A stretch of 33,486 nucleotides of DNA from Candidatus Micrarchaeota archaeon (lineage in GTDB: Archaea > Micrarchaeota > Micrarchaeia > Norongarragalinales > SBBD01), in the NCBI GenBank assembly GCA_043807785.1, contig JAZDFO010000066.1, forward strand, positions 1 to 33,486, in the 5' to 3' direction. Positions within the stretch are counted from its first letter, which is position 1. The number at the start of each line of letters is the position of its first letter. The translations under genes were made by a program, and so were the position numbers. Positions 1 through 33,486 of this stretch are shown one piece after another. The notes beneath the pieces were generated by a model that saw only the letters and a list, made by a program, of their open reading frames with translations, searched no databases and had not been told where the DNA came from.

Positions 1-1392
1 GCTGGAACTCCGATTCTCGGGAGGAAGCCAACCGTCGGTTCCCCAATTCCAATTGGAGTCGAGTTTGAACCAGTACTGGGCAAACCAGTGGTCGCCAAGC
101 CTGTTGTTGGGGCCGGTAAAGTATCCACTGACGCCGTCACCGCCCTGGGCTTGGAAATTATTCTTGCCGCTGAAATGAGAGTTCGAATGCCGGGATTCGC
201 TTCCAACACTAAGCGTGCCCGTGTTGCTCCAAGCCGGGTTGAACGAACCACTCTCAACGTCATCCCAAACAACCGGCGCCGCCAGCGCCTTTACCCCGAA
301 ATTGCTTCCCGAAACCGCCACCGTCTGGCCTTGGGAAAACGTCCCGCTCACGCCTGAAATATACGGGCCGACATCCCCCGAAAGCGGAAAACCCGCGCTC
401 GCATCCCCGTTGGCGTCAATCACGTACAGCCACAACGGCTCGCCGGCGGCAAAACTCCCGCGGTTGACAGTCGCAGAAATCGAATTCCCGCTCCAAGCCG
501 ACGGCACCTGAATCTCACGGTGCGTGCTGGCCGCGTACGTATTGGCGGTGCCGATTTCAACCCGCGCCCAAGTGCTTGAAAGGTACGCGTCGTCCACGTA
601 ATTCTCCACGAACGCCCCCGCGCCGAAGTTGGTGAACCCGTAGAAGAACAGGAGGTCATCCCAGAACTGATTCGCGCCCGTCCGCGTGACCACATTCGTC
701 CTCTGGTAAACCACCATCCCGTCATTTTTGAGAACCACGCTTCCATCCGCAACGCCGTCCCCGCTCTGATGAAGCACGGCCTCGAAGTGGTGCCAGGCGT
801 CCTTAGCCGGCGCCCCACCAGCCCAGTCATCCTGCATCCCTTCGCTCCCAGCATCGGTCACAATGTAGCTGGCAAACCAAGCCCCCGCGAAACCACCGGA
901 CATTACCCCGGGATCGTAGTCATTCACCCAAGGCGTCGTTCCCCAAAGCTGGAACAGCTTAGTCTGGCAGCAACCGCCTGCCGGATACTGATAACGATAC
1001 CAGAATGAGACATAGAAACTGTCTCGGTCATGCGGAAACGGCACCTCAAACTGGCTGTGGAAGCCGCCGCTGGAACTGCTGAAATACGAGGATAATCCGC
1101 GGTGCGCCGACGCGGAAGAATACGCCGGGCTAGAGCCCCCGAAAAACCACGAACCGACAAGAGGAGCCCCAGCAATTATTGCGCCAGGAGTGCCGCGGTC
1201 GAAATTCTCCCAAAGAAGAACATCACCCGAAGCAAAACTCCCGAAACCCGCGCCCGAAACGGTAACGGTTCCATCATGAACAATAGCGCCGGAAACCGAT
1301 GAAATCGAGGGCGCGGCGGAGGCGGGAAAGGCAAGCAACGCCAACACCAGCAGAACCTGCAAGGCTTTTCCAATAAAACGCCGGGATTCCAT
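1..1392 (-). CDS. Secreted or surface protein, C-terminal part cut off by the window edge. It has a signal peptide and two IPT/TIG-like VSGxxxxGxxVxVSGxxFG segments flanking a jelly-roll/LamG-like middle.
   Basis: Absent from the ORF track because it has no stop codon in the window. My own minus-strand translation from ATG 1392 gives MESRRFIGKALQVLLVLALLAFPASAAPSISSVSGAIVHDGTVTVSGAGFGSFASGDVLLWENFDRGTPGAIIAGAPLVGSWFF. Spot translations in the same frame at 1098, 1020, 960, 600 and 360 stay open and protein-like (GLSSYFSSSSGGFHSQFEVPFPHDRD; SFYVSFWYRYQYPAGGCCQT; YVDDAYLSSTWARVEIGTAN; ISGVSGTFSQGQTVAVSGSN). The track lists no competing ORF in this frame. Confidence 0.7.
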   Translation of the reverse strand, partial: MESRRFIGKALQVLLVLALLAFPASAAPSISSVSGAIVHDGTVTVSGAGFGSFASGDVLLWENFDRGTPGAIIAGAPLVGSWFFGGSSPAYSSASAHRGLSSYFSSSSGGFHSQFEVPFPHDRDSFYVSFWYRYQYPAGGCCQTKLFQLWGTTPWVNDYDPGVMSGGFAGAWFASYIVTDAGSEGMQDDWAGGAPAKDAWHHFEAVLHQSGDGVADGSVVLKNDGMVVYQRTNVVTRTGANQFWDDLLFFYGFTNFGAGAFVENYVDDAYLSSTWARVEIGTANTYAASTHREIQVPSAWSGNSISATVNRGSFAAGEPLWLYVIDANGDASAGFPLSGDVGPYISGVSGTFSQGQTVAVSGSNFGVKALAAPVVWDDVESGSFNPAWSNTGTLSVGSESRHSNSHFSGKNNFQAQGGDGVSGYFTGPNNRLGDHWFAQYWFKLDSNWNWGTDGWLPPENRSSS

Positions 1393-1415
1393 GGAAACAA
1401 ACAAGGGGTGCGCCC

Positions 1416-1424
1416 TTTTTAAAT
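1416..1424 (-). promoter_or_regulatory. Candidate TATA box for the secreted-protein gene (leaderless spacing)
   Basis: The minus strand reads ATTTAAAAA, centred about 28 nt upstream of ATG 1392. Confidence 0.35.
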
Positions 1425-1537
1425 CTCCGGCAACGGCAGCTTTGTCCCACGCCCATAGTTCACTGGCGGGGCAAAACACGGTGAAGCGCCGCGCTCTGGC
1501 GGGGGAGAATAAGAGAATAATGCATTACCGATAAAAA

Positions 1538-1873
1538 TTAGCGCCCGCGGCGCTGGAGGGGAAGCACGCTGCCGCACTTGTTGCAGACTTTCTCCTTGTG
1601 CTTCCAGTTCAAGGTAAATTCGACGCCGCCGCACTCAAGGCACGCGCGGACCTCGCTTTTATGGAAGTCCTTCCAGCCCTCCTTTCCGTCGCGCGCGGCA
1701 AACGACTGGTGCGAGAAGGCGACGCGCTCCTTATTGCCGGAAAGCTCTGGCTTGCGTTCCCCGAATTTCTTCTTCTCCACTGCGGGCGAAACCTTGCGGC
1801 TCGAGCACCGCGGGCAAATCACTGCCTCTTCCGCGGCCCAGTGAAGCGAACAGTTCTCGCACGCGTAATTCAT
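1538..1873 (-). CDS. Small double zinc-ribbon protein, function unknown
   Basis: ORF 1538..1885 has two CxxC...CxxC pairs: CENC...CPRC at the N-terminus and CLECG...CNKCG at the C-terminus. I prefer the start at MNYACENC (1873) because an AT-rich box (minus strand AAATAATAATAT, about 1897-1910) lies roughly 30 nt upstream of it. Confidence 0.55.
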   Translation of the reverse strand: MNYACENCSLHWAAEEAVICPRCSSRKVSPAVEKKKFGERKPELSGNKERVAFSHQSFAARDGKEGWKDFHKSEVRACLECGGVEFTLNWKHKEKVCNKCGSVLPLQRRGR

Positions 1874-1910
1874 GCAAACCAACATTACTCAACGCAGGAC
1901 AAGGATATTA

Positions 1911-2972
1911 TTATTTCCGGTCGGCGCCGGACGGGGCATTGCCACCGGTTTTGCCAAGGCTGGCTATGAACGCGGCAAGCCCAGAGGCGAATTTAACCTT
2001 TGGGACAAACTTCAACAACGCCCTGGCCTTGGAGATGTCGTATTCGCGGTGCTCTGAGAGAGTGTGGACGTATTCGGCCGGGAACTTGTTTTTCTGGCGC
2101 AGGAGGCGGGATTTGGCGGAATTCAATGCCGCGGCAAGGTAGGCAATGCGGCGCGGGATTCTGCGGCTTGGCGCACGCGTTCCCACCTGGGCTGCGACGG
2201 CTTCGAAAAGCTGGGCTTGGGTAAACGATTCGCCGGAAGTGACGATGAATTCCTCGCGCACGGCCCGGCAGGAGATGGCTGCCACTACGGCGCTGGAGAG
2301 GTCATTGGCGTGAATGAATGCGACGCAGTTGGAGCCGCTTCCGATGAAGGGCAGCTTGCCAGCGCGGATTCCGCCAACCACTTGCCGGAAGCCGTCTTGG
2401 AAGCCGGGACCGTAGACTATCGGCGGGCGCAGGATGACGTATTCGAGGAAGGAGGCGCGCAACGCGTTCTCGGCGGCGAGCTTGCTTTCGCCATACGCGT
2501 TTTGCGGCCGCGGAGGCGTTTTTTCACTGATTTTCTCGCCCGGCAGTAGCTTAACGCCGCGGTAGATGGAAGTCGACGACACGAACACGAACCGCTTGAC
2601 GCCCTCGCACTGGGCCGCGCTTGCCAGCTGGGAGGTGGAAAAGAAGTTGTTCTCCATCAGCCGGCTTGGGGAAGCCGAATAATCCACGAGCCCGGCAAGG
2701 TGGGCAATCGCGGTTGTTCCCCGGCACGCCGCGCGGATTTTCTGGAAGTTGGATGCGTCGGAAAGGTCGATTTCATAGAATTCCTTGCACAAGCCCTCGA
2801 TTGCGCAAGCATCGGAGCCGGGAAGGATGACGGCCCTGACCGGCACCTTTTTTCTCGCCAGTTCCTTGACAACCATGAGTCCAAGGCGGCCGTTGGCGCC
2901 GGTAACGAGCACTGGCCCAATCGGCGCTTTTGCCCGCTTGGATTTCCGCAAGGACTGCATGCAACCATTCAC
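1911..2972 (-). CDS. NAD-dependent epimerase/dehydratase (extended SDR family)
   Basis: Rossmann motif VLVTGANGRLG, catalytic YGESK (YxxxK), and about 350 aa, which fits extended SDRs. Confidence 0.85.
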   Translation of the reverse strand: MNGCMQSLRKSKRAKAPIGPVLVTGANGRLGLMVVKELARKKVPVRAVILPGSDACAIEGLCKEFYEIDLSDASNFQKIRAACRGTTAIAHLAGLVDYSASPSRLMENNFFSTSQLASAAQCEGVKRFVFVSSTSIYRGVKLLPGEKISEKTPPRPQNAYGESKLAAENALRASFLEYVILRPPIVYGPGFQDGFRQVVGGIRAGKLPFIGSGSNCVAFIHANDLSSAVVAAISCRAVREEFIVTSGESFTQAQLFEAVAAQVGTRAPSRRIPRRIAYLAAALNSAKSRLLRQKNKFPAEYVHTLSEHREYDISKARALLKFVPKVKFASGLAAFIASLGKTGGNAPSGADRK

Positions 2973-3020
2973 GGATTGCGCGTATTAATACGTTGCCCAT
3001 GCGGCCGCTGGAGTATTGAA

Positions 3021-3557
3021 TCATGATTTTACGCGCGTGTAGGCGCTTCCTTTTGCCTCGTAGAGCAGCCTCAGGATTTCTTCGTAAAACGCTTTGGCGT
3101 TCGTTGCGACCTTCTCCGCTTCAGGAGACCTTATTTCGGAAAGGGAATACGAGGCGGCAATCCTGGTCGTTCGCGCATGTTCGAGCGTTTCGGAAAACTG
3201 GTCGTTAAGCTTCCTGGCCCTCTGCACGAATTTGAGGTATTCCTTTGGAACCCTGCCCTTCTTGAGGTAGAACGAGTCGAATGCAAGCAAGGCGCATTCG
3301 TGCGTCCGGGCTTCAAGGCCAATCAGGTAAAGCGAGGCCATGACCGAGTGGTACATGGAATAATAGCCGGCAATTGCCACCCAATCGTAATGCTTTTTTT
3401 CCCTCAAATCACTCATGGCGGCCAGGTTTTTGTGCGCCTTATCGAGGTGCTGCCCGGCAGTTCCAGTGCTCGGTTCCCTTTTCAACAGCCTGGCCGGGGA
3501 TTCCAGGCTCCCCTCAAAGCATTTCCTTAAGACGAATTCGCTTCTTTCTTCCTTCAT
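3021..3557 (-). CDS. HEPN-domain protein, putative toxin partner of the upstream nucleotidyltransferase
   Basis: 178-aa helical protein that directly abuts the MNT gene (MNT ends at 3558, this ORF starts at 3557). The YYSMYHSVMASLYLIGLEARTHECAL region resembles HEPN, but I did not verify the Rx4-6H motif position. Confidence 0.65.
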   Translation of the reverse strand: MKEERSEFVLRKCFEGSLESPARLLKREPSTGTAGQHLDKAHKNLAAMSDLREKKHYDWVAIAGYYSMYHSVMASLYLIGLEARTHECALLAFDSFYLKKGRVPKEYLKFVQRARKLNDQFSETLEHARTTRIAASYSLSEIRSPEAEKVATNAKAFYEEILRLLYEAKGSAYTRVKS

Positions 3558-4178
3558 TTATGGCTCACCTTGTGAGAGAATGAATTCCCAAAAGCCTTCT
3601 TCCCCCAGCAATACCACGCGATCCTTCCAGATGCTTTTGTATATCGGCTGCGTGTGCCAGTTGCGGGAAAGCTCGCAAAGGCTAATCACGGTTGGCGATA
3701 GTGAGTAGTTGAATTCCCGTTCAAGCAGTTTGACATTTGCTTTGAGCCTTTCGTTCGCTTTTCCGTTTTTGTTGGTGGCGATGAGGAGGTCAATGTCGCT
3801 GGAAGGCGTTGCTTGTTTCCTGGCGGCGCTTCCGTAAAGCAACGCAAATGCTATCGTGCCGTTGGAAGCCGCTTTGAGTGTTTGAAACAGCTTGTACGTC
3901 ATCGGGCCGTACGGGGTCGCGGCAAGGAAGCCTGCTTTCCTCTCGAACTCGAGCAAGGCAAGCAGTTTTATGGCTGACTCGTTTTCCTTGTTTATTGAGA
4001 AAAAAACCTGTTTTCCCCTGGTTTGCCTGTGCAATACCCTTTCTTTTGACAGTAAATCGAGGTAGTGCAGCGCCCTCTCGTGGCTTACTTCAGCGTCGTC
4101 CTCTATCTCTTTTGCGTATTTTTCCGCCCAAGGATTGAGCAGAAAAGCCCTTAACACGCGGTATTTCGGTTCAAGCAT
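3558..4178 (-). CDS. Minimal nucleotidyltransferase (MNT) with an N-terminal winged-HTH; putative antitoxin/regulator of an MNT-HEPN pair
   Basis: The nucleotidyltransferase signature LLYGSAARKQATPSSDIDLLI (GS...DxD) is present. The N-terminal roughly 70 aa look like a wHTH (EVSHERALHYLDLLSKERVLHRQTRGKQVFFSINKE). Confidence 0.85.
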   Translation of the reverse strand: MLEPKYRVLRAFLLNPWAEKYAKEIEDDAEVSHERALHYLDLLSKERVLHRQTRGKQVFFSINKENESAIKLLALLEFERKAGFLAATPYGPMTYKLFQTLKAASNGTIAFALLYGSAARKQATPSSDIDLLIATNKNGKANERLKANVKLLEREFNYSLSPTVISLCELSRNWHTQPIYKSIWKDRVVLLGEEGFWEFILSQGEP

Positions 4179-4198
4179 GGGATAATACGGGCAACAGC

Positions 4199-4242
4199 CA
4201 ATATAAAGGTTGGTTTTCCAACTTCAAAGTTGGTTTTCCAAC
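4199..4242 (-). promoter_or_regulatory. TATA box plus two tandem copies of the palindrome GTTGGTTTTCCAAC (4209-4222 and 4229-4242, 20-bp period); candidate operator for the wHTH-MNT protein
   Basis: Both copies are identical, and each is a 5-bp inverted repeat (GTTGG/CCAAC) around TTTT. The minus strand reads CCTTTATAT at 4201-4209, about 26 nt upstream of the MNT ATG at 4178. The second palindrome ends one base before the carB stop codon at 4243-4245. Confidence 0.5.
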
Positions 4243-7200
4243 CTATGCTAAATCCGTCCCGCCAAACTTTGCATACGGGTGCAGGTCGTTGAGCGAAATT
4301 ATGCCGAGCTCTTCGCGCTTGGAGAGGGATTTGGCCAACGCGATTGCGGCAAAAGCGCTTGTGACGCACGGGATTCCCGTCTCAATGGCTGCCTTGCGGG
4401 CGGCAGGGTCGCCGCGGCCGCTGTGGCTGCGGATGCCGTCGACGACAAAAGACGCCCGGCCGTCGCAAACCATTTTCGCGCCGTCTTGCGCAGAGCCGGA
4501 AAGGACTTCGATTCCCGCAGCGGCGAGGGCGTTGACGACTGCCTTGCGCCACTTGCCGCACTCGCCGACGTACGCAGTCTTGCCAAAACGGTGCCCGGCT
4601 GCAAAAAGCGCCTTGAGGTACGCCTCCTCGAACGAGCGGCCGATTCCCATGACCTCGCCGGTGCTTCGCATTTCAGGAGAAAGCACCGGGTCCAACCCCG
4701 GGAATTTCGGGAACGGGAACACGGGGGCCTTGACGGCGTAATATCCCGCTGGAGGCGCCAGGACGGATTCCAAATCGCCGAAATAGTCGGAAAGCTTTTT
4801 CCCGACCTGCAGGGCTGCGGCAATCTTTGCAATCGGAACGCCGGTTGCCTTGCTCAAGTACGGGATGGTCCGGCTCGCGCGCGGGTTGACCTCGATTACG
4901 AAAACCTCGTCGCCCTTGACGGCCATCTGGATGTTGACAAGGCCGACGGCGCCAAGCGAGCTGCAGATTTTCTTCGAATAGGAGCAGATTCTTTCATGCG
5001 CTTGTGGGGAAATGCGGACTGCGGGGATGGTGCACGACGAGTCGCCGGAGTGCACGCCTGCCTCCTCGATTTGCTCCATTACCCCCGCGATTTTCGTGCC
5101 GGCTCCGTCGCAGAGGGCGTCGACGTCGACCTCGACGGCGTCCTCGAGGAACCGGTCGATGATGATTGCATAGCTTCCGGAGGCGCAAAGCGCATCGTCG
5201 ATTACGCGTTCGAGCTGGCCTTCGCCGTAGACGATTTCCATGGCCCTGCCGCCCAGCACGTACGACGGCCGCACGAGGAGGGGGAAGCCTATTGAGCGGC
5301 ACAGCCCGATTGCCTCGTCGCGGGAGAACGCCACCGCGCTTTCGACGGTGGGAATGCCCAGCCGCACCATGAGCGACTTGAACCGCTTGCGGTTTTGCGA
5401 CGCGTCGATGGAGTCGACGGAAGTGCCGAGCACGTTGACGCCGTTTTCGTGCAGCGCGAGGGCGAGGTTTACTGCGGTCTGGCCGCCGAACTGGACCACC
5501 GCGCCCTCCACATCGCCTTCGTTTTCCAAAACGGACAGCACATGCTCGCCGGTAAGCGGCTCGAAATAGAGTTTTCCTGCGACGTCGAAGTCAGTGCTCA
5601 CCGTCTCGGGGTTGTTGTTTATCACGATTGCCTCGTATCCCAGTTCCTTGAGGGCAAAGACCGCGTGGACAGTGCAATAGTCGAACTCGATGCCCTGCCC
5701 GATGCGGATTGGCCCGCTCCCGAGGATTGCGACTTTCTTCTTCAACGGCGATTTGGGCTGCAGGTCCCCGGGTGCGCCGTTGGCGACGGGGGGCGCAAAC
5801 TCGTAGCTGGAATAATAATACGGGGTGATTGCAGGGAATTCGCCGGCACAAGTGTCAACCATCTTGTATGACGGCAGAATTCCGTGCCGCTGGCGGAAGA
5901 ACCGGACGTTTTCCGCAGAAGTTTTGCACAGCGAAGCAAACTGTCTATCGGAAAACCCGGCGCTCTTGCACTGGCGCAATAGGGCTGGAAAATCGGGGGA
6001 CGTAATGCCTGCGGACTCTACTGATTTTTCAAGGGCGACGATTCTGGCGATTTTTTCAATGAACCACTCGTGGATTCCGGTTTGGGCGGCGATTTGGGAG
6101 GGCGAAAGCCGTCCATCAAAAAGCAGCTTCTTGATGACCGGCAGCCGCAGCTCGTTGGGCTTGAGCAATTCTGCTATGCGCTCCTGCGAGTCAAGCGCGG
6201 GAAGCTCCTTTACGCTTTCCTCGATTGATTGCAGGGCCTTGCTGAGGGCTTCCTCGAAGGACCTGCCGATGGACATCGTTTCTCCAGTGCTTTTCATGGA
6301 AGTGCCAACCGAGCGCGGGTAGCCGAGCTTCTCGAACGGCCATTTGGGGATTTTCACCACGCAATAGTCGAGCGCGGGCTCGAAGGCGGCGGACTTTCCG
6401 GTGATGCGGTTCTCGATTTGCGCCAGCGAATACCCTAGAGCGATTTTCGTCGCCACGCGGGCAATGGGGTAGCCGGTTGCCTTTGATGCAAGCGCGGAAC
6501 TGCGGCTGGTGCGCGGGTTGACCTCGACGATGAAGTATTCGCCGCTGCGAGAGTCGAAGGCGAACTGGATGTTGCACGCGCCGCGCACGCCAAGCGCGCT
6601 GATGATTTTTATCGCGCTTGCGCGCAGCATGTGGTATTCGCGGTCGCATAGCGTCTGTGAGGGGGCGACGACGATGCTTTCGCCGGTGTGCACGCCCATC
6701 GGGTCAAGGTTTTCCATGTTGCATATGGTGATGCAGTTGCCGTCCCCGTCGCGCACCACCTCGTATTCCAGCTCTGCCAGGCCCTCGAGGCTCTTCTCGA
6801 CAAGTATTGAATTGGTGGCGCTTGCGGAGAGCGCAAAGAGCGCGGCGGAATCGAAATCATCTCCCTCATGCACGATGGCAGTGCCGGTGCCGCCGAGGCA
6901 GTAGTCGGGGCGGATGATCACCGGCAAGCCGATTTTACCGACTACCGCGCGCGCAGCCACTATGGATTCCGCCCGGCCGCTTTCCGGAATGGGCTCACCC
7001 AATGACACGACGAGTTTGGAAAAGCGCATGCGGTCTTCGGCAAGCTCGATTGAATCAATCGGCGTGCCAAGCACCTTCACTCCGTATTTTTCAAACGCCT
7101 GGCGGAGCGAGACTGCGAGGTTGAGGCCGGTCTGCCCCGCCATGGTGGCGATGACGCCGTCGGGGCGCTCGCGCTCGATGATTTTCTCGACGGTCCCTGG

Positions 7201-7422
7201 GTCAAGCGGCTCAATATAGATTCGGTCTGCGGAATCGAAGTCAGTCTGGATGGTCGCCGGGTTGCTGTTGACGAGAACGACCTCTATCCCCTCCTCTTTC
7301 AAGGCGCGGCAGCATTGCGTCCCGGAATAATCGAATTACCGCCTAACGAGCTATGCTCGCTTGGTTTCGGCCGCCTGGCCGATTACAATGGGACCGCTGC
7401 CTATGACTAGTACTTTGCGCAT
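4243..7422 (-). CDS. carB: Carbamoyl-phosphate synthase large subunit, interrupted. Exon 1 is 7422..7366 (MRKVLVIGSGPIVIGQAAE), a 30-nt intervening sequence is 7365..7336, and exon 2 is 7335..4243.
   Basis: ORF 4243..7302 shows the duplicated ATP-grasp architecture of CarB (VLVNSNPATIQTDFD and IVINNNPETVSTDFD repeats) and, with the N-terminal segment added, is about 1049 aa. Hand translation upstream of the annotated Met continues as FDYSGTQCCRALKEEGIE. The missing N-terminus is found 30 nt further upstream in the same frame. Confidence 0.9.
7336..7365 (-). other. 30-nt in-frame intervening sequence in carB (ACCAAGCGAGCATAGCTCGTTAGGCGGTAA); candidate BHB-type mini-intron
   Basis: It contains TAG and TAA in frame and sits exactly between GQAAE and FDYSG. 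It folds by hand into a 3-nt bulge, a 4-bp helix and a 3-nt bulge plus an intron hairpin (details in findings). Confidence 0.6.
7393..7419 (-). repeat. Proximal copy of the duplicated carB start segment (CGCAAAGTACTAGTCATAGGCAGCGGT, encoding RKVLVIGSG)
   Basis: 23 of 27 nt are identical to 8492..8518. All four differences are synonymous third-position changes, and this copy uses the A/T-ending codons. Confidence 0.85.
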
Positions 7423-7432
7423 ATTCGGAATT

Positions 7433-8536
7433 TTAGGTATGCTCATCACCCCGCAAGACTGCCTTATGAAGCCGTTGCGCCTTAATTTTTTGAGTAAAGT
7501 TGATTTTATTGTAAAACTGACGCACATCATATTTTCGGTTAACGATAATCCCGCGCACCACTCGTTCACAATCACCAACATGGTATCGCCGTGCAACATA
7601 TGGCCGCGTCGATACTATTCCGAAGTCAGCAAGCAATTTTCGGATATCCTCCAAATACAGAATAAAATCCAAGTCAATAGAATTTGCCCGGGTAAAATGC
7701 AGGTTGACATTCCTTGCAGCGTAATTCTCCGAATAGAGCACGGAGCCGTCATCGTCGAAAAGAGCCTGCAAAAAGGCTTTCTTCAATTCCATCGTACCGG
7801 CCATTATCCAATCTGGGACGCTGAGGATGGAAAACACCTTCCTCCCACGCGGAGCGCCGGCAATTTCAAGGATGCGGCCGACAAGCGAGGAGAAACTGAC
7901 TTTGCACGTTCCGTCACCATTCGACCCGGAATAAGTCGGAAAAGAGTGAAAAACAGCCTCGACATCAGTTTTAACCCTCTCAATCAGTTGCAGGTCGCCG
8001 TTGACGTAGTCGAACTCCGCCTTCTTCGAGCTGATATTCCCGTCTCCAAAGCAATGCCCCACCAATCCTGCCAATGCAACAGATTCAATTATTGGAAAAT
8101 GCACGAAAACCTTGCCGCCTCGACTGGAAATTATTTTTAAAACCCGTGATTCGGCATCAATACAAGAAAGCCCGTGCAATGACAAGAGCTTTTTCAAAGT
8201 CGAAAGCCGGATCCCGTGCCGGCCATTTTTAAGGTGATAAAAGTAAGACTTTGAAACGCCCAATTGAACAGGCGCAGAATTGTAGTCTAGGCTCTCGAAG
8301 AGGCTGCGCCTAAACCCGTCGTCCAGCTTTATAATAAAATCTTCCGGCAAGTCAGCCAAATGTATTTCCATAGGCGCAACCGAGCATTTCAAATGCAATA
8401 AAATATCCGCACACGGATAACCACGCGGCAGAATAAACGATTTTCGAAACCTCGTTTCCGGTGCGCTGGTGAGCGCAAAGCTGCCCTCACTACCGCTGCC
8501 GATGACAAGCACCTTGCGCACTCCGGCGGGGTTCAT
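7433..8536 (-). CDS. Double-motif LAGLIDADG homing endonuclease with an HTH-like N-domain. As drawn it is fused in frame to a relic of the carB start (MNPAGVRKVLVIGSG). An independent start at Met 8371 (MEIHLADL) is plausible.
   Basis: Two LAGLIDADG motifs are present: ALAGLVGHCFGDGNI and KAFLQALFDDDGSV. The body is visibly AT-richer than its flanks. The minus strand reads ATATTTTATTGC at about 8395-8406, roughly 30 nt upstream of ATG 8371. The stop codon is at 7433-7435, 10 nt before the carB ATG at 7422. Confidence 0.85.
   Translation of the reverse strand: MNPAGVRKVLVIGSGSEGSFALTSAPETRFRKSFILPRGYPCADILLHLKCSVAPMEIHLADLPEDFIIKLDDGFRRSLFESLDYNSAPVQLGVSKSYFYHLKNGRHGIRLSTLKKLLSLHGLSCIDAESRVLKIISSRGGKVFVHFPIIESVALAGLVGHCFGDGNISSKKAEFDYVNGDLQLIERVKTDVEAVFHSFPTYSGSNGDGTCKVSFSSLVGRILEIAGAPRGRKVFSILSVPDWIMAGTMELKKAFLQALFDDDGSVLYSENYAARNVNLHFTRANSIDLDFILYLEDIRKLLADFGIVSTRPYVARRYHVGDCERVVRGIIVNRKYDVRQFYNKINFTQKIKAQRLHKAVLRGDEHT
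8492..8518 (-). repeat. Distal copy of the duplicated carB start segment (CGCAAGGTGCTTGTCATCGGCAGCGGT)
   Basis: See 7393..7419. This copy uses G/C-ending codons like the rest of the host genes, and it follows an ATG (8536) that overlaps the preceding stop codon as ATGA. Confidence 0.85.
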
Positions 8537-9063
8537 GAGGGGTTCCCCCGGCCTATTCGCTTGCGCTCCAATTCTTCCAACCGTTTGATACCAGCTGTAA
8601 AAGAATGGCGCGTGGATAGCCCCAGAGTGTGGTTCAAATAATCGAGCATGCCGGTTTTCGGGTCATGCACGGCAAGCCCGCCGGGATGTAATTTTTCGAG
8701 ATGCCGGTATACCGCCCTTAACAAATCACGGGCTATCCCCGCTTTTCTCTCGTAATCGTAGAATTTGCGAGGACCCGATTCCAAAGTCGGCTCATAGGGG
8801 TAGAAGATGGAAAAAACAAATTCGTTAGGAGGATCATTGCGCACTACAACGTGCCCCATCCGGTCCCCTAGAGTTGCCGTTTTCTCAATCATCAGCCTCT
8901 CAAGTGCTGGATTTGAGAAGAAGGCTACTGCGGATGGAGGAAGCGATTTTTCGCGGGCAAATATTGTCGTGAACTTGTAAGCACGCACAATACCCTGGGA
9001 GCCCAATCTTTCGAGTACCACCGCTAGCCCGAGCCGCCCAATGTCCTCAATTTCTCTCTTCAT
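8533..9063 (-). CDS. Hypothetical 176-aa protein wedged between carA and the carB-start relic
   Basis: This is the in-frame Met (MKREIEDIGRLG...) of ORF 8533..9159. Its ATG overlaps the carA stop as ATGA (9063-9060), and its TGA overlaps the next ATG as ATGA (8536-8533). I recognise no domain. The stretch KAGIARDLLRAVYRHLEK is only weakly reminiscent of an acyltransferase motif. Confidence 0.55.
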   Translation of the reverse strand: MKREIEDIGRLGLAVVLERLGSQGIVRAYKFTTIFAREKSLPPSAVAFFSNPALERLMIEKTATLGDRMGHVVVRNDPPNEFVFSIFYPYEPTLESGPRKFYDYERKAGIARDLLRAVYRHLEKLHPGGLAVHDPKTGMLDYLNHTLGLSTRHSFTAGIKRLEELERKRIGRGNPS

Positions 9064-10166
9064 AGCATTTTCACGAAGTCGTCGAAAAGGTAGTTTGCGT
9101 CTGCCGGGCCGCACGAGCCCTCGGGGTGGAACTGGCACGAAAATACCGGCAGCTCGCAATGGCGCAGGCCCTCGTTGGTGCCATCGTTGCAGTCCTCGAA
9201 GGTCGGCTTGACTCCCTGGGGCAAATCCTTGACGGCGTAGCCGTGATTCTGCGATGTGATGAAAATCCGTCCCGTCTCAAGGTTTCGCACCGCGTGGTTT
9301 GCGCCGCGGTGGCCGAATTTCAGCTTGTAAGTCGACGCGCCCAAGGCGTGCGCGAGAAGCTGGTGCCCAAGGCATATGCCGAATACGGGCATTTTCTTCA
9401 ATAGTCCGCGCACGGTGGAAATGGTTGGCGCAAGCAGCGCCGGGTCGCCCGGGCCGTTGGAGACAAGCAGCCCGTCCGGCTCGCTTTTTAAAATGTCTTC
9501 GCCGGATGCGTCGAATGGAAACAGCTCGACGGCGACATTCCTTGCAAGCAATTGGCGCACGATGCTTTCCTTTACCCCGCAGTTGATGAGCGCTACCTTC
9601 TTGGACCAGCCCTCCGGCTCGCGCAAGGACCTTTCCTTGCACGACACCTGCCCGACGAAGTTGATGCCGCCGTAGTCGTAGGAACGGATTTTTTCTAGCG
9701 CGCGGCTCGCAGCCTCGGCTGCGCTTTCGGATGGTTGCAGCGGCATCACTGCTGCGGGCATGACGCCTTTCTCGCGCACCCGCAGCACGATGTCGCGCGT
9801 GTCAACGCCGCAGATGCCGGGTATTCCGTGGCTCGAGAGGAATTCGCCAAAGCCCTGCGTTGACTTCGGATGGCAAGAGAACGACGAAACCTCCCTTGCG
9901 ACAACGGCGCGCAAGTGCGGCTTGGCCGATTCAAGCCATTCGCCGGAGATTCCGTAATTTCCCACGAGTGGGTAGGAAAAAGCGAGGATTTGGCCGGCAT
10001 ACGAAGGGTCGGTGACGGCTTCGGGGTAGCCGGTCATGGCGGTGGAAAAGACGAGCTCGCCGACGGATTCGGCAACTGCACCGAATTGGCTGCCCTCGTA
10101 GACGGAACCGTCACAGAGGGCCAATATGGCGCGTTGCGCACTGGATACTGGCGGGGTCGGCTTCAT
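9060..10166 (-). CDS. carA: Carbamoyl-phosphate synthase small subunit (glutamine amidotransferase)
   Basis: Class-I GATase nucleophile elbow FGICLGHQLL, the His/Glu region CQFHPEG, and 368 aa. Confidence 0.95.
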   Translation of the reverse strand: MKPTPPVSSAQRAILALCDGSVYEGSQFGAVAESVGELVFSTAMTGYPEAVTDPSYAGQILAFSYPLVGNYGISGEWLESAKPHLRAVVAREVSSFSCHPKSTQGFGEFLSSHGIPGICGVDTRDIVLRVREKGVMPAAVMPLQPSESAAEAASRALEKIRSYDYGGINFVGQVSCKERSLREPEGWSKKVALINCGVKESIVRQLLARNVAVELFPFDASGEDILKSEPDGLLVSNGPGDPALLAPTISTVRGLLKKMPVFGICLGHQLLAHALGASTYKLKFGHRGANHAVRNLETGRIFITSQNHGYAVKDLPQGVKPTFEDCNDGTNEGLRHCELPVFSCQFHPEGSCGPADANYLFDDFVKML

Positions 10167-10295
10167 GAAGAATCAGGAGGAATTGCTGCGGATTCGGGTT
10201 TATTAAACGATTGGCCGGGATGGTTGGGGATTGCGGCGGGCTTGGCAGGCGCCTCAAGCAAAACGCTTTTTATAGCCTTGCGCGGTTATGCAGGC

Positions 10296-10988
10296 ATGCT
10301 GTTCGTCGACCACGCGCTCAAGCTCCTTGCCAAATTGTTCCGCGTAGTAAACCAGCGCAGCTCGGTCATCATCACCTTCCTGTTTGTTGCCCCTGCCACC
10401 GTCTTCTGGTTTCGGACCGTTTGGCTTGAGCAGCCGTTCACTTCGCAGGTCGTCGCGGTCTACAGCCTCGTGTTCTTGCCGTTTTTGCTCTACAAGGCGC
10501 TGCTGTATTTCTTCCTGGCGCTCTTCGACGGCGTCGTCGTCTTCTTCGCGGGCTACTCGAAGGACTTCGACGTGGACTTCGAGAAGGTGCGCGCGAGGGT
10601 CACGAAAATCCTCTCGGACAAGGACGTGAAATACCAGTCCCTGGAGAACCTCGCGCTCGGCGGCGAAAAGAGCATTCTTGACCGGCTCCGCGGCATCCTG
10701 AGGATAAAATACCCGCTGATTTTCGTCTGCGCGGACGAGCCGTTCATCGTCATCAAGATTTTCAGGTCCATCTGGTCGCCGAGAATCGGCCGCCTGATGA
10801 ACCAGATTACGCACAAGGAGGCGATTTCGGTGAAAATCTTCTTCGCCGAAGACCCAAAGGCAACCGTCCTGGCCAAGATGATAATGAATTCGCTTGAAGT
10901 GCTCAAGGCCGAAGAGCAAGACGCCGAAAAGGGGGATGCGCCCGCACAAGACCTCAGCAGTGCAATCGAGAGGTCGCAAAAAAGGTAG
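10296..10988 (+). CDS. Membrane protein (N-terminal TM helices plus a soluble domain of about 130 aa); paralog of the next gene
   Basis: This is the internal Met of ORF 9870..10988; the upstream part of that ORF is antisense to carA. CTTTTTATAGCC lies about 27 nt upstream of the ATG. Hydrophobic stretches are SVIITFLFVAPATVFWF and VVAVYSLVFLPFLLYKALLYFFLALFDGVVVFFAG. Confidence 0.6.
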   Translation: MLFVDHALKLLAKLFRVVNQRSSVIITFLFVAPATVFWFRTVWLEQPFTSQVVAVYSLVFLPFLLYKALLYFFLALFDGVVVFFAGYSKDFDVDFEKVRARVTKILSDKDVKYQSLENLALGGEKSILDRLRGILRIKYPLIFVCADEPFIVIKIFRSIWSPRIGRLMNQITHKEAISVKIFFAEDPKATVLAKMIMNSLEVLKAEEQDAEKGDAPAQDLSSAIERSQKR

Positions 10989-10998
10989 GACAACGCGC

Positions 10999-11580
10999 AT
11001 GGGCCTGTTAAACATCACCGCCAAGGCAAGCAGGGCAATCAATTCAAGGCCCGCGACAATCGTGCTCGTAGTCTTGGGCATCGTCGCTTGCATACTCCTG
11101 TTCCCGCGGCTTTACGCCGACGGCGGGATTTCGAGGAAAGAGGCGCTGGGCGAGGCGGTGGTGGTATTCGTGCCGCTTCTTTTTGCCAAGCTGCTCAACC
11201 TCCTGCTCCTTTCGTTCTCGGACTTCGCCCTCTCGCGCAGCCCGGAAAAACGCATCACGCAAGCCAGCACCGCAAAGGCAAAGGCGCGCATTTTCCGCAT
11301 ACTGGCGGAAAGGAAAAACAAGTACTGCTTTTTGGATTCGGTCACGCTCGGCAGCGAAAGGCACCTGCTCTCCGCGGCAAGGAAAATCGCAAAAGCCTTC
11401 GGGGCCAACAACGAGCCGCCGTCCATAATCATGTGCGAGGACCCGTTCGTGCTCATCAGGGTAAGCGCGTCTTGGCGGCCCGGCACGCACGAGGAATGCA
11501 CGATGCTGCACATGCATTCATCGGACGCAAGGGGCCATGTGCTCTCAAAGCTCATCTCAAGCTCGCTTGAAACAGCCTGA
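10999..11580 (+). CDS. Membrane protein, paralog of 10296..10988
   Basis: Start taken at MGLLNITAK. It has the same architecture as its neighbour and aligns by eye: KARIFRILAERKNKYCFLDSVTLGSERHLL...IIMCEDPFVLIRV against RARVTKILSDKDVKYQSLENLALGGEKSIL...LIFVCADEPFIVIKI. Confidence 0.6.
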   Translation: MGLLNITAKASRAINSRPATIVLVVLGIVACILLFPRLYADGGISRKEALGEAVVVFVPLLFAKLLNLLLLSFSDFALSRSPEKRITQASTAKAKARIFRILAERKNKYCFLDSVTLGSERHLLSAARKIAKAFGANNEPPSIIMCEDPFVLIRVSASWRPGTHEECTMLHMHSSDARGHVLSKLISSSLETA

Positions 11581-11671
11581 AAGCCAGCCGCTTGACCCGC
11601 CGCAAAATCAACCACGGGTTAATCCAGGTTATACCAGACAATTATTAGCCTGCGGGCGCAAAAAAAGGCGC

Positions 11672-13033
11672 ATGGGGCACCCGGGCTGGGAATTCACCTG
11701 CGCAGGCGGCGCGCAATATTGCGCCGGCGAGAGCCTGCGCCTTTCGCAGGCCGAAAGCGAGGTCCTTGCGGCTGCGCTCAAAATCCACCTGGAGGCAGGC
11801 GACGGGGAAAAAAGCCGCGGCACGCATTGGGCACTCCTGCAGGCGTGCAAGGCGCGCAGGCTGGCGCTGGGCAGGGAAAGGGCCTCGGCAGTTGAAACCG
11901 CAATGGAAATGGCGCTCTGCGGCACTGGAATCCTGGGAAAGCTCATCGAAGACGACGCCATCGAGGAAATCAGCGTAATCGGCGCCAACAAGCCAGTGCG
12001 CGTCTATCTGCGCGGCCGCGGATGGAGGCTCACCGACGTGGCGCTCACCTCCGAGGAATTCGCGGTCAGCGCGGTAAACCGCCTCGCGCGGCCGCTTGGC
12101 CGCAGGCTCACGTATTCGACGCCGAGGCTCAACGCAGCAATGGGGCGCATGCGCATCCACGCGAGCATGCCCCCGGCGTCGCGCGAAATAGAAATAACGA
12201 TACGGAAATTCACCGCCGAGCCGTTCTCCATGCCGTCGCTTATCCGCTGCGGGATGATAAGCGCGCGCGCAGCAGCATTCCTTTGGCTTGTCGCGGCAGC
12301 CGACTCCTCCGTATTAATCGCCGGCAACACCGGCAGCGGCAAGACCACGCTGCTCAACGCGATTTTCTCCTTCGTGCCTGCGCAGGAGCGCGTAATCGCA
12401 ATCGAGGAGACGCCGGAAATGCAGGTGCCGCAGGAGCACTGCGTGAGGCTGCTTGCAAGCGAAAAGCTCGGCATCAGCATGCAGTCGCTGGTGCAGGACA
12501 GCCTGCGCATGAGGCCCGACCGGGTGGCAATCGGCGAAGTCCGCACGCCACAGGAGACGCGCGCACTCATGGACTCGCTCTTATCAGGCCAGGCAAAGGC
12601 CGCCTACGCGACTTTCCACGCCAACTCCGCTGCCGAGGCGCTCACAAGGCTTGCGGCGCTCGGGGCATTGGAAAGCGAGCTGGATTCGATAAAGTGCATC
12701 GTAGTTTGCAGGCGCGCGACGCTGCTGGGCGGCAAGGCATCCGGAAAGGGGGCAACGGAGGAGAGGAAGGTTACTGAAATTGCGGAAGTCGCCCAAGGCA
12801 AGGCCGTAAGCCTCTACACTGCGGATGGTTCAATGCTCAAGCCCACCAAGGCCCTAAATTCAAGCAAGCTCCTCTCCTCACTCGAAGCAAATTACGGGAG
12901 GGGCAGGCGATGGATGCTTGAAGAAATCAGGGAAAGGGCGGATTTTCTCGGCAAGCTCGCAGCCAAGCCCATTCCTTACAGGGAAGCGAACAAGGCGATT
13001 TGGGAGAGGAAAGAAGCGCTACCAGGCGACTGA
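11672..13033 (+). CDS. Type II/IV secretion-family ATPase (PilB/FlaI/VirB11/CpaF superfamily)
   Basis: Walker A is LIAGNTGSGKTTLLNA. The Asp box is RVIAIEETPEM, Walker B is MRPDRVAIGEVR and the His box is ATFHANS. Start chosen at Met 11672. Confidence 0.85.
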   Translation: MGHPGWEFTCAGGAQYCAGESLRLSQAESEVLAAALKIHLEAGDGEKSRGTHWALLQACKARRLALGRERASAVETAMEMALCGTGILGKLIEDDAIEEISVIGANKPVRVYLRGRGWRLTDVALTSEEFAVSAVNRLARPLGRRLTYSTPRLNAAMGRMRIHASMPPASREIEITIRKFTAEPFSMPSLIRCGMISARAAAFLWLVAAADSSVLIAGNTGSGKTTLLNAIFSFVPAQERVIAIEETPEMQVPQEHCVRLLASEKLGISMQSLVQDSLRMRPDRVAIGEVRTPQETRALMDSLLSGQAKAAYATFHANSAAEALTRLAALGALESELDSIKCIVVCRRATLLGGKASGKGATEERKVTEIAEVAQGKAVSLYTADGSMLKPTKALNSSKLLSSLEANYGRGRRWMLEEIRERADFLGKLAAKPIPYREANKAIWERKEALPGD

Positions 13034-14029
13034 CTCGGCGTCGATGCGCGCGCGCTGGGAAGGCAGGCGGCGCAAGCCGATGCGCTTGGATAACTGGAAC
13101 AGCCCGGCCAAGGCTATCATGCCACCGTTGTCCCCGCAGTATTCCAATGGCGCGGCCCCGAAGCGCGCGTTGTGCTCTTTGGCAGCCAACGCGAGCATTG
13201 CCGAAAGCCTCTTGTTGCGCGCGTTCCCGCCAACCAAAAGCAGTTCCTTGGCGCCGTAAACGGAGAGAGCCTTCTCGGCGCACTCGCATATCATGGAAAA
13301 AGCCGTCTCCTGCACGGAATAGCAAAGGTCTGGCGGTGAAGCGACTGCCTTTTGGGATGCGGTAAGGAGTCCCGAAAACGACATGTTCATTCCCTTCACG
13401 CTATAGGGCAGCGGCACGAGGTTGCGGCCCTTGCGCGCCGCCTCGAGCACGCCCACCGCGTCAGGGGGTGAAAGCGAGAGGTTCCTGCCGACCAAATCGA
13501 GCATGTTTCCCGCGCCGATGTCAAGCGTTTCCCCGACGATTTGGTAATGCCGTTTCCCGGGCTTGCCGCCCAGGCGGAGAATCTGCGTGTTGCCGCCGGA
13601 AACATACGCCACGACTGGGGCGCGCATGCGGGTGAAAAAGCGGCCGACTTCCGCGTGCGCCAGCGCGTGGTTGACGCCAACGAGGGGAATGCCCAGCGAT
13701 TCACAAAGCGTTTTGGCGGCGACAAAGCCGACGTGAAGCGAGTGCCCCAGGCCCGGGCCGTAAGAGTAAGCCACGGCATCCAAATCGCGGGGCTTTATTG
13801 ACGCCTTGTCGAGTGCGCGCAAGGCCACTTCCTTGAAGTGCTTTGCATGGTGGTCGGCGAGCTTGCGGGGAATGAACCCCTCGCGCAGGGAAGGGTATTT
13901 CGCGGACTCATTGGAGAGAATGCGCGTCGATTTGCCAAACGGCGCGGACATGCTTCCCCTCGCTACCCCGACGCCAAGCGTGTGAGCAGTGCATTCGATT
14001 CCCAATACGAGGCGTGATGAGGTTTTCAT
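13019..14029 (-). CDS. kae1: Kae1/TsaD-family tRNA N6-adenosine threonylcarbamoyltransferase
   Basis: N-terminal LVLGIECTAHTLGVGV, the metal-binding region GVNHALAHAE, and YVSGGNTQ. Start set at MKTSSRLVLGIE (14029) rather than at the track start 14050. Confidence 0.9.
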   Translation of the reverse strand: MKTSSRLVLGIECTAHTLGVGVARGSMSAPFGKSTRILSNESAKYPSLREGFIPRKLADHHAKHFKEVALRALDKASIKPRDLDAVAYSYGPGLGHSLHVGFVAAKTLCESLGIPLVGVNHALAHAEVGRFFTRMRAPVVAYVSGGNTQILRLGGKPGKRHYQIVGETLDIGAGNMLDLVGRNLSLSPPDAVGVLEAARKGRNLVPLPYSVKGMNMSFSGLLTASQKAVASPPDLCYSVQETAFSMICECAEKALSVYGAKELLLVGGNARNKRLSAMLALAAKEHNARFGAAPLEYCGDNGGMIALAGLFQLSKRIGLRRLPSQRARIDAESVAW

Positions 14030-14103
14030 GCTGTAACCATGCACCGTCAAAGTTGGTCAAGATGAACCGGGTTAATATAGGTCAACCCACGCATTTTTTG
14101 CAT

Positions 14104-14532
14104 ATGAAAATCATTTACAAACAGGTTCAAACAATCAACGAATTTATCGACGCAATCAGGTTAAGGGCCGATGTTTTTATTAAAGAACAGGGGTTTCAAC
14201 CCGGATGGGAACCCGATGAGGATGACAAGAAGTCCGTTCATTATATAGCAATATGCGGCGGGAAGGTTGTCTCAACTGCGCGGCATAGGGAAACTGCGAA
14301 GGGAGAGATTAAGATTGAGCGTATGGCCACAGCTAAAGATTACAGGGGAAAAAATATCGGCAGGGGGCTGGTTGTTTTCATGATTGATGAAATCAAAACG
14401 CTTGGGCCGAAACGAATCTGGTTAAGAAGCCAGGTCCAATCACAGAAGTTCTACGAAAAATGCGGGTTTGCCGCCGTTTCAAAGCCATTCGACCAATGGG
14501 GAGTCCCGCACATAGACATGGAACATGCATAG
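14104..14532 (+). CDS. GNAT-family N-acetyltransferase (AT-rich insert)
   Basis: GNAT motif A is YRGKNIGRGLVVFMIDE, with C-terminal KFYEKCGF. This is the internal Met (MKIIYKQ) of ORF 14014..14532. G+C is visibly lower than in the flanks. Confidence 0.85.
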   Translation: MKIIYKQVQTINEFIDAIRLRADVFIKEQGFQPGWEPDEDDKKSVHYIAICGGKVVSTARHRETAKGEIKIERMATAKDYRGKNIGRGLVVFMIDEIKTLGPKRIWLRSQVQSQKFYEKCGFAAVSKPFDQWGVPHIDMEHA

Positions 14533-14539
14533 GCAGGCA

Positions 14540-14603
14540 GGTTCCCTTCAATTGCCGACGCGACCAGCGCGTAGGCAGTGCATTCGATTCCAAGGACGAG
14601 CAT
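14540..14603 (-). pseudogene. Orphan relic of the kae1 5' end (MLVLGIECTAYALVASAIEGN...)
   Basis: The 17-nt core GCAGTGCATTCGATTCC at 14575-14591 is identical to 13986-14002 in the live kae1 gene. The ATG at 14603 gives MLVLGIECTA, after which the sequence diverges. Confidence 0.6.
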
Positions 14604-14688
14604 GGGCGACCGGACAAAGCAATGCGGCGCGGGGTTATAAAATCGTTGCCGCAGTAATTGTTCGCTTCAAGCGGGGGGAAAACGGAGG

Positions 14689-16191
14689 GTGGCACTGCAG
14701 CGCGCGCAATTGGTTGAAAGGCTAGCGCAGCGCGGGGTCATCATGGCGCCGGCGGCGCTCGAGGCCCTCGCAGGCGAGGAATCGGCGCTGGAATACATCG
14801 ACGAGATTGCCGGCTCGTGCAAGGAATTCGTCGTGAGCGAAAAGACAGTCGCCGGCTTTTTGGAAGGCAAGGGACTCGTAAACAAGGTCGTGCAGGTCGA
14901 GGCGGGGGAAGCAAGCGGATTTGACCCCCCGGCAAAGCACGTCGAATCGATGCTCGAGCTTTCAATCAAGGACAGCGACGTGACCGGCAAGTCCAAGTGC
15001 GGCGGCAACGTCGAGGACTTCGTCCGCCATTTCCGCAACAGGTTCGAGCGCCAGCGCGACGCCCTTCGCGGAATGCGCACGGACAGCTTCGGGACGTTTT
15101 CCATCCGCGACGCCAAAGAGCAGGTCAACAAGGAGTTCCGCGTCATCGCCATGGTCTACGACAAGAAGGTGACGAAAAACGGGCACCTGCTCATTGAAAT
15201 CGAGGACGAAGGCGGCACGGCAAACGCGCTTGTCCCAAAGGACTCGCCGCTAATGCCCGAGGCGCTCAAGATAATCCAGGACGAGGTCCTCGCCCTCGAC
15301 GTGTACGCGTCGAAATCCAAGCTCCTCATCGTAAAGGGGTTCAAGCTCCCCGGCAGCATGCTGCAGGAAAAGAGAAAGAGGCTCATCGCAGACGACATCA
15401 GCATAGCGTTCATCAGCGACATCCACATCGGCAGCAGGTACTTCATGGCCGAAAACTTCCAGCGCATGATAAGATTCCTCAACGGCCACGGCAGCGAACA
15501 GGAACGCGAGATTGCCGGCAAAATCAAGTACATTTCCATCGCAGGCGACCTCGTCGACGGCATCGGCGTCTTTCCCAACCAGGAAAAGCAGCTGCTCACG
15601 AAAAACATTTACACACAATACGAGATGCTCGGCGAGTTCCTCAAGGCGATTCCCCCGCATATCGAGGTGATAATCGCGCCCGGCAACCACGACGGCGTGC
15701 GCCTTGCCGAGCCCCAGCCCTCGCTGCCCGCGGAGTTCACCGAGAGCGTGAAAGGCCAGGCCAACCTGCACTTCGTGGGCAACCCGTCGCGGCATTCAAT
15801 CCACGGACTCGAACTGCTCATATACCACGGCACGAGCATCGACGGCCTCATCGCGCACTCGGCCGCGCTCAAGCAGGGATACGACCGGCCGGAAATCATG
15901 GGAGCGTTCATGCTCTCGCGCCGCCACATGTGCCCGCTCTACGGCGAGGACGCGGTGGTCCCCGAGGAATTCGATTACCTGCTGATTGGCGACACCCCCG
16001 ACATTTTCCACTTCGGCCACATCCACCGCAACGGCCACATAGAAGACTACAACGGCACGTTCATCGTCAACTCCGGAACATGGCAGGACCGCACAGACTA
16101 CCAGGTGCGCATGGGCCACAACCCCACGCCGTGCCTGCTGCCCGTGTACTCGCTCAAGACCGGAAAAGTGCAGGTGCTGAATTTCAAGTAA
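14689..16191 (+). CDS. DNA polymerase D small subunit (DP1, 3'-5' exonuclease)
   Basis: Calcineurin-like phosphoesterase motifs (ISDIHIGS, AGDLVDGIG, PGNHD, GHIH), about 500 aa, and it lies upstream of DP2. The exact start is uncertain (GTG 14689 or TTG 14710). Confidence 0.9.
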   Translation: MALQRAQLVERLAQRGVIMAPAALEALAGEESALEYIDEIAGSCKEFVVSEKTVAGFLEGKGLVNKVVQVEAGEASGFDPPAKHVESMLELSIKDSDVTGKSKCGGNVEDFVRHFRNRFERQRDALRGMRTDSFGTFSIRDAKEQVNKEFRVIAMVYDKKVTKNGHLLIEIEDEGGTANALVPKDSPLMPEALKIIQDEVLALDVYASKSKLLIVKGFKLPGSMLQEKRKRLIADDISIAFISDIHIGSRYFMAENFQRMIRFLNGHGSEQEREIAGKIKYISIAGDLVDGIGVFPNQEKQLLTKNIYTQYEMLGEFLKAIPPHIEVIIAPGNHDGVRLAEPQPSLPAEFTESVKGQANLHFVGNPSRHSIHGLELLIYHGTSIDGLIAHSAALKQGYDRPEIMGAFMLSRRHMCPLYGEDAVVPEEFDYLLIGDTPDIFHFGHIHRNGHIEDYNGTFIVNSGTWQDRTDYQVRMGHNPTPCLLPVYSLKTGKVQVLNFK

Positions 16192-16259
16192 CCAGCGGAA
16201 ACGCGCTTGCGGAAGGCTTAAATAGCTGTTTTCCGAATAATGAGAACAGGCTGATTAAG

Positions 16260-16535
16260 ATGACAAATGCGAATATTCGGATTAGGACTGTTTTCGTCAA
16301 CGACCGCGGGCAGATAGTCATCCCGGAGGACATCCGCAGGGACCTGGGATTGAAGGCAAACGAGGTGCTCGTGCTCATCGAGAAGGCGGGGCACATGCTT
16401 TTGCGGAGGGAAAAGGACGTCGCCCACCGTTTCGGCGCTGACGAGGAGGAGTCGTTCTGGAGGGCGCTCTCGCTAAAGGCGCTCGAAAACGCCTGGGACG
16501 AGAAGGACGCCGCGTGGGACAAGGTAAAGAAGTGA
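16260..16535 (+). CDS. AbrB/SpoVT-fold antitoxin (MazE-like)
   Basis: MTNANIRIRTVFVNDRGQIVIPEDIRRDLGLKANEVLVL is a swapped-hairpin AbrB-type motif. This is the last third of track ORF 15930..16535. Candidate TATA CTTAAATAGC lies about 35 nt upstream. Confidence 0.75.
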   Translation: MTNANIRIRTVFVNDRGQIVIPEDIRRDLGLKANEVLVLIEKAGHMLLRREKDVAHRFGADEEESFWRALSLKALENAWDEKDAAWDKVKK

Positions 16536-16541
16536 TTCGCG

Positions 16542-16880
16542 ATGATGCAGGGGGAGCTGGTCTGGGTACGGTTTCCTTACTCCGACTTGCAGCAGGAAAA
16601 AATCAGGCCTACCCTCGTGGTATCGAATACTGAATACAACCGGAAGAGCCCGGACGTTGTCGTCTGCGCGGTGACGTCCAACCTCGAGCCAAGGCCTTAC
16701 AGCATCGCACTGCCGCAGGACCAAGTGACGGACGGCAAGCTGCCTTTGCCAAGCCGCATCCGGGCGGACAAGATCATGCAAGTCAGCCAAAGCATGGTGC
16801 TCAAGGCCTTCTGCAGGGTAAAGCCCGCAGTATTCGACAGCACCTTGCGCGAAATCCAGCGGTTGACCAAACGGGAATAG
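16542..16880 (+). CDS. MazF/PemK-family endoribonuclease toxin
   Basis: GELVWVRFPYSDLQQEKIRPTLVVS plus VVCAVTSN plus SRIRADKIMQVS match the PemK fold signature. It starts 6 nt after the antitoxin gene ends. Confidence 0.85.
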   Translation: MMQGELVWVRFPYSDLQQEKIRPTLVVSNTEYNRKSPDVVVCAVTSNLEPRPYSIALPQDQVTDGKLPLPSRIRADKIMQVSQSMVLKAFCRVKPAVFDSTLREIQRLTKRE

Positions 16881-16973
16881 GGCACGCAAGCCAGCTGACT
16901 CTTTTTTATACTAAAAGCCCAGGTATCTGTGGGTAGAAGGGGGGCTCATAAGGCTAGTTCAGCAGGGTTGTTT

Positions 16974-19900
16974 ATGCCAGCAGCTTCGCCGCACATGCAG
17001 AAGTACTTCACGGAGATGGAGGCCGAGTTCTCGCACGCCCTCGCCGTAGCGCAGGAGGCGCGCTCAAAGGGCTTCGACCCCGCCGACGAGGTGGAAATCA
17101 AGCCCGCTAAAGACATCGCCAGCCGCGTCGAGGGCCTCGTCGGGCCGCCGGGAGTGGCAGACCGCATCCGCGAAATCCTCAAGGCCGAAAGCGGTAGGGC
17201 GGAAGTCGCGTTCATGATAAGCAGGGAAATCCTCGAGGAAAAGCTTCCCGCCGACCTATCCGGCGCAACAGACGCAACCGAGCGCAAGGAAAAGCTCCTC
17301 GAGCAGGCCATCCGCACCGGGCTGGCGTTTTTCACGGAAGGCGTGGTGTCGGCGCCGATTGAAGGCATCACGAAAGTCAGGATAAAGAAGAACCCCGACG
17401 GCACGGACTTCATCGCAGTATATTTCTCGGGGCCAATCCGGGGGGCCGGAGGCACCGGCCAGGCATTCACGGTAATCCTCGGCGACTACTGCAGGAAAAT
17501 CGCGGGAATCGGCGACTACCGCGCGACCCCGAGCGAGACGGACCGTTACGTGGAAGAAAGCAACCTGTACGCAGCCAAGACGCGCGCCGGACAGTATGTT
17601 CCCACTGAAGAGGAAGTCCGGCACATCGTATCAAACTGCCAGGTGTGCGTAACCGGCGAGCCGACAGAGGACTACGACGTCAACGTCAACAAGGGCACGC
17701 CCAACGTCGAAAGCGACCGCGTCCGCGGCGGCATGTGCCTTGTGCTCTCGGAAGGCATCTGCCTCAAGGCCGCCAAAATCCTCAAGATTTCCAAGAAAGG
17801 CGGCCTGCAATGGCAGTGGCTCGAGAAGCTCATCAAGGTCGCCAAGAAGTCCGAGCAGAAGACCGAGCTCAAGCCCGTCGGCAAGTTCATCGACGAAATC
17901 GTCGGCGGCAGGCCGATTTTCGCCTACCCAATGCGCCCAGGCGGCTTTCGCCTGCGATACGGCCGCACGAGGTTCACGGGAATCGCCAGCAAGGCCGTCA
18001 GCCCGGCGACGATGATTGTCCTCGACGAGTTTCTGGCCATCGGCACGCAGATGAAAATCGAGCGCCCGGGGAAAGGGTGCATAGTCACGCCGTGCGGCGA
18101 ACTCGACGGCCCGATTGTCCTGCTCAATGACGGGGAAGTGCGGCAAGTGGACACCATCGCAGCCGCCCAGGAAGTTGCGGGAAAAGTCGCCAAAGTGCTT
18201 TTCGTCGGCGACCTGCTGGTCAACTACGGCGACTTCCTCAAGGCAAACCACCCCCTCGTACCCGCGGCATGGTGCGACGAATGGTATTCGCAAGAGCTGC
18301 AATCCAAGGGCGTGAAAAAGAATCCGCAGGAACTCAAGGCGCTTAGTGCCGAAGAGGCGTTTTCGCTCTCGGCAAAGCACGGCGCGTCGCTCGCCCCGAA
18401 ATACACTTACTATTGGCACGACCTGGCTGCCGCACAGCTCAAGGCCCTGGCGGAGTGGCTTGCAAAGGGAAAGCTTTCCTTTGAATGGTTCGAGTTCAAG
18501 GGCTTTTCTCCGAGCGCCGCAGACGAGGGCGGGAAAGCCAAGTTTGCGCTTGAAACCGCCGGCGTCCCGCACAAAATGCAATTGGGCGGCATCGCATTCG
18601 AAAAGGACGTCGCAATAGCGCTGGCGCGGACGTTCGGGCTGATAAAGGACCGCGCGCTGTCACTCGATAAATTCAACGCCGCATACGCCGACGACAAGGA
18701 ACCGCTCGCGATATTGGAGGGCGCAAGCGGAGTGAAAATCCGGCGCAAGGCAGGGATTTACGTCGGCGGGAGCATGGGGCGGCCGGAAAAGGCCAAGGAG
18801 CGCAAGATGAAGCCGCCGGTGCACTCGCTTTTCCCGATCGCCGAATGGGGCGGCAAGATGCGCGGGCTGGTCAAGGCGCTGGTGCAGCTTAAGGAAAAAT
18901 CGAACGGCAAAATCGAGATAGAGGCGGAGATAAACATCTGCCCGATTTGCGGAAGGAGGGCGTTCGGCAGGCAATGCACGGCGTGCGGCGAAAAGGCCGA
19001 GAGGCGAAGGATTTGCGCAAACCCAAAGTGCGGCAAACCCAATGCTTTGGCGGACCAGAAGTGCCGCTATTGCGCTGGATCAACCAAGCTATCCCAGTTG
19101 CAGGTCGTGGACTACGCCGCCCTGTTCGAGGATGCATCCAAGCGCGTGGGCTACCGCCCCGTGGAAGTCAAGGGCGTCCAAGGCCTCATTTCGGCTACAA
19201 AGACGCCCGAGCCGCTTGAAAAAGGCATCCTGCGCGCAAAGCACCAGCTCTCCGTATTCCGCGACGGCACCTGCAGGTTCGACGGCACTGAAATCCCGCT
19301 CACGCACTTCATTCCCGCCGAATCCGGAGTTTCCATCGAGCGGCTGGCTGCCCTGGGGTATACGACGGACAAGGACGGCAAGCCGATTACCTCGCCGGCG
19401 CAAGTGGTGGAACTCAAGCCCCAGGACGTCATCCTCCCCCTCTATGGCGGGGAATATTTCACCCGCGTGGCCGCATTCGTCGACGACATGCTGGTATACA
19501 AATACGGCCTCGCGCCGTACTACAACGCAAAGGCGCAGGACGACCTCATTGGAAAGCTCGTCGTCGCAATCGCCCCGCACACGTCCGCAGGCATTCTCGC
19601 AAGAATCATCGGATTCTCGGACATGCACGGCCTGCTGGCGCACCCCTACCTGCACTGCGCTTGCAGGCGCAACGCCGACGGCGACGAGATTTCCTTCATC
19701 ATGCTGCTTGACGCGCTCATCAACTTCTCGACTTTCTTTCTGCCCGAAACGCGCGGCGGCAAGATGGACGCGCCTCTCGTGCTTACCACCCTGCTGGACC
19801 CGAACGAGATTGACGACGAGGCGCACGCGATGGACTGCGTGTCTTCCTACCCGCTGGAATTCTACGAGGCGAGCCTCAACATGGCTTCGCCAAGCGAGGC

Positions 19901-20414
19901 GGCAATCGAGACCGTGGCAAAGAGGCTCAACACCGAGGCGCAGTACGAGAACATCAGGTACACGCACGAGGCGGCGCTCGAGGGGCCGGTGCAGACGATG
20001 TACGTGAGGCTCACCAACATGCACGAAAAGGTCTCGCACGAGCTCGAGCTCATGACCAGGATTCGCGCGGTGGACTCGCAAAACGCGGCGGAGAAAATCA
20101 TCCTCTCGCACTTTCTGCCCGACCTTTACGGCAACCTCCACAAGTTCTCCAAGCAGCAGTTCCGGTGCGTAGACTGCGGGCGAAAGTTCCGGCGCGTGCC
20201 GCTTTTGGGCAAGTGCACCAAGTGCGGGGGCAAGCTTTTGCTGACCATCAACAAGGGCGGCATTAAAAAATACCTCGCGATATCAAAGGAACTGGCCGAG
20301 AGGTTCGACCTCCCGCTCTACCTCAAGCAGAGGCTGCTCCTGATAGAGAAGGAGATTGCCAACATCTTCGAAGGCGACACGAAAAAGCAGTTCAGCCTCG
20401 CAGACTATGCGTAA
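16974..20414 (+). CDS. DNA polymerase D large subunit (DP2)
   Basis: The N-terminus YFTEMEAEFSHALAVAQEARSKGFDP...VEGLVGPPGVADRIRE...GVVSAPIEGI...YFSGPIRGAGGTGQA is characteristic of DP2, and C-terminal Cys clusters are present. There is no intein. The start is ATG 16974 or 16995. Confidence 0.95.
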   Translation: MPAASPHMQKYFTEMEAEFSHALAVAQEARSKGFDPADEVEIKPAKDIASRVEGLVGPPGVADRIREILKAESGRAEVAFMISREILEEKLPADLSGATDATERKEKLLEQAIRTGLAFFTEGVVSAPIEGITKVRIKKNPDGTDFIAVYFSGPIRGAGGTGQAFTVILGDYCRKIAGIGDYRATPSETDRYVEESNLYAAKTRAGQYVPTEEEVRHIVSNCQVCVTGEPTEDYDVNVNKGTPNVESDRVRGGMCLVLSEGICLKAAKILKISKKGGLQWQWLEKLIKVAKKSEQKTELKPVGKFIDEIVGGRPIFAYPMRPGGFRLRYGRTRFTGIASKAVSPATMIVLDEFLAIGTQMKIERPGKGCIVTPCGELDGPIVLLNDGEVRQVDTIAAAQEVAGKVAKVLFVGDLLVNYGDFLKANHPLVPAAWCDEWYSQELQSKGVKKNPQELKALSAEEAFSLSAKHGASLAPKYTYYWHDLAAAQLKALAEWLAKGKLSFEWFEFKGFSPSAADEGGKAKFALETAGVPHKMQLGGIAFEKDVAIALARTFGLIKDRALSLDKFNAAYADDKEPLAILEGASGVKIRRKAGIYVGGSMGRPEKAKERKMKPPVHSLFPIAEWGGKMRGLVKALVQLKEKSNGKIEIEAEINICPICGRRAFGRQCTACGEKAERRRICANPKCGKPNALADQKCRYCAGSTKLSQLQVVDYAALFEDASKRVGYRPVEVKGVQGLISATKTPEPLEKGILRAKHQLSVFRDGTCRFDGTEIPLTHFIPAESGVSIERLAALGYTTDKDGKPITSPAQVVELKPQDVILPLYGGEYFTRVAAFVDDMLVYKYGLAPYYNAKAQDDLIGKLVVAIAPHTSAGILARIIGFSDMHGLLAHPYLHCACRRNADGDEISFIMLLDALINFSTFFLPETRGGKMDAPLVLTTLLDPNEIDDEAHAMDCVSSYPLEFYEASLNMASPSEAAIETVAKRLNTEAQYENIRYTHEAALEGPVQTMYVRLTNMHEKVSHELELMTRIRAVDSQNAAEKIILSHFLPDLYGNLHKFSKQQFRCVDCGRKFRRVPLLGKCTKCGGKLLLTINKGGIKKYLAISKELAERFDLPLYLKQRLLLIEKEIANIFEGDTKKQFSLADYA

Positions 20415-20434
20415 AAAAATAGAAGTGAGTGCAC

Positions 20435-21664
20435 ATGTTCCGCGAACTCGACATCAGGGGAAAGTACGGGGCGGAGGTCACGCCAGAGAATTTCATGCGG
20501 TTGGGCAGCGCTGCCGCCGAAATGTTCGAGGGACTGGTAGTCGGCATGGACTACAGGCCGCACAACGAAAAGCTTTTGCAGGCGTTCCTCGCCGGATACC
20601 GCAGGAAAGAGACTTTCATCGGCTTTGCGCCCTCGCCGGCAATAGCATTCCTAGCCAAAAGCTCGGGAATGTCGCTTACGGCAAGCCACAACCCGCGCGG
20701 ATACAACGGCGCCAAGTTCTTCGCCAAAAATACTTATGCCGACGAAAGCCAGATGGCGCAGTTAAAGCGCAAGTATGATTCCATTGCAATGCAGCAAAGC
20801 CAGCTTCTGCCCCTGCCACAGGCAAGGACGGAAGGGATGCTAGAATACGAGGAGAGCATCCCGGAAATCGAAGGCGGGGTTTTTGATTTGGGCGGCGGCG
20901 CGGTATGCGCGCTTGCGCACCTGTTTCCCCGGCACATCAACGGCACTCCCGACCCGTTGTTTGAAAGGCGCGACCCGGAGCCGAAGGATTCGACGCTCGG
21001 CAGGCTCAAGGAAATCACGGCGAAAGAGAAGGCCCTCGGATTCGCATTCGACGGCGACGGGGACCGCGTCATGCTCTGCGACTGCGGCACAGTCATGGAG
21101 GGAGACGTAACTGCAGCCTATGCCGCGCAATCGCTGCTTTCAAAAGGCGACGGCGTCGTGCTGAGCATCGACTGTCGGCAGGAAGTCTTCGAGGCAATCG
21201 AGGACGACGGGTTTTGCGTGCACACGTCCAAGGTCGGCGACGCCAATGTCCTGCGGATGGCGCTGGATAAGCGCGCTGCGTTTTCCGCCGAACGCTCCGG
21301 CCACTACGCGCTGCCCGCGCACGCGCCAAATTCGGACGGCATCTACTTTTCCGCCCTGCTTTCGCAAACAAGGCCCGGAGAGCTTGCGCAATACGCCGCC
21401 CGATTCCGCAACACGACGCTGAAAAAGGAGGTCTTCTGCAGAGCCGACTTCGGCAAAATCAGGGAACTGGCCGAAAGGCACGCGCCGGCGAGCGTCGTCA
21501 CCATTGACGGGGTTAAGGCTGTGTTCGAGGATTTCACGATATTATTGCGCGCTTCCACCACGGAAACGAAAGTGAGGATAAACTCCGAGGCGGCCACCCC
21601 CCAAAAAGCCAAGGAAGGCATGGCGCTGGCCGAGGAAATGCTCTCCAAGGCAAGGGTTAAATAG
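20435..21664 (+). CDS. Phosphohexomutase (phosphoglucosamine/phosphomannomutase family)
   Basis: Active-site phosphoserine loop LTASHNPRGYNG, metal loop FAFDGDGDRVM, and the sugar loop AERSGHY. Confidence 0.85.
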   Translation: MFRELDIRGKYGAEVTPENFMRLGSAAAEMFEGLVVGMDYRPHNEKLLQAFLAGYRRKETFIGFAPSPAIAFLAKSSGMSLTASHNPRGYNGAKFFAKNTYADESQMAQLKRKYDSIAMQQSQLLPLPQARTEGMLEYEESIPEIEGGVFDLGGGAVCALAHLFPRHINGTPDPLFERRDPEPKDSTLGRLKEITAKEKALGFAFDGDGDRVMLCDCGTVMEGDVTAAYAAQSLLSKGDGVVLSIDCRQEVFEAIEDDGFCVHTSKVGDANVLRMALDKRAAFSAERSGHYALPAHAPNSDGIYFSALLSQTRPGELAQYAARFRNTTLKKEVFCRADFGKIRELAERHAPASVVTIDGVKAVFEDFTILLRASTTETKVRINSEAATPQKAKEGMALAEEMLSKARVK

Positions 21665-21684
21665 CGCGCCGCGGTGCAAGATTC

Positions 21685-22146
21685 ATGGCAGTTGCCGTGC
21701 TGCATGCAGCAAGCATTTTCACGTTCTTCGACGACTTTTCGTTCATCATCCAGATACTCACGTTTACCTACATCCTCTTCCAATTATACATCACGTTCCG
21801 GGATTCGCAAATCCTATTCGGGCTGGCGTCAATCGTTGCCGCTTATTTCACCGTGCTCAACCCGCTGCCGACGACGGTTCTCGTCGTTTTCTTCGCGGCG
21901 TTCATCATGATGGGAACGCACCTGCAGATGCTCATCCAGTTCGGAGTGTACCCGCTTTTGAGGATTTTCGGGGTGGAATTGGAGCATGCAGAAATGGCCG
22001 AACAGCAGCATATGCAGAAAATCGAGAAGAAGCTCATGGAAGGCCACGAGCTCGACGACAGCGAAGTTCAATTCCTGGAAAAGCACCAGCAAAAGCAGGC
22101 GGCGTACCAGAAAAACATTCAATACTACATGAGGCCGCAGCAATGA
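21685..22146 (+). CDS. Hypothetical membrane protein
   Basis: Several hydrophobic helices followed by a charged C-terminal tail. ATGA overlap with the next ORF. Confidence 0.5.
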   Translation: MAVAVLHAASIFTFFDDFSFIIQILTFTYILFQLYITFRDSQILFGLASIVAAYFTVLNPLPTTVLVVFFAAFIMMGTHLQMLIQFGVYPLLRIFGVELEHAEMAEQQHMQKIEKKLMEGHELDDSEVQFLEKHQQKQAAYQKNIQYYMRPQQ

Positions 22147-22424
22147 CGACCATAAGCGCCGCGGGAATCGCGGAAATCATCGAATACGCCGGCTACCTGT
22201 GGTGGCTGTGGCTGTTCATCCTGGGGTATTTCTATTACAATTGGGTGCGCGAGCATTTGGCGTTCTCGCCGCTGCTGGTAATCGTCATCGGCGCGATCCT
22301 CGTCTACTACCTGGTGATCCAATACCCACTGCTTGGCTCCATTGGCCTGGTCGGGTACACGCTCATATTCTCGGGAGTGCTTTACCTGCTGCCGATGTTT
22401 TTGCCGTTCCTTAAAAAAAGATGA
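22143..22424 (+). CDS. Hypothetical small membrane protein
   Basis: 93 aa, almost entirely hydrophobic, and translationally coupled to the previous ORF. Confidence 0.5.
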   Translation: MTTISAAGIAEIIEYAGYLWWLWLFILGYFYYNWVREHLAFSPLLVIVIGAILVYYLVIQYPLLGSIGLVGYTLIFSGVLYLLPMFLPFLKKR

Positions 22425-22443
22425 AACACAAGGTGAGATTGAC

Positions 22444-22797
22444 ATGGGAAGGGTCCGCAATTTCCTGAAGGCATACCACGCCGCGCACCAGACGCGCGCC
22501 TCATGGTACCACCTGCAATGGAGGATTACCGCCGCACTGTTCTCTGCAGCCGCAGTGGCGCTAATCTACAACTTCCTGTTCTGGAGGTACAACATCTTCA
22601 TCCCCGAAATCGGCGGGTTCCTCGGCGAAAGGTACTTTTCCTGGTTCATGATAGGCGCGATATTCGGCATAGTGTGCCTTAGCGCCGTGTTTGAAGGCGA
22701 GTTCATCCTCGGAGTGCGCCGCGTGGCAAAGGAAGTCGAGCACGAGGCCAAAAGCGAATTCCGCCGCGCCCCAAAGCGCGCCAAGCGCAAGGGATAA
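22444..22797 (+). CDS. Hypothetical membrane protein with a basic C-terminus
   Basis: This is the internal Met (MGRVRNFLKAY) of ORF 22333..22797. It has two or three predicted TM helices. Confidence 0.5.
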   Translation: MGRVRNFLKAYHAAHQTRASWYHLQWRITAALFSAAAVALIYNFLFWRYNIFIPEIGGFLGERYFSWFMIGAIFGIVCLSAVFEGEFILGVRRVAKEVEHEAKSEFRRAPKRAKRKG

Positions 22798-22911
22798 AAG
22801 CGAAGGACGCCAGAACAACAAAACGCAGCGAAACGGCAATTTGCCGAAACGGGCGGATTGCCTAATGGATGCCTGCGACTGGCTCTGATTGGCTGTTTTG
22901 GGTGAAATGGA

Positions 22912-24078
22912 TTGGGCGTTGAATTCGAGCTTGACGAAGACCGAATAATAGTGCGGGACCTCATCTCAGTTCAAGCGCTCGACAAGGGATATTTCGGCAG
23001 CGAAAACCCGCAAAGCAAGGCCCAGCTCATACTCATGCCCGAAGAGGCGCTCTACCTCATTGACGTGCGCAACGCCACCTGCAGGCGCGGCAAGCGCGAC
23101 GCGTCCTTCAACGAAGTCGCGCGCAAGTTCTCCAAGGCCAAGAAATTCCTCGCAAGGTACTACTGCTACCGCGACTGGCGCGACCGCGGGCTCATTGCAC
23201 GCTCGATTGCCGAAGCGCACGGAGACTACGGCCGCAGCCCCGTATCGAAATACCCGTCGAAGGAAACCCGCTTTGAGCAAGTCAAGGCCCGCGCGCTATT
23301 CTTCACCGACGACCTCATGGCGGTAATTGACGACGACGAGGAAGGCCGCAGGCTCTACGAACAAGGATGGTTCGGGCAATTCGGCACCTACAAGGCCAAA
23401 AAGCACGGCCGGTTCCTCAAGCTCGACGCATACGAGACACTGTTTTTGATGCGCCACGCAGGGCTCAAAACCAATATCATCGAAAAGAAGCTCCTCAAGG
23501 AATGCCTGCGCCGGCGCGCGGACTTCCCCGCGCTCTACGAAGTCTACGAGGACTGGAGGCTGCGCGCCTTCGTGCTCAAGACCGGGTTCAAGTTCGGCAC
23601 GCACTTTAGGCTCTACTTCCCTGGTGCGTCGCCGGCGCTCGCCAACGACGAGTGGATGCACAGCAAGCACGTGATACAGGTCTTCCCCAGGGAAAGCAAG
23701 ATGCTCATCAGCGAGTGGGCGCGCGCAATCCGCGTCGCGCACGGAGTGAAAAAGACGTTCATTTTGGCGATTCCGGGCGCCAAAAAGCCAACTGAAGGCG
23801 CAAGCGCTGATTTTCTGCTCTACCACCGCAAGAAAGGCGGCCTGATAGAGAACCCGAAAGAGGACACTCCGAAATACGCAATGCTTGCGTTGAGCGAAGA
23901 GGAGGAAATCGGCGGCGAAGAGCTCGCCGGCGCAATCGACAACGCCAAGAACTTAGGGCTCGACCTCATGCTTTCAATCTGCGACCGCGAGACCTCGATA
24001 ACGCACTACCGCGTCAAGCGCGTCGAGCTCCCGAAAAGCAAGTACGAATACTACGAGATTGAATGGACGCAGCCGTGA
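22912..24078 (+). CDS. endA: tRNA-splicing endonuclease, single-chain three-unit architecture (388 aa)
   Basis: The central catalytic unit reads ALYEVYEDWRLRAFVLKTGFKFGTHFRLY ... HSKHVIQVF ... RVAHGVKKTFILA, giving candidates for a Tyr/His/Lys triad. An N-terminal EndA-like unit contains YCYRDWRDRGLIARS, and a third C-terminal unit follows. The start appears to be TTG 22912. Confidence 0.85.
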   Translation: MGVEFELDEDRIIVRDLISVQALDKGYFGSENPQSKAQLILMPEEALYLIDVRNATCRRGKRDASFNEVARKFSKAKKFLARYYCYRDWRDRGLIARSIAEAHGDYGRSPVSKYPSKETRFEQVKARALFFTDDLMAVIDDDEEGRRLYEQGWFGQFGTYKAKKHGRFLKLDAYETLFLMRHAGLKTNIIEKKLLKECLRRRADFPALYEVYEDWRLRAFVLKTGFKFGTHFRLYFPGASPALANDEWMHSKHVIQVFPRESKMLISEWARAIRVAHGVKKTFILAIPGAKKPTEGASADFLLYHRKKGGLIENPKEDTPKYAMLALSEEEEIGGEELAGAIDNAKNLGLDLMLSICDRETSITHYRVKRVELPKSKYEYYEIEWTQP

Positions 24079-24170
24079 CGGGAACTGCATTGGCCATTAC
24101 CACAGGAAGGAAGTGCAATCCCCCGTAAAACTGCTTGCGAGCAGGCTGAAAAAAAGGCCGCCTCCGAAAA

Positions 24171-24202
24171 GAATAAATAGTGATTTGCCATTAAATCACT
24201 AT
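24171..24202 (+). promoter_or_regulatory. AT-rich box (GAATAAATA) overlapping a perfect 10-bp inverted repeat, ATAGTGATTT (24177-24186) / AAATCACTAT (24193-24202); candidate vapBC promoter/operator
   Basis: The inverted repeat was read directly from the sequence. It lies about 40-65 nt upstream of the vapB ATG at 24243. Confidence 0.45.
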
Positions 24203-24242
24203 GCCGGTTTCGAGGCGATTGCGGTATAACGGGTGATAAGGG

Positions 24243-24440
24243 ATGTCGGTTCTGACTGTTGAATTCCGGGGCGTGCTTGAGGATGTCCTGACCGCCCTGG
24301 TCAAGCAAGGGTATGCCAAGACGAAGTCTGAAGCGCTGCGCATGGCGCTTTTGCATTACGGCGAGGAGCTCGGGCTGGTGCATAGCAGGCTGCACGCGAA
24401 GGCCGAGGAATACGCCTACGCCGAAATCAAGTCCAGGTGA
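24243..24440 (+). CDS. VapB-type antitoxin (small DNA-binding protein)
   Basis: 65 aa. Its stop codon overlaps the start of the downstream PIN gene (GTGA at 24437-24440). Confidence 0.6.
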   Translation: MSVLTVEFRGVLEDVLTALVKQGYAKTKSEALRMALLHYGEELGLVHSRLHAKAEEYAYAEIKSR

Positions 24441-24826
24441 GCCGCATGTATCTGGACGTAGACGTGCTTTACGCGCTGGTGAAGGAAAAGGACTTCCACA
24501 AAGAATACGCCGAAAGGATTACTGCAACGGCGGGCGCCAAGGTAACGTCCTGCGTTTCCCTCCTCGAGCTCGAAATCGTCGTCAAGCGCGAGCTCGGGGA
24601 CGAGAAAAGCATGGAAATTGACCGGTGGGTCCGCAGGCTCGTGCCCGGGATTGACATTGCCGAATTTACGGAAAAACAGTTCGCCAAGAGCCTCGAATTG
24701 AGGAAAAAATACGGGCTGGGAATATTCGACGCCGTCCACGCCGCGGTTTGCCTGGAGAAGGGAGGGCAGATGGCATCGACCGACCACGCCTTCGACCGCG
24801 TGCCCGGAATCGCCAGGATAAAATAG
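24437..24826 (+). CDS. vapC: PIN-domain ribonuclease toxin (VapC)
   Basis: The four acidic PIN residues are in the expected order: YLDVDV, LLELE, IFDAVHAA and STDHAFD. Length is about 129 aa. Confidence 0.85.
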   Translation: MSRMYLDVDVLYALVKEKDFHKEYAERITATAGAKVTSCVSLLELEIVVKRELGDEKSMEIDRWVRRLVPGIDIAEFTEKQFAKSLELRKKYGLGIFDAVHAAVCLEKGGQMASTDHAFDRVPGIARIK

Positions 24827-24873
24827 GCGGGCAGGGCAGTTACCGGGCAAAGCCTGCCAAGGAAAACCAACTT

Positions 24874-25038
24874 GCGAAGAGCTCGCCTGCGCAATCGACA
24901 ACGCCAAGCACCTCGGCCTCGACCTGATGCTCTCAATCTGCGACAGGGAAACCCAGCATCACACACTACCGCGTCAAGCGCGTCGAGCTCCCGAAAAGCA
25001 AGTACGAATACTACGAGATTGAATGGACGCAACCCTAG
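24874..25038 (+). pseudogene. Displaced, frameshifted copy of the endA 3' end
   Basis: It aligns with 23915..24078. The last 68 nt before the final few codons are identical (24964-25031 = 24004-24071). The upstream part differs mainly at synonymous positions and carries a 1-nt insertion that breaks the frame. Confidence 0.8.
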
Positions 25039-25056
25039 GGTAAGAGGGGGGAGGGG

Positions 25057-25144
25057 CGACACGCGTCCGCGGAGACTTCGCGTCTCCGGGGCGCCGAAGA
25101 CTGGTGGTCTTCGAGCGGGGGGGAGTCTTCCCCCAGAGGTGTCG
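25057..25144. other. 88-nt cloverleaf-like module: three GC-rich hairpins closed by a 6-bp stem
   Basis: The closing stem is CGACAC (25057-62) with GTGTCG (25139-44). Hairpin 1 is CGGAGAC-TTCGC-GTCTCCG (25070-88). Hairpin 2 is CGAAGAC-TGGTG-GTCTTCG (25096-114). Hairpin 3 is GGGGGA-GTCT-TCCCCC (25119-34). Hairpins 1 and 2 differ by a compensatory G-C to A-T pair. Confidence 0.4.
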
Positions 25145-25148
25145 AATG

Positions 25149-25176
25149 CTACGAGATTGAATGGACGCAGCCGTAG
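25149..25176 (+). repeat. Third, short copy of the endA 3' terminus (CTACGAGATTGAATGGACGCAGCCGTAG)
   Basis: 26 nt (25149-25174) are identical to 24051-24076 at the end of the live endA gene. This copy ends in TAG rather than TGA. Confidence 0.75.
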
Positions 25177-25230
25177 ATTCAACGGCAACACTACCCTAAA
25201 ATAGGATAGCCGCAATAGCGGCGGAAAAGC

Positions 25231-26613
25231 TTATTCCTCGGAAACGCTGTTTCTCTTCGCTTTGCCGTTGCCGTTCTTGAGCGAGTTGACGTGCGCGACG
25301 CGCTTTTGAACCAAAGCATTGGTGCCGATGTCCTTGCGGTGGCGCACGGGCCCGGCAATCTTGCATACCGCCTCTTCAGCGAGCTTTTCCGCTGCCTCGA
25401 TTGTGGAAGCGAAGCCCACGCAGGCGACCGCGCGCGAAGTGCCCATTGAATAGACGTTCTTTTGCGCCGTGGATTCCACCGAGCCAAGGTAGTATTTTAC
25501 GCCGGAATTGGCCTTCGAAAAGGCTTCCAGCGCAGCCAAGTCTATGGTCGAGCCGTTCTTTTTCGGATTCTCGGGATAGCCCTGGGGGACGGCGTACTTG
25601 CATACGGATGCCATCGGGGCAAACGAGAGCTTAAGCGTCGAGAGCTTCTGGCTTGCAACAGCTCGGCAGACTTCAACGAAATCGTTTTCAAGCAGTGGCA
25701 GGACGTTCATTATCTCGGGGTCGCCAAAGCGCGCGTTGTATTCAATGAGCTTGACGCCCGAGGCAGTGACCATGAACCCGCCGTACATGACTCCCTTGTA
25801 ATATTGCCCGGTTTCATTGTAAAGCGCAGCAGCAAGGCGTTCCGTGATTTCCTTCGCGTCGGCGACGTCTTCCTTGGAAACGAACGGCAAAAGGCCGTTG
25901 GCGGCGGAATACGAGCCCATGCCGCCGGTATTCTGGCCGACGTCGCCTTCATACGCGCGCTTGTGGTCCTGGACCGCCGGGCATGGCACGACAGTCTTGC
26001 CGTCGGTAATGAACTGCAGCGAGAATTCCTCTCCCTCGAGCTTTTCCTCGACGATTACCCTGCCGCCGGATGCGAGGATTTCACGGCAATACTCCATGGA
26101 ATCGTCGATTCCCTTGAGGTGCTCGCCAAGCAGCTTGACTCCCTTGCCGCCGGAAAGGCCGTCGGGCTTGATGACAAAGCTGTTCATGCTCAGAAGGTAG
26201 TCGCGCAAGCCGGATTCGGAATCGAAGGACTTGTGCTCGGGGTTGCCCTCGATTCCGTATTTTTGCATCAGCCCGCGGGTAAATGACTTGCTGGTCTCGA
26301 GGCGTGCCAGCGACTTGGACGGCCCAAAACAGGCGACGCCCATTTCCTCCAGCGCGTCGACGGCCCCGACGGCAAGCGCGGCCTCGGGGCTCATGACCGC
26401 AATGCTTGCGCCGGTTTCCTTGGCAAATTTCGCAAGCGCAGCCAAATCCTCAAGCCGCCCGACCTGCACTTTCTTGGCCTTTGCCAAAACGCCGGGGTTG
26501 TTGTGCGACAGGTACGCGTAAAGCTCGGCGCCGGCGCTCTTTGCAATCGCATCTGCAAGGCAGTCGGCGCGCGCGGTCGAGCCCAAGCCCACTAGCAACA
26601 CTTTTTCCGCCAT
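25231..26613 (-). CDS. purD: Phosphoribosylamine-glycine ligase
   Basis: Full-length ATP-grasp GARS-type protein of 460 aa, running from MAEKVLLVGLGSTARADCLADAI through LEGEEFSLQFITDG to NARFGDPE. Confidence 0.9.
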   Translation of the reverse strand: MAEKVLLVGLGSTARADCLADAIAKSAGAELYAYLSHNNPGVLAKAKKVQVGRLEDLAALAKFAKETGASIAVMSPEAALAVGAVDALEEMGVACFGPSKSLARLETSKSFTRGLMQKYGIEGNPEHKSFDSESGLRDYLLSMNSFVIKPDGLSGGKGVKLLGEHLKGIDDSMEYCREILASGGRVIVEEKLEGEEFSLQFITDGKTVVPCPAVQDHKRAYEGDVGQNTGGMGSYSAANGLLPFVSKEDVADAKEITERLAAALYNETGQYYKGVMYGGFMVTASGVKLIEYNARFGDPEIMNVLPLLENDFVEVCRAVASQKLSTLKLSFAPMASVCKYAVPQGYPENPKKNGSTIDLAALEAFSKANSGVKYYLGSVESTAQKNVYSMGTSRAVACVGFASTIEAAEKLAEEAVCKIAGPVRHRKDIGTNALVQKRVAHVNSLKNGNGKAKRNSVSEE

Positions 26614-26691
26614 GCGAATCTCCCCTGGTTTGGTTGGATATTAATTGCTTATAAAGAATTGGCTTAATTGAATGGCACTACGTTGCTGCCG

Positions 26692-27009
26692 TCAGCCGAA
26701 GATGCTTCCAAAGCCTGCGGTCGCAGCGTCCTGTTCCGCCTCGATTTTCGCCGAAATTGAGTCCGCTTCATCTCCGGATAGTTCCTTGGCGGTCTCCAGC
26801 GCGGCCAGCCTTGCCTTGAGCTTGCCGGCAACCACATCATCGGCGGTCTTGAAGTAAACGACGTAATTGCCTCCCTTTAGGCCCATGGGCTTGCTCTCGC
26901 GCAACACATAACCCGTTTTGACGAAGGAATCGCCGGCGTACGGGTCCGCGGCGAGCGCGTCTTTGAGCTTCCCGTAGTCCTTGCCTTCGACAAGATATAC
27001 GAACCTCAT
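26692..27009 (-). CDS. 105-aa protein with a ribosomal-stalk-like C-terminal tail (…EAEQDAATAGFGSIFG); either a divergent aP1 or a tail mimic
   Basis: An acidic/Ala-rich linker is followed by a terminal GFGSIFG. The N-terminus starts MRFVY (compare MEYVY of archaeal P1), but the middle part looks beta-rich. ATGA overlap with the upstream membrane-protein gene. Confidence 0.5.
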   Translation of the reverse strand: MRFVYLVEGKDYGKLKDALAADPYAGDSFVKTGYVLRESKPMGLKGGNYVVYFKTADDVVAGKLKARLAALETAKELSGDEADSISAKIEAEQDAATAGFGSIFG

Positions 27010-28055
27010 GATTTCTTCGACCTCGACTTTGCCTGGATTGAACCCGGGGGCTTTCTGGCAGCAACCCCGGACTTTCGGCCAGTGGCAGCCTCCTTTGGCG
27101 CATTGGAAAACGCCTTTGCCGGAATCGCAAGCGGCTTGGGCGCAGACGCCAAGTTGTCCTTGAGCACTCCCGCCTTTTCAAGAATTGATGCGTAAATGCT
27201 GGTGTGGGCGAATGCGAACGCGAGCGCCATCAACGCGGATGAAGCGGCAGAAAGCACGTTTGATGCAATCGCCAGTGCCCGGGTTTGCGGAAAGAGCGAA
27301 ATGATGCCGTTGGGTATGGCGAATGCCAGCGACACGGCTATTGCGCAGATGAGCATGGAAACGAAGAGCCTTGCGAAAACGCCGAGCGCACGGCCTTGGG
27401 TGAGCTTCCATGAAACGCGCAGGGAGTCCGACATCGAGAGGTCTTCGTTGAGGAACGCCGGCATCGCCTGGCTAAAGCGCACGGACGAGTAAATCATTGA
27501 GACGAAGTATGCCGGGATTAGAATAACAAACAGCAATGCCGCTCCGGCGCCAATGAACGGGGACAAAAACAGCGCGCCCCAGAAGGCAAGCGAAAGCATC
27601 AACAGCGGCATGCTCATCCAGTTGAACATGACGGCGATTAAGACGAGCAGGGAAAGCAGGGCAAACCTTGCAACGGAATTGAAGCCCAACGCGATTGTCT
27701 TGAGGCCTGCCTTCGCCATCGCGTGCTTGCGAACATACGCCGAGACTATGGATGAGGCAATCCAGGAAACTATGCCGATGAATACAAAACCAGTGATGAT
27801 CTTCAAAAATGCCGGGATGAGCAGCAGCGCGGGATTCGCGCGAAACCATTGGGAGGCGTCGCCCTTGGCCCAGCTGTCAGGGGAGTTGGCAAACCCGGGG
27901 AAAAGCGAGAACATCATGCTCAGTATGAACAGCGAAACTATTAGGTTGATGGCGAAAAACGCGGCTGCATAGAGCCATGCTTTTGAGTCCGCCAGCCAGG
28001 AGAAGCCGAACCTGACTGCCTCAATGGAATCCTCCATGAAGTCTCCCAAAGCCAT
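27006..28055 (-). CDS. Polytopic membrane protein with a Lys/Ala/Pro-rich C-terminal tail
   Basis: ORF 27006..28082 has at least 6 hydrophobic helices. The start is uncertain (TTG 28082, ATG 28055 or ATG 28037). Confidence 0.6.
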   Translation of the reverse strand: MALGDFMEDSIEAVRFGFSWLADSKAWLYAAAFFAINLIVSLFILSMMFSLFPGFANSPDSWAKGDASQWFRANPALLLIPAFLKIITGFVFIGIVSWIASSIVSAYVRKHAMAKAGLKTIALGFNSVARFALLSLLVLIAVMFNWMSMPLLMLSLAFWGALFLSPFIGAGAALLFVILIPAYFVSMIYSSVRFSQAMPAFLNEDLSMSDSLRVSWKLTQGRALGVFARLFVSMLICAIAVSLAFAIPNGIISLFPQTRALAIASNVLSAASSALMALAFAFAHTSIYASILEKAGVLKDNLASAPKPLAIPAKAFSNAPKEAATGRKSGVAARKPPGSIQAKSRSKKS

Positions 28056-28082
28056 GCACCCCAAAAAACGATTTTGCGGCAA

Positions 28083-29180
28083 TCAAACCCAGTACGAGAG
28101 CTTTTTCAGGCCGGTTATTTCCGAAGTCCCCTTCCCCGAATATTTCCTTCGCCCGATCCTGGCGGAAAGCTCGTTTGCAAACGATGCATAATCAATGTCC
28201 GCGCTCGGAAGGCCAAAATGGGTTAAGAGCGCCGCACCCTTAATAACCCTTTTCGCCGGCTTGTGCCGCGCGCGCACGCGGACCTTGAACCTGCCGTCAG
28301 CAGACGCCGCGCTGGCAGTGGGAAGCCTTGACTTGAAGCTCACCCTTCCATTCGCGTCCCCGTAAATCTCGAATTTGCCGCTCTTCCAGTCCGTCCAATA
28401 GAGCTGGTAGTTCACCGGCACCCTTCTCCCGTTGATGTCGACAAAAAACTGCATCAAACCGACAAATTTTGCATTGCCTTTGCCGGAAACCGGCTGGCAG
28501 AGCGCGACATTCCAATTCCACCCCGACGAAACAATCGGCAGCGCAACGCGCACGCCCTCGGTGTAGCCGTACTGGCCTTCGATGCGCGCGCCGACAAGCT
28601 CGGCGACCTGCGGCGGCAGGTTCATTGAAGACACGTCGCCTTCGGCGGAAATCTCGAGGGAGCCGGAAAGCGGGTTGAGCACCCAGGTGCAGAGTATGCG
28701 GCCGAACACGTTGAACACGCAGCGGTAGTTCCCGATTTTCGGGATTTTGCGGAATGAATACTTGAACACGAGTTTCCCGCTCCCGCGCGGCACCGAAATT
28801 GCAAGCGAATATTCCAGGCCGTTGAATTCAAGCACGGCCTCGCGCTCGGCGTCCTTCACCGAAGCCTTGCCGTCGGCAAAACGCGCCGCGCAAGTGCCTT
28901 CGCCGAACAAAAACGACTTTCCCCCCGCGCGCAGTTCGTTGAACAGCCGGCACTGCCTCTCGTCGAAGGCCAGCGCAGCAAATGCCTGCGTGCCCTCGCC
29001 GTGGACGTAGGAGTAAAACCAGCCGCGTTCGGACGCCGACTTGGACCCGCGGAAAAACTCGCCGGGCTCAAACAGCCGCGCGTAGCCGGCGAACTTGGCG
29101 TCCCCGCGCCGCACGCGATGCACGCCGCGGTTGCGGCCGTCGAAAAAAAACTCGAGAATGTCCTTGTTGGTCGCGTGCAT
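28083..29180 (-). CDS. Hypothetical protein, probably beta-rich; no domain recognised
   Basis: Long ORF with host-like composition, tightly packed between elp3 and the membrane-protein gene. Confidence 0.55.
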   Translation of the reverse strand: MHATNKDILEFFFDGRNRGVHRVRRGDAKFAGYARLFEPGEFFRGSKSASERGWFYSYVHGEGTQAFAALAFDERQCRLFNELRAGGKSFLFGEGTCAARFADGKASVKDAEREAVLEFNGLEYSLAISVPRGSGKLVFKYSFRKIPKIGNYRCVFNVFGRILCTWVLNPLSGSLEISAEGDVSSMNLPPQVAELVGARIEGQYGYTEGVRVALPIVSSGWNWNVALCQPVSGKGNAKFVGLMQFFVDINGRRVPVNYQLYWTDWKSGKFEIYGDANGRVSFKSRLPTASAASADGRFKVRVRARHKPAKRVIKGAALLTHFGLPSADIDYASFANELSARIGRRKYSGKGTSEITGLKKLSYWV

Positions 29181-29195
29181 GGAAGAAAGCCACCG

Positions 29196-30803
29196 CTAGG
29201 ACAACTGCTTTCCCATATAAATGCCGTCGCGTGCGTAGCCAAGCGCACGGTAGTAGTTGCGCACCCCCACGCCGGAGATGACCAGCAGCTTGTTCGCGCC
29301 GAATTCCTCGCGGGAAACCCGTTCCGCCTCCGCCAGCAGCTGGCTGCCCAAGCCGCCGTGCTGCATGGAATCCAGCTTGTTGGAACCATCCTTTTCGCCG
29401 ACGCGGAGTTGCTCGCCGTAGACATGCAGTTCGCGAACGCCGGCCGTATTGGGCGCAATCTCGGGCCGAAAACGAGTTTCGCCGGGAATCCGAAGGCGCA
29501 AAAAGCCAAGCAGAGCACCGATGCCAGTTTCCTCGAAGCTCAAGAACACCTCTTGCCCACCGCTGGCGGCGTAATCCCTGCGAACCATGCGCACATTTTC
29601 CCAGTCGACGCGCGTGCCACGCTTGAGCTGCCGGATTCCGGCCTCCCTGCACCGGATGCAGCGGCATTCAACGCCGTTTTTGCGCATCTTTATGGCAATC
29701 AGCTCCCGCAGGTTGCTTTTCTCCACGCCGTCGGCGATGAGGTTGACGGGAATGTCGCGGTTGACGCGCATGATGCGGCACCACTCCGGCACGAAGCGCT
29801 TGCACTCTGCGATTACGCCGGCGGCGGTCTCGGAATCATAAGGCTTGTATTCGCCGCGCCGCCACAACTGGTAAAGCGGGGTGTTGGGCATGACCAGAGT
29901 CGGGTAAATCTTGAGCATGTCGGGCTGGAAATCGCCGCCGGTAAAAAGGCGCTTAAAGTCCTCGACGTCCTCTTGCGGGTTTGCAAAAAGCCCGGGCATC
30001 ATATGGTAGCAGACCTTGACGAAAGAGTCCTTGAGCCTCGCGGTGGCGCCAATAACGTCCGCAACGGTGTGCCCGCGGCCGCTCTTTTTCATCACCGCCT
30101 CCGACAGCGACTGGACGCCGATTTCCACGCGCGTCATGCCGTAATCGAGCATCGCCGAAATCTGGGAAGGCGAACAATAGTCGGGCCGCGTCTCCAAGGT
30201 AAGCCCGATCATGCGGTGCTTGGCAGACTCGTTGAGCTCCTGCGCGGCCTGGATGGAGGCGGATGGCACGCCGTTGAGGGCGTCGTAAATGCCTTTGATG
30301 AATTTATCAGTATACTCCGCCGGCGCGGAATTGAAGGTCCCGCCCTGCACGATTACCTCGCACTTTCCAGTGACATGGCCGATGAGCTCGAACTGGCGCA
30401 AGCGGGCGTTGACCTGCCTAAAGGAATCATAATCGTTTTGCGACGCGCGGCGCGCTGCCGGCTCCTTTCCAGTGTACGCCTTTGGCGAGCCGGCCTCGAC
30501 GCCGCCGGGGCAGTAAATGCACTTCCCCGGGCACGGCATCGGCACAGTCATGATGGCGATGTTGCTGATGCCCGAAAGCGAGCGCACGTCCTTGATTTTA
30601 AGGAGCCTGCGCCAGTCTTCGGAAATGCCACCCTCCATTTTCTCGACGAATTCGAGGATGTCCGGGTTCTTCACAACGCCGGAAAGCCCGTTTGCGCTGC
30701 ACGCCGACATCTTGAGGCGCTCAAGCTCGCGCGGCGGCATCCCGGGATTTTTCTTGAGCCGCGCGTAGATTTGCGCCAGAGCAAGCTCCTTGTTGGAATC
30801 CAT
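29196..30803 (-). CDS. elp3: Elp3-family radical-SAM/GNAT tRNA wobble-uridine modification enzyme
   Basis: Radical-SAM cluster CPGKCIYCPGG, a C-terminal GNAT region QHGGLGSQLLAEAERV, and about 535 aa. Confidence 0.9.
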   Translation of the reverse strand: MDSNKELALAQIYARLKKNPGMPPRELERLKMSACSANGLSGVVKNPDILEFVEKMEGGISEDWRRLLKIKDVRSLSGISNIAIMTVPMPCPGKCIYCPGGVEAGSPKAYTGKEPAARRASQNDYDSFRQVNARLRQFELIGHVTGKCEVIVQGGTFNSAPAEYTDKFIKGIYDALNGVPSASIQAAQELNESAKHRMIGLTLETRPDYCSPSQISAMLDYGMTRVEIGVQSLSEAVMKKSGRGHTVADVIGATARLKDSFVKVCYHMMPGLFANPQEDVEDFKRLFTGGDFQPDMLKIYPTLVMPNTPLYQLWRRGEYKPYDSETAAGVIAECKRFVPEWCRIMRVNRDIPVNLIADGVEKSNLRELIAIKMRKNGVECRCIRCREAGIRQLKRGTRVDWENVRMVRRDYAASGGQEVFLSFEETGIGALLGFLRLRIPGETRFRPEIAPNTAGVRELHVYGEQLRVGEKDGSNKLDSMQHGGLGSQLLAEAERVSREEFGANKLLVISGVGVRNYYRALGYARDGIYMGKQLS

Positions 30804-30877
30804 TGGAAAAGCTGGGGATTGTTAAAAATAAAAACGCCCCGCTGGCGGGAAAAAAAGGAAAGAAACGCGGAAAACGG

Positions 30878-31294
30878 TCAGCGCTCGCGGCCGAACAGGA
30901 GCACGCCGGCGGCCAACAGGACCAGCCCGAGCACGAAATCAACGTAAATCGTCTGCATGAAGGCGTTGGCTATCTTGGATATGCTGTCGTTCACAATCTG
31001 TCGCGCCTGCGCCGAGCTGGCGGAAATGTCGGCCTCGGCCTGGCCCATGGAGCGCGCCTGTTCCTCGCTTGCCGTAATCTGCGCGTCGAGCAGCGGCTTG
31101 CTGATTTCCGACTGCGCGGAAGTGATTTGCATCTGGTTGTACTGGCTTGCCGCAAGCGCCATAAACGCCGTGCCGAGCAACAGGAAAACGTAGCTTAACG
31201 CGATTTTCTTGGACAAGAATCCCACACCCCTCCAACGACGGAGGGAACAATTAACCACCACTGAATTTAAAAATGCCCCGCCATCTCTGTTCAC
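30878..31294 (-). CDS. Small membrane-anchored hypothetical protein (start uncertain, possibly GTG 31225)
   Basis: Two hydrophobic segments (ALSYVFLLLGTAFMALAA and FVLGLVLLAAGVLLFG) flank a Gln/Ser/Ala-rich stretch. A hairpin CCCGC-CA-GCGGG plus a T-run follows on the minus strand (30835-30849). Confidence 0.45.
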   Translation of the reverse strand: MNRDGGAFLNSVVVNCSLRRWRGVGFLSKKIALSYVFLLLGTAFMALAASQYNQMQITSAQSEISKPLLDAQITASEEQARSMGQAEADISASSAQARQIVNDSISKIANAFMQTIYVDFVLGLVLLAAGVLLFGRER

Positions 31295-31333
31295 AACGCA
31301 TTAAAAACAATAAACACCATTTCTTTTTACAAC

Positions 31334-31441
31334 GCCTCCGTAGCTCAGCAGCAGAGCGCCTGTCTTGTAACCCGCCGCGCCCCGGTTCCGCGCGATGGGA
31401 AGGAAAACAGGAGGTCGAGGGTGCGACCCCCTCCGGAGGCT
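31334..31441 (+). tRNA. tRNA-Thr (anticodon UGU) with a 36-nt BHB intron at the canonical 37/38 position (31370..31405)
   Basis: Folded by hand. The acceptor stem is GCCTCCG/CGGAGGC, the D arm is GCTC-AGCAGCA-GAGC, and the anticodon stem is CCTGT/ACAGG with loop CTTGTAA. The T arm is GAGGG-TGCGACC-CCCTC and the discriminator base is T. Intron bulges are UA|A and AA|A, the central helix is CUUG/AAGG (with one G.A mismatch), and the intron helix is CCC/GGG plus CGCGC/GCGCG. An AT-rich box TTAAAAAC lies about 26-33 nt upstream. Confidence 0.85.
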
Positions 31442-31616
31442 TCCGATTTACCTGGTGATGACCATGAAAGGAAGCTATTCCATGATGCATGCCGACACCG
31501 CGTTGATGGCAGTAGGCGCCATCATGTTCTTGGGCGGCGACCCAACCGGCATGTGGGTTGCCGTAGCCGGCGCCGGATTGCATTTCGCGTCAGGCGGCGT
31601 TTAAACTCGTTATTCT

Positions 31617-31639
31617 GGTGCGACCCCCTCCGGAAGCTT
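31617..31639 (+). repeat. Direct repeat of the tRNA-Thr 3' end (GGTGCGACCCCCTCCGGAAGCTT), att-like
   Basis: 22 of 23 nt are identical to 31419-31441/2 within the tRNA T arm and acceptor stem. Confidence 0.7.
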
Positions 31640-31776
31640 TTGCCGCAAACAGCAACCCATAAAAGCACGGGGGCGCACAAACGCTTTTCTTTACCGTTTC
31701 ACCAACCGGTGCAGTTCATGAGAGGACACGCGGAGCTATATTACGCAGACTGGGCGCTGCTGGCCATCGGCATTTA

Positions 31777-32869
31777 TAGATAACTGCGCGGTTTAGGTGA
31801 CATACGTGTCCACAAAAAAAGAGTTTACCAAACCACGCTTGCGCTGAATCCCCTGCATCTTGCGCAACACCAAATGACGAAGCTCTTCTTTAGTTTGCGC
31901 CTGATGACTTTTCAACTTGAAACCCTTCAAATATTCCCACACATGCTCGTCTGGATTCAATTCTGGCGAGTACGATGGAATCCGATAAATCGCAAGACGA
32001 GTTCCGTTTTTCGCAACAAATTCGTTCACCAACTTCGCCTTGTGCACAGGCGCGCTATCTTCTATCACGATAATTTTACGAAGCGGATGATGCCGAAGTA
32101 TCTGTTCTAAAAATTCGATATGTTTCAACGCATTCACTCGCACTTTTTCAAGTCGAAACAACATGCGTCCGGAAGGGCTGATCGCCGAGGTAACGGTCAC
32201 ACCCCCTTTGTGACCGGTCACCCGAACAACCGGAGTTTTTCCTCGGGGCGCCCACGTGCGCCCCATGACGGGCGTTAGTGAAACGCCCGCCTCATCTTGA
32301 AAATACAGAATCGCACGCCACTTTTTGACGTGTTCCAGAATCAATGGCCATTGCTCGCCAAGCCATTTTTTAACTTCAGCATCGTCGCGCTCGATGGCTT
32401 GACGTCTCGGTTTTTGCGGAGTAATTTTCCACCGGTTGAGTAAACGCATGACGTTGGTTGAATGCAAACTCACGTTCCAATTGCGTTTGAGCATGATGCG
32501 CAGACGTTGGCATGTCCAAAGGGGCGTTTCAAAACCGTATTGCATCGCGTCTTTTTCAAGCATCGCCAATACGGCGGGAACGTCTTCGTCTGGAATTTTG
32601 GTTTTTGGGCCGGATGCTTTTTTACTTTTCAGAGCGGTTTTGCCTTGACGGTTGTAGGTGGTGATCCATCGGGATACGCTTCCTCGATGGATACCGAAGT
32701 ATTCGGCGATTTGATTGACGGGTTCTCCTTTTTCGTGCAAAGCAATGGTCCGTAGGCGGTAATGTTCAAGTACTTCGTGTGATAGGGTTCGACCGTCAGA
32801 AAAAGTCATAGCGTTGATTACTCAGGAAAAGAATATAATCCTATGTCACACAAGCAACGCAGTTATCTA
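31777..32869. mobile_element. IS630-family insertion sequence (1093 bp) with imperfect terminal inverted repeats and a TA target-site duplication
   Basis: The left end is TAGATAACTGCGCGGTTTAGGTGACATA. The reverse complement of the right end is TAGATAACTGCGTTGCTTGTGTGACATA. A TA dinucleotide flanks each end (31775-76 and 32870-71). Confidence 0.85.
31793..32809 (-). CDS. IS630/Tc1-mariner-type DDE transposase
   Basis: N-terminal HTH (VNQIAEYFGIHRGSVSRWI) and a DD..E region (FQDEAGVSL, IVIEDSAPVHKA, YSPELNPDEHVWEY). 338 aa. Confidence 0.9.
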   Translation of the reverse strand: MTFSDGRTLSHEVLEHYRLRTIALHEKGEPVNQIAEYFGIHRGSVSRWITTYNRQGKTALKSKKASGPKTKIPDEDVPAVLAMLEKDAMQYGFETPLWTCQRLRIMLKRNWNVSLHSTNVMRLLNRWKITPQKPRRQAIERDDAEVKKWLGEQWPLILEHVKKWRAILYFQDEAGVSLTPVMGRTWAPRGKTPVVRVTGHKGGVTVTSAISPSGRMLFRLEKVRVNALKHIEFLEQILRHHPLRKIIVIEDSAPVHKAKLVNEFVAKNGTRLAIYRIPSYSPELNPDEHVWEYLKGFKLKSHQAQTKEELRHLVLRKMQGIQRKRGLVNSFFVDTYVT

Positions 32870-32871
32870 TA

Positions 32872-33486
32872 TTACCTGACCCGGTTAAAGTTAGACCAAC
32901 TGAAGAAAAGACAATATTTTCTTGGTTCGAAGTACCAAAAACCAGTACGATTTCCCAATTAGAATACTATGACCCCCTTGATTCCTCTAAATCATTTATT
33001 TTAATTGTGCCAAATCCAGTTAGCCCATCCTCATCGTCCCCTAGGCCCCCCGCTCCTACCCCGGAAGTTAAAACAGTTAAAGTAGGAAATATTGGAGAAA
33101 CCCTTACCGATGGTAAATTGAAAATAACTCTTAATTCCGTTCAATATTTAAATCAGATTCCAAGTGACAATCAATTTCTATCGGCAACAGCCAAACCGGG
33201 TAAAATTTTTGCCATTGTTGATGTTTTAATAGAAAATATTGACCAAGAACCAACATCAATAAGTTCAATAACGCAATTTAAGGTCAAAGACACGTCTCAA
33301 GGCTACAATTATGATGTTGATTTCATGGGGTATATAGGTTTGCAACAGCAAGTGGATGGAAAACTTCAACCCGGCGATAAAATCCGAGGAAAGCTAGCTT
33401 TTCTTGTCCCCGCTGGTGCATCCGATTTGCAATTAGTATTTTCGTTCGGGTTTCTTGATTACGCACAAGCCAAATTCAATATTGGG
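32872..33486 (+). CDS. AT-rich partial ORF running off the window end, DUF4352-like (Ig-like extracellular) domain after a Ser/Pro linker. No start codon found, so it may be a disrupted gene.
   Basis: Own translation: ...PNPVSPSSSSPRPPAPTPEVKTVKVGNIGETLTDGKLKITLNSVQYLNQIPSDNQFLSATAKPGKIFAIVDVLIENIDQEPTSISSITQFKVKDTSQGYNYDVDF...KIRGKLAFLVPAGASDLQLVF. The frame stays open back into the IS end, and I found no ATG upstream in frame. Confidence 0.45.

Follow-up and report, generated by a model that had tools for sequence, protein, structure and literature searches.

A LAGLIDADG endonuclease gene and a 30-nt insert in carB probably travel as one selfish cassette in a Micrarchaeota archaeon

Results

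Organization of the carB locus

The stretch of DNA investigated here (33,486 nucleotides from Candidatus Micrarchaeota archaeon, in the following termed the window) contains on its minus strand the genes carA and carB, which are separated by an orphan gene (orfX) and by an intact open reading frame (ORF) of 367 residues (8536-7433) coding for a double-motif LAGLIDADG protein that is located between two copies of the carB start (Table 1). The ATG of this ORF (8536-8534) overlaps the stop codon of orfX in the sequence ATGA and its terminal TAA (7435-7433) precedes an ATG at 7422 by 10 nt, both as described in the first-pass annotation of the region. With a GC content of 0.42-0.53 compared to about 0.60 in carA and carB, the ORF is AT-richer than its neighbours, which had equally been recognized. 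A search for homologs of orfX among 5.8e9 proteins returned none.

The reading frame of carB is open upstream of 7422 (..GVMSIPKIPNMRKV..), and an ATG at 7446 or a GTG at 7449, which both reside within the 3' end of the endonuclease gene, are therefore alternative starts. The start in use is uncertain, since the spacing of 23 nt between the Shine-Dalgarno-like sequence and the ATG at 7422 is atypical. In nearly all loci, the endonuclease ORF contains a GGAGGTGA-like motif at its 3' end.

Table 1. Features of the carB region in the window.
Feature	Positions	Strand	Basis and remarks
carB exon 2 (FDYSGTQ... to stop)	4243..7335	-	ORF, domain search
Bulge-helix-bulge mini-intron, 30 nt	7336..7365	-	Between carB codons E19 and F20; predicted from covariation
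carB exon 1 (MRKVLVIGSGPIVIGQAAE)	7366..7422	-	Downstream repeat copy, functional start
carB translation-initiation region	7423..7454	-	Overlaps endonuclease 3' end; Shine-Dalgarno-like GGGGTGAT at 7452-7445
Free-standing homing endonuclease core, Met56 to TAA	7433..8371	-	XRE-type HTH domain, followed by monomeric double LAGLIDADG
LAGLIDADG motif 2, FLQALFDDDGS, residues 255-265	7742..7774	-	F260, D261-D263, G264 and S265 invariant in 18 homologs
LAGLIDADG motif 1, LAGLVGHCFGDG, residues 155-166	8039..8074	-	G160, G164 and D165 invariant in 18 homologs
N-terminal extension, residues 16-55	8372..8491	-	Weak conservation with closest relatives, (S/A)PE..R(N/K); pLDDT <50
Upstream carB-start relic	8492..8536	-	Codons 1-15 of endonuclease ORF (MNPAGVRKVLVIGSG); repeat comparison
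orfX, 176-aa orphan gene	8533..9063	-	Between carA and upstream carB relic; absent from all related loci
carA (context)	9060..10166	-	Domain search

The ORF encodes an intact LAGLIDADG protein

The assignment of the ORF product as a LAGLIDADG protein, for which a profile search and a structure prediction had been suggested, is borne out by both approaches. A Pfam search matched LAGLIDADG_3 with 26 bits (at a cutoff of 22.5) and also HTH_31, and the AF2 model of the 367-residue protein has a pLDDT of 86, which exceeds 90 over residues 56-365. In a structural comparison by Foldseek, the model matches the TliVMA intein endonuclease, I-Tsp061I, PI-SceI and I-DmoI (with E-values of 5e-10 to 1e-5) and additionally WhiA (8dy9_I, 3hyi) and the bI3 maturase. 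Profile match, model and Foldseek search together describe a two-fold alpha-beta-beta-alpha-beta-beta-alpha core. NCBIfam matches are to intein-containing archaeal proteins, and a search of PDB sequences with the family profile gave weak HTH and PI-SceI matches only. Each motif is closed by an acidic residue (GHCFGD165G and LFDDD263GS, with the codon of Asp165 at 8042-8044), and neither residue varies among 18 homologs, whose mean identity is 37%. Judged by its sequence, the ORF thus codes for an intact LAGLIDADG enzyme with both motifs, and the aspartates at the catalytic positions do not vary within the family. Synonymous sites of the endonuclease genes are saturated at 55% amino-acid identity.

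The first 15 residues of the ORF, which originate from the upstream copy of the carB start, are disordered in the predicted structure. Between this segment and Met56 (8371), a motif (S/A)PE..R(N/K) is common to the window and its relatives, as evident from an alignment and from upstream translations of the loci L001-L003, and by this homology residues 16-55 are more than a spacer.

As already argued in the first-pass annotation, the protein is not an intein: its N-terminal domain is an HTH, a Hint domain is not matched, the ORF ends in a TAA stop and carB resumes in another frame from a new start. It is neither an intron-encoded endonuclease, since the ORF is located outside of the intron with exon 1 in between, a layout that is the same in all loci.

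Two diverged copies of the carB start

A repeat search of the window finds the carB-start segment twice, at 8492-8520 and 7393-7421 of the minus strand, with 25 of 29 nt (86%) being identical. Within this repeat, 8518-8492 (cgcaaggtgcttgtcatcggcagcggt) and 7419-7393 (cgcaaagtactagtcataggcagcggt) share 23 of 27 nt and both encode RKVLVIGSG, with all four differences affecting third positions and being synonymous, in accordance with the initial description. By our calculation, a given 27-mer is expected to find a 23/27 match about 5e-6 times in 2 x 33 kb. Synonymous changes account for 27-28% of all single-base changes in the repeat codons, and finding four out of four under neutrality has a probability of about 0.005-0.007. 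At their N-terminal tips the copies have diverged, with MNPAGV.. in the upstream and (MSIPKIPN)M.. in the downstream copy. The codon usage proposed for the two copies is also found: the upstream copy is host-gene-like with G or C at 12/15 third positions (GC3), whereas the A/T-ending codons of the downstream copy are reflected in a GC3 of 0.56 in exon 1 compared to 0.76 in exon 2, although this contrast between the copies extends over only 15-18 codons.

With a diverged variable tip and nothing but synonymous changes in the conserved motif, the copies resemble two orthologous carB 5' ends that had diverged before being brought together, and not a duplication that was made in situ and subsequently recoded, as had been envisaged. 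A transposon-type target-site duplication was ruled out, with copies that range from 15 to 25 codons by lineage and that differ at synonymous sites and in the tip.

A predicted bulge-helix-bulge mini-intron in carB

The insert that splits carB is located at the same codon junction, ..AAE|FDYSG.., in all 16 loci that contain it, and this point is the centre of an 8-bp palindrome, CGAA|TTCG, in universally conserved coding sequence. Across loci, the insert has a length of 20-34 nt, in most cases not a multiple of three, and it contains in-frame stops in 15/16 instances, including a TAG and a TAA in the window. By its geometry, it is a canonical bulge-helix-bulge (BHB) intron and we infer splicing from this architecture. 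In the window, the central helix pairs GCCG (7371-7368) with CGGU (7341-7338) and is accompanied by the bulges AA^A and AA^U and by the inner hairpin GCGAGC-AUA-GCUCGU. A cut after the second nucleotide of each bulge would join GCC GAA|UUC GAU and restore the frame AAE-FDYSG in 16/16 loci, including L021 with its structure displaced by 1 nt. With the intron removed, exons 1 and 2 of the window read ...GGCCAGGCGGCCGAATTCGATTATTCCGG....

In an alignment of the 16 loci, 93% of the cells are paired with 37 double-sided changes, and none of 500 shuffles matched the observed covariation, while controls with a slid structure were paired at 29-47%. The central helix is paired at 95% with compensatory changes that covary with the exon codons (GCCG/CGGC, GCGG/CCGC, GCUG/CAGU, GGCG/CGCU), and the inner helix is paired at 92% with covariation in all five pairs. 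The outer helix between the exons comprises only about 1 bp, which characterizes a relaxed form of the BHB. All loci are compatible with this register, in which exon 1 provides the central helix; when inspected by hand, a register with bulges 5' of the central helix showed no pairing in three cut registers.

Translational bypass was ruled out as explanation for the insert because no landing codon matches the GAA take-off codon (the codon before TTC varies between TAA, AAA, CAT, TAC and TTA) and because the BHB covaries. A large BHB intron that would connect the upstream carB copy with exon 2 by splicing was equally rejected. The direct repeats provide no complementary helix, and the upstream copy of the window ends 27 nt short of the insertion site.

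Endonuclease and mini-intron co-occur in related loci

The endonuclease family comprises about 16 distinct loci with identities of 32-59%. A comparison of synteny places every homolog of at least 32% identity immediately upstream of carB, and more remote paralogues are not adjacent to this gene. This supports the proposed tie of the endonuclease to the carB 5' end and is the opposite of what had been named among the grounds for abandoning it, an endonuclease that is never found next to carB in other genomes. The element usually resides between carA and carB, and its distance to the intron amounts to 67 nt in the window and to about 70-110 nt across loci.

The first-pass annotation treated the mini-intron as unrelated to the endonuclease, which is at odds with their distribution. 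All 16 endonuclease-bearing loci contain the mini-intron, whereas it is found in none of the 10 endonuclease-free loci, which include 6 Micrarchaeota among the matches listed and 4 from other archaea. The comparison of related carB 5' regions that had been recommended thus reveals empty alleles, with an uninterrupted GQAAEFDYSG in the endonuclease-free loci listed and in the further Micrarchaeota CarB P0023; a genome scan for carB yielded at least six Micrarchaeota loci. Alleles with an intron but no endonuclease were not seen among the matches listed, which form a small sample, and a protein search for such alleles returned mostly partial bacterial CarB, none starting at FDYSG, and one more intron-less CarB from Micrarchaeota.

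Closely related carB genes comprise occupied as well as empty alleles in an interleaved pattern, with the site being always the carB 5' end. Among the matches listed, the nearest carB is endonuclease-free for all five endonuclease-bearing carB genes of the Micrarchaeota subset, and the closest pair of an occupied and an empty allele (L002 and L034) shares 86.9% identity in carB. At the same time, endonuclease and carB trees are largely congruent (r = 0.86) and the GC content of the endonuclease tracks that of its host, which a long vertical residence combined with losses explains no less well than frequent horizontal homing would. Our search of the literature found no report of a cassette combining an endonuclease with a carB mini-intron.

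Fusions to the carB start are lineage-specific

In-frame fusions of the endonuclease to a carB start have arisen independently in P0003, P0017/L006 and P0018, with sister lineages that do not contain them; the junctions in P0003 and P0018 were read at the protein level only. None of the four fusions continues past the intron insertion site, with ends at 0, -2, -9 and -9 codons and the upstream copy of L006 and P0003 extending to this site. Additional genes between carA and carB are found in the window and in P0018. Three of the four junctions are near the same GSG codons, a clustering that is odd under random resection and counts against a relic left by integration.

The insertion after codon 16 of carB claimed in the first-pass annotation therefore stands in part: the fusion exists, but its boundary is after codon 15 (GSG|S), it constitutes a lineage-specific relic, and about 13 of 17 homologs carry no upstream carB fragment.

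Discussion

A probable composite selfish cassette

Because the endonuclease gene occurs only together with the predicted intron, both probably travel as one selfish cassette. Based on the comparison of loci, we consider it rather probable that the HTH-LAGLIDADG gene, the ribosome binding site, start and exon 1 of carB and the BHB mini-intron form a composite selfish element, and that the duplication in the window is a relic of the resident gene. The idea that the element brings a new carB start is retained, with the downstream start, its ribosome binding site and exon 1 belonging with the endonuclease. We see about even chances that the cassette is an active mobile element found in DPANN archaea, with a BHB mini-intron in a protein-coding gene conferring immunity against a free-standing homing endonuclease of the LAGLIDADG type.

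In the proposed mechanism, the endonuclease would recognize uninterrupted carB around CGAA|TTCG, a site that is split by the mini-intron, which would protect the genome of the carrier. The host tRNA-splicing endonuclease and ligase would excise the intron from the mRNA, and the insert would hence come at low cost. Upon cleavage of an empty allele, repair would copy intron, exon 1 and endonuclease gene as one unit. Since exon 1 flanks the presumed break, homologous repair should often move the intron alone, and the lack of intron-only alleles in our small sample thus counts against the cassette.

The duplicated carB start would then be the relic of a resident allele of the order carA-orfX-carB, for which orfX is the presumed marker, left by imprecise integration after the break. 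Left of the break, the homology would be short and confined to exon 1, with orfX missing from the donor, and the left end, trimmed by about 27 nt, may for these reasons have been fused in frame, and without homology, to the incoming endonuclease gene at its 5' end. As a consequence, the first 15 resident codons would have become an N-terminal tag and the endonuclease would use the old carB start, whereas expression of carB would now depend on the start and exon 1 that arrived with the element. The host-like GC3 of the upstream copy and its translational coupling to orfX support this scenario. To our knowledge, there is little documentation of end joining for these archaea, which counts against it.

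Alternative explanations

We have considered other scenarios for the origin of the locus. The congruent trees, a GC content ameliorated towards that of the host and the strictly conserved position could describe a vertically inherited factor that gave up its role as mobile nuclease upon domestication, acting either as WhiA-like DNA-binding regulator of carB, as suggested by the HTH domain and the Foldseek match to WhiA, or as splicing helper of the mini-intron, as suggested by the match to the bI3 maturase, where a helper role would also account for the co-occurrence with the intron. WhiA (DUF199) likewise has a double LAGLIDADG fold joined to an HTH, but carries the latter at its C-terminus and has lost its catalytic acidic residues. 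In the protein described here, the HTH precedes the LAGLIDADG core, neither aspartate varies at a mean identity of 37%, and the distribution is patchy compared to the universal one of WhiA. Close relatives with carAB lack the endonuclease entirely, which is therefore dispensable for carB; a canonical BHB requires no maturase, and the repeated in-frame capture of carB starts points to repeated integration. Domestication thus appears unlikely. Still less do we favour an assembly chimera of two co-occurring strains with the gene orders carA-orfX-carB and carA-endonuclease-carB, which we regard as very improbable. The window is probably a metagenome contig and its two copies differ in codon style, but the ORF is in frame across the junction, three independent assemblies from other samples show comparable fusions, and the longest exact run common to both repeat regions, 9 nt, is too short for a join by an assembler.

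Two further models depart from the duplication itself. An insertion of the endonuclease inside carB after codon 15 or 16, with a target in the RKVLVIGSG segment and immunity conferred by the recoded downstream copy instead of the mini-intron, would take up the real duplication with its purely synonymous differences and the three junctions at GSG codons. This model is quite unlikely in view of the many members located between carA and carB without upstream fragment and of the upstream copies in L006 and P0003 that continue to the intron site, and it leaves the perfect co-occurrence with the mini-intron unexplained. By analogy to T4 MobA and gene 60, where the insert protected and flanking polymorphisms did not (bioRxiv 10.1101/2022.08.31.505936), the mini-intron is more likely to be the immunity determinant than the four synonymous changes, contrary to the earlier suggestion that the recoded copy may destroy the target. 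Alternatively, the ORF could ancestrally have resided inside a long BHB intron at E|F, in frame with exon 1, before a duplication of exon 1 moved it out, leaving the upstream carB fragments as remnants that decayed in most lineages. An in-frame run-on from exon 1 is the typical layout of an intron ORF, archaeal rRNA BHB introns carry LAGLIDADG genes (PMC2738675), and in L006 and P0003 a complete or nearly complete copy of exon 1 is continued in frame by the ORF beyond the insertion site. However, the copies in the window and P0003 are conserved as if under purifying selection, with synonymous changes only, unlike an old unselected remnant; the upstream copy of L006 has no central-helix sequence and is thus unable to splice; sister lineages of each fusion are without fusion; and the model requires more steps. 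We therefore judge an ancestral intron ORF to be distinctly unlikely.

Relation to known mobile elements

In bacteriophage T4, an insert, the 50-nt bypass cassette, protects against the endonuclease MobA (bioRxiv 10.1101/2022.08.31.505936, citing Bonocora et al. 2011). The carB locus resembles the T4 system in several respects: a free-standing endonuclease gene adjoins or interrupts a conserved and essential gene of the host, this gene contains, a few dozen bases downstream, a short non-coding insert with stop codon and hairpin that is always found with the endonuclease and that in T4 blocks self-cleavage, and the element carries its own flank of the host gene and a new start for the downstream part. 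The differences concern the enzyme, which is HNH and phage-borne in MobA but LAGLIDADG and archaeal in the window, and the insert, which in carB is predicted to be removed as RNA and has no matched take-off and landing codons as in the ribosome bypass of gene 60. Unlike in gene 60, the CarB protein is not split and the upstream relic, 15 codons in length, occurs in some lineages only, and the phage system has survivors with only the bypass, whereas no intron-only carB allele was seen among the matches listed.

A second parallel is found in collaborative homing, as described for the psbA intron and F-CphI of cyanophage S-PM2 (PMC6083498), for the trans homing of T4 mobE/I-TevIII (PMC2790892) and in a review (PMC3984707). 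In these systems as in carB, the endonuclease gene is located outside of and adjoining an intron that contains no ORF, the presumed target is the intron-less insertion site, the intron confers immunity and the pair moves together, the last two properties being proposed by analogy for the carB cassette. In contrast to the group I ribozyme partners, the carB intron is a presumably protein-spliced BHB of 20-34 nt that is paired with another endonuclease family in another domain of life, and for carB the target site is deduced from the insertion point. By these analogies, the carB cassette is an archaeal counterpart of T4 MobA/gene 60 and of collaborative homing, with putative cleavage and immunity.

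Enzyme fold, intron type and presumed splicing machinery are shared with the archaeal rRNA BHB introns that encode I-DmoI, I-Tsp061I and I-PorI, from which the carB element differs by the position of the ORF outside of the intron, by its protein-coding host gene and by the extra N-terminal XRE-type HTH. The mini-intron in cbf5 of Crenarchaeota, a BHB of 16-44 nt, likewise shows patchy gain and loss in a protein-coding gene (PMC2738675). As in carB, this is a short BHB intron, but the cbf5 introns are without an associated endonuclease whereas the carB intron is linked to a dedicated endonuclease gene upstream.

Implications

The link of a mini-intron to a dedicated endonuclease gene offers a concrete, testable mechanism. 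If active as proposed, the composite element would provide the first example of a mobile BHB intron in an mRNA as well as of collaborative homing in archaea, and the in-frame fusions to carB starts would be end-joining footprints of homing that map the break to the intron insertion site. Archaea would then have converged on the strategy of T4 and cyanophages with another nuclease family and another way of removing the insert. For annotation, all carB genes of the intron-bearing type are wrongly called as truncated or split genes, and carB exon 1 is in some cases joined to the endonuclease ORF. As a possible application, the enzyme would offer a new LAGLIDADG scaffold with an HTH, aimed at a carB sequence that is conserved across all life.

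Organization of the carB locus

The genes carA and carB of the window are separated by two open reading frames, one of which encodes a double-motif LAGLIDADG endonuclease (table). The other, orfX, has a GC content of about 0.50, below that of carA and carB; we found no homologue among 5.8 × 10^9 proteins, no match in Pfam or NCBIfam and no counterpart in any related locus where such an endonuclease lies between carA and carB. The window is archaeal: its tRNA gene with an intron points to such an origin, and among the matches listed, the closest relatives of both carB and the endonuclease come from Candidatus Micrarchaeota assemblies. The adjacent pair of genes just downstream of carB is a typical HEPN/MNT toxin-antitoxin-like module.

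Features of the carB region and of a tRNA gene in the window
Feature	Positions	Strand	Remark
carA	10166-9060	minus	
orfX	9063-8533	minus	176 aa; between carA and endonuclease ORF
Endonuclease ORF	8536-7433	minus	367 aa
RKVLVIGSG, upstream copy	8518-8492	minus	in endonuclease ORF
carB exon 1	7422-7366	minus	
RKVLVIGSG, downstream copy	7419-7393	minus	in carB exon 1
Mini-intron	7365-7336	minus	30 nt; stop codons inside
carB exon 2	7335-4243	minus	
Nucleotidyltransferase	3558-4178	minus	
HEPN-domain protein	3021-3557	minus	
tRNA gene with intron	31334-31441	plus	108 nt; Rfam match 51.7 bits; not called by ARAGORN

The endonuclease and its linkage to carB

The assignment of the protein as a double-motif LAGLIDADG enzyme, proposed in the first-pass annotation, is borne out by profile searches and structure prediction. 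LAGLIDADG_3 scores above the Pfam cutoff, an XRE-type HTH is weakly detected and, in NCBIfam, the sequence matches intein-containing proteins of archaea. In an AlphaFold model based on an alignment of 18 homologues (pLDDT 86), residues 56-365 are folded with confidence and residues 1-52, including a carB-like peptide, are disordered. Foldseek searches of the PDB retrieve monomeric double-motif enzymes, namely the intein endonuclease domains of TliVMA and PI-SceI and the archaeal intron enzymes I-Tsp061I and I-DmoI, besides WhiA and the bI3 maturase. The protein is not an intein, as had been recognized, since it has no Hint domain and its ORF is closed by a stop codon, with carB continuing in another frame. 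Both LAGLIDADG motifs (GHCFGD165G and LFDDD263GS) are invariant in a family alignment with a mean identity of 37%, a conservation which argues that catalysis has probably been retained.

In 16 distinct loci with available DNA and in the gene map of the homologue P0018, every homologue of at least 32% identity with readable context is located immediately upstream of carB, and the endonuclease is thus tied to carB in other genomes. This also holds for P0018, where carA is not adjacent (carA-NUDIX-GDPD-NUDIX-endonuclease-carB). The normal place of the endonuclease gene is between carA and carB. The first-pass reading of an insertion within carB is thus partly right, in that an endonuclease cassette supplies a new carB start. 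Remote paralogues (L020 and L023-L030, with at most 33% identity) are located away from carB; two of them (L020 1803-3125 and L023 3866-5188, 30-33% identity) combine the same HTH and double LAGLIDADG core, with both motifs intact, with two C-terminal winged-helix-like repeats.

In nearly all loci, the Shine-Dalgarno motif of carB (GGAGGTGA-like) resides within the 3' end of the endonuclease ORF, at 3-8 nt from the carB start in the relatives. In the window, the equivalent GGGGTGAT is 23 nt from ATG 7422, yet the in-frame ATG 7446 and GTG 7449 overlap or directly follow it (7423-7454, minus strand). As the carB frame is open farther upstream of ATG 7422 (..GVMSIPKIPNMRKV..), both are alternative starts and, in contrast to the relatives, the start actually used is ambiguous.

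A mini-intron accompanies the endonuclease

The insert in carB had been regarded as unconnected with the endonuclease, a view our comparison overturns. All 16 endonuclease-bearing carB genes contain an insert of 20-34 nt at one common junction (..AAE^FDYSG.. or ..AGE^FDFSG..). Conversely, a search for empty sites located, among the matches listed, six species-representative loci of endonuclease-free Micrarchaeota (L031-L035 and L057) where the junction is uninterrupted, as it is in an additional CarB protein from Micrarchaeota and at four other loci from archaea. Although the sample of empty alleles is small, endonuclease and insert are either both present or both missing at each locus compared, with zero loci carrying one alone.

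The insert folds into a canonical bulge-helix-bulge (BHB). Its central helix, formed by positions -6 to -3 of exon 1 and positions -6 to -3 of the intron, has a 3-nt bulge at each end (AA^N and NN^U) and is followed by an inner hairpin that is free to vary in sequence and length. In a gap-free alignment of 15 loci, pairing is found in 93% of cells with 37 double-sided changes, a level reached by 0 of 500 shuffles, with slid controls at 29-47%. Where exon codons differ by synonymous or conservative changes, the central helix covaries with them (GCCG/CGGC, GCGG/CCGC, GCUG/CAGU and GGCG/CGCU). Cutting after the second bulge nucleotide yields GAA^UUC in all loci, including L021 (about 5150-5225), where the BHB is displaced by one nucleotide (central helix CUGA/UCAG, one extra unpaired A) and AEFDY is still restored. 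Since most inserts have a length not divisible by three and in-frame stops are present in 15 of 16, L021 being the sole exception, removal would be obligatory. Ribosomal bypass is unlikely, because no landing codon matches the GAA take-off codon. The intron-bearing tRNA gene of the window supports an active BHB splicing system. In two homologues (P0012, at L009 726-1775, and P0008), the endonuclease ORF continues in frame across carB exon 1 to a stop inside the mini-intron; splicing would delete this stop and could yield an endonuclease-CarB fusion frame.

Recurrent fusions with the start of carB

As described in the first-pass annotation, RKVLVIGSG is encoded twice with four differences, each in a third position, the upstream ATG shares bases with the stop codon of orfX (ATGA) and the endonuclease ORF ends 10 nt before ATG 7422. 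The repeat extends to 29 nt at 86% identity. Among single-base changes in these codons 27-28% are synonymous, and four of four synonymous differences have a p of about 0.006 for an unconstrained copy. A carB-like N-terminus is present in 4 of about 17 distinct family members.

Endonucleases with a carB-like N-terminus
Protein	carB-like segment	Following residues	Remark
Window	MNPAGVRKVLVIGSG	SEGS	
P0003	..NKVLVIGSGPVVIGQA	DDSL	
P0017 (L006)	MPKREDIRKALIIGSHGNAIPSALE	TVEN	13/25 identical to own exon 1; 0/100000 shuffles reach that
P0018	MSIPKKVLLLGSG	APSC	

The four fusions look independent, because the closest relatives lack them (L001-L003 for the window and P0003, L016-L018 for P0018). Their carB-side junctions are at 0, -2, -9 and -9 codons relative to the intron insertion site, none extending into exon 2, and their endonuclease-side junctions lie near the native N-terminus. 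In L006, the upstream copy (3991-4065, compared to 5292-5366) spans all 25 exon-1 codons up to the insertion site, and the similarity may extend past that site over about 12 nt of the intron (8/12 identical), which, if real, would imply that the event involved an allele with the intron already in place.

The downstream start had been interpreted as a duplicate recoded in situ. In the window, the variable tip of the two copies is strongly diverged and the conserved motif differs only synonymously, a pattern that, as judged from these sequences, appears to be that of two orthologous carB genes diverged under selection and not of in-situ duplication followed by drift. The upstream copy, translationally coupled to orfX and host-like in its third codon positions (G or C in 12/15), would most simply be the 5' end of a resident carA-orfX-carB allele; the corresponding GC3 values, from small numbers, are 0.56 for downstream exon 1 versus 0.76 for exon 2. 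An assembly chimera that had created the duplication is unlikely, as the longest exact run common to both regions is 9 nt and as comparable fusions are seen in three unrelated assemblies.

Distribution and proposed mechanism

The distribution of the element is patchy. When the first 350 residues of exon 2 are placed in a neighbour-joining tree, Micrarchaeota with and without the endonuclease interleave. In the subset of Micrarchaeota compared, each of the five carB genes with an endonuclease has an endonuclease-free carB as its nearest neighbour among the matches listed (86.9% identity for L002 and its empty neighbour L034). Endonuclease and mini-intron appear and disappear together. Because exon 1 separates them, one deletion cannot remove both; their joint change requires recombination that replaces one allele by another, as happens when occupied and empty alleles take part in a homing cycle. 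One of the main weaknesses of this homing reading is the largely vertical signal of the endonuclease tree, which is largely congruent with that of carB (r = 0.86). Together with an endonuclease GC content that tracks that of the host while always being lower, this congruence indicates that the element is long resident in its host lineages. Window carB exon 2 is 55-61% identical to carB of Chloroflexota, Dormibacterota and Bacillota, about equal to many archaeal carB among the matches listed, and the carB identities covered by the endonuclease-bearing set range from 47 to 68%, a hint that carB has had a complex history in DPANN archaea.

We propose that the endonuclease would cut carB alleles lacking the intron at, or close to, CGAA^TTCG, an 8-bp palindrome within universally conserved coding sequence, that the mini-intron would protect carriers and be taken out by the host splicing endonuclease, which in Micrarchaeota is of the broad-specificity epsilon2 type (PMC5829648, PMC12397907), and that the unit would spread through break repair. 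In the window, carB may have been broken at the E^F junction, repaired homologously on the exon-2 side and joined non-homologously on the left, because the donor would have no counterpart of orfX. Exon 1, the intron and the endonuclease gene would have arrived together with the new start and its ribosome-binding site, and in-frame products would persist because the endonuclease stays expressed from the old carB start.

Relation to known systems

Functionally, the nearest parallels come from phages. In the T4 MobA element, according to a preprint, a free-standing endonuclease and a 50-nt bypass insert that blocks self-cleavage form one cassette (bioRxiv 10.1101/2022.08.31.505936, citing Bonocora et al. 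2011); in collaborative homing, free-standing endonucleases act together with group I introns that have no ORF (PMC6083498, PMC2790892, PMC3984707). The rRNA introns of archaea, for example that of I-DmoI, share enzyme fold and intron type but, unlike the carB cassette, contain the ORF within the intron, whereas crenarchaeal cbf5 mini-introns resemble the carB insert in size and type but lack an associated nuclease (PMC2738675). Full-text literature searches for archaeal carbamoyl-linked LAGLIDADG proteins, DPANN mRNA BHB motifs and Micrarchaeota protein-coding introns returned no description of the carB element. The finding at the carB locus is real and more than a single odd insertion; by analogy, the cassette may be viewed as a composite of an endonuclease and a protective insert, a variant of known composite cassettes.

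Follow-up and report, generated by a model that had tools for sequence, protein, structure and literature searches.

The closest precedent for the locus described here is the pairing of the HNH nickase MobA with the 50-nt bypass insert of gene 60 in phage T4. As recounted in a preprint (bioRxiv 10.1101/2022.08.31.505936, describing Bonocora et al. 2011), the insert lies 20 nt from the MobA nick and blocks cutting, which recoded flanks do not; it guards its carrier against the carrier's own nuclease and is co-transferred. For cyanophage S-PM2, work cited in two reports (PMC2790892, PMC6083498) describes F-CphI as cutting intron-less psbA at the intron insertion site, with both elements moving together. 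MobE likewise lies next to a non-autonomous intron, that of nrdB, and mobilises it by co-conversion from a nick that is not at the intron site. In the literature that we searched, protein-coding genes of archaea very rarely have introns, the case found being cbf5 of Crenarchaeota (PMC2738675).

Here, we propose that the 5' end of carB in a Candidatus Micrarchaeota archaeon is a composite selfish cassette, in which an endonuclease would cut intron-less carB, repair would copy the cassette, and an intron would give immunity, a reading that we favour with modest confidence. The window (the whole 33,486-nt stretch of DNA that was analysed) carries on its minus strand, in this order, carA, an orphan ORF, a relic carB start joined to an endonuclease, carB exon 1, a 30-nt insert and the rest of carB (Table 1). 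As in T4, an essential, highly conserved gene has a free-standing homing endonuclease at or within it, the cassette brings recoded flanking coding sequence, and a few tens of nucleotides away is a short insert that contains stop codons and is not translated. Unlike the T4 insert, which the ribosome skips, the carB insert has a covarying BHB and no take-off or landing codons, so host enzymes are predicted to remove it from the RNA. The nuclease is a LAGLIDADG protein rather than an HNH nickase, and the cassette lies on an archaeal chromosome rather than in a phage.

The other precedents compare in part. As with F-CphI and psbA, a free-standing endonuclease gene adjoins a gene with an ORF-less intron; however, the psbA intron is a group I self-splicing ribozyme, whereas that of carB is a 20-39 nt BHB intron predicted to be spliced by host proteins, and the carB endonuclease belongs to a different nuclease family and lies upstream, with a 57-nt exon between it and the intron. 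As with MobE, an adjacent enzyme is proposed to mobilise a non-autonomous intron by co-conversion. With cbf5 the locus shares a short mRNA intron of BHB or relaxed BHB form, the (here predicted) use of the tRNA-splicing endonuclease, and presence or absence that varies among lineages, but it differs in gene and in phyla (Micrarchaeota, other DPANN-like lineages and Thermoplasmata) and in that the carB intron is tied to a homing endonuclease, a DNA-level route of intron gain that cbf5 does not have. I-DmoI and I-Tsp061I, from BHB introns of archaeal rRNA and tRNA genes, have the same nuclease fold and the same intron type, but their ORFs lie inside introns of stable RNA genes, whereas the carB endonuclease ORF lies outside the intron and its host gene is protein-coding.

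Table 1. Features of the carA-carB region, in minus-strand order, with window coordinates
Feature	Coordinates	Strand	Basis or remark
carA (CPSase small subunit)	9060..10166	-	Pfam CPSase_sm_chain + GATase
Orphan 176-aa ORF, between carA and the relic carB start	8533..9063	-	Sequence; GC3 0.55
Relic upstream copy of the carB start, MNPAGVRKVLVIGSG, 15 codons	8492..8536	-	In-frame fusion to endonuclease ORF
Linker, N-terminal extension of the endonuclease ORF	8372..8491	-	Predicted disordered
Endonuclease core, double-motif LAGLIDADG, free-standing, with N-terminal XRE-type HTH	7433..8371	-	Pfam LAGLIDADG_3 + HTH_31
Working carB exon 1, MRKVLVIGSGPIVIGQAAE, cassette-type, synonymously recoded	7366..7422	-	Sequence comparison
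30-nt BHB mini-intron, ACCAAGCGAGCATAGCTCGTTAGGCGGTAA	7336..7365	-	MFE fold, covariation, splice rule
carB exon 2 (FDYSGTQCC... to stop), right flank of the cassette	4243..7335	-	Pfam CPSase_L_D1, D2, D3

The 30-nt insert and its predicted splicing

The insert (7365..7336) contains in-frame TAG and TAA and falls exactly between GAA (E) and TTC (F) of GQAAE|FDYSG, the most conserved motif of carB; a sequence-only reading of this DNA had likewise placed it after GQAAE. Its interpretation there as a BHB mini-intron is now strongly supported by covariation and by a splice-site rule. We found 25 independent inserts of 20-39 nt, their lengths not confined to multiples of 3, all at the identical GQAAE|FDYSG site, and the MFE fold of every one (25/25) combines a central helix of 4 bp with a 5' bulge of 3 nt and a hairpin within the intron. 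In the window, GCCG (7371..7368, in the exon) pairs with CGGT (7341..7338), AA|A and AA|T form the bulges, and the hairpin spans 7364..7342. The 3' site lies 2 nt past the helix in an unpaired stretch without an outer exon-exon helix, which is the relaxed BHB form.

Eight covarying central-helix types occur (GCCG/CGG[T/C/A], GCGG/CCGC, GCTG/CAGT, GGCG/CGTC, GGCG/CGCT and CTGA/TCAG), and a helix strand pairs with its own partner at an average of 3.9 of 4 bp, compared with 2.3 of 4 for cross-combinations. Hairpin sequences are unrelated between clades, yet always complementary. With cuts 2 nt 3' of each helix strand (the rule 'H4-N1N2|N3'), GAA-TTY-GAY is regained for every one of the 25 introns, including that of L010 and that of L036, where splice site and helix are both shifted by 1 nt. 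The spliced carB product is 1049 aa long with the GQAAEFDYSG motif intact. Read from its sequence, a tRNA gene within the window that holds an intron of ~36 nt indicates that the host uses BHB splicing, and we strongly infer that the tRNA-splicing endonuclease and RNA ligase of the host excise the carB intron from the mRNA, so that carB would still work.

Three other structural candidates were set aside. The potential outer helix GTAATC (exon 1)/GATTAC (exon 2) pairs in many loci, but was not counted as structure because it also pairs in the naive allele L046 and is largely dictated by the VI…DY codons. A single large BHB intron running from the relic to the 3' splice site would need upstream CCGG to pair with CGGT, which it does at only 2 of 4 positions, and its product (…GSGSEGSFALTSAPE-FDYSG) would lack the conserved motif. 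As to a group I or II intron, there was no Rfam match at E <= 1 on either strand of 7200..9200 and none at gathering score in the whole window.

The endonuclease and the duplicated carB start

The endonuclease ORF (367 aa, 8536..7433 on the minus strand) matches Pfam LAGLIDADG_3. A PDB sequence search matched only the HTH, and the LAGLIDADG assignment needed structure prediction and a fold search. The AlphaFold model (pLDDT 86.5, with residues 1-52 below 50) finds I-Tsp061I, I-DmoI, PI-SceI and VMA-intein endonuclease domains in Foldseek with E-values of 4e-10 to 1e-5; WhiA, a LAGLIDADG-derived transcription factor with an HTH, is also among the fold matches. Two motifs, LVGHCFGDG and LQALFDDDG, lie in a predicted monomeric double-domain fold of the kind that defines LAGLIDADG homing endonucleases, and G164-D165 and D261-D263-G264, including both catalytic Asp residues, are invariant in 19 homologues. 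Given the predicted double LAGLIDADG fold and these residues, the enzyme is probably active. It is not an intein: the ORF ends ...GDEHT before the TAA at 7433, the splice-junction residues of an intein (C/S at the start, HN then C/S/T at the end) are lacking, and a second start and exon-1 copy follow. The stop codon (TAA 7435..7433) is separated from exon 1 by 10 nt, and ATG 7446..7444 offers an alternative start for that exon.

The features noted in the sequence-only reading are real, but their geometry is not as it described. The endonuclease was said to be inserted 'after GSG' of the working gene; instead, the first carB codons are duplicated, and a complete exon 1 lies downstream. Nine codons (PIVIGQAAE) do separate GSG from the insert, and the 27-nt spacing holds as the coding distance from the duplication breakpoint to the intron site, but the physical gap between endonuclease stop and intron is 67 nt. 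The argument that 27 nt approximates the size of a recognition site is not supported, as it leans on a lineage-specific breakpoint that most related loci lack, the endonuclease gene there directly following the carA stop.

The upstream copy (8536..8492) has host-like GC-rich codons (GC3 0.80), compared with a GC3 of 0.58 in the downstream copy (7422..7366); 26 of 30 nt are identical between them, and each of the four mismatches is at a third codon position where the downstream copy has changed to A. Similar carB-start relics occur in L010, P0003 and P0018, and several other loci have none. On the invasion of the window allele, 15 codons of the resident carB start would have stayed behind as a relic in fusion with the endonuclease ORF, which probably starts either from the relic start signal or at its own Met56 (8371); a Met directly before a conserved E[IL]HL[SA]DLP motif is common to the window ORF and its closest homologues, P0002-P0005.

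In most related loci the cassette has carA as its left flank, with the order carA-HEG-carB in L001, L003-L005, L007, L009, L010, L022 and L025-L037. The orphan ORF of the window gave no Pfam or NCBIfam match and no homologue in two protein collections; ATGA overlaps at both its ends suggest translational coupling with its neighbours. The endonuclease core has a GC content of 42-50%, compared with 58-62% in the flanks, and the endonuclease a GC3 of 0.52, compared with 0.75 in carA and carB. This low GC, in a genome that is otherwise GC-rich, suggests that the cassette came fairly recently from a Micrarchaeota donor of lower GC.

Distribution, co-conversion and competing explanations

The sequence-only reading had named the co-distribution of endonuclease and intron as a check, and the two do occur together. 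An endonuclease adjacent to an ORF-less intron, the arrangement expected in collaborative homing, was found in 18 distinct loci (the window and 17 others, including L036, where the endonuclease is frameshifted and the intron kept), and an endonuclease without an intron in none of the 18. One locus (L021) combines an internally deleted endonuclease with a retained intron, and six Thermoplasmata have the intron alone. When the spliced CarB N-terminus was used as a protein query, the matches listed included at least three naive Micrarchaeota alleles without endonuclease and intron (L046-L048), each grouping as the sister of a cassette allele. Four bacterial matches of a DNA pattern scan were chance hits with no CarB context. 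A chance origin of the arrangement is excluded, because it recurs in 18 independent assemblies. Across about 25 genomes, endonuclease and intron appear to have been gained and lost together, which points to an archaeal cassette of endonuclease plus protective insert. The endonuclease and CarB trees are broadly congruent, however, so that on this comparison much of the association is vertical and a count of 18 loci overstates the independent events; moreover, physical linkage (~70 nt apart) would alone yield joint gain and loss.

A further claim, that the A/T-shifted exon 1 (7422..7366) is a co-conversion tract, stands in part. The exon is rich in A-ending codons and matches the cassette-type exon 1 of other cassette alleles (synonymous identity of 62% among cassette alleles, compared with 26% between cassette and naive alleles and 22-26% in all comparisons that include naive alleles), but the GC3 deficit is not significant by itself (11 of 19 codons where 14 are expected), and selection for weak mRNA structure at gene starts can also produce A-ending codons. 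Co-conversion itself is supported by comparative evidence from L009 and its naive sister L047, whose divergent tract has the intron site at its centre: synonymous codon identity is 9/29 in the 16 codons to either side and 136/194 elsewhere (Fisher p = 9e-5), a significant tract being found in this one of three sister pairs. Taken together, the joint absence from naive alleles, the L009/L047 tract and the exon-1 signature indicate that endonuclease, intron and flanking exon would have been mobilised together.

How might such a cassette move? Its parts would be a free-standing LAGLIDADG endonuclease gene, a cassette-type copy of exon 1 and a 30-nt BHB intron that splits GQAAE|FDYSG. We propose that the endonuclease cuts intron-less carB at the junction of exons 1 and 2 or no more than a few bases from it, because no other carB sequence is found in naive alleles but missing from cassette alleles. 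A cassette allele used as repair template would then pass on endonuclease, exon 1 and intron together, and the intron would render its carrier immune. Collaborative homing is the best-supported reading, its predicted target being read solely from the sequence that cassette alleles are missing.

Most of the same data also fit trans-homing, in which an active endonuclease cuts nearby, at the carA-carB junction or in the GSG part of exon 1, the intron hitch-hikes within co-conversion distance, and immunity comes from the endonuclease's own insertion or from the recoded exon 1. MobE and the nrdB intron are a precedent, linkage over ~70 nt accounts for joint gain and loss, GS(G), which precedes the intron site by 24-30 nt, is where the duplication breakpoints of the window, L010 and P0018 cluster, and the cassette exon 1 shows unusual conservation at its synonymous sites and so might be an 'immune' variant. 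We nevertheless consider this explanation unlikely, though one to be taken seriously. Endonuclease-only alleles are missing from all 18 loci, across CarB identities down to 47%, and the intron is centred in the most conserved motif, as is typical of homing targets; wobble changes are usually tolerated by LAGLIDADG enzymes, and in T4 recoded flanks alone did not stop MobA. Distinctly less probable is an endonuclease that no longer homes, being either a WhiA-like regulator of carAB or neutral cargo inherited vertically with an old intron. WhiA is indeed among the fold matches, the protein has an XRE-type HTH, and the congruent trees would suit vertical inheritance. WhiA, however, lacks the LAGLIDADG catalytic Asp residues, both of which are invariant in the 19 homologues here; the decayed and frameshifted copies (L021, L036), and the naive alleles that branch within the cassette alleles, accord with a homing cycle and not with a required host function; a GC3 of 0.52 in a genome at 0.75 argues for recent import; and a co-conversion tract is present.

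We see very little prospect that the 30 nt stay unspliced, whether with carB as a pseudogene or split gene or with ribosome bypass as in T4 gene 60. The in-frame stop codons and the T4 pairing of a homing endonuclease with a bypass insert speak for it. Yet the insert position is conserved across 25 genomes with carB intact downstream, the structure covaries as a BHB, and no start codon directly follows the insert. Bypass in particular is opposed by the lack of a take-off/landing pair: exon 1 closes with GAA or GAG, the inserts end in TAA, CAA, AAA, CAT, TAC, TTA, CTA or GAG, and for none of the 25 inserts do the two triplets agree. A separate matter, compatible with either mobile reading, is where the cassette came from. 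The endonuclease may once have lain inside the intron, in frame with exon 1, until duplication of exon 1 and the 5' BHB half moved it outside, leaving an upstream pseudo-exon-1 relic and a downstream mini-intron. Several homologues have in-frame exon-1-like N-termini (in P0003 as far as ...GSGPVVIGQA), the L010 relic is as long as exon 1 itself (25 aa vs 25 aa) and ends GAA-A, and LAGLIDADG ORFs such as those of I-DmoI and I-Tsp061I are carried by archaeal rRNA BHB introns. In the window, the alignment of the relic continues weakly into the linker (8372..8491), as far as the exon-1 end ...GAA|AC, so the linker may be decayed exon 1 plus former intron sequence. This origin is a tentative proposal, doubtful on present evidence, as similarity past GSG is weak in the window, the DNA alignment for L010 does not surpass that of shuffled controls, relics are altogether absent from several loci, and the endonuclease lies inside the intron in none of the loci examined as DNA, a set to which P0003 does not belong.

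Significance for archaeal introns and homing

Collaborative homing at carB would share the logic of T4 MobA/gene 60 and of the cyanophage system, the protective insert here being a 30-nt RNA element that the host is predicted to splice. We regard it as an even call whether a host-spliced BHB mini-intron is the immunity element of a free-standing LAGLIDADG endonuclease here, in a mobile cassette that spread through DPANN-type carB and left intron-only descendants in Thermoplasmata. The locus adds a second family of archaeal mRNA introns, in at least two phyla and with splicing predicted, and links it to a homing endonuclease by a testable mechanism. It also bears on annotation: as a 20-39 nt intron goes unrecognised, the gene models of carB in these genomes are truncated or begin at a false start. 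If the endonuclease's target is GQAAEFDYSG of CarB, among the most conserved sequences in biology, the enzyme could serve as a meganuclease scaffold. If the proposal is true, this would be the first case of collaborative homing in archaea and would provide a DNA-level mechanism by which BHB introns enter protein-coding genes.

Layout of the carA–carB region

carB begins twice in the window. The 367-aa ORF opens at its start with a normal CarB N-terminus (MNPAGVRKVLVIGSG), and 10 nt past its stop lies the start of the working gene, which yields a CarB of 1049 aa with an intact GQAAEFDYSG once exactly 30 nt are taken out in silico. The sequence-only reading had described a free-standing endonuclease inserted after GSG of carB, close to a mini-intron. 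Both features are present, but the insertion point did not stand, since the first ten conserved carB codons are duplicated, with the upstream copy fused in frame to the endonuclease ORF.

Coordinates and third-position GC content (GC3) of features in the window; all features of the carA–carB region lie on the minus strand
Feature	Position	Strand	GC3	Remarks
carA	10166..9060	minus	0.74	
Orphan ORF	9063..8533	minus	0.55	176 aa; between carA and relic carB start
Endonuclease ORF	8536..7433	minus	0.52	367 aa; CarB-like N-terminus, then LAGLIDADG/HTH; stop TAA 7435..7433
Upstream exon-1 copy (relic)		minus	0.80 (15 codons; not significant alone)	
Working carB exon 1	7422..7366	minus	0.58 (downstream copy, 19 codons; not significant alone)	MRKVLVIGSGPIVIGQAAE; second carB start, ATG 7422
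Insert	7365..7336	minus		ACCAAGCGAGCATAGCTCGTTAGGCGGTAA; 30 nt; two in-frame stops
carB exon 2	to stop at 4243	minus	0.75 (carB)	TTC GAT TAT TCC GGG... (FDYSG...)
tRNA gene with insertion	31334..31441	plus		

GC content falls from 58–62% to 42–50% over 7400..8400 and is about 50% over the orphan ORF. This ORF shares an ATGA with its neighbour at either end (its ATG with the carA stop, its stop with the next ATG), which suggests translational coupling. Neither Pfam nor NCBIfam has a match for it, searches of 5.8 billion and of 1.84 billion proteins gave no homologue, and no gene occupies its position in any related locus.

A BHB-type intron in carB

Comparative folding shows the carB insert to be a real intron of the bulge-helix-bulge (BHB) type. 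An untranslated insert lies at the identical codon boundary in every locus encoding a carB-linked endonuclease homologue, and a pattern scan that took one genome for each species matched three Micrarchaeota, six Methanomassiliicoccales/Thermoplasmata and one unclassified archaeon (four bacterial matches are attributable to chance). The distinct inserts number 25 and measure 20–39 nt, mostly with lengths that are not multiples of three, so that they cannot be translated; bypass of the gene 60 type is excluded, there being no take-off/landing codon pair. Folded independently, all 25 adopt one common structure. Four exon-1 bases pair with four insert bases in a central helix, each strand of which ends 2 nt before the end of its segment; the 5' junction lies inside a 3-nt bulge, the remainder of the insert forms a hairpin of 4–14 bp, and the 3' junction falls 2 bases past the helix. 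Applying the canonical rule of BHB cleavage restores the coding junction in 25/25 inserts. As the outer exon-exon helix is missing, the BHB is a relaxed one.

Changes in the central helix go together with changes in the exon codons (GCCG/CGG[T,C,A], GCGG/CCGC, GCTG/CAGT, GGCG/CGTC, GGCG/CGCT, CTGA/TCAG), with own pairs forming a mean of 3.9 of 4 bp versus 2.3 of 4 in mismatched combinations. In one locus (L036) the junction has slid by 1 base and the helix has moved along with it, with …GCTGAAT at the end of exon 1, TCGAC at the start of exon 2 and CTGA/TCAG as the helix. The window also carries a tRNA gene with an intron of ~36 nt in the anticodon-loop region (Rfam, 51.7 bits; missed by ARAGORN), which indicates that introns of this kind are spliced in the host. 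The insert/endonuclease region itself has no Rfam match.

GTAATC in exon 1 of the window (7381..7386) is complementary to GATTAT in exon 2 (7326..7331; GATTAC in most loci), and in L004 both sides change (ATAATC with GATTAT). This pairing may be no more than a consequence of the Val-Ile and Asp-Tyr codons, since it also occurs in an intron-less allele.

The endonuclease and its association with the intron

By Pfam, the endonuclease ORF comprises LAGLIDADG_3 and a weak XRE-type HTH; its NCBIfam matches are to intein-type endonuclease segments only. Among 5.8 billion proteins it has 18 homologues, the named one from Candidatus Micrarchaeota, and in their alignment the motifs …GHCFGDG… and …LFDDDGS… are both invariant. 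An AlphaFold model built on this alignment (pLDDT 86.5, pTM 0.82) matches VMA-intein endonuclease domains, I-Tsp061I, I-DmoI, PI-SceI and also WhiA in Foldseek, I-Tsp061I and I-DmoI being archaeal intron enzymes. Judged from its motifs and predicted fold, the gene is probably active. Residues 1–52 (exon-1 relic and linker) are disordered in the model, and the true start may be Met56 (8371), because a Met directly before the conserved E[IL]HL[SA]DLP motif is common to the window and its closest homologues (P0002–P0005). Remoter relatives (L035, L038–L045; 27–33% identity) occur at loci that have neither carA nor carB; one 198-aa copy (L044) sits directly upstream of an ORF that, judged by eye only, resembles an Asp/Asn-tRNA synthetase.

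Endonuclease and intron at carB across the loci compared
Class	Distinct loci	Members
Endonuclease and intron	18	window, L001, L002, L003, L004, L005, L007, L009, L010, L022, L026, L027, L030–L034, L036
Decayed endonuclease remnant (~55 aa) and intron	1	L021
Intron only	6	L012, L014, L015, L016, L020, L023 (Methanomassiliicoccales/Thermoplasmata)
Endonuclease only	0	
Neither (naive)	3	L046, L047, L048 (Micrarchaeota)

The co-distribution of endonuclease and mini-intron, which the sequence-only reading had proposed as a test, is borne out. In the naive alleles, carA abuts an uninterrupted carB. The intron-only genomes keep an intron of 29–32 nt at the same codon boundary, with ~145 nt from carA to carB exon 2, and their carB is probably mis-annotated at the 5' end. 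Two endonuclease copies have decayed: L021 (Micrarchaeota; 4029..4193) retains the mini-intron and an internally deleted remnant (MIIHLKELPESLIERNVRGMFISD…LDALCERFE) in which the N-terminal motif joins directly to the C-terminal helices, and in L036 (2875..4160) a frameshift splits the gene into two overlapping ORFs, in the locus that also has the slid intron (about 4200..4222). A neighbour-joining CarB tree (240 residues) pairs every naive allele with a cassette allele as its sister (L046-L004, L047-L009, L048-L021) and makes L022, which has the endonuclease, the sister of the intron-only clade. The endonuclease and CarB trees broadly agree, and hence the association is of long standing and has been passed on largely vertically, with joint gains or losses in between.

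A conserved GGGGTGAT at the 3' end of the endonuclease gene (window 7445..7452; L003 about 6042, L004 about 4186, L005 about 5918) looks like a Shine-Dalgarno site, since in L003–L005, where it contains the endonuclease stop codon, it lies 4–6 nt ahead of the TTG with which carB starts. Its copy in the window stands immediately in front of an alternative ATG at 7446, with some overlap; from this ATG, CarB would start MSIPKIPNMRKVL…. In L001 (268..1314) and L002 (726..1775) no stop codon closes the endonuclease ORF before carB; it runs in frame through exon 1 to a stop within the intron, and if the mRNA is spliced, the ribosomes translating it would continue into CarB. This read-through could be incidental, or could couple endonuclease expression to unspliced RNA.

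Joint inheritance and a possible homing cycle

Endonuclease and intron have been inherited jointly with flanking exon sequence. Between L009 (cassette) and its naive sister L047, synonymous identity is 136/194 codons (70%) over most of carB and 9/29 (31%) within 16 codons either side of the intron site (Fisher p = 9e-5); the remaining two sister pairs are too diverged for a tract to show. Pooled cassette alleles share 62% synonymous identity in exon 1 versus 43% in the rest of the gene, while exon-1 identity is 26% when cassette alleles are compared with naive ones, and naive alleles share 22% with one another. The A/T-shifted exon 1, previously read as a co-conversion tract, is supported as such: the downstream copy has cassette-type codons (AAA GTA … ATA GGC AGC GGT CCC ATT GTA ATC) and the upstream relic host-type ones. 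Over the first ten codons the two copies differ at 4/30 nt, at each of which the downstream copy has changed to A in the third codon position. The window, L010, P0003 and P0018 each have a clear in-frame relic upstream of the endonuclease; L003–L005 may retain decayed ones, and L001, L007, L009 and L027 have none. The relic is either the illegitimate left junction of an invasion or, less persuasively, a remainder from an endonuclease ORF that was once inside the intron and fused to exon 1.

We infer as the key mechanistic step that the endonuclease would cut the uninterrupted junction between GQAAE and FDYSG, and that the intron would protect its carrier. This junction is the only carB sequence present in naive and missing from cassette alleles, it is the centre of the most conserved motif, and an endonuclease-only allele was not found; the decayed endonuclease copies are consistent with a homing cycle. 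Such a cycle could take the form of collaborative homing or, alternatively, of trans homing, both of which, in the literature searched, are reported from group I introns of phages only (PMC2790892, PMC6083498). The closest precedent for an endonuclease with a protective insert is T4 MobA, where an untranslated insert of 50 nt, placed 20 nt from the nick, keeps the enzyme from cutting its own allele, which the recoded flanks do not (as described in bioRxiv 10.1101/2022.08.31.505936). Archaeal mRNA introns have been reported for cbf5 (PMC2738675); the literature searched mentions neither an intron in carB nor a free-standing endonuclease together with a BHB intron, which does not in itself prove novelty. 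The carB element is best read as a selfish cassette of a known sort, occurring in a domain of life and using a type of intron for which no such cassette has been described.

What the first reader, a model, noticed from the sequence alone, without database searches (positions are those of the whole stretch)
7393..31639. Recurrent theme: four conserved genes each carry small cargo flanked by a duplicated gene terminus, with the gene kept intact
Within 25 kb the same pattern appears four times. At the carB 5' end the repeat is 27 nt and the cargo is the LAGLIDADG gene. At the kae1 5' end there is a 17-nt core plus diverged flanks, and the cargo is a GNAT gene. At the endA 3' end there is a 68-nt core plus diverged flanks, three copies, and the cargo is vapBC plus an RNA-like module. 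At the tRNA-Thr 3' end the repeat is 23 nt with 174-bp cargo. In each case the gene-proximal copy preserves a full-length gene and the distal copy is an orphan relic. Cargo is 0.17-1.1 kb and often AT-richer than the host DNA. No integrase, recombinase or transposase lies between any pair of repeats. Integration into tRNA 3' ends with regeneration is textbook; the same logic applied to the first or last codons of protein genes by sub-kilobase, enzyme-less cassettes is not something I can assign to a described element class. Alternatives are heavily decayed islands, strain-level homologous recombination scars, or cassettes mobilised in trans.
Basis: inference. Interest (0 to 1): 0.7.

Follow-up and report, generated by a model that had tools for sequence, protein, structure and literature searches.

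The report
Gene-end insertion scars in a Micrarchaeote
In a tiny archaeon's compact genome, foreign DNA has repeatedly landed at the very ends of essential genes and left a spare copy of each gene end; one case is a selfish endonuclease gene paired with a 30-base intron that must be cut out of a protein-coding mRNA, which is very rare in archaea.

Summary
All four repeats are real, at the stated coordinates, and far above chance. The contig is from a Micrarchaeota (DPANN) archaeon. They are not one enzyme-less cassette class.

(1) carB: the cargo is an intact LAGLIDADG homing endonuclease gene, itself a mobility enzyme. The "intact" carB has a 30-nt insert with two stop codons. In 20 HEG-linked carB genes (17 distinct) a 19-39 nt insert sits at the same codon boundary and fits a bulge-helix-bulge intron with full covariation.

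(2) kae1/GNAT, endA/vapBC, and polD-L in a relative: live and relic termini differ almost only synonymously (26:5). A foreign orthologous terminus replaced the native one, as with endonuclease ORFs in fungal mitochondria.

(3) The endA "RNA-like module" belongs to a small hairpin-element family. In related genomes it sits after gene and tRNA 3' ends, flanked by identical 31-68 nt target duplications.

(4) tRNA-Thr: the repeat borders an AT-rich island with an IS630 element running off the contig. It may be an integrase att site or a type-3 event.

Two other toxin-antitoxin inserts have no relic. Verdict: partly supported, a new variant of known kinds. The carB intron plus flanking endonuclease is the most notable part.

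The parts
4243..7335 (-). carB exon 2 (starts FDYSGTQ..., 1030 codons, uninterrupted)
   Evidence: Pfam CPSase domains; translation; used as the query
7336..7365 (-). 30-nt bulge-helix-bulge mini-intron in carB (carries TAG and TAA): GCCG|AA^A-[CCAAGCGAGC-AUA-GCUCGUUAGG]-CGGU|AA^U
7366..7422 (-). carB exon 1, live copy (MRKVLVIGSGPIVIGQAAE); 7393-7421 is the gene-proximal repeat; it uses rare host codons
7433..8536 (-). LAGLIDADG homing endonuclease ORF (367 aa); its first 15 codons are the native carB start
   Evidence: Pfam; 18 homologs with invariant GDG and DDDG motifs; AF2 pLDDT 86; fold matches I-Tsp061I, I-DmoI and intein endonuclease domains
8492..8536 (-). relic of the native carB start (MNPAGVRKVLVIGSG), with common host codons, translationally coupled (ATGA overlap) to the upstream ORF
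13019..14029 (-). kae1 (live), with a new N-terminus MKTSSR followed by LVLGIECTAHT; the proximal repeat is 13972-14011
14104..14532 (+). GNAT acetyltransferase cargo (45.5% GC); closest relatives are about 76% identical, in Woesearchaeota, CPR bacteria and other DPANN
14555..14603 (-). relic of the native kae1 start (MLVLGIECTAY...); 86 nt from the polD-S start, against 75 nt for the real kae1 start in L001
22912..24078 (+). endA (epsilon2, ARMAN-2-type splicing endonuclease); the live terminus copy A is 23915-24078
24243..24826 (+). vapB-vapC toxin-antitoxin cargo
24874..25039 (+). endA terminus relic B (about 163 nt, 1-nt frameshift, ends TAG)
25040..25142 (+). hairpin module (G-rich leader, CGACAC/GUGUCG outer stem, three internal hairpins), a member of the R1 family
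25143..25176 (+). endA terminus relic C (34 nt, ends TAG)
31334..31441 (+). tRNA-Thr(UGU) with a 36-nt BHB intron (31370-31405); the proximal repeat is 31420-31442
31443..31616 (+). 174-nt cargo holding a 48-codon hydrophobic ORF (31458-31604); no hairpin module and no significant fold
31617..31639 (+). orphan copy of the tRNA-Thr 3' end (22 of 23 nt)
31775..32871 (-). IS630-type insertion sequence (DDE_3 transposase, 30-nt terminal inverted repeats) inside an AT-rich island that runs to the contig end

Best explanation
These are scars of separate insertions at gene boundaries in a very compact Micrarchaeota genome. An insertion within the first or last codons of an essential gene survives only if the gene end is regenerated, so every survivor looks like 'live terminus, cargo, orphan terminus'. 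At least three agents are involved.

A, carB. The mobile unit is a free-standing LAGLIDADG homing endonuclease gene, a foreign carB exon 1, and a 30-nt BHB intron. The intron sits in the most conserved carB motif (GQAAE|FDYSG). I infer that this motif is the endonuclease's target and that the intron protects the carrier allele, as in 'collaborative homing'. After a break in a naive carB, repair copied the donor from exon 2 leftwards through the intron, exon 1 and the HEG. The left end then joined illegitimately to the resected native exon 1. That left the native start fused in frame to the HEG. The host's epsilon2 EndA must splice the intron for CarB to be made.

B, kae1/GNAT and endA/vapBC (and polD-L in L001). 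Foreign DNA carrying an orthologous gene end plus cargo recombined homologously inside the gene and illegitimately at the other side. It displaced the native terminus, which remains as a relic.

C, endA copies B and C. A small hairpin element mobilised in trans inserted at the gene's 3' end with a 34-nt target duplication. The same happens after polD-L, polD-S and tRNA-Gln in relatives.

The tRNA-Thr repeat is either a type-C event or an integrase att site.

Shown: the repeats, the empty sites, the intron structure and covariation, the HEG fold, the synonymous divergence, and the module family. Inferred: the splicing itself, the HEG target, and the recombination pathways.
For: Organism and empty sites.

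HEG. The HEG is immediately upstream of carB in 19 of 19 loci where HEG identity is about 30% or more.

Intron: the same codon boundary in 20 of 20 loci, with lengths of 19-39 nt, many not multiples of 3. With boundaries taken only from the reading frame, the BHB rule gives a 4-bp helix in 14 of 17 distinct sequences and 3 bp in 2; L104 fits only after I shifted its register by +1 by hand. Shifted registers collapse. 97% of cells are paired, 8 of 8 pairs show compensatory change, and 0 of 500 shuffles reach this. The BHB is the minimum-free-energy fold, or within 1 kcal/mol of it, in 5 of 6 tested. EndA is the epsilon2 ARMAN-2 type, the broad-specificity class (PMC12397907). The paralogous site in carB's second half is uninterrupted. 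The nearest representative carB is uninterrupted.

Foreign exon 1: the live copy uses rare codons and the relic uses common ones. Relics of varying length occur in window, L083, P0003 (reaching ...GQA) and P0018, and none in L082.

Class B: synonymous to nonsynonymous differences are 4:0, 4:2, 9:3 and 9:0. GNAT shows signs of horizontal transfer. Precedent: PMC3630166.

Class C: covariance model hits. Identical target repeats occur in L028 (68 of 68) and L002 (32 of 32), and L007 has 30 of 31, including 14 nt beyond the tRNA. Precedent for long variable duplications: IS1634 and IS1549, 8-514 bp (PMC2266710).

Inserts without relics.
Against: There are no RNA data, so splicing of the carB intron is inferred from structure, covariation and an intact 1030-codon exon 2. 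The outer BHB helix is weak (about 1 bp adjacent to the core), so this is a relaxed motif. All intron examples were collected through the HEG, so I cannot say whether the intron occurs without it. No HEG-free or intron-free allele was found in a close relative, only at 57% identity. The HEG target is not demonstrated. For class B, no donor was identified, and the relatives are too distant to say which endA copy is native. Synonymous bias is partly expected simply because the live copy stays under selection. The hairpin module has no identified transposase, no clear terminal inverted repeats, and only about 9 copies in the sequence available. Stop-codon enrichment of local repeats in relatives is weak. 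The tRNA-Thr cargo has neither a module nor an integrase.
Confidence: 0.6

Rival explanations
1. One reading: one undescribed class of sub-kilobase, enzyme-less cassettes, mobilised in trans, that integrate into the first or last codons of genes and tRNAs and regenerate the terminus by design.
For: The same anatomy occurs at four or more sites in 25 kb, and again at polD-L, polD-S, endA and tRNA-Gln in relatives. The hairpin module does behave like this, and it is co-oriented with its target in every terminus-flanked case.
Against: Site 1 encodes its own endonuclease. The repeats fall into two kinds: diverged with synonymous bias, and identical (against 68, 90). The cargos share no end sequences. 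GNAT and vapBC homologs elsewhere lack terminus repeats. The mazEF and HEPN/MNT inserts have no relic.
Confidence: 0.13
2. Every site is a target-site duplication made by a transposase with long, variable staggered cuts (IS1634/IS1549-like), and the repeats diverged afterwards.
For: Repeat lengths vary widely (about 10 to 163 nt), as IS1634 and IS1549 produce. The module repeats are identical and one extends past the tRNA end. That IS family is common in Euryarchaeota.
Against: Divergence at the gene-cargo sites is 26 synonymous to 5 nonsynonymous, and the live carB copy uses non-host codons. No such transposase is in the window; the only one is IS630-type. The cargos have no terminal inverted repeats. 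At carB, kae1 and L028 polD-L the insert supplies the new start or stop codon.
Confidence: 0.1
3. Heavily decayed integrase-type islands: each repeat pair is an attL/attR left after most of an integrated element was deleted.
For: The tRNA-Thr 3'-end repeat is the classic att geometry. It borders an AT-rich island carrying an IS element that runs off the contig, so an integrase could lie beyond the end. The endA copies share an exact 68-nt core.
Against: No integrase or integrase fragment lies within or next to any pair. The endA homology extends upstream of the core, not downstream of it as attP-borne gene ends do. Viral contigs hold no exact match to the tRNA or endA cores. Four independent near-complete deletions in 25 kb is not parsimonious.
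Confidence: 0.1
4. Assembly artefact: co-existing strains were collapsed or chimerically joined, creating false duplicates.
For: The contig is a metagenome assembly, and the repeats are 80-96% identical, like strain variants.
Against: The relics are truncated, and one is frameshifted. They sit at unique junctions that must exist in the reads. The kae1 relic occupies the native position relative to polD-S, as in L001. The same architectures recur in independent assemblies from other studies. The HEG-intron-carB arrangement recurs in 19 other contigs.
Confidence: 0.03

Closest known systems
Mobile endonuclease ORFs (mORFs) of fungal mitochondria that carry a replacement gene terminus (Allomyces atp6; Glomus atp6, atp9, cox2, nad3; PMC3630166)
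   Same: A LAGLIDADG or GIY-YIG ORF is inserted in or next to a conserved gene. A foreign copy of the gene terminus arrives with it and keeps the gene functional. The native terminus stays behind as an untranslated relic. Several genes in one small genome are affected. The copies differ mostly synonymously.
   Different: Here the host is an archaeal chromosome. At carB it is the 5' end that is replaced, and the relic is fused to the endonuclease ORF as its start. A BHB intron accompanies the unit. Sites 2 and 3 have the same scar but carry no endonuclease.
Collaborative homing: a free-standing endonuclease next to a gene with an ORF-less intron at the enzyme's target (cyanophage S-PM2 psbA with F-CphI; T4 mobE with I-TevIII; PMC6083498, PMC2790892)
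   Same: The endonuclease gene lies outside the intron, beside the host gene. The small ORF-less intron interrupts a highly conserved coding motif and would protect the carrier allele. The two are always found together (20 of 20 here).
   Different: The known cases use self-splicing group I introns in phages. Here the intron is a 19-39 nt protein-spliced BHB intron in a cellular archaeal gene. Neither cleavage at the intron site nor intron-mediated protection has been tested.
Archaeal BHB introns in protein-coding genes (cbf5 of Crenarchaeota; PMC2738675)
   Same: A short intron in a coding sequence, removed at two 3-nt bulges flanking a 4-bp helix by the tRNA splicing endonuclease. It is found in lineages whose EndA has broad specificity.
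   Different: A different gene (carB) and different phyla (Micrarchaeota and other DPANN-like lineages, with epsilon2 rather than alpha2beta2 EndA). It is constantly associated with a homing endonuclease. Its length and stem sequence are very variable.
IS1634/IS1549-type insertion with long, variable direct repeats, and the MITEs such enzymes could mobilise (PMC2266710)
   Same: The hairpin module is a short, multi-copy, non-coding element flanked by direct target duplications of variable, unusually long size (31-68 nt).
   Different: No matching transposase was found. The module has only a 6-bp terminal stem instead of clear inverted repeats. It is always co-oriented with the target gene. Its right end is precise and its left end is ragged.
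Integrative elements at tRNA or gene ends that regenerate the target (tRNA att sites; phage 21/e14 in icd; SXT in prfC; recalled from general knowledge)
   Same: There is a direct repeat of the tRNA-Thr 3' end with the tRNA kept intact. The logic of bringing a replacement gene end is the same.
   Different: No integrase was found. The cargo is only 174 nt. The parallel case in L007 has a repeat that runs 14 nt past the tRNA and encloses the hairpin module, which looks like a target duplication and not an att core.

Membership tests
Archaeal bulge-helix-bulge (BHB) intron | Two 3-nt bulges on opposite strands separated by a 4-bp helix | tested here: met
   14 of 17 distinct introns have 4 of 4 pairs, 2 have 3 of 4, and 1 (L104) fits only in a +1 register that I set by hand. 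Shifted registers fail. 97% of cells are paired, 8 of 8 pairs covary, and 0 of 500 shuffles reach this.
Archaeal bulge-helix-bulge (BHB) intron | Cutting after the second nucleotide of each bulge and joining the exons restores the functional sequence | tested here: met
   In all 20 loci the predicted cuts rejoin ...(A/G)E to FDYSG in frame, although the insert lengths (19-39 nt) are often not multiples of 3.
Archaeal bulge-helix-bulge (BHB) intron | Flanking outer helix (strict hBHBh' form) | tested here: not met
   Only about 1 bp lies adjacent to the core, although some fold an exon-exon helix a few nt away. It is therefore a relaxed motif, which needs a broad-specificity EndA.
Archaeal bulge-helix-bulge (BHB) intron | The host encodes a splicing endonuclease able to cut relaxed motifs | tested here: met
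   endA at 22912-24078 matches the ARMAN-2 epsilon2 enzyme (4fz2/9w2k) at E = 8e-126. Broad specificity is described in PMC12397907. The RtcB ligase was not looked for.
Archaeal bulge-helix-bulge (BHB) intron | Spliced RNA and excised (often circular) intron observed | not testable with these tools
   No transcriptome data are available.
LAGLIDADG homing endonuclease (free-standing) | Double LAGLIDADG fold with conserved acidic catalytic residues | tested here: met
   Pfam LAGLIDADG_3. G164-D165 and D261-D262-D263-G264 are invariant. AF2 gives pLDDT 86. Foldseek matches include I-Tsp061I (E = 1e-9), I-DmoI, PI-SceI and the endonuclease domains of VMA inteins.
LAGLIDADG homing endonuclease (free-standing) | Constant association with one target gene or site across hosts | tested here: met
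   It lies directly upstream of carB in 19 of 19 loci where HEG identity is about 30% or more, across carB types as different as GSGPIVIGQAAE and GSGSLKIGQAGE.
LAGLIDADG homing endonuclease (free-standing) | Cleaves the allele that lacks it; presence/absence polymorphism among close relatives | not testable with these tools
   The only uninterrupted carB genes seen are distant (57% identity or less).
mORF-type terminus replacement | The live terminus is foreign and the relic is native | tested here: inconclusive
   Supported at carB: the live copy uses rare codons and the relic uses common ones. The kae1 relic lies at the native position. Synonymous to nonsynonymous differences total 26:5. However, the relatives are too distant to polarise the endA copies.
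Integrase-mediated integration at a tRNA or gene end | A tyrosine or serine recombinase gene within or beside the repeat-bounded element | tested here: not met
   None was found among the ORFs of the window. It cannot be excluded beyond the contig end for the tRNA-Thr island.
MITE or IS with target-site duplication (hairpin module) | Multiple dispersed copies, identical flanking direct repeats, and empty sites in relatives | tested here: met
   The covariance model finds 7 copies in window, L002, L003 and L028, and L007 adds a variant. Repeats are 68 of 68, 32 of 32 and 30 of 31 nt identical. The polD-L site is empty in four genomes.
MITE or IS with target-site duplication (hairpin module) | Terminal inverted repeats and a cognate transposase | tested here: not met
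   There is only a 6-bp stem (CGACAC/GTGTCG) and the left end is ragged. The only transposase in the window is IS630-type, with unrelated ends.
Diversity-generating retroelement (variable and template repeats at a gene 3' end) | Differences between the repeats confined to adenines of one copy; a reverse transcriptase nearby | tested here: not met
   Substitutions between endA copies A and B involve all four bases. There is no reverse transcriptase in the window.

The most novel reading that the evidence does not exclude
Micrarchaeota (and perhaps other DPANN) have a general, so far undescribed insertion pathway that regenerates gene termini. Small structured elements, co-oriented with their target, and larger gene cargo would enter at the last or first codons of genes and tRNAs with 10-160 nt duplications. 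The agent would be a trans-acting enzyme, or an RNA-mediated step linked to the broad-specificity splicing endonuclease and ligase. [quoted passage not shown]
Probability: 0.2. Interest if true: 0.85.

Novelty: new variant of a known kind. Interest (0 to 1): 0.68.

Why it matters
First, the carB case would be only the second gene family known to carry a BHB intron in an archaeal protein-coding gene, after cbf5, as far as the searched literature shows. It would be the first outside Crenarchaeota. It would also be the first such intron tied to a homing endonuclease, which gives a concrete, testable system for how protein-spliced introns spread into mRNAs. It further suggests a biological role for the broad-specificity epsilon2 EndA of ultrasmall archaea.

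Second, gene annotation pipelines miscall these carB genes as truncated (965-1031 aa calls). The effect is to understate pyrimidine and arginine biosynthetic capacity in DPANN genomes.

Third, the terminus-replacement scars show that core genes of these reduced genomes are mosaic at their ends. They also show that horizontal transfer delivers accessory genes (toxin-antitoxin pairs, an acetyltransferase) exactly at operon junctions.

Fourth, the hairpin module is a candidate new small mobile element with unusually long target duplications.

Tried and rejected
- **Integrase or attP origin:** no recombinase in the window. No exact match of the tRNA-Thr or endA cores on viral contigs.
- **DGR-type variable/template repeats:** the substitutions are not adenine-specific.
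- **Cargo genes as a cassette family that always duplicates termini:** the GNAT homolog loci L086 and L087, and the vapBC homolog loci L139 and L140, lie in unrelated contexts with only chance-level repeats.
- **The endA 'RNA-like module' as a known RNA:** no Rfam hit at E = 1 or below.
- **The module on viral contigs:** the exact leader-stem pattern gave no match. The inner-hairpin pattern gave 4 contigs sharing an extended motif, but without flanking duplications.
- **Protein-level search for endA relics in relatives:** one search was too coarse. Short 15-17 nt relic-like sequences were later seen by eye.
- **Script and pattern errors:** mixed several loci because one file holds many records; it was redone. 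The loose regex for the module returned noise and was replaced by a covariance model.
- **Look-ups that returned nothing useful:** the exact-protein look-up of the window's EndA found nothing. DNA for the contigs of P0018 and P0003 was not available.
- **Polarising endA copies A and B against relatives:** uninformative at about 70% identity.
- **Relic searches for the mazEF and HEPN/MNT inserts:** negative.

Full report
**Source and layout.** The window is a whole 33,486-bp metagenomic contig from a Micrarchaeota (DPANN) archaeon. Its PolD large subunit is 77% identical to the nearest species representative, L001, and about 65% identical to L002-L005 and L028. Pfam confirms carB, carA, kae1, the GNAT gene, both PolD subunits, endA, the PIN (VapC) gene and purD. 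Rfam finds a tRNA at 31334-31441 that ARAGORN misses because it carries an intron. Its anticodon loop CUUGUAA makes it tRNA-Thr(UGU).

**The observation.** All four repeat pairs are present at the stated coordinates. Block-shuffled versions of the window gave no pairs of this strength, against five observed. The tRNA 23-mer has zero expected matches. The strongest local direct repeats in the contig are exactly these, apart from the ancient internal duplication of carB. Relatives provide empty sites. In six related genomes kae1 abuts polD-S with no GNAT gene. The window's orphan kae1 fragment keeps the ATG and about 15 codons; it lies 86 nt from the polD-S start, against 75 nt for the real kae1 start in L001. 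In L002, endA and purD are 185 nt apart with no vapBC.

**Site 1 is not enzyme-less, and carB is not literally intact.**
- On the minus strand the order is carA, a 176-codon ORF, the LAGLIDADG ORF, then carB. ATGA overlaps couple carA to the 176-codon ORF and that ORF to the LAGLIDADG ORF.
- The LAGLIDADG ORF begins MNPAGVRKVLVIGSG, which is the native carB start.
- Ten nucleotides after its stop codon a second start gives MRKVLVIGSGPIVIGQAAE. Then come 30 nt containing TAG and TAA, and then FDYSGTQ... followed by an uninterrupted 1030-codon frame.
- The ORF is a genuine homing endonuclease. It has 18 homologs with invariant GDG and DDDG motifs. Its model is confident (pLDDT 86, pTM 0.81), and only residues 1-52, which include the carB relic peptide, are disordered. 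Fold matches include the archaeal intron-encoded I-Tsp061I and I-DmoI and the endonuclease domains of inteins.

**The 30 nt are a BHB intron.**
- Contigs encoding HEG homologs, plus a metagenome scan seeded only with the HEG alignment, gave 19 loci with HEG identity of about 30% or more. Every one has carB directly downstream.
- Every one has an insert of 19-39 nt at the same codon boundary, (A/G)E|FDYSG. Many of these lengths are not multiples of three, so translation cannot read through them.
- I fixed the boundaries from the reading frame alone and applied the canonical rule: a 4-bp helix, 3-nt bulges, and a cut after the second bulge nucleotide. The helix is perfect in 14 of 17 distinct sequences and has 3 pairs in 2. 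L104 scores 0 in the fixed register and fits only after I shifted it by one nucleotide by hand; it still restores E-F-D-Y.
- Four helix types replace one another: GCCG/CGGY, GCGG/CCGC, GCUG/CAGU and GGCG/CGYC. The inner stems are unrelated in sequence but always paired.
- On 14 distinct junction strings, 97.3% of cells pair, 8 of 8 pairs show changes on both sides, and 0 of 500 shuffles reach this. Slid registers give 27-49%.
- The BHB conformation is the minimum-free-energy fold, or within 1 kcal/mol of it, in five of the six introns tested.
- The outer helix is weak, so the motif is relaxed. The window's EndA is the epsilon2 ARMAN-2 type (E = 8e-126), which is the class with broad specificity (PMC12397907).
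- There are two controls. The paralogous site in carB's second half (IGQGIE|FDY) is uninterrupted. The nearest representative carB (57% identity), and almost all others, have a continuous ...GQAAEFDYSG.
- In the searchable literature, cbf5 of Crenarchaeota is the only archaeal protein-coding gene reported with such an intron (PMC2738675).

**How site 1 probably arose (inferred).**
- The live exon 1 uses rare host codons (AAA 0.36, GTA 0.10, CTA 0.04, ATA 0.15). The relic uses common ones (AAG 0.64, GTG 0.31, CTT 0.22, ATC 0.59). All four differences are synonymous.
- The HEG is 47% GC, against 60% for carB.
- Relics of the native exon 1 are fused to the HEG in only some loci: the window, L083, P0018 and P0003. 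In P0003 the relic runs to ...GQA, right next to the intron site. L082 has the HEG cleanly between carA and carB with no relic.
- This fits a break at the intron insertion site in a naive carB. Repair would copy from a donor through exon 2, the intron, the donor's exon 1 and the HEG. The far end would then join illegitimately to the resected native exon 1.
- The arrangement of a free-standing endonuclease next to an ORF-less intron matches collaborative homing (PMC6083498, PMC2790892).
- Replacement of the terminus with a native relic left behind matches the endonuclease ORFs in Glomus and Allomyces mitochondria, where four genes in one genome show the pattern (PMC3630166).

**Sites 2 and 3 (gene cargo).**
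- The live kae1 has a new start, MKTSSR, followed by LVLGIECTAHT. The relic reads MLVLGIECTAY.
- The GNAT gene is 45.5% GC. Its closest relatives are about 76% identical and lie in Woesearchaeota, CPR bacteria, Aenigmarchaeota and Nanoarchaeota. It shares 84% nucleotide identity over 101 nt with a Woesearchaeota locus.
- vapBC relatives are all within Micrarchaeia. The closest, at 81% nucleotide identity, abuts a purC-like gene.
- Neither cargo shows terminus repeats in the other contexts examined.
- Differences between live and relic termini are mostly synonymous: kae1 4:2 and endA 9:3.
- In L001, a 58-nt duplication of the polD-L terminus around only 68 nt of non-coding DNA shows 9:0, with identical peptides.
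- Together with carB (4:0), the total is 26 synonymous to 5 nonsynonymous. The copies therefore diverged under protein-level selection, as orthologous ends from different lineages would.
- I infer one-sided homologous recombination with an illegitimate second junction, but no donor was identified. Relatives at about 70% identity cannot say which endA copy is native.

**The small module, and site 4.**
- The 103 nt between endA relics B and C fold into three hairpins (z = -2.6) and match no Rfam family.
- A scan of related loci for local repeats found the polD-L 3' end duplicated in L028 (68 of 68 nt identical) and in L001, and the polD-S 3' end triplicated in L002.
- The inserts in L028 and L002 and the window's module share one design: a G-rich leader, a CGACAC/GUGUCG stem, internal hairpin(s), and a precise right end GGTGTCG that abuts the repeated gene end.
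- A covariance model built from four copies also finds the window's module, a copy in L003 downstream of endA, and a copy in the L002 kae1/polD-S spacer that is flanked by TTTAATAAA. Its stems are 93% paired, against 35-60% when slid.
- The three L028 copies align to a single polD-L terminus in four genomes with no insert there.
- In L007, a 31-nt repeat made of 17 nt of the tRNA-Gln 3' end plus 14 nt of downstream DNA flanks a 97-nt cargo. That cargo holds the same inner hairpin as the L002 modules. A repeat that runs past the gene end is what a target duplication looks like.
- Long variable duplications of 8-514 bp are known for IS1634 and IS1549 (PMC2266710). No such transposase was found here, and the module is co-oriented with its target in every terminus-flanked case.
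- The window's tRNA-Thr cargo contains no module. It contains a 48-codon hydrophobic ORF.
- The distal tRNA repeat borders an AT-rich island carrying an intact IS630-type element that runs off the contig. An integrase beyond the end therefore cannot be excluded.

**Not every boundary insert leaves a relic.** A HEPN/MNT pair directly after carB, and a mazEF pair between polD-S and polD-L, have none, although the positive controls score far above the null. Across the relatives, 5 of 25 local repeat pairs (6 if the L002 polD-S case that my script merged away is counted) sit on the stop codon of a long ORF, against 2.8 expected. The theme recurs in this lineage but is not a dominant, uniform process.

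**Verdict.** The reading 'one new class of enzyme-less cassettes' is only partly supported. What is there is a set of insertion scars at gene boundaries, made in at least three ways and filtered by the need to keep essential genes whole. The most notable component is the carB mini-intron with its flanking homing endonuclease. The hairpin module with long target duplications is a second, less well characterised, lead.

Noticed in passing
window 7336-7365 (- strand): A 30-nt insert with two stop codons inside carB. It turned out to be a conserved BHB mini-intron, present in 20 of 20 HEG-linked carB genes.
   Followed up: yes
window 31370-31405: The tRNA-Thr(UGU) has a 36-nt intron at the canonical 37/38 position. 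Its central helix has 3 of 4 pairs (CUUG/AAGG) and the inner stem is 10 bp. ARAGORN does not detect the gene.
   Followed up: partly
window 31775-32871: An intact IS630-type insertion sequence (DDE_3 transposase, 30-nt terminal inverted repeats) lies about 135 nt beyond the orphan tRNA fragment.
   Followed up: partly
window 32872-33486: AT-rich DNA (38-43% GC) with an open reading frame runs off the contig end. It is probably part of a foreign island next to tRNA-Thr.
   Followed up: no
window 3021-4178 (- strand): A HEPN plus minimal-nucleotidyltransferase toxin-antitoxin pair (51% GC) lies directly downstream of the carB stop codon. No carB terminus relic was detected.
   Followed up: partly
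window 16261-16880: A mazE/mazF (PemK) pair is inserted between polD-S and polD-L, which are adjacent in L002-L005. No terminus relic was detected.
   Followed up: partly
window 8533-9063 (- strand): A 176-codon ORF with no Pfam family (51% GC) is wedged between carA and the native carB start, with ATGA start/stop overlaps on both sides. It may be a further insertion.
   Followed up: no
window 4198-4237: Two tandem 20-nt hairpin units (CCAATATAAAGGTTGGTTTT and CCAACTTCAAAGTTGGTTTT) lie just downstream of the carB stop codon.
   Followed up: no
window 31458-31604: The 174-nt tRNA-Thr cargo encodes a 48-residue hydrophobic peptide (MTMKGSYSMMHADTALMAVGAIMFLGG...).
   Followed up: no
L001 9447-10002: A 185-codon ORF inserted between polD-S and polD-L begins with polD-L's own first codons (ATGCCGGCA). 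polD-L restarts with ATGCCAATC. This is the same 'cargo takes over the native start' layout as the HEG at carB.
   Followed up: partly
L001 13373-13560: The polD-L 3' end is duplicated around 68 nt of non-coding DNA. The two copies differ at 9 codons, all synonymous, and encode the identical peptide.
   Followed up: yes
L028 8933-9235; L002 3429-3642: These are arrays of terminus copy, hairpin module, terminus copy (three copies each) at the polD-L and polD-S stop codons. In L028 the module supplies the last base of the final codon and the TAG stop. In L002 the array has a 91-nt period.
   Followed up: yes
L002 13288-13472; L003 19787-19870: The endA-purD spacers of relatives hold GC-rich hairpins and 15-17 nt sequences that resemble an endA terminus plus stop codon plus 5 nt (GCAAACCTGAACCGC and similar). 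The endA 3' end therefore looks like a recurrent insertion hotspot.
   Followed up: partly
L007 4990-5204 (- strand): The tRNA-Gln 3' end plus 14 nt of downstream DNA (31 nt in all) is duplicated around a 97-nt cargo. That cargo carries the same GGGGGAACCGAAGGUGCCCCC hairpin as the L002 modules.
   Followed up: yes
L142 6352-6401; L143 1030-1048; L144 8500-8518; L145 694-712 and 1821-1917: Four low-GC viral contigs, one of them a giant-virus MAG and one from a 219-kb contig, carry an extended motif: AAGGGAGGGGGUC, two variable nucleotides, then A-GGGGGAACCGYAGGUGCCCC. It is related to the archaeal module. There is no Rfam family and no flanking duplication, and its nature is unknown.
   Followed up: partly
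L104 5863-6438; L105 5862-6440: The paralogous motif in the second half of carB (IGQGIE|FDY) is never interrupted, so the intron is specific to the N-terminal site.
   Followed up: yes
L081 726-1775; L082 268-1314: In two relatives the HEG reading frame has no stop codon of its own. It continues through carB exon 1 and terminates inside the intron. After splicing, a HEG-CarB fusion frame would exist.
   Followed up: no

Follow-up and report, generated by a model that had tools for sequence, protein, structure and literature searches.

A GNAT gene inserted into the first codons of kae1 in a Micrarchaeota genome, with a possible origin by single crossover at a 17-nt core

A small DNA unit carrying a single gene, a GNAT N-acetyltransferase, has been inserted into the first codons of kae1 in a Candidatus Micrarchaeota archaeon. 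The insertion has a defined polarity, in which the live kae1 gene starts in cargo-supplied sequence and the ancestral start is left behind as a relic next to the gene for the small subunit of DNA polymerase D (DP1). The favoured origin, to which we give slightly better than even odds (a probability of about 0.55), is a single crossover at a 17-nt core coding for GIECTA, the partner being incoming DNA with a kae1 5' fragment of its own. Kae1 synthesises t6A, a universal tRNA modification, and in most of the organisms examined so far it is essential or close to it. Unless the arriving DNA restores the gene, an insertion in its first codons should kill the cell. The features of the locus are listed in Table 1, with positions numbered from the first letter of the window, the whole stretch of 33,486 nucleotides that was analysed.

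Table 1. Feature map of the kae1 locus in the window.
Feature	Positions	Strand	Remarks
Live kae1 (KEOPS t6A synthase Kae1/TsaD)	13019..14029	-	336 aa, full length; start ATG 14029
Core copy 1, GCAGTGCATTCGATTCC	13986..14002		minus-strand reading G-I-E-C-T-A (partial); putative crossover or conversion tract
Live kae1 head, cargo-supplied: new ATG and MKTSSRLVL	14003..14029	-	A/T-ending codons frequent; GC 0.44
Divergent spacer, arrived with the cargo	14030..14103		74 bp; no similarity to the L001 intergenic region
TATA-like box TTAATATA	14072-14079		32 nt before the GNAT ATG
GNAT N-acetyltransferase, ElaA-like, cargo gene	14104..14532	+	142 aa; GC 0.45, GC3 0.51
Relic tail YALVASAIEGNLPA	14533..14574	-	kae1-like codons 11-24 and third base of codon 10
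Core copy 2	14575..14591		identical to 13986-14002
Relic head, ancestral kae1 start and codons 2-4	14592..14603	-	ATG CTC GTC CTT = MLVL
Ancestral DP1-kae1 divergent intergenic region	14604..14688		aligns with the L001 counterpart
TATA-like box TTATAAAA	14635-14642		32 nt from the relic ATG
DP1 (DNA polymerase D small subunit)	14689..16191	+	Pfam DNA_pol_E_B and Metallophos

The gene layout given in the original prediction, with kae1 on the minus strand, the GNAT gene on the plus strand and a second ATG that reads MLVLGIECTAYALVASAIEGN, was confirmed. Live Kae1 matches the Pfam family TsaD (2e-65, domain positions 14-263 of 264) and aligns end to end with its homologues. Its match to the NCBIfam model arch_KAE1 begins at residue 8 and covers model positions 1-323 with 337.8 bits, which is below the 375-bit equivalog cutoff. 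The GNAT protein belongs to Acetyltransf_10 (7e-16, Pfam), and every NCBIfam match falls below cutoff, the nearest being ElaA-like (PRK10314) and MSMEG_0567. DP1 is 75% identical to its counterpart in L001, a Micrarchaeota metagenome-assembled genome with a Kae1 identity of 69%; it is the conserved neighbour and defines the ancestral site. The TATA-like boxes were identified by eye, and a scan for bacterial sigma-70 promoters and terminators was set aside because the organism is an archaeon. The spacer between the GNAT gene and live kae1 presumably acts as a new bidirectional promoter for both.

The predicted 17-nt identity between the two kae1 ends is present, and it sits in a direct repeat of 40-46 nt with 80% identity and a spacing of 589 bp. 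The local alignment score of the repeat is 46, compared with 15.7±2.2 for shuffled sequences (n=2000, maximum 27) and with 32 for the highest-scoring of 922 other window segments; exact direct repeats of at least 17 nt within 1 kb were absent from shuffled windows. The pairwise alignment therefore excludes a chance occurrence. The divergence between the two ends is distributed very unevenly: the head differs at 3 of 9 positions, all synonymous, the core at 0 of 17, and the tail, compared ungapped and in frame, at 22 of 43 (p = 8e-5 for core against tail, Fisher test). By this pattern, the two ends are not a decayed tandem duplicate. The similarity that had been described as decaying on both sides of the core is real in that the relic remains in frame and Kae1-like over 24 codons, but on the 3' side it is weak at the nucleotide level. 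As the original prediction stated, the codons differ: the relic has CTC GTC CTT where the live gene has CTC GTA TTG.

The core codes for GIECTA, the most conserved N-terminal motif of Kae1. Its exact 17-mer occurs in none of 163 other kae1 loci, the nearest of which matches at 16 of 17 positions, and the core common to L001 and to L169, another Micrarchaeota genome, is a different, GC-ending version. The window core uses the codons GGA, GAA and ACT, a combination with a probability of 0.10 under the codon usage of the cargo and of 0.011 under that of the host, about nine times likelier under the former.

The relic is an in-frame Kae1 N-terminus of 24 codons (72 nt, from 14603 down to 14532; MLVLGIECTAYALVASAIEGNLPA), whose tail directly adjoins the GNAT stop codon. 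A 2-nt frameshift introduced by a gapped DNA alignment was rejected, as the in-frame translation is Kae1-like. The N-terminal architecture of the relic is that of L001 and L169, and it has the modal Kae1 form M-x-x-L-G-I-E, found at 99 of 160 loci. Live Kae1 carries five additional N-terminal residues relative to the modal form (MKTSSRLVL against MLVL), an extension missing in L001, L169 and a further Micrarchaeota genome, L170. From DP1 to the relic ATG the distance is 85 bp, and in L001 the corresponding distance is 83 bp. The intergenic region on the relic side matches that of L001 at 57 of 85 positions (z 6.7), the TATA-like box included; DNA upstream of the live start gave no alignment with the L001 intergenic region (z -0.3). 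The relic start and the adjoining intergenic region are thus ancestral.

The relic tail has a different character. It matches the kae1 genes of L169 and L170 at 20 and 19 of 33 nucleotides, respectively, over a background of 11.4±2.7, with fewer matches to the live copy (15/33) and to L001 (12/33). By these counts, the tail is most like kae1 of other Micrarchaeota and its ancestry differs from that of the live gene. The original prediction had passed over this difference in ancestry of the two kae1 ends outside the core. We also note that the old promoter and a relic reading frame of 50 codons remain in place antisense to the GNAT gene, where annotation might wrongly call a gene.

The arrangement before insertion is preserved in relatives. 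In L001, kae1 (MIILGIECTAHT...) is directly divergent from DP1 and there is no GNAT gene between them; L084, with a Kae1 identity of 47%, has the same kae1-DP1 adjacency, likewise without a GNAT gene. These are the closest relatives with the same layout, and they supply the empty site expected for the proposed insertion. A GNAT homologue was found near kae1 in none of the 163 screened kae1 loci and in none of L169-L171. A metagenome scan returned no Kae1 relative above 48% identity and a search of 5.8 billion proteins none above 70%, so that no strain-level empty site was obtained; exact-protein matches of the window Kae1 and GNAT are not on record.

The composition of the insert is foreign. 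An AT-rich interval had been placed at 14051-14573; the low-GC block is real (GC 0.44-0.45, ~530 bp), but its bounds are 14003-14532, as 14533-14574 has a GC of 0.64 and belongs to the relic. The GC3 of the GNAT gene compares with a host range of 0.72-0.83. In live kae1, codons 2-15 have A or T in the third position in 8 of 14 cases compared with 76 of 321 for the remaining codons (p = 0.009), and the break in composition coincides with the 3' edge of the core. Homologues of the GNAT protein, equal in length and 60-77% identical, are spread across DPANN and CPR. The best named ones (69-76% identity) are annotated as Woesearchaeota, Nanoarchaeota, Aenigmarchaeota or CPR, and those of Micrarchaeota reach 61-62% identity at most, which agrees with the foreign origin proposed for the gene. 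The homologues also have a TATA-like box ~30 nt 5' of the ATG. Among seven whose context was inspected, none adjoins kae1 or an integrase gene, and several adjoin a NUDIX gene. Taken together, the empty site, the relic architecture and the composition bear out the original proposal of a single-gene cassette that landed in the first codons of kae1 and brought a new start.

In the favoured model, the ancestral kae1 (start MLVLGIECTAHT...) would have been divergent from DP1 at a distance of ~85 bp. The incoming foreign DNA would have been small and probably circular when recombining, and would have brought along three components: the ElaA-like GNAT gene together with its TATA box, a short spacer, and ~32 codons from the 5' end of a kae1 gene, MKTSSRLVL-GIECTA-YALVASAIEGNLPA. 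One reciprocal crossover with the chromosome, putatively within the 17-nt core, would then yield three products: the live kae1, with its first nine codons, start codon and upstream spacer from the cargo and probably transcribed from the promoter in that spacer; the GNAT gene; and the 72-nt relic, composed of the ancestral start behind the ancestral promoter region, the core and the degenerate kae1 tail of the cargo. The reaction may have been catalysed by host homologous recombination at the 17-nt identity or by a site-specific recombinase acting in trans. The choice of the live gene's tail as the native one depends on the composition of 14 codons and on the argument from the core: available relatives reach a Kae1 identity of 69% at most, and L001 and L169 stand at about the same distance from the window, for which reason the phylogenetic argument was downgraded. 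Several points count against the crossover. The supposedly cargo-derived relic tail is GC-rich, unlike the remaining cargo; 17 nt is short for homologous recombination; a reciprocal crossover would produce identical cores only between parents that already agreed there, or with the help of conversion; and neither a free or circular form nor a second copy of the cassette was found in the metagenomes and viral contigs searched.

An unlikely alternative is a remnant or satellite of a site-specific integrative element, in which either an element with a tyrosine recombinase specific for the kae1 5' end integrated and was later reduced by deletion to the GNAT gene and the att sites, or an integrase-less cassette was mobilised in trans in the manner of a CIME. 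An identical core, diverged arms and a target gene end replaced by cargo-like sequence make up the classical attL/attR picture, and replacement of a 5' end is known from dusA islands (PMC4482086). The window further contains a duplicated tRNA 3' end, with a tiny ORF between the copies. Against these parallels, Pfam scans of the insert and of 30 window ORFs detected no integrase, and four targets with unrelated cores within 33 kb would need several recombinase specificities. Scanned viral contigs contained no Kae1 fragment, no predicted hybrid junction and no close relative of the GNAT protein, for which a single partial match of 27% identity was returned.

Also improbable, and next in order, is a one-sided homologous replacement of the type termed homology-facilitated illegitimate recombination. 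Here the whole 72-nt relic would be native: a donor with GNAT, spacer and the 5' part of a second kae1 would have recombined homologously deeper in kae1, its GNAT end would have been joined illegitimately at native codon 24 with duplication of the gene start, and the identical core would be mere conservation of the GIECTA codons. This agrees with the resemblance of the relic to the L169 kae1 start (MLVLGIECTA identical, in addition to the tail matches), with the closeness of L169 to the window, about that of L001, and with a relic that is GC-rich throughout, the core excepted; the identity of the L001 and L169 cores demonstrates that relatives can share identical cores. Nevertheless, the AT-rich signal of live kae1 ends at the core, with codons 16-336 host-like, and the live tail is nearest to L001 (21/33; 22/33 by hand count in codon register). 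The three non-preferred A/T-ending codons would have to be present in both cores in spite of their low joint probability under host usage, and the occurrence of 0/17 beside 22/43 mismatches is left unexplained.

A long target duplication whose upstream copy then decayed neutrally is very improbable. According to this explanation, both copies were native and identical initially, and the in-frame ATG of the insert arose by chance. Such an ATG is not demanding: when random DNA is read in the upstream direction, an in-frame start is estimated to precede the first in-frame stop in about half of all cases (3 start codons, 3 stop codons), a frequency for inserted DNA that the original prediction had not considered. 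Moreover, integrase-free insertions with direct duplications >30 bp are documented for restriction-modification units (PMC2853133), and in the present case the insert carries no mobility gene and a related genome has the empty site. Near-identical flanking repeats of >30 bp are absent, however, since identity is confined to 17 nt. The strongly non-uniform divergence, the exclusively synonymous head differences and a relic tail with closer matches in the kae1 of other lineages than in the live copy go against decay, and the mismatch pattern already largely refutes this explanation.

The absence of any insertion, whether through a chance match, a chimeric contig or an ancestral GNAT-kae1 pair lost in relatives, is the least probable reading of all: the window apparently stems from a metagenome assembly and its relatives are distant, but the alignment statistics exclude chance, an independent Logan contig from run X1 is exact across the GNAT 3' end, the relic and DP1 (14509-14758), and two relatives have the empty arrangement, with an intergenic region homologous to the relic side. 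Run X1 represents the same strain at ~3x depth and run X2 a strain ~90% identical, both as low-depth contig sets; their contigs end at 13927 and resume at ~14568, and the data of the ~90%-identical strain reach neither junction.

Other element types were examined as well. The unit contains no transposase and its boundaries no inverted repeats; an IS630-family gene lies at 31793-32809, ~17 kb from the insert. For an integron cassette, neither an integrase nor an inverted-repeat pair near 14003 or 14533-14591 was seen. In the 589-bp unit, Pfam recognised one reading frame, that of the GNAT gene. A partner for a toxin-antitoxin pair of the TacT/AtaT type was likewise missing from the Pfam matches in 14030-14603; apart from GNAT, the long frames there are the relic frame of 50 aa and others that overlap the GNAT gene. 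PADLOC gave no match.

Similar gene-end repeats occur in the window at endA, carB and a tRNA. The parallels drawn earlier with endA and carB held up: the endA case is real, with a 68-nt identical core, arms with 11 synonymous and 2 nonsynonymous codon differences and a cargo without recombinase, and carB has a comparable 5'-end repeat. The endA case follows the same logic and is independent, and it was counted in favour of the crossover model. At the tRNA, the ORF within the duplicated 3' end codes for 49 aa; the cargoes of the window besides GNAT are two toxin-antitoxin-type cassettes, a homing-endonuclease-like ORF and this tiny ORF. A broader reading, which we regard as doubtful, is that recombinase-less micro-cassettes, which mimic the ends of conserved host genes and integrate by single crossover, bring new genes into Micrarchaeota and perhaps into other DPANN. 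If so, each cassette would combine a short host-gene-end mimic with a promoter and a start or stop codon of its own, the essential target would survive a single crossover placed at the most conserved codons, and excision through the same repeats and transfer between lineages would be possible; kae1/GNAT, endA/VapBC, carB/LAGLIDADG and tRNA/49-aa-ORF would be instances. The crossover model would provide a recombinase-free route by which a reduced DPANN genome takes a foreign gene into an essential locus. Gene-end repeats around small cargo may mark a way in which genes commonly enter and leave these genomes, and may account for the movement of toxin-antitoxin cassettes in which no mobility gene is seen.

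Among known systems, dusA islands and prophages lie within the 5' end of a tRNA-modification gene, for which they supply a replacement 5' end and promoter, and the original 5' end remains on the far side between direct repeats (Farrugia et al. 2015, PMC4482086). The kae1 insert likewise occupies the 5' end of a tRNA-modification gene and keeps the old start as a remnant. In contrast to the dusA elements, which are bacterial, measure kilobases to tens of kilobases and have a dedicated tyrosine integrase, the kae1 unit is 589 bp long, carries one GNAT gene and no recombinase, and resides in kae1 of a DPANN archaeon. Like CIMEs and integron cassettes, it is a small cargo without its own recombinase that would have to rely on functions provided in trans; unlike them, its repeats are fragments of the target gene rather than element-specific sites, and no helper element, attC-like hairpin or IntI gene was seen.

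Insertion with long target duplication was reportedly described for restriction-modification units by Nobusato in 2000. In a later survey, such units were inserted without a mobility gene between direct repeats >30 bp, with a single-copy target in a related genome, and no archaeal case was recovered (Furuta 2010, PMC2853133). The kae1 case shares the small gene unit without a mobility gene, the flanking repeats and the empty target in a relative. Its cargo is not a restriction-modification system, and whereas the repeats of those units are near-identical, the kae1 repeat is identical over 17 nt only, with arms that differ in ancestry. One-sided homology, a segment duplicated around the insert and chimeric copies recall the Campbell-type integration of suicide vectors and homology-facilitated illegitimate recombination, the latter reportedly described by de Vries and Wackernagel in 2002. 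Unlike these cases, the kae1 event is a natural one in which the homology is extremely short (17-nt identity in ~45 nt of diverged homology) and the essential gene was preserved by a supplied start codon and, probably, promoter.

The 5' end of kae1 occurs twice in the window. A core of 17 nt, coding for GIECTA, is identical near the live start (ATG 14029) and near a second kae1-like start (the relic; 24 codons, 14603 to 14532), and a GNAT acetyltransferase gene lies between the two. The core is part of a direct repeat of 40-46 nt with 80% identity and a spacing of 589 bp. The best local alignment score of this repeat is 46, compared with 15.7±2.2 for shuffles (maximum 27 of 2000); among 922 other window segments the highest score is 32, and no shuffled window had an exact direct repeat of at least 17 nt within 1 kb. 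This confirms the duplication around the GNAT gene that the original prediction had described. The GC drop claimed for 14051-14573 is real (0.40-0.47 across the GNAT gene, in a window of ~57% GC from a Micrarchaeota (DPANN) archaeon), but the limits of the low-GC block are 14003-14532 (GC 0.44-0.45), since the stretch 14533-14574 is part of the relic and has a GC of 0.64.

Features of the window around kae1 and at the other gene-end repeats and inserts
Feature	Coordinates	Strand	Remarks
HEPN; nucleotidyltransferase	3021-3557; 3558-4178	minus	GC 0.50-0.52
carB 30-nt insert (ACCAAGCGAGCATAGCTCGTTAGGCGGTAA)	7336-7365	minus	in frame; two stop codons
carB 5' end repeat	7393-7421; 8492-8520	minus	RKVLVIGSG-coding; around LAGLIDADG ORF
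LAGLIDADG ORF	7433-8536		intein-type, 367 aa; GC3 0.53
208-aa ORF	8533-9159		no Pfam match
T2SSE-type ATPase	11537-13033	plus	
kae1 (live)	13019-14029	minus	Pfam TsaD 2e-65
17-mer GCAGTGCATTCGATTCC	13986-14002; 14575-14591		two copies
GNAT acetyltransferase	14104-14532	plus	Acetyltransf_10 7e-16
Relic ORF, 50 codons	14451-14603	minus	opened by surviving ancestral kae1 promoter and start; antisense into GNAT 3' end
DP1, DNA polymerase D small subunit	14689-16191	plus	
MazE/MazF (PemK) pair	16257-16880		beyond DP1; followed by DP2
endA 3' end, three copies	23915-24076; 24874-25036; 25143-25174		live; relic; short third
VapB-like/PIN (VapC) pair	24243-24826		
Intron-containing tRNA	31334-31441		Rfam 51.7 bits; not called by ARAGORN
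tRNA 3' end repeat	31617-31639		
IS630-family (DDE_3) transposase	31793-32809		

The best Kae1 matches among species-representative genomes are Micrarchaeota MAGs (loci L001, 69%, and L002, 57%), and a wider protein search added the relatives L169 (65%) and L170 (56%). In L001, kae1 (MIILGIECTAHTFGV...) is divergent from DP1, 83 bp apart with nothing between, and L084 (47% Kae1 identity) has the same adjacency. In the window, 85 bp separate the relic ATG from the DP1 start, and these match the L001 intergenic region at 57/85 positions (z 6.7); a TATA-like box lies within the match (ACGATTTTATAACCCC aligned with ACGATTTTTTAATCCC). The 74 bp preceding the live start do not resemble that region (z -0.3). 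Neither the 163 screened kae1 loci nor L169-L171 had a GNAT homologue near kae1. The relic N-terminus has the modal archaeal form M-x-x-L-G-I-E (99/160 loci); live Kae1 carries five additional residues relative to this form (MKTSSRLVL versus MLVL), and the NCBIfam Kae1 model matches it only from residue 8. The single-gene insertion proposed for the kae1 start is supported by the empty site in L001 and L084, the relic-side homology and the foreign composition, and the sequences show that the GNAT gene is an insertion at kae1 and the relic the ancestral start. In L170, DP2 directly adjoins DP1 and carA directly adjoins carB, so the carA-carB inserts, like the GNAT gene and the MazEF pair, belong to the window lineage alone. 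We also note that the DP1-kae1 interval of L170 (2711-4995) carries two other genes, for a 174-aa and a 582-aa Pro/Thr-rich protein, and that L169 has a different gene upstream of kae1; this region is thus variable across the clade.

By its composition the GNAT cargo is foreign, with a GC3 of 0.51 versus 0.72-0.83 in host genes. The protein is full-length and ElaA-like (Pfam and NCBIfam profile matches), and belongs to a family whose sequence is conserved (60-77% identity) in DPANN archaea and CPR bacteria alike. Its closest matches bearing a source name (69-76%) are annotated as Woesearchaeota, Pacebacteria (CPR), Nanoarchaeota or Aenigmarchaeota, and Micrarchaeota homologues reach 61-62% at most. 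None of seven homologue contexts adjoins kae1 or an integrase. A TATA-like box (TTAATATA, 14072-14079) is situated ~30 nt before the ATG, as in homologues, so the gene probably brought its own promoter.

The ancestry of the two kae1 ends was read from an in-frame, ungapped comparison. Mismatches number 3/9 in the head preceding the core (all synonymous: GTA/GTC, TTG/CTT), 0/17 in the core and 22/43 in the tail (core versus tail, Fisher test, p = 8e-5). The relic tail is still Kae1-like (YALVASAIEGN versus the family pattern HT[LF]G[AV]S.V.GN), and its best matches among 163 kae1 loci are L169 (20/33) and L170 (19/33), against a background of 11.4±2.7, versus 15/33 with the live copy and 12/33 with L001. 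L001 and L169 are about equally close to the window (Kae1 69% versus 65%, T2SSE 57% versus 59%), so phylogeny alone cannot tell which tail is native. Live kae1 has an excess of A/T-ending codons in codons 2-15 alone (8/14 versus 76/321 elsewhere; p = 0.009), which places a composition break at the core's 3' boundary. The exact core is absent from all other kae1 loci compared (n=163), and L001 and L169 carry one and the same GC-ending version, GGCATCGAGTGCACCGC. Both window cores use GGA/GAA/ACT, a codon choice whose joint probability is 0.011 with host codon usage and 0.10 with GNAT-like usage.

On the simplest reading, the chromosome recombined at the core, by one crossover or through a conversion tract, with incoming DNA bearing its own kae1 5' fragment. 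The resulting relic would consist of native head, core and foreign tail, and the live gene of foreign head, core and native body. A wholly native relic, with the live 5' part replaced from a donor via one-sided homologous recombination, is disfavoured, as the composition break and the unusual core common to both copies count against it. A decayed tandem duplication of kae1 ends is rejected by the mismatch-free core beside a divergent tail, and by the nearness of the relic tail to other kae1 loci. Under the crossover or conversion reading the live start lies in incoming DNA; random DNA read upstream meets a start codon before a stop about half the time by our own estimate, and the in-frame start in the insert is therefore not by itself evidence of adaptation. 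No integrase was found in the insert or among 30 window ORFs scanned, and viral-contig scans for Kae1 fragments, GNAT and the hybrid junction found no free form of the cassette.

Live kae1 probably relies on the spacer that came with the cargo (14030-14103), in which a near-palindromic TATA box could act for the divergent genes on either side. The old kae1 promoter is intact (TATA-like box 14635-14642); a predicted transcript from it would run through the relic ORF, antisense to the GNAT 3' end, and oligo-T runs on that strand (14460-14456, 14354-14349) could end it before kae1. This ORF might be annotated as a gene by mistake, or it might function as an antisense transcript.

The duplicated-gene-end pattern is also seen at the endA 3' end, the carB 5' end and a tRNA 3' end. 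The endA copies flank the VapB-like/PIN pair and a 106-bp GC-rich, hairpin-prone spacer; live and relic copies share a 68-nt identical core, and their arms, with 11 synonymous versus 2 nonsynonymous codon differences and a 1-nt indel, point to diverged functional alleles rather than decay. The LAGLIDADG ORF forms an in-frame fusion with the upstream carB-end copy (MNPAGVRKVLVIGSG), and the 208-aa ORF lies between this fusion and carA; in L170, carA and carB overlap directly. A second copy of the 3' 23 nt of the tRNA, 96% identical, lies 197 bp downstream, and the two copies enclose an ORF for a hydrophobic product of 49 aa. Four unrelated cores in 33 kb and no recombinase favour a general, homology-driven process, for which we argue as the source of the gene-end repeats; alternatively, another part of the genome may encode a helper recombinase.

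Further features were observed in the window. The true start of carB is ATG 7422. Its 30-nt insert separates two conserved motifs, GQAAE and FDYSG, and contains a stem of 6 bp (91-nt context, fold z -2.9); either carB is a pseudogene, or its RNA must lose or bypass the insert. Immediately downstream of carB, the lower-GC HEPN/nucleotidyltransferase pair is likely a toxin-antitoxin-type cassette; self-blast found no carB 3' relic. DP1 and DP2, separated here by the MazE/MazF pair, are 19 bp apart in L170 (1033-1053) and have a different, uncharacterised ORF between them in L001 (3867-4541), and these differing contents mark the junction as another recurrent insertion site. The transposase lies in a low-GC region reaching the window end.

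Gene-end-replacing integration of a single-gene cargo, with no recombinase in the insert, is supported in this DPANN archaeon. An IS element, an integron cassette and a GNAT toxin-antitoxin module were all rejected for the insert by repeat, NCBIfam and PADLOC searches. ‘Insertion with long target duplication’ of restriction-modification units occurs without a mobility gene, and the empty site is seen in a relative (PMC2853133); the kae1/GNAT insert shares both features but fails to show the near-identical repeats that define that class. Islands targeting dusA swap the 5' end of a tRNA-modification gene for their own sequence (PMC4482086). The kae1/GNAT insert is without their defining integrase, and is like them in that the 5' end of the target gene is replaced by incoming sequence.

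Follow-up and report, generated by a model that had tools for sequence, protein, structure and literature searches.

Recurrent insertions at the endA-purD junction of a Micrarchaeota clade and the endA tails that mark them

The junction between endA and purD is a recurrent insertion site in related archaeal species. In the window (the whole stretch of DNA analyzed, 33,486 nt of Candidatus Micrarchaeota archaeon, GCA_043807785.1 JAZDFO010000066.1:1-33486), the 3′ end of endA occurs three times: as the end of the live gene (23915-24078), as a copy with one frameshift (24874-25038), and as a short copy (25143-25176). We consider it probable that this junction is a recombination hotspot, at which foreign DNA bearing an endA tail recombines reciprocally with the tail of the resident gene, and that at least two such insertions occurred here. 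Related loci are denoted below by L-numbers.

The three endA tails and the DNA between them

The live gene (endA, 22912-24078; plus strand, as are all stranded features below except purD) encodes a three-unit (epsilon2-type) tRNA splicing endonuclease of 388 aa, assigned by Pfam (tRNA_int_endo_N plus the catalytic domain) and by PDB (residues 10-388 match 4fz2, a tRNA intron endonuclease, E = 7.9e-126). Its reading frame and stop are intact, and its end, ...EIEWTQP-TGA, agrees with the C-terminus ...YEYYEI(E/D)WxQP common to 4fz2 and six of the six longer homologues fetched. This attL-like tail is copy 1 (23915-24078), delimited by repeat comparison. Copy 3 repeats it exactly over 26 of 26 nt (25149-25174) and with 97% identity over a wider stretch of 32 nt (25143-25176); by our own estimate, the expected number of exact 26-nt repeats arising by chance in 33 kb is ~1e-7. 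A repeat scan of the whole window returned nothing comparable except two other gene-end repeats. The comparison reproduced every coordinate that the original prediction had given for the triplication, and also its vapBC module between copies 1 and 2 and its 110-nt structured module between copies 2 and 3.

The insert that follows copy 1 opens with an 85-nt leader (24079-24163), absent from other vapBC loci, the homology with L092 beginning at ~24164. The promoter/operator region (24164-24242) is conserved with L092 and contains an inverted repeat (24177-24202; perfect 10-bp arms, 6-nt spacer) that overlaps an A/T-rich TATA-like box. A vapB-like ORF of 65 aa (24243-24440), which overlaps the PIN ORF by 4 nt, is by its position a candidate antitoxin; it has no match in Pfam, NCBIfam, or PDB, is 82-98% identical where full-length beside VapC homologues (L092 and L094-L097), and is partial in L091 and L093. 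The PIN-domain toxin gene vapC (24437-24826, starting at GTG 24437 or ATG 24446) matches Pfam PF01850 above the curated cutoff (E = 1.7e-20), and the TIGR00028 VapC family weakly, below the curated cutoff. A 47-nt spacer (24827-24873) leads to the abrupt onset of endA homology at junction 24873/24874. Homologues of VapC with 66-82% identity occupy other genomic contexts, and vapBC is also found in L091, whose assembly includes the empty-site contig L098 as well; because relatives carry the cassette in other contexts, vapBC appears to be mobile cargo. A complete vapBC operon with its own promoter and operator had been predicted, and of this the PIN toxin, the TATA-like box, and the inverted repeat stand, with the antitoxin assigned by position. 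As in type II VapBC systems, a small ORF precedes and overlaps that of the PIN toxin, the operator is palindromic and shares sequence with the promoter, and the module is found in varied contexts among relatives; unlike in those systems, the candidate antitoxin matches no known family and a duplicated housekeeping-gene end encloses the module.

Between copies 2 and 3 lies the type-C hairpin module (25039-25148), 110 nt long, G+C-rich, and with multiple hairpins according to its folds and perfect hairpins. It runs from GGTAAG..GGGGCGACAC through two perfect hairpins and a G/C stem to GGTGTCGA and copy 3. Hairpins as a general intergenic feature were rejected, as the window has no excess of perfect hairpins (14 against 13 expected, two of them adjacent within the module). 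Fold z-scores of the modules conflict between loci, so that the folds favor neither RNA nor DNA as the form in which the modules act, and an Rfam search over 23800-25400 gave chance-level matches only, none at gathering score.

Copy 3 (25143-25176, ending TAG) is probably the ancestral endA tail in its original context. Its 3′ flank, TAGATTCAA, resembles the corresponding sequence of the empty-site locus L098, TAAATCATT, and that which follows the distal tail of L099, TAAATCGAA; copy 3 retains the ancestral downstream flank. Comparison with L098 and L099 likewise marks 25177-25230 as the ancestral endA-purD spacer. The conserved right-hand neighbor is purD (GARS; 25231-26613, minus strand; Pfam GARS_N/A/C), convergent with endA.

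Copy 2 (24874-25038) terminates in CAACCCTAG and, by comparison with copy 1, is a displaced 55-codon endA tail of another lineage, ending TAG. Over its first 80 nt it shares 87.5% identity with copy 1, an extra, frameshifting C near 24954-24957 shifts the repeat spacing from 959 to 960, and a 68-nt block is identical in the two copies (24004-24071 and 24964-25031). When the extra C is removed, a cluster of mismatches reads AGC-ATC-ACA against TCG-ATA-ACG; because this cluster beside the frameshift encodes Ser-Ile-Thr in both copies, copy 2 is a nearly intact 55-codon endA fragment with a single lesion. The left arms of the two copies differ by eight synonymous and three nonsynonymous nucleotides, in addition to the synonymous Ser/Ile/Thr codon cluster. 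We thus recovered, as predicted, ~90 nt with mostly synonymous differences and a 1-nt insertion before a 68-nt identical core. Copy 1 is the closest match of copy 2 among the loci compared (87.5% against 70-87% for other species, over shorter stretches). As to which copy is native, the identities of copies 1 and 2 to L098 and L001 were 74-76% against 70-74%, in overlapping ranges. The lack of any mismatch in the 68-nt block is unexpected because the nearest other species are 84-94% identical there; the block may be the interval of the exchange between copies 1 and 2, or of a later gene conversion.

Differences among tail copies were synonymous in 21 of the 24 counted (26 of 29 when the codon cluster, judged by eye, is included), against a synonymous share of 14-23% expected from random change (binomial test: P = 2e-10 to 2e-6). 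Because the differences are almost all synonymous, each copy derives from a working endA of some lineage, and a lateral origin of the tail copies is established. Slippage could instead have duplicated the gene end and its 3′-UTR in tandem, with divergence and unrelated insertions following. This has precedents in L068, which carries a plain 65-nt tandem repeat of 2.3 units, each comprising the terminal 11 nt of endA, its stop, and a hairpin, and in L012, L009, and L004, where a second, truncated A comes after type A. In the window, however, silent decay predicts ~40% synonymous differences against the ~90% observed, and the period does not fit, as the vapBC that follows copy 1 is not repeated after copy 2. 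Plain tandem duplication suits L068 but is highly improbable for the window. A diversity-generating retroelement was also rejected: adenine is not favored among the 10 left-arm differences, at which T, C, G, and A all occur in copy 2, and the window ORFs scanned yielded no reverse transcriptase.

The window is a metagenome-type contig with a single occurrence in the protein collection and contains a 68-nt exact repeat, both in favor of a chimeric or collapsed assembly of strain variants. Such an artefact nevertheless seems scarcely credible: the 24873/24874 junction shares just 14 nt with the live gene, too few to mislead an assembler, each copy has unique flanks, and at least five independent assemblies, produced by different studies, contain analogous arrays.

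The junction in related species

Synteny of endA and purD is conserved in L002, L004, L007, L009, L011, L012, L098, L099, L100, and L102. The sister lineage L098 (82% aa identity to the window in EndA, 74% in PurD) has an unoccupied site, with 23 nt between the endA and purD stops; an empty site of this kind, endA followed directly by purD, had been named as a check in the original prediction, and it exists. In syntenic species the gap ranges from ~115 nt to ~2.3 kb, with different cargo in each, and in five of them it holds an independent array of endA tails: three in L002, two in L011, three in L100 (with two type-C modules), two in L102, and two in L099. The insertions are dated only relative to lineages at 82-85% aa identity. 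For strain-level relatives, a metagenome scan gave distant endA genes only, and exact-protein look-ups for VapB, VapC, and EndA gave no match. The near-identity of the L083 tail is an ascertainment effect of the search pattern.

A before/after pair is provided by L099 and L002, whose EndA proteins are 93% identical. What sets the two loci apart is precisely one unit of 100 nt, which has entered at the live tail in L002 and consists of a 33-nt tail followed by TAA, a leader, and a type-C hairpin. The proximal tail of L002 agrees with L099 at three of three informative codons, and in the distal tail the last codon and the flank agree with L099. This codon pattern is the one predicted by reciprocal exchange, and the opposite of that expected from one-sided illegitimate insertion. 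The crossover interval in L002 spans ~5 nt (CAGCC) immediately ahead of the stop. That of L011 is upstream of the Lys codon, and the vapBC crossover may lie anywhere in the 68-nt block; the type-C intervals of L002, L102, and the window overlap at a Gln codon. Such varied crossover intervals are untypical of one site-specific enzyme.

Homologues of the type-C module adjoin a displaced endA tail in L002, L004, L100 (two copies), and L102, as in every case found. The module had been correctly described as structured, but its relatives had been missed: it belongs to a conserved family of endA-tail-linked elements present in at least five other species. The junction between module and displaced tail, GTGT/CGAR-TAY-TAY... 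(the slash marking the boundary), is constant in the window, L002, and L102, and the tails at this constant junction keep the codon of their host clade (ACG Thr in the window, AAR Lys in L002 and L102). Within ~1 Mb of related loci, the modules are seen at endA only.

Possible routes of insertion

We propose a reciprocal exchange, following a Campbell-type logic, between the endA tail of the chromosome and foreign DNA that brings an endA 3′ end of its own. The gene would thereafter run into the incoming tail and stop, and the old tail would be pushed downstream as a silent direct repeat. In a first event, a type-C hairpin element would have entered the ancestral tail, yielding the last codons of copy 2 with TAG, the 110-nt module, and the displaced copy 3. 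In a second, a unit of ~960 nt, composed of the leader, the self-regulated vapBC operon, and a 165-nt endA fragment of a close relative, would have entered the then-live tail, yielding copy 1 and the displaced copy 2; copy 1 would be native to the left of the crossover, its last codons and TGA having been brought by the vapBC insert. From these arrangements we infer that the recombination was reciprocal, with a donor bearing an endA tail, and in which order the two events came. The two inserts lack a recombinase and may be integrase-less cassettes or remnants, comparable to cis-mobilizable elements and moved in trans by some recombinase or by host homologous recombination. Since 100-140 nt is too small for a double-stranded circle, the small modules must be deletion remnants, passengers in larger DNA, or products of another route.

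Pfam detected no integrase or recombinase domain in the 33 main ORFs of the window (shorter and overlapping ORFs lying outside the scan), and there was no integrase in the cargo ORFs of L001, L002, L004, L007, and L011 or among the Pfam-annotated neighbors in L099, L100, and L102. The observation that no integrase lies between the repeats, made originally for the window, therefore holds for all repeats examined. The sole transposase found in the window is IS630-like (31793-32809), ~6.6 kb from the repeats. Neither pattern scans of viral contigs (0 matches) nor BLAST against plasmids and phages (none) recovered an endA tail or module, in collections of uncertain coverage for DPANN episomes. The repeats had been read as an attL/attR picture of site-specific integration; the insertion scars with a replacement gene end and the at least two events are retained from that reading, and its site-specificity is not, as no integrase in cis, attP episome, or fixed crossover was found.

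A site-specific recombinase acting in trans, such as a tyrosine integrase, with its gene at another place in the genome or on a virus or plasmid, is a serious candidate, though somewhat short of an even chance. Its attB would be the last ~25-33 nt of endA, and the modules would be decayed or non-autonomous attP elements in an accretion like that of CIMEs, a scheme established in bacteria (PMC5704250). Tails of just 26-33 nt with 7-12% mismatches sufficed for exchange, and the exchange interval of ~5 nt in L002 is too short for ordinary homologous recombination. The constancy of the type-C junction in three species argues for the same enzyme, as do the conserved hairpin that always stands beside the tail, like an accessory arm, and the repeat at the tRNA-Thr 3′ end, of the classic integrase type, in the same window. 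Against it, no locus examined has an integrase in cis, the viral, plasmid, and phage collections gave no attP episome, and the inferred crossover positions differ between events. Moreover, the left arms borne by the elements look like freshly copied coding sequence, which a fixed crossover near the stop would not refresh.

Host general recombination with no dedicated system is a more doubtful explanation. A tail-flanked segment would loop out, or come from a relative, and recombine through tail homology at variable positions, vapBC having entered by a single crossover or by homology-facilitated illegitimate recombination. The variable crossover positions, the long (165-nt) coding-like endA fragment of the vapBC unit, the lack of any integrase found, and the restriction of modules to endA in ~1 Mb of related loci are all consistent with this. 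So are similar duplications of the ends of unrelated genes: in the window a duplicated kae1 5′ end flanks a GNAT cassette, and in L092 an orphan 30-codon purC tail adjoins vapBC. However, the homologies are very short and mismatched, and transfer across clades ~25% divergent in EndA is unlikely through homology alone. The proximal rather than the distal tail of L002 resembles the L099 state, which contradicts one-sided illegitimate insertion, and the same type-C junction in two clades would require a single origin followed by spread across clades. The window thus has integrase-less gene-end repeats at the tRNA-Thr 3′ end and the kae1 5′ end too; these scars accord with the insertion hotspot proposed, and show that endA is not unique as a target, so that the earlier emphasis on the splicing endonuclease was not borne out.

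Relation to known systems and significance

In streptococci, integrative elements and CIMEs accumulate in tandem where their target gene ends (reviewed in PMC5704250). The endA locus resembles this accretion in that direct repeats of the target-gene 3′ end bound each unit of the window, the gene end arrives with the incoming element, decayed units that lack an integrase stay between att sites, and arrays grow at one site. The details of the streptococcal accretion include ICESt1/ICESt3 and fda; here, by contrast, the host is a DPANN archaeon and the target is endA, the units go down to hairpin modules of 65-140 nt, an integrase-bearing partner was found nowhere among the endA loci examined, and the att-like repeats are coding-like up to 165 nt, with apparently variable crossover positions. 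In archaea, integrative elements and their remnants lie at tRNA genes, with SSV-type and pNOB8-type integrases. They share with the endA locus the duplicated gene 3′ end and the att remnants left by serial integration, and the tRNA-Thr repeat of the window has just this appearance; endA, however, is protein-coding, and neither int(N)/int(C) fragments nor intact integrase genes stand beside its repeats.

Archaeal integrons have reportedly been described. Like integron cassettes, the window presents as cargo a self-regulated toxin-antitoxin operon followed by a folded element, and the module is built like a folded attC, its conserved closing stem (GACAC/GTGTC) leading through a small internal loop to a second stem with a variable terminal part. 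Each endA unit, however, is bounded by a copy of the gene end, which integrons are not known to produce, and an attC site was rejected: there are no R″ (RYYYAAC) or R′ (GTTRRRY) boxes and no attI, the two ends of the module are GGCGACAC and GTGTCGA, and the window ORFs scanned include no IntI. In a bolder version of the hypothesis, which we regard as rather unlikely, types A, B, and C would be miniature non-autonomous elements homing to the stop-codon region of endA across Micrarchaeota, each a folded site (closing stem, internal loop, G/C stem, variable terminal structure) fused to an endA tail; a recombinase in trans would act on them, perhaps in single-stranded form, the one in which integron integrases use attC, and vapBC would be a captured cassette.

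Casposons insert at the 3′ end of the aEF-2 gene or of tRNA genes, with identical target duplications of 14-15 bp, terminal inverted repeats, and an encoded Cas1. They too are archaeal, form tandem arrays, and strongly prefer the 3′ end of one conserved gene. The endA repeats differ in their length of 26-165 nt and their synonymous differences, with no Cas1 found and no terminal inverted repeat, which excludes target duplication by a transposon, MITE, or casposon; the module ends are not mutual inverted repeats, CGACAC/GTGTCG boxes lying 18 and 5 nt from them. We also rejected a BHB intron removed by EndA: an unsystematic look noticed no self-complementarity of the tails for exon-flank pairing, and splicing between tails would leave the protein unchanged.

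Literature searches found no description of an endA insertion locus, and the locus is a new example, from an archaeon, of tandem accretion at a gene end. At this landing pad, the end of an essential and highly conserved gene, insertions persist since they restore the gene. One lateral event after another can be read from the arrays of displaced tails, and the limits of the inserted units are fixed at nucleotide resolution by the before/after pairs (L098 and the window, L099 and L002). Should a dedicated recombinase be found, organisms without genetic tools would gain a compact att system in the type-C hairpin with its 33-nt tail; if none exists, the locus would show the reach of homology-driven capture with very short homologies. 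Almost nothing is known of how DPANN archaea with their tiny genomes acquire genes, and the endA locus offers a concrete case that can be compared among species.

Displaced 3′ ends of endA

The three-unit splicing endonuclease gene endA (22912-24078, 388 aa) matches PDB 4fz2 over nearly its full length (E = 7.9e-126), and the nearest 80 endA loci in species genomes are nearly all labelled Micrarchaeota, Micrarchaeia, or Norongarragalinales; the host belongs to the Micrarchaeota (DPANN). The original prediction of three endA 3′ ends was borne out by coordinates and repeat comparison: the live gene terminates in copy 1 (23915-24078); copy 2 (24874-25038) matches it at 87.5% over its first 80 nt, carries one extra base, continues as a block of 68 identical nt, and ends CAACCCTAG; copy 3 (25143-25176) contains an exact 26-nt match to copy 1 and ends in TAG. 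The predicted contents of the two intervals were also found, with two overlapping ORFs (vapBC), one of 65 aa and one encoding a PIN domain, between copies 1 and 2, preceded by a perfect 10-bp inverted repeat (24177-24202), and a G+C-rich, multi-hairpin module of 110 nt between copies 2 and 3. Consistent with the reported absence of an integrase between the repeats, a scan of the window's 33 main ORFs detected none.

Codon by codon, the left arm of copy 2 differs from copy 1 by 8 synonymous and 3 nonsynonymous nucleotide differences, and all differences in the final codons of the tail copies are synonymous or stop-to-stop. The mismatch cluster at the copy 2 frameshift, with one extra C removed, reads TCG-ATA-ACG vs. 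AGC-ATC-ACA (Ser-Ile-Thr in both). Pooling the tail pairs of the window and of L002 and L011 (L-numbers denote comparison loci from related genomes), we counted 21 synonymous and 3 nonsynonymous differences, where random substitution would give 14–23% synonymous; this excess is significant at an expectation of 25% (binomial test: P = 2e-10) and at 40% (P = 2e-6), the latter being expected for a silent duplicate decaying beside a constrained live copy. The bias indicates that each displaced tail diverged while part of a working endA, so in-place duplication followed by decay is excluded by the near-exclusively synonymous differences, and the live and displaced tails must, judging from these substitutions, derive from different lineages. 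Copy 1 is the best match for the left arm of copy 2 (87.5%), with other species reaching 70–87% over shorter stretches, so its donor was probably a fairly close relative.

In relatives, the gene order is pgm, a 153-aa ORF, endA, and convergent purD, and the endA-purD gap is very variable: ∼115 nt in L012 and ∼185 nt in L009 (both without cargo), ∼900 nt in L007 (EamA transporter), ∼1.1 kb in L002 (242-aa ORF, unknown), ∼1.7 kb in L011 (three small ORFs), and ∼2.3 kb in L004 (a 655-aa Pro/Ser-rich protein). An empty site of the kind to be sought in related genomes, and the decisive comparison, is present in L098, from a sister lineage (EndA 82% and PurD 74% at the amino acid level), where only 23 nt lie between the endA and purD stops. 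The flank 3′ of the ancestral stop is alike in L098 (TAAATCATT), in the window after copy 3 (TAGATTCAA), and in L099 after its distal tail (TAAATCGAA), so copy 3 is the original endA end, still in its original place, and the ∼1.1 kb from the copy 1 exchange point to copy 3 is all insertion.

Tail arrays and hairpin modules in related genomes

Extra endA tails downstream of endA were seen in several species, which agrees with the predicted repeated insertion at this site: three tails in L002 (the third decayed), two in L011, two in L099 (the second decayed, Trp to Phe), three with two modules in L100 and its duplicate L101, and two in L102. L068 belongs to a distant species of Micrarchaeota and has 2.3 tandem repeats (7159-7317) of a 65-nt unit in which the final 11 nt of endA and the stop are joined to a hairpin/T-rich stretch; changes relative to unit 1 are common to units 2 and 3. 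An assembly artefact is an unlikely source of the window's array, given that analogous arrays occur in at least five independent assemblies and that the junction at 24873/24874 has only 14 nt in common with the live gene.

We sorted the pieces between endA tails into three families, which we name A (L004, L005, L011, L012, and, in second position, L009), B (L009, L006, L002, and L099), and C (the window, L002, L004, L100 twice, and L102). Over the ∼1 Mb of related loci covered, they were found at the endA 3′ end only; they are patchily distributed on the EndA tree, and match no Rfam family. Their fold z-scores disagree from locus to locus, so they may act as RNA or as DNA. The window module has in common with L002, L004, L100, and L102 a 5′ box (..GGGrGGTArAGGCGAC), a closing stem (GACAC/GTGTC), a small internal loop, a G/C stem, and a 3′ box (GGTGTCGA) directly fused to a displaced tail starting CGAR-TAY-TAY-GAR (GAATGG in L100, owing to a 12-nt deletion). 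Extra perfect hairpins are absent from L002 and L102; the window and L004 have two each, and the first unit of L100 has several. Perfect hairpins lie inside loops or between boxes of type B and C modules at L099 6168-6300, L100 3557-3760, and L002 4230-4290, and the number and position of nested hairpins vary by species. A similar two-stem hairpin is present in types A and B, where it overlaps the stop codon; in L099 its loop contains nested hairpins. Type B and C modules appear to grow through hairpin insertion.

The module-tail junction is identical in the window, L002, and L102, yet the tail codon follows the host clade (Thr ACG in the window, Lys AAR elsewhere), which argues for independent entries of type-C elements carrying their own tail; a single ancient type-C scar would by now have decayed. 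L002 and L099 (EndA 93% identical) differ in that only L002 has the type-C unit, and on alignment L002 shows a cleanly inserted stretch of 100 nt, comprising one tail of 33 nt followed by TAA, a leader, and the type-C hairpin, at the tail still live in L099. At three informative codons L099 agrees with the proximal and not the distal L002 tail, and in the last codon and downstream flank the distal L002 tail agrees with L099. This pattern points to reciprocal exchange, in which the live tail would consist of host left and incoming right parts, and the displaced tail of incoming left and host right parts. The opposite would be expected had a donor fragment entered by one-sided illegitimate insertion.

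The vapBC unit and possible displaced gene ends elsewhere

VapC homologues (66–82% identity) sit in other contexts, each with the same small ORF ahead, and the stretch of the window homologous to these loci starts at ∼24164 (promoter/operator) and stops where vapC ends, so the 85-nt leader, 47-nt trailer, and 165-nt endA fragment are specific to the window insertion. L091 stems from the assembly that also contains the empty-site contig L098, and is similarly divergent; its vapBC and purC are convergent. On the minus strand of the short contig L092 (∼842-935), an orphan, in-frame 30-codon purC 3′ fragment (DRTLCRDGGVPLDAVLKGFERATELTGNSF*) directly follows the vapBC cassette; its homologue in L091 is an intact purC, likewise located after vapBC, and the fragment may be another displaced gene end. 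These varied contexts suggest that the cassette moves and can adjoin displaced gene ends elsewhere.

Coding sequence for the kae1/tsaD N terminus (minus strand; LVLGIECTAH) occurs twice, at 80% identity (13972-14011 and 14561-14600), around a low-GC GNAT acetyltransferase cassette (GNAT, 14104-14532). The displaced copy retains an ATG of its own (MLVLGIECTAY...) with a TATA-like box upstream, and the duplication is a gene-start counterpart of endA tail displacement. ARAGORN returned no tRNA in the window; Rfam identified an intron-containing tRNA-Thr(UGU) at 31334-31441. Its last 23 nt (31420-31442) recur with 22/23 matches at 31617-31639, flanking a ∼175-nt insert with a hydrophobic 47-aa mini-ORF, an att-like 3′-end repeat without an integrase. 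An IS630-like DDE_3 transposase gene (31793-32809, minus strand) lies just past this repeat in low-GC DNA.

Three further loci were observed. Between the minus-strand genes carB (4243-7302) and carA (9060-10166) lies a low-GC (∼0.50) insert; encoded there (7433-9159) are a protein with a LAGLIDADG_3 domain (7433-8536) and a 208-aa ORF without family match. A HEPN-domain ORF (3021-3557) adjoins a nucleotidyltransferase ORF (3558-4178) in a low-GC stretch of the minus strand, and the two resemble a toxin-antitoxin pair of the HEPN/MNT type. A MazE/AbrB-type (SpoVT) domain occurs in an ORF (15930-16535) between the genes for the small (14689-16191) and large (16929-20414) subunits of DNA polymerase D; the start listed for this ORF overlaps the small-subunit gene end, so the true start is probably later.

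Mechanism and relation to known systems

We consider it likely that reciprocal recombination took place between the chromosomal tail and incoming DNA with its own endA tail, on two or more occasions in the window, and that the latest insert lies next to endA. A trans-acting site-specific recombinase may have catalyzed the exchange, although we give this somewhat less than even credence. In its favor, the tails share only very short, mismatched homology (in L002 the exchange lies within ∼5 nt, CAGCC, immediately before the stop), the type-C junction is constant, a conserved hairpin adjoins the tail, the same window holds the integrase-style 23-nt repeat of the tRNA-Thr 3′ end, and decayed, integrase-less elements are known to accrete at a gene end in bacteria (PMC5704250). 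Other observations speak against such a recombinase and for general recombination, itself a rather unlikely agent: no integrase was found in any locus examined, and no attP-bearing episome in the viral, plasmid, or phage collections searched; the exchange intervals of some events differ; the element-borne left arms (up to 165 nt) resemble freshly copied coding sequence; and unrelated genes show comparable duplications of their ends (kae1 at its 5′ end, flanking the GNAT cassette, and purC at its tail). A dedicated recombination site that folds like attC and is served by a trans recombinase seems improbable. Units of 100–140 nt cannot be double-stranded circles, so the small modules would be remnants, passengers of larger DNA, or movers by another route.

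Among known systems, the endA array comes closest to tandem accretion at the 3′ end of a gene, where cis-mobilisable remnants are left. Archaeal tRNA-targeting elements, casposons, which insert at aEF-2, and integron cassettes each have single features in common with the array but fail a defining test. The insertion hotspot at the endA stop codon is archaeal and DPANN-specific, and its one unusual feature is the conserved miniature hairpin modules fused to the gene tail.
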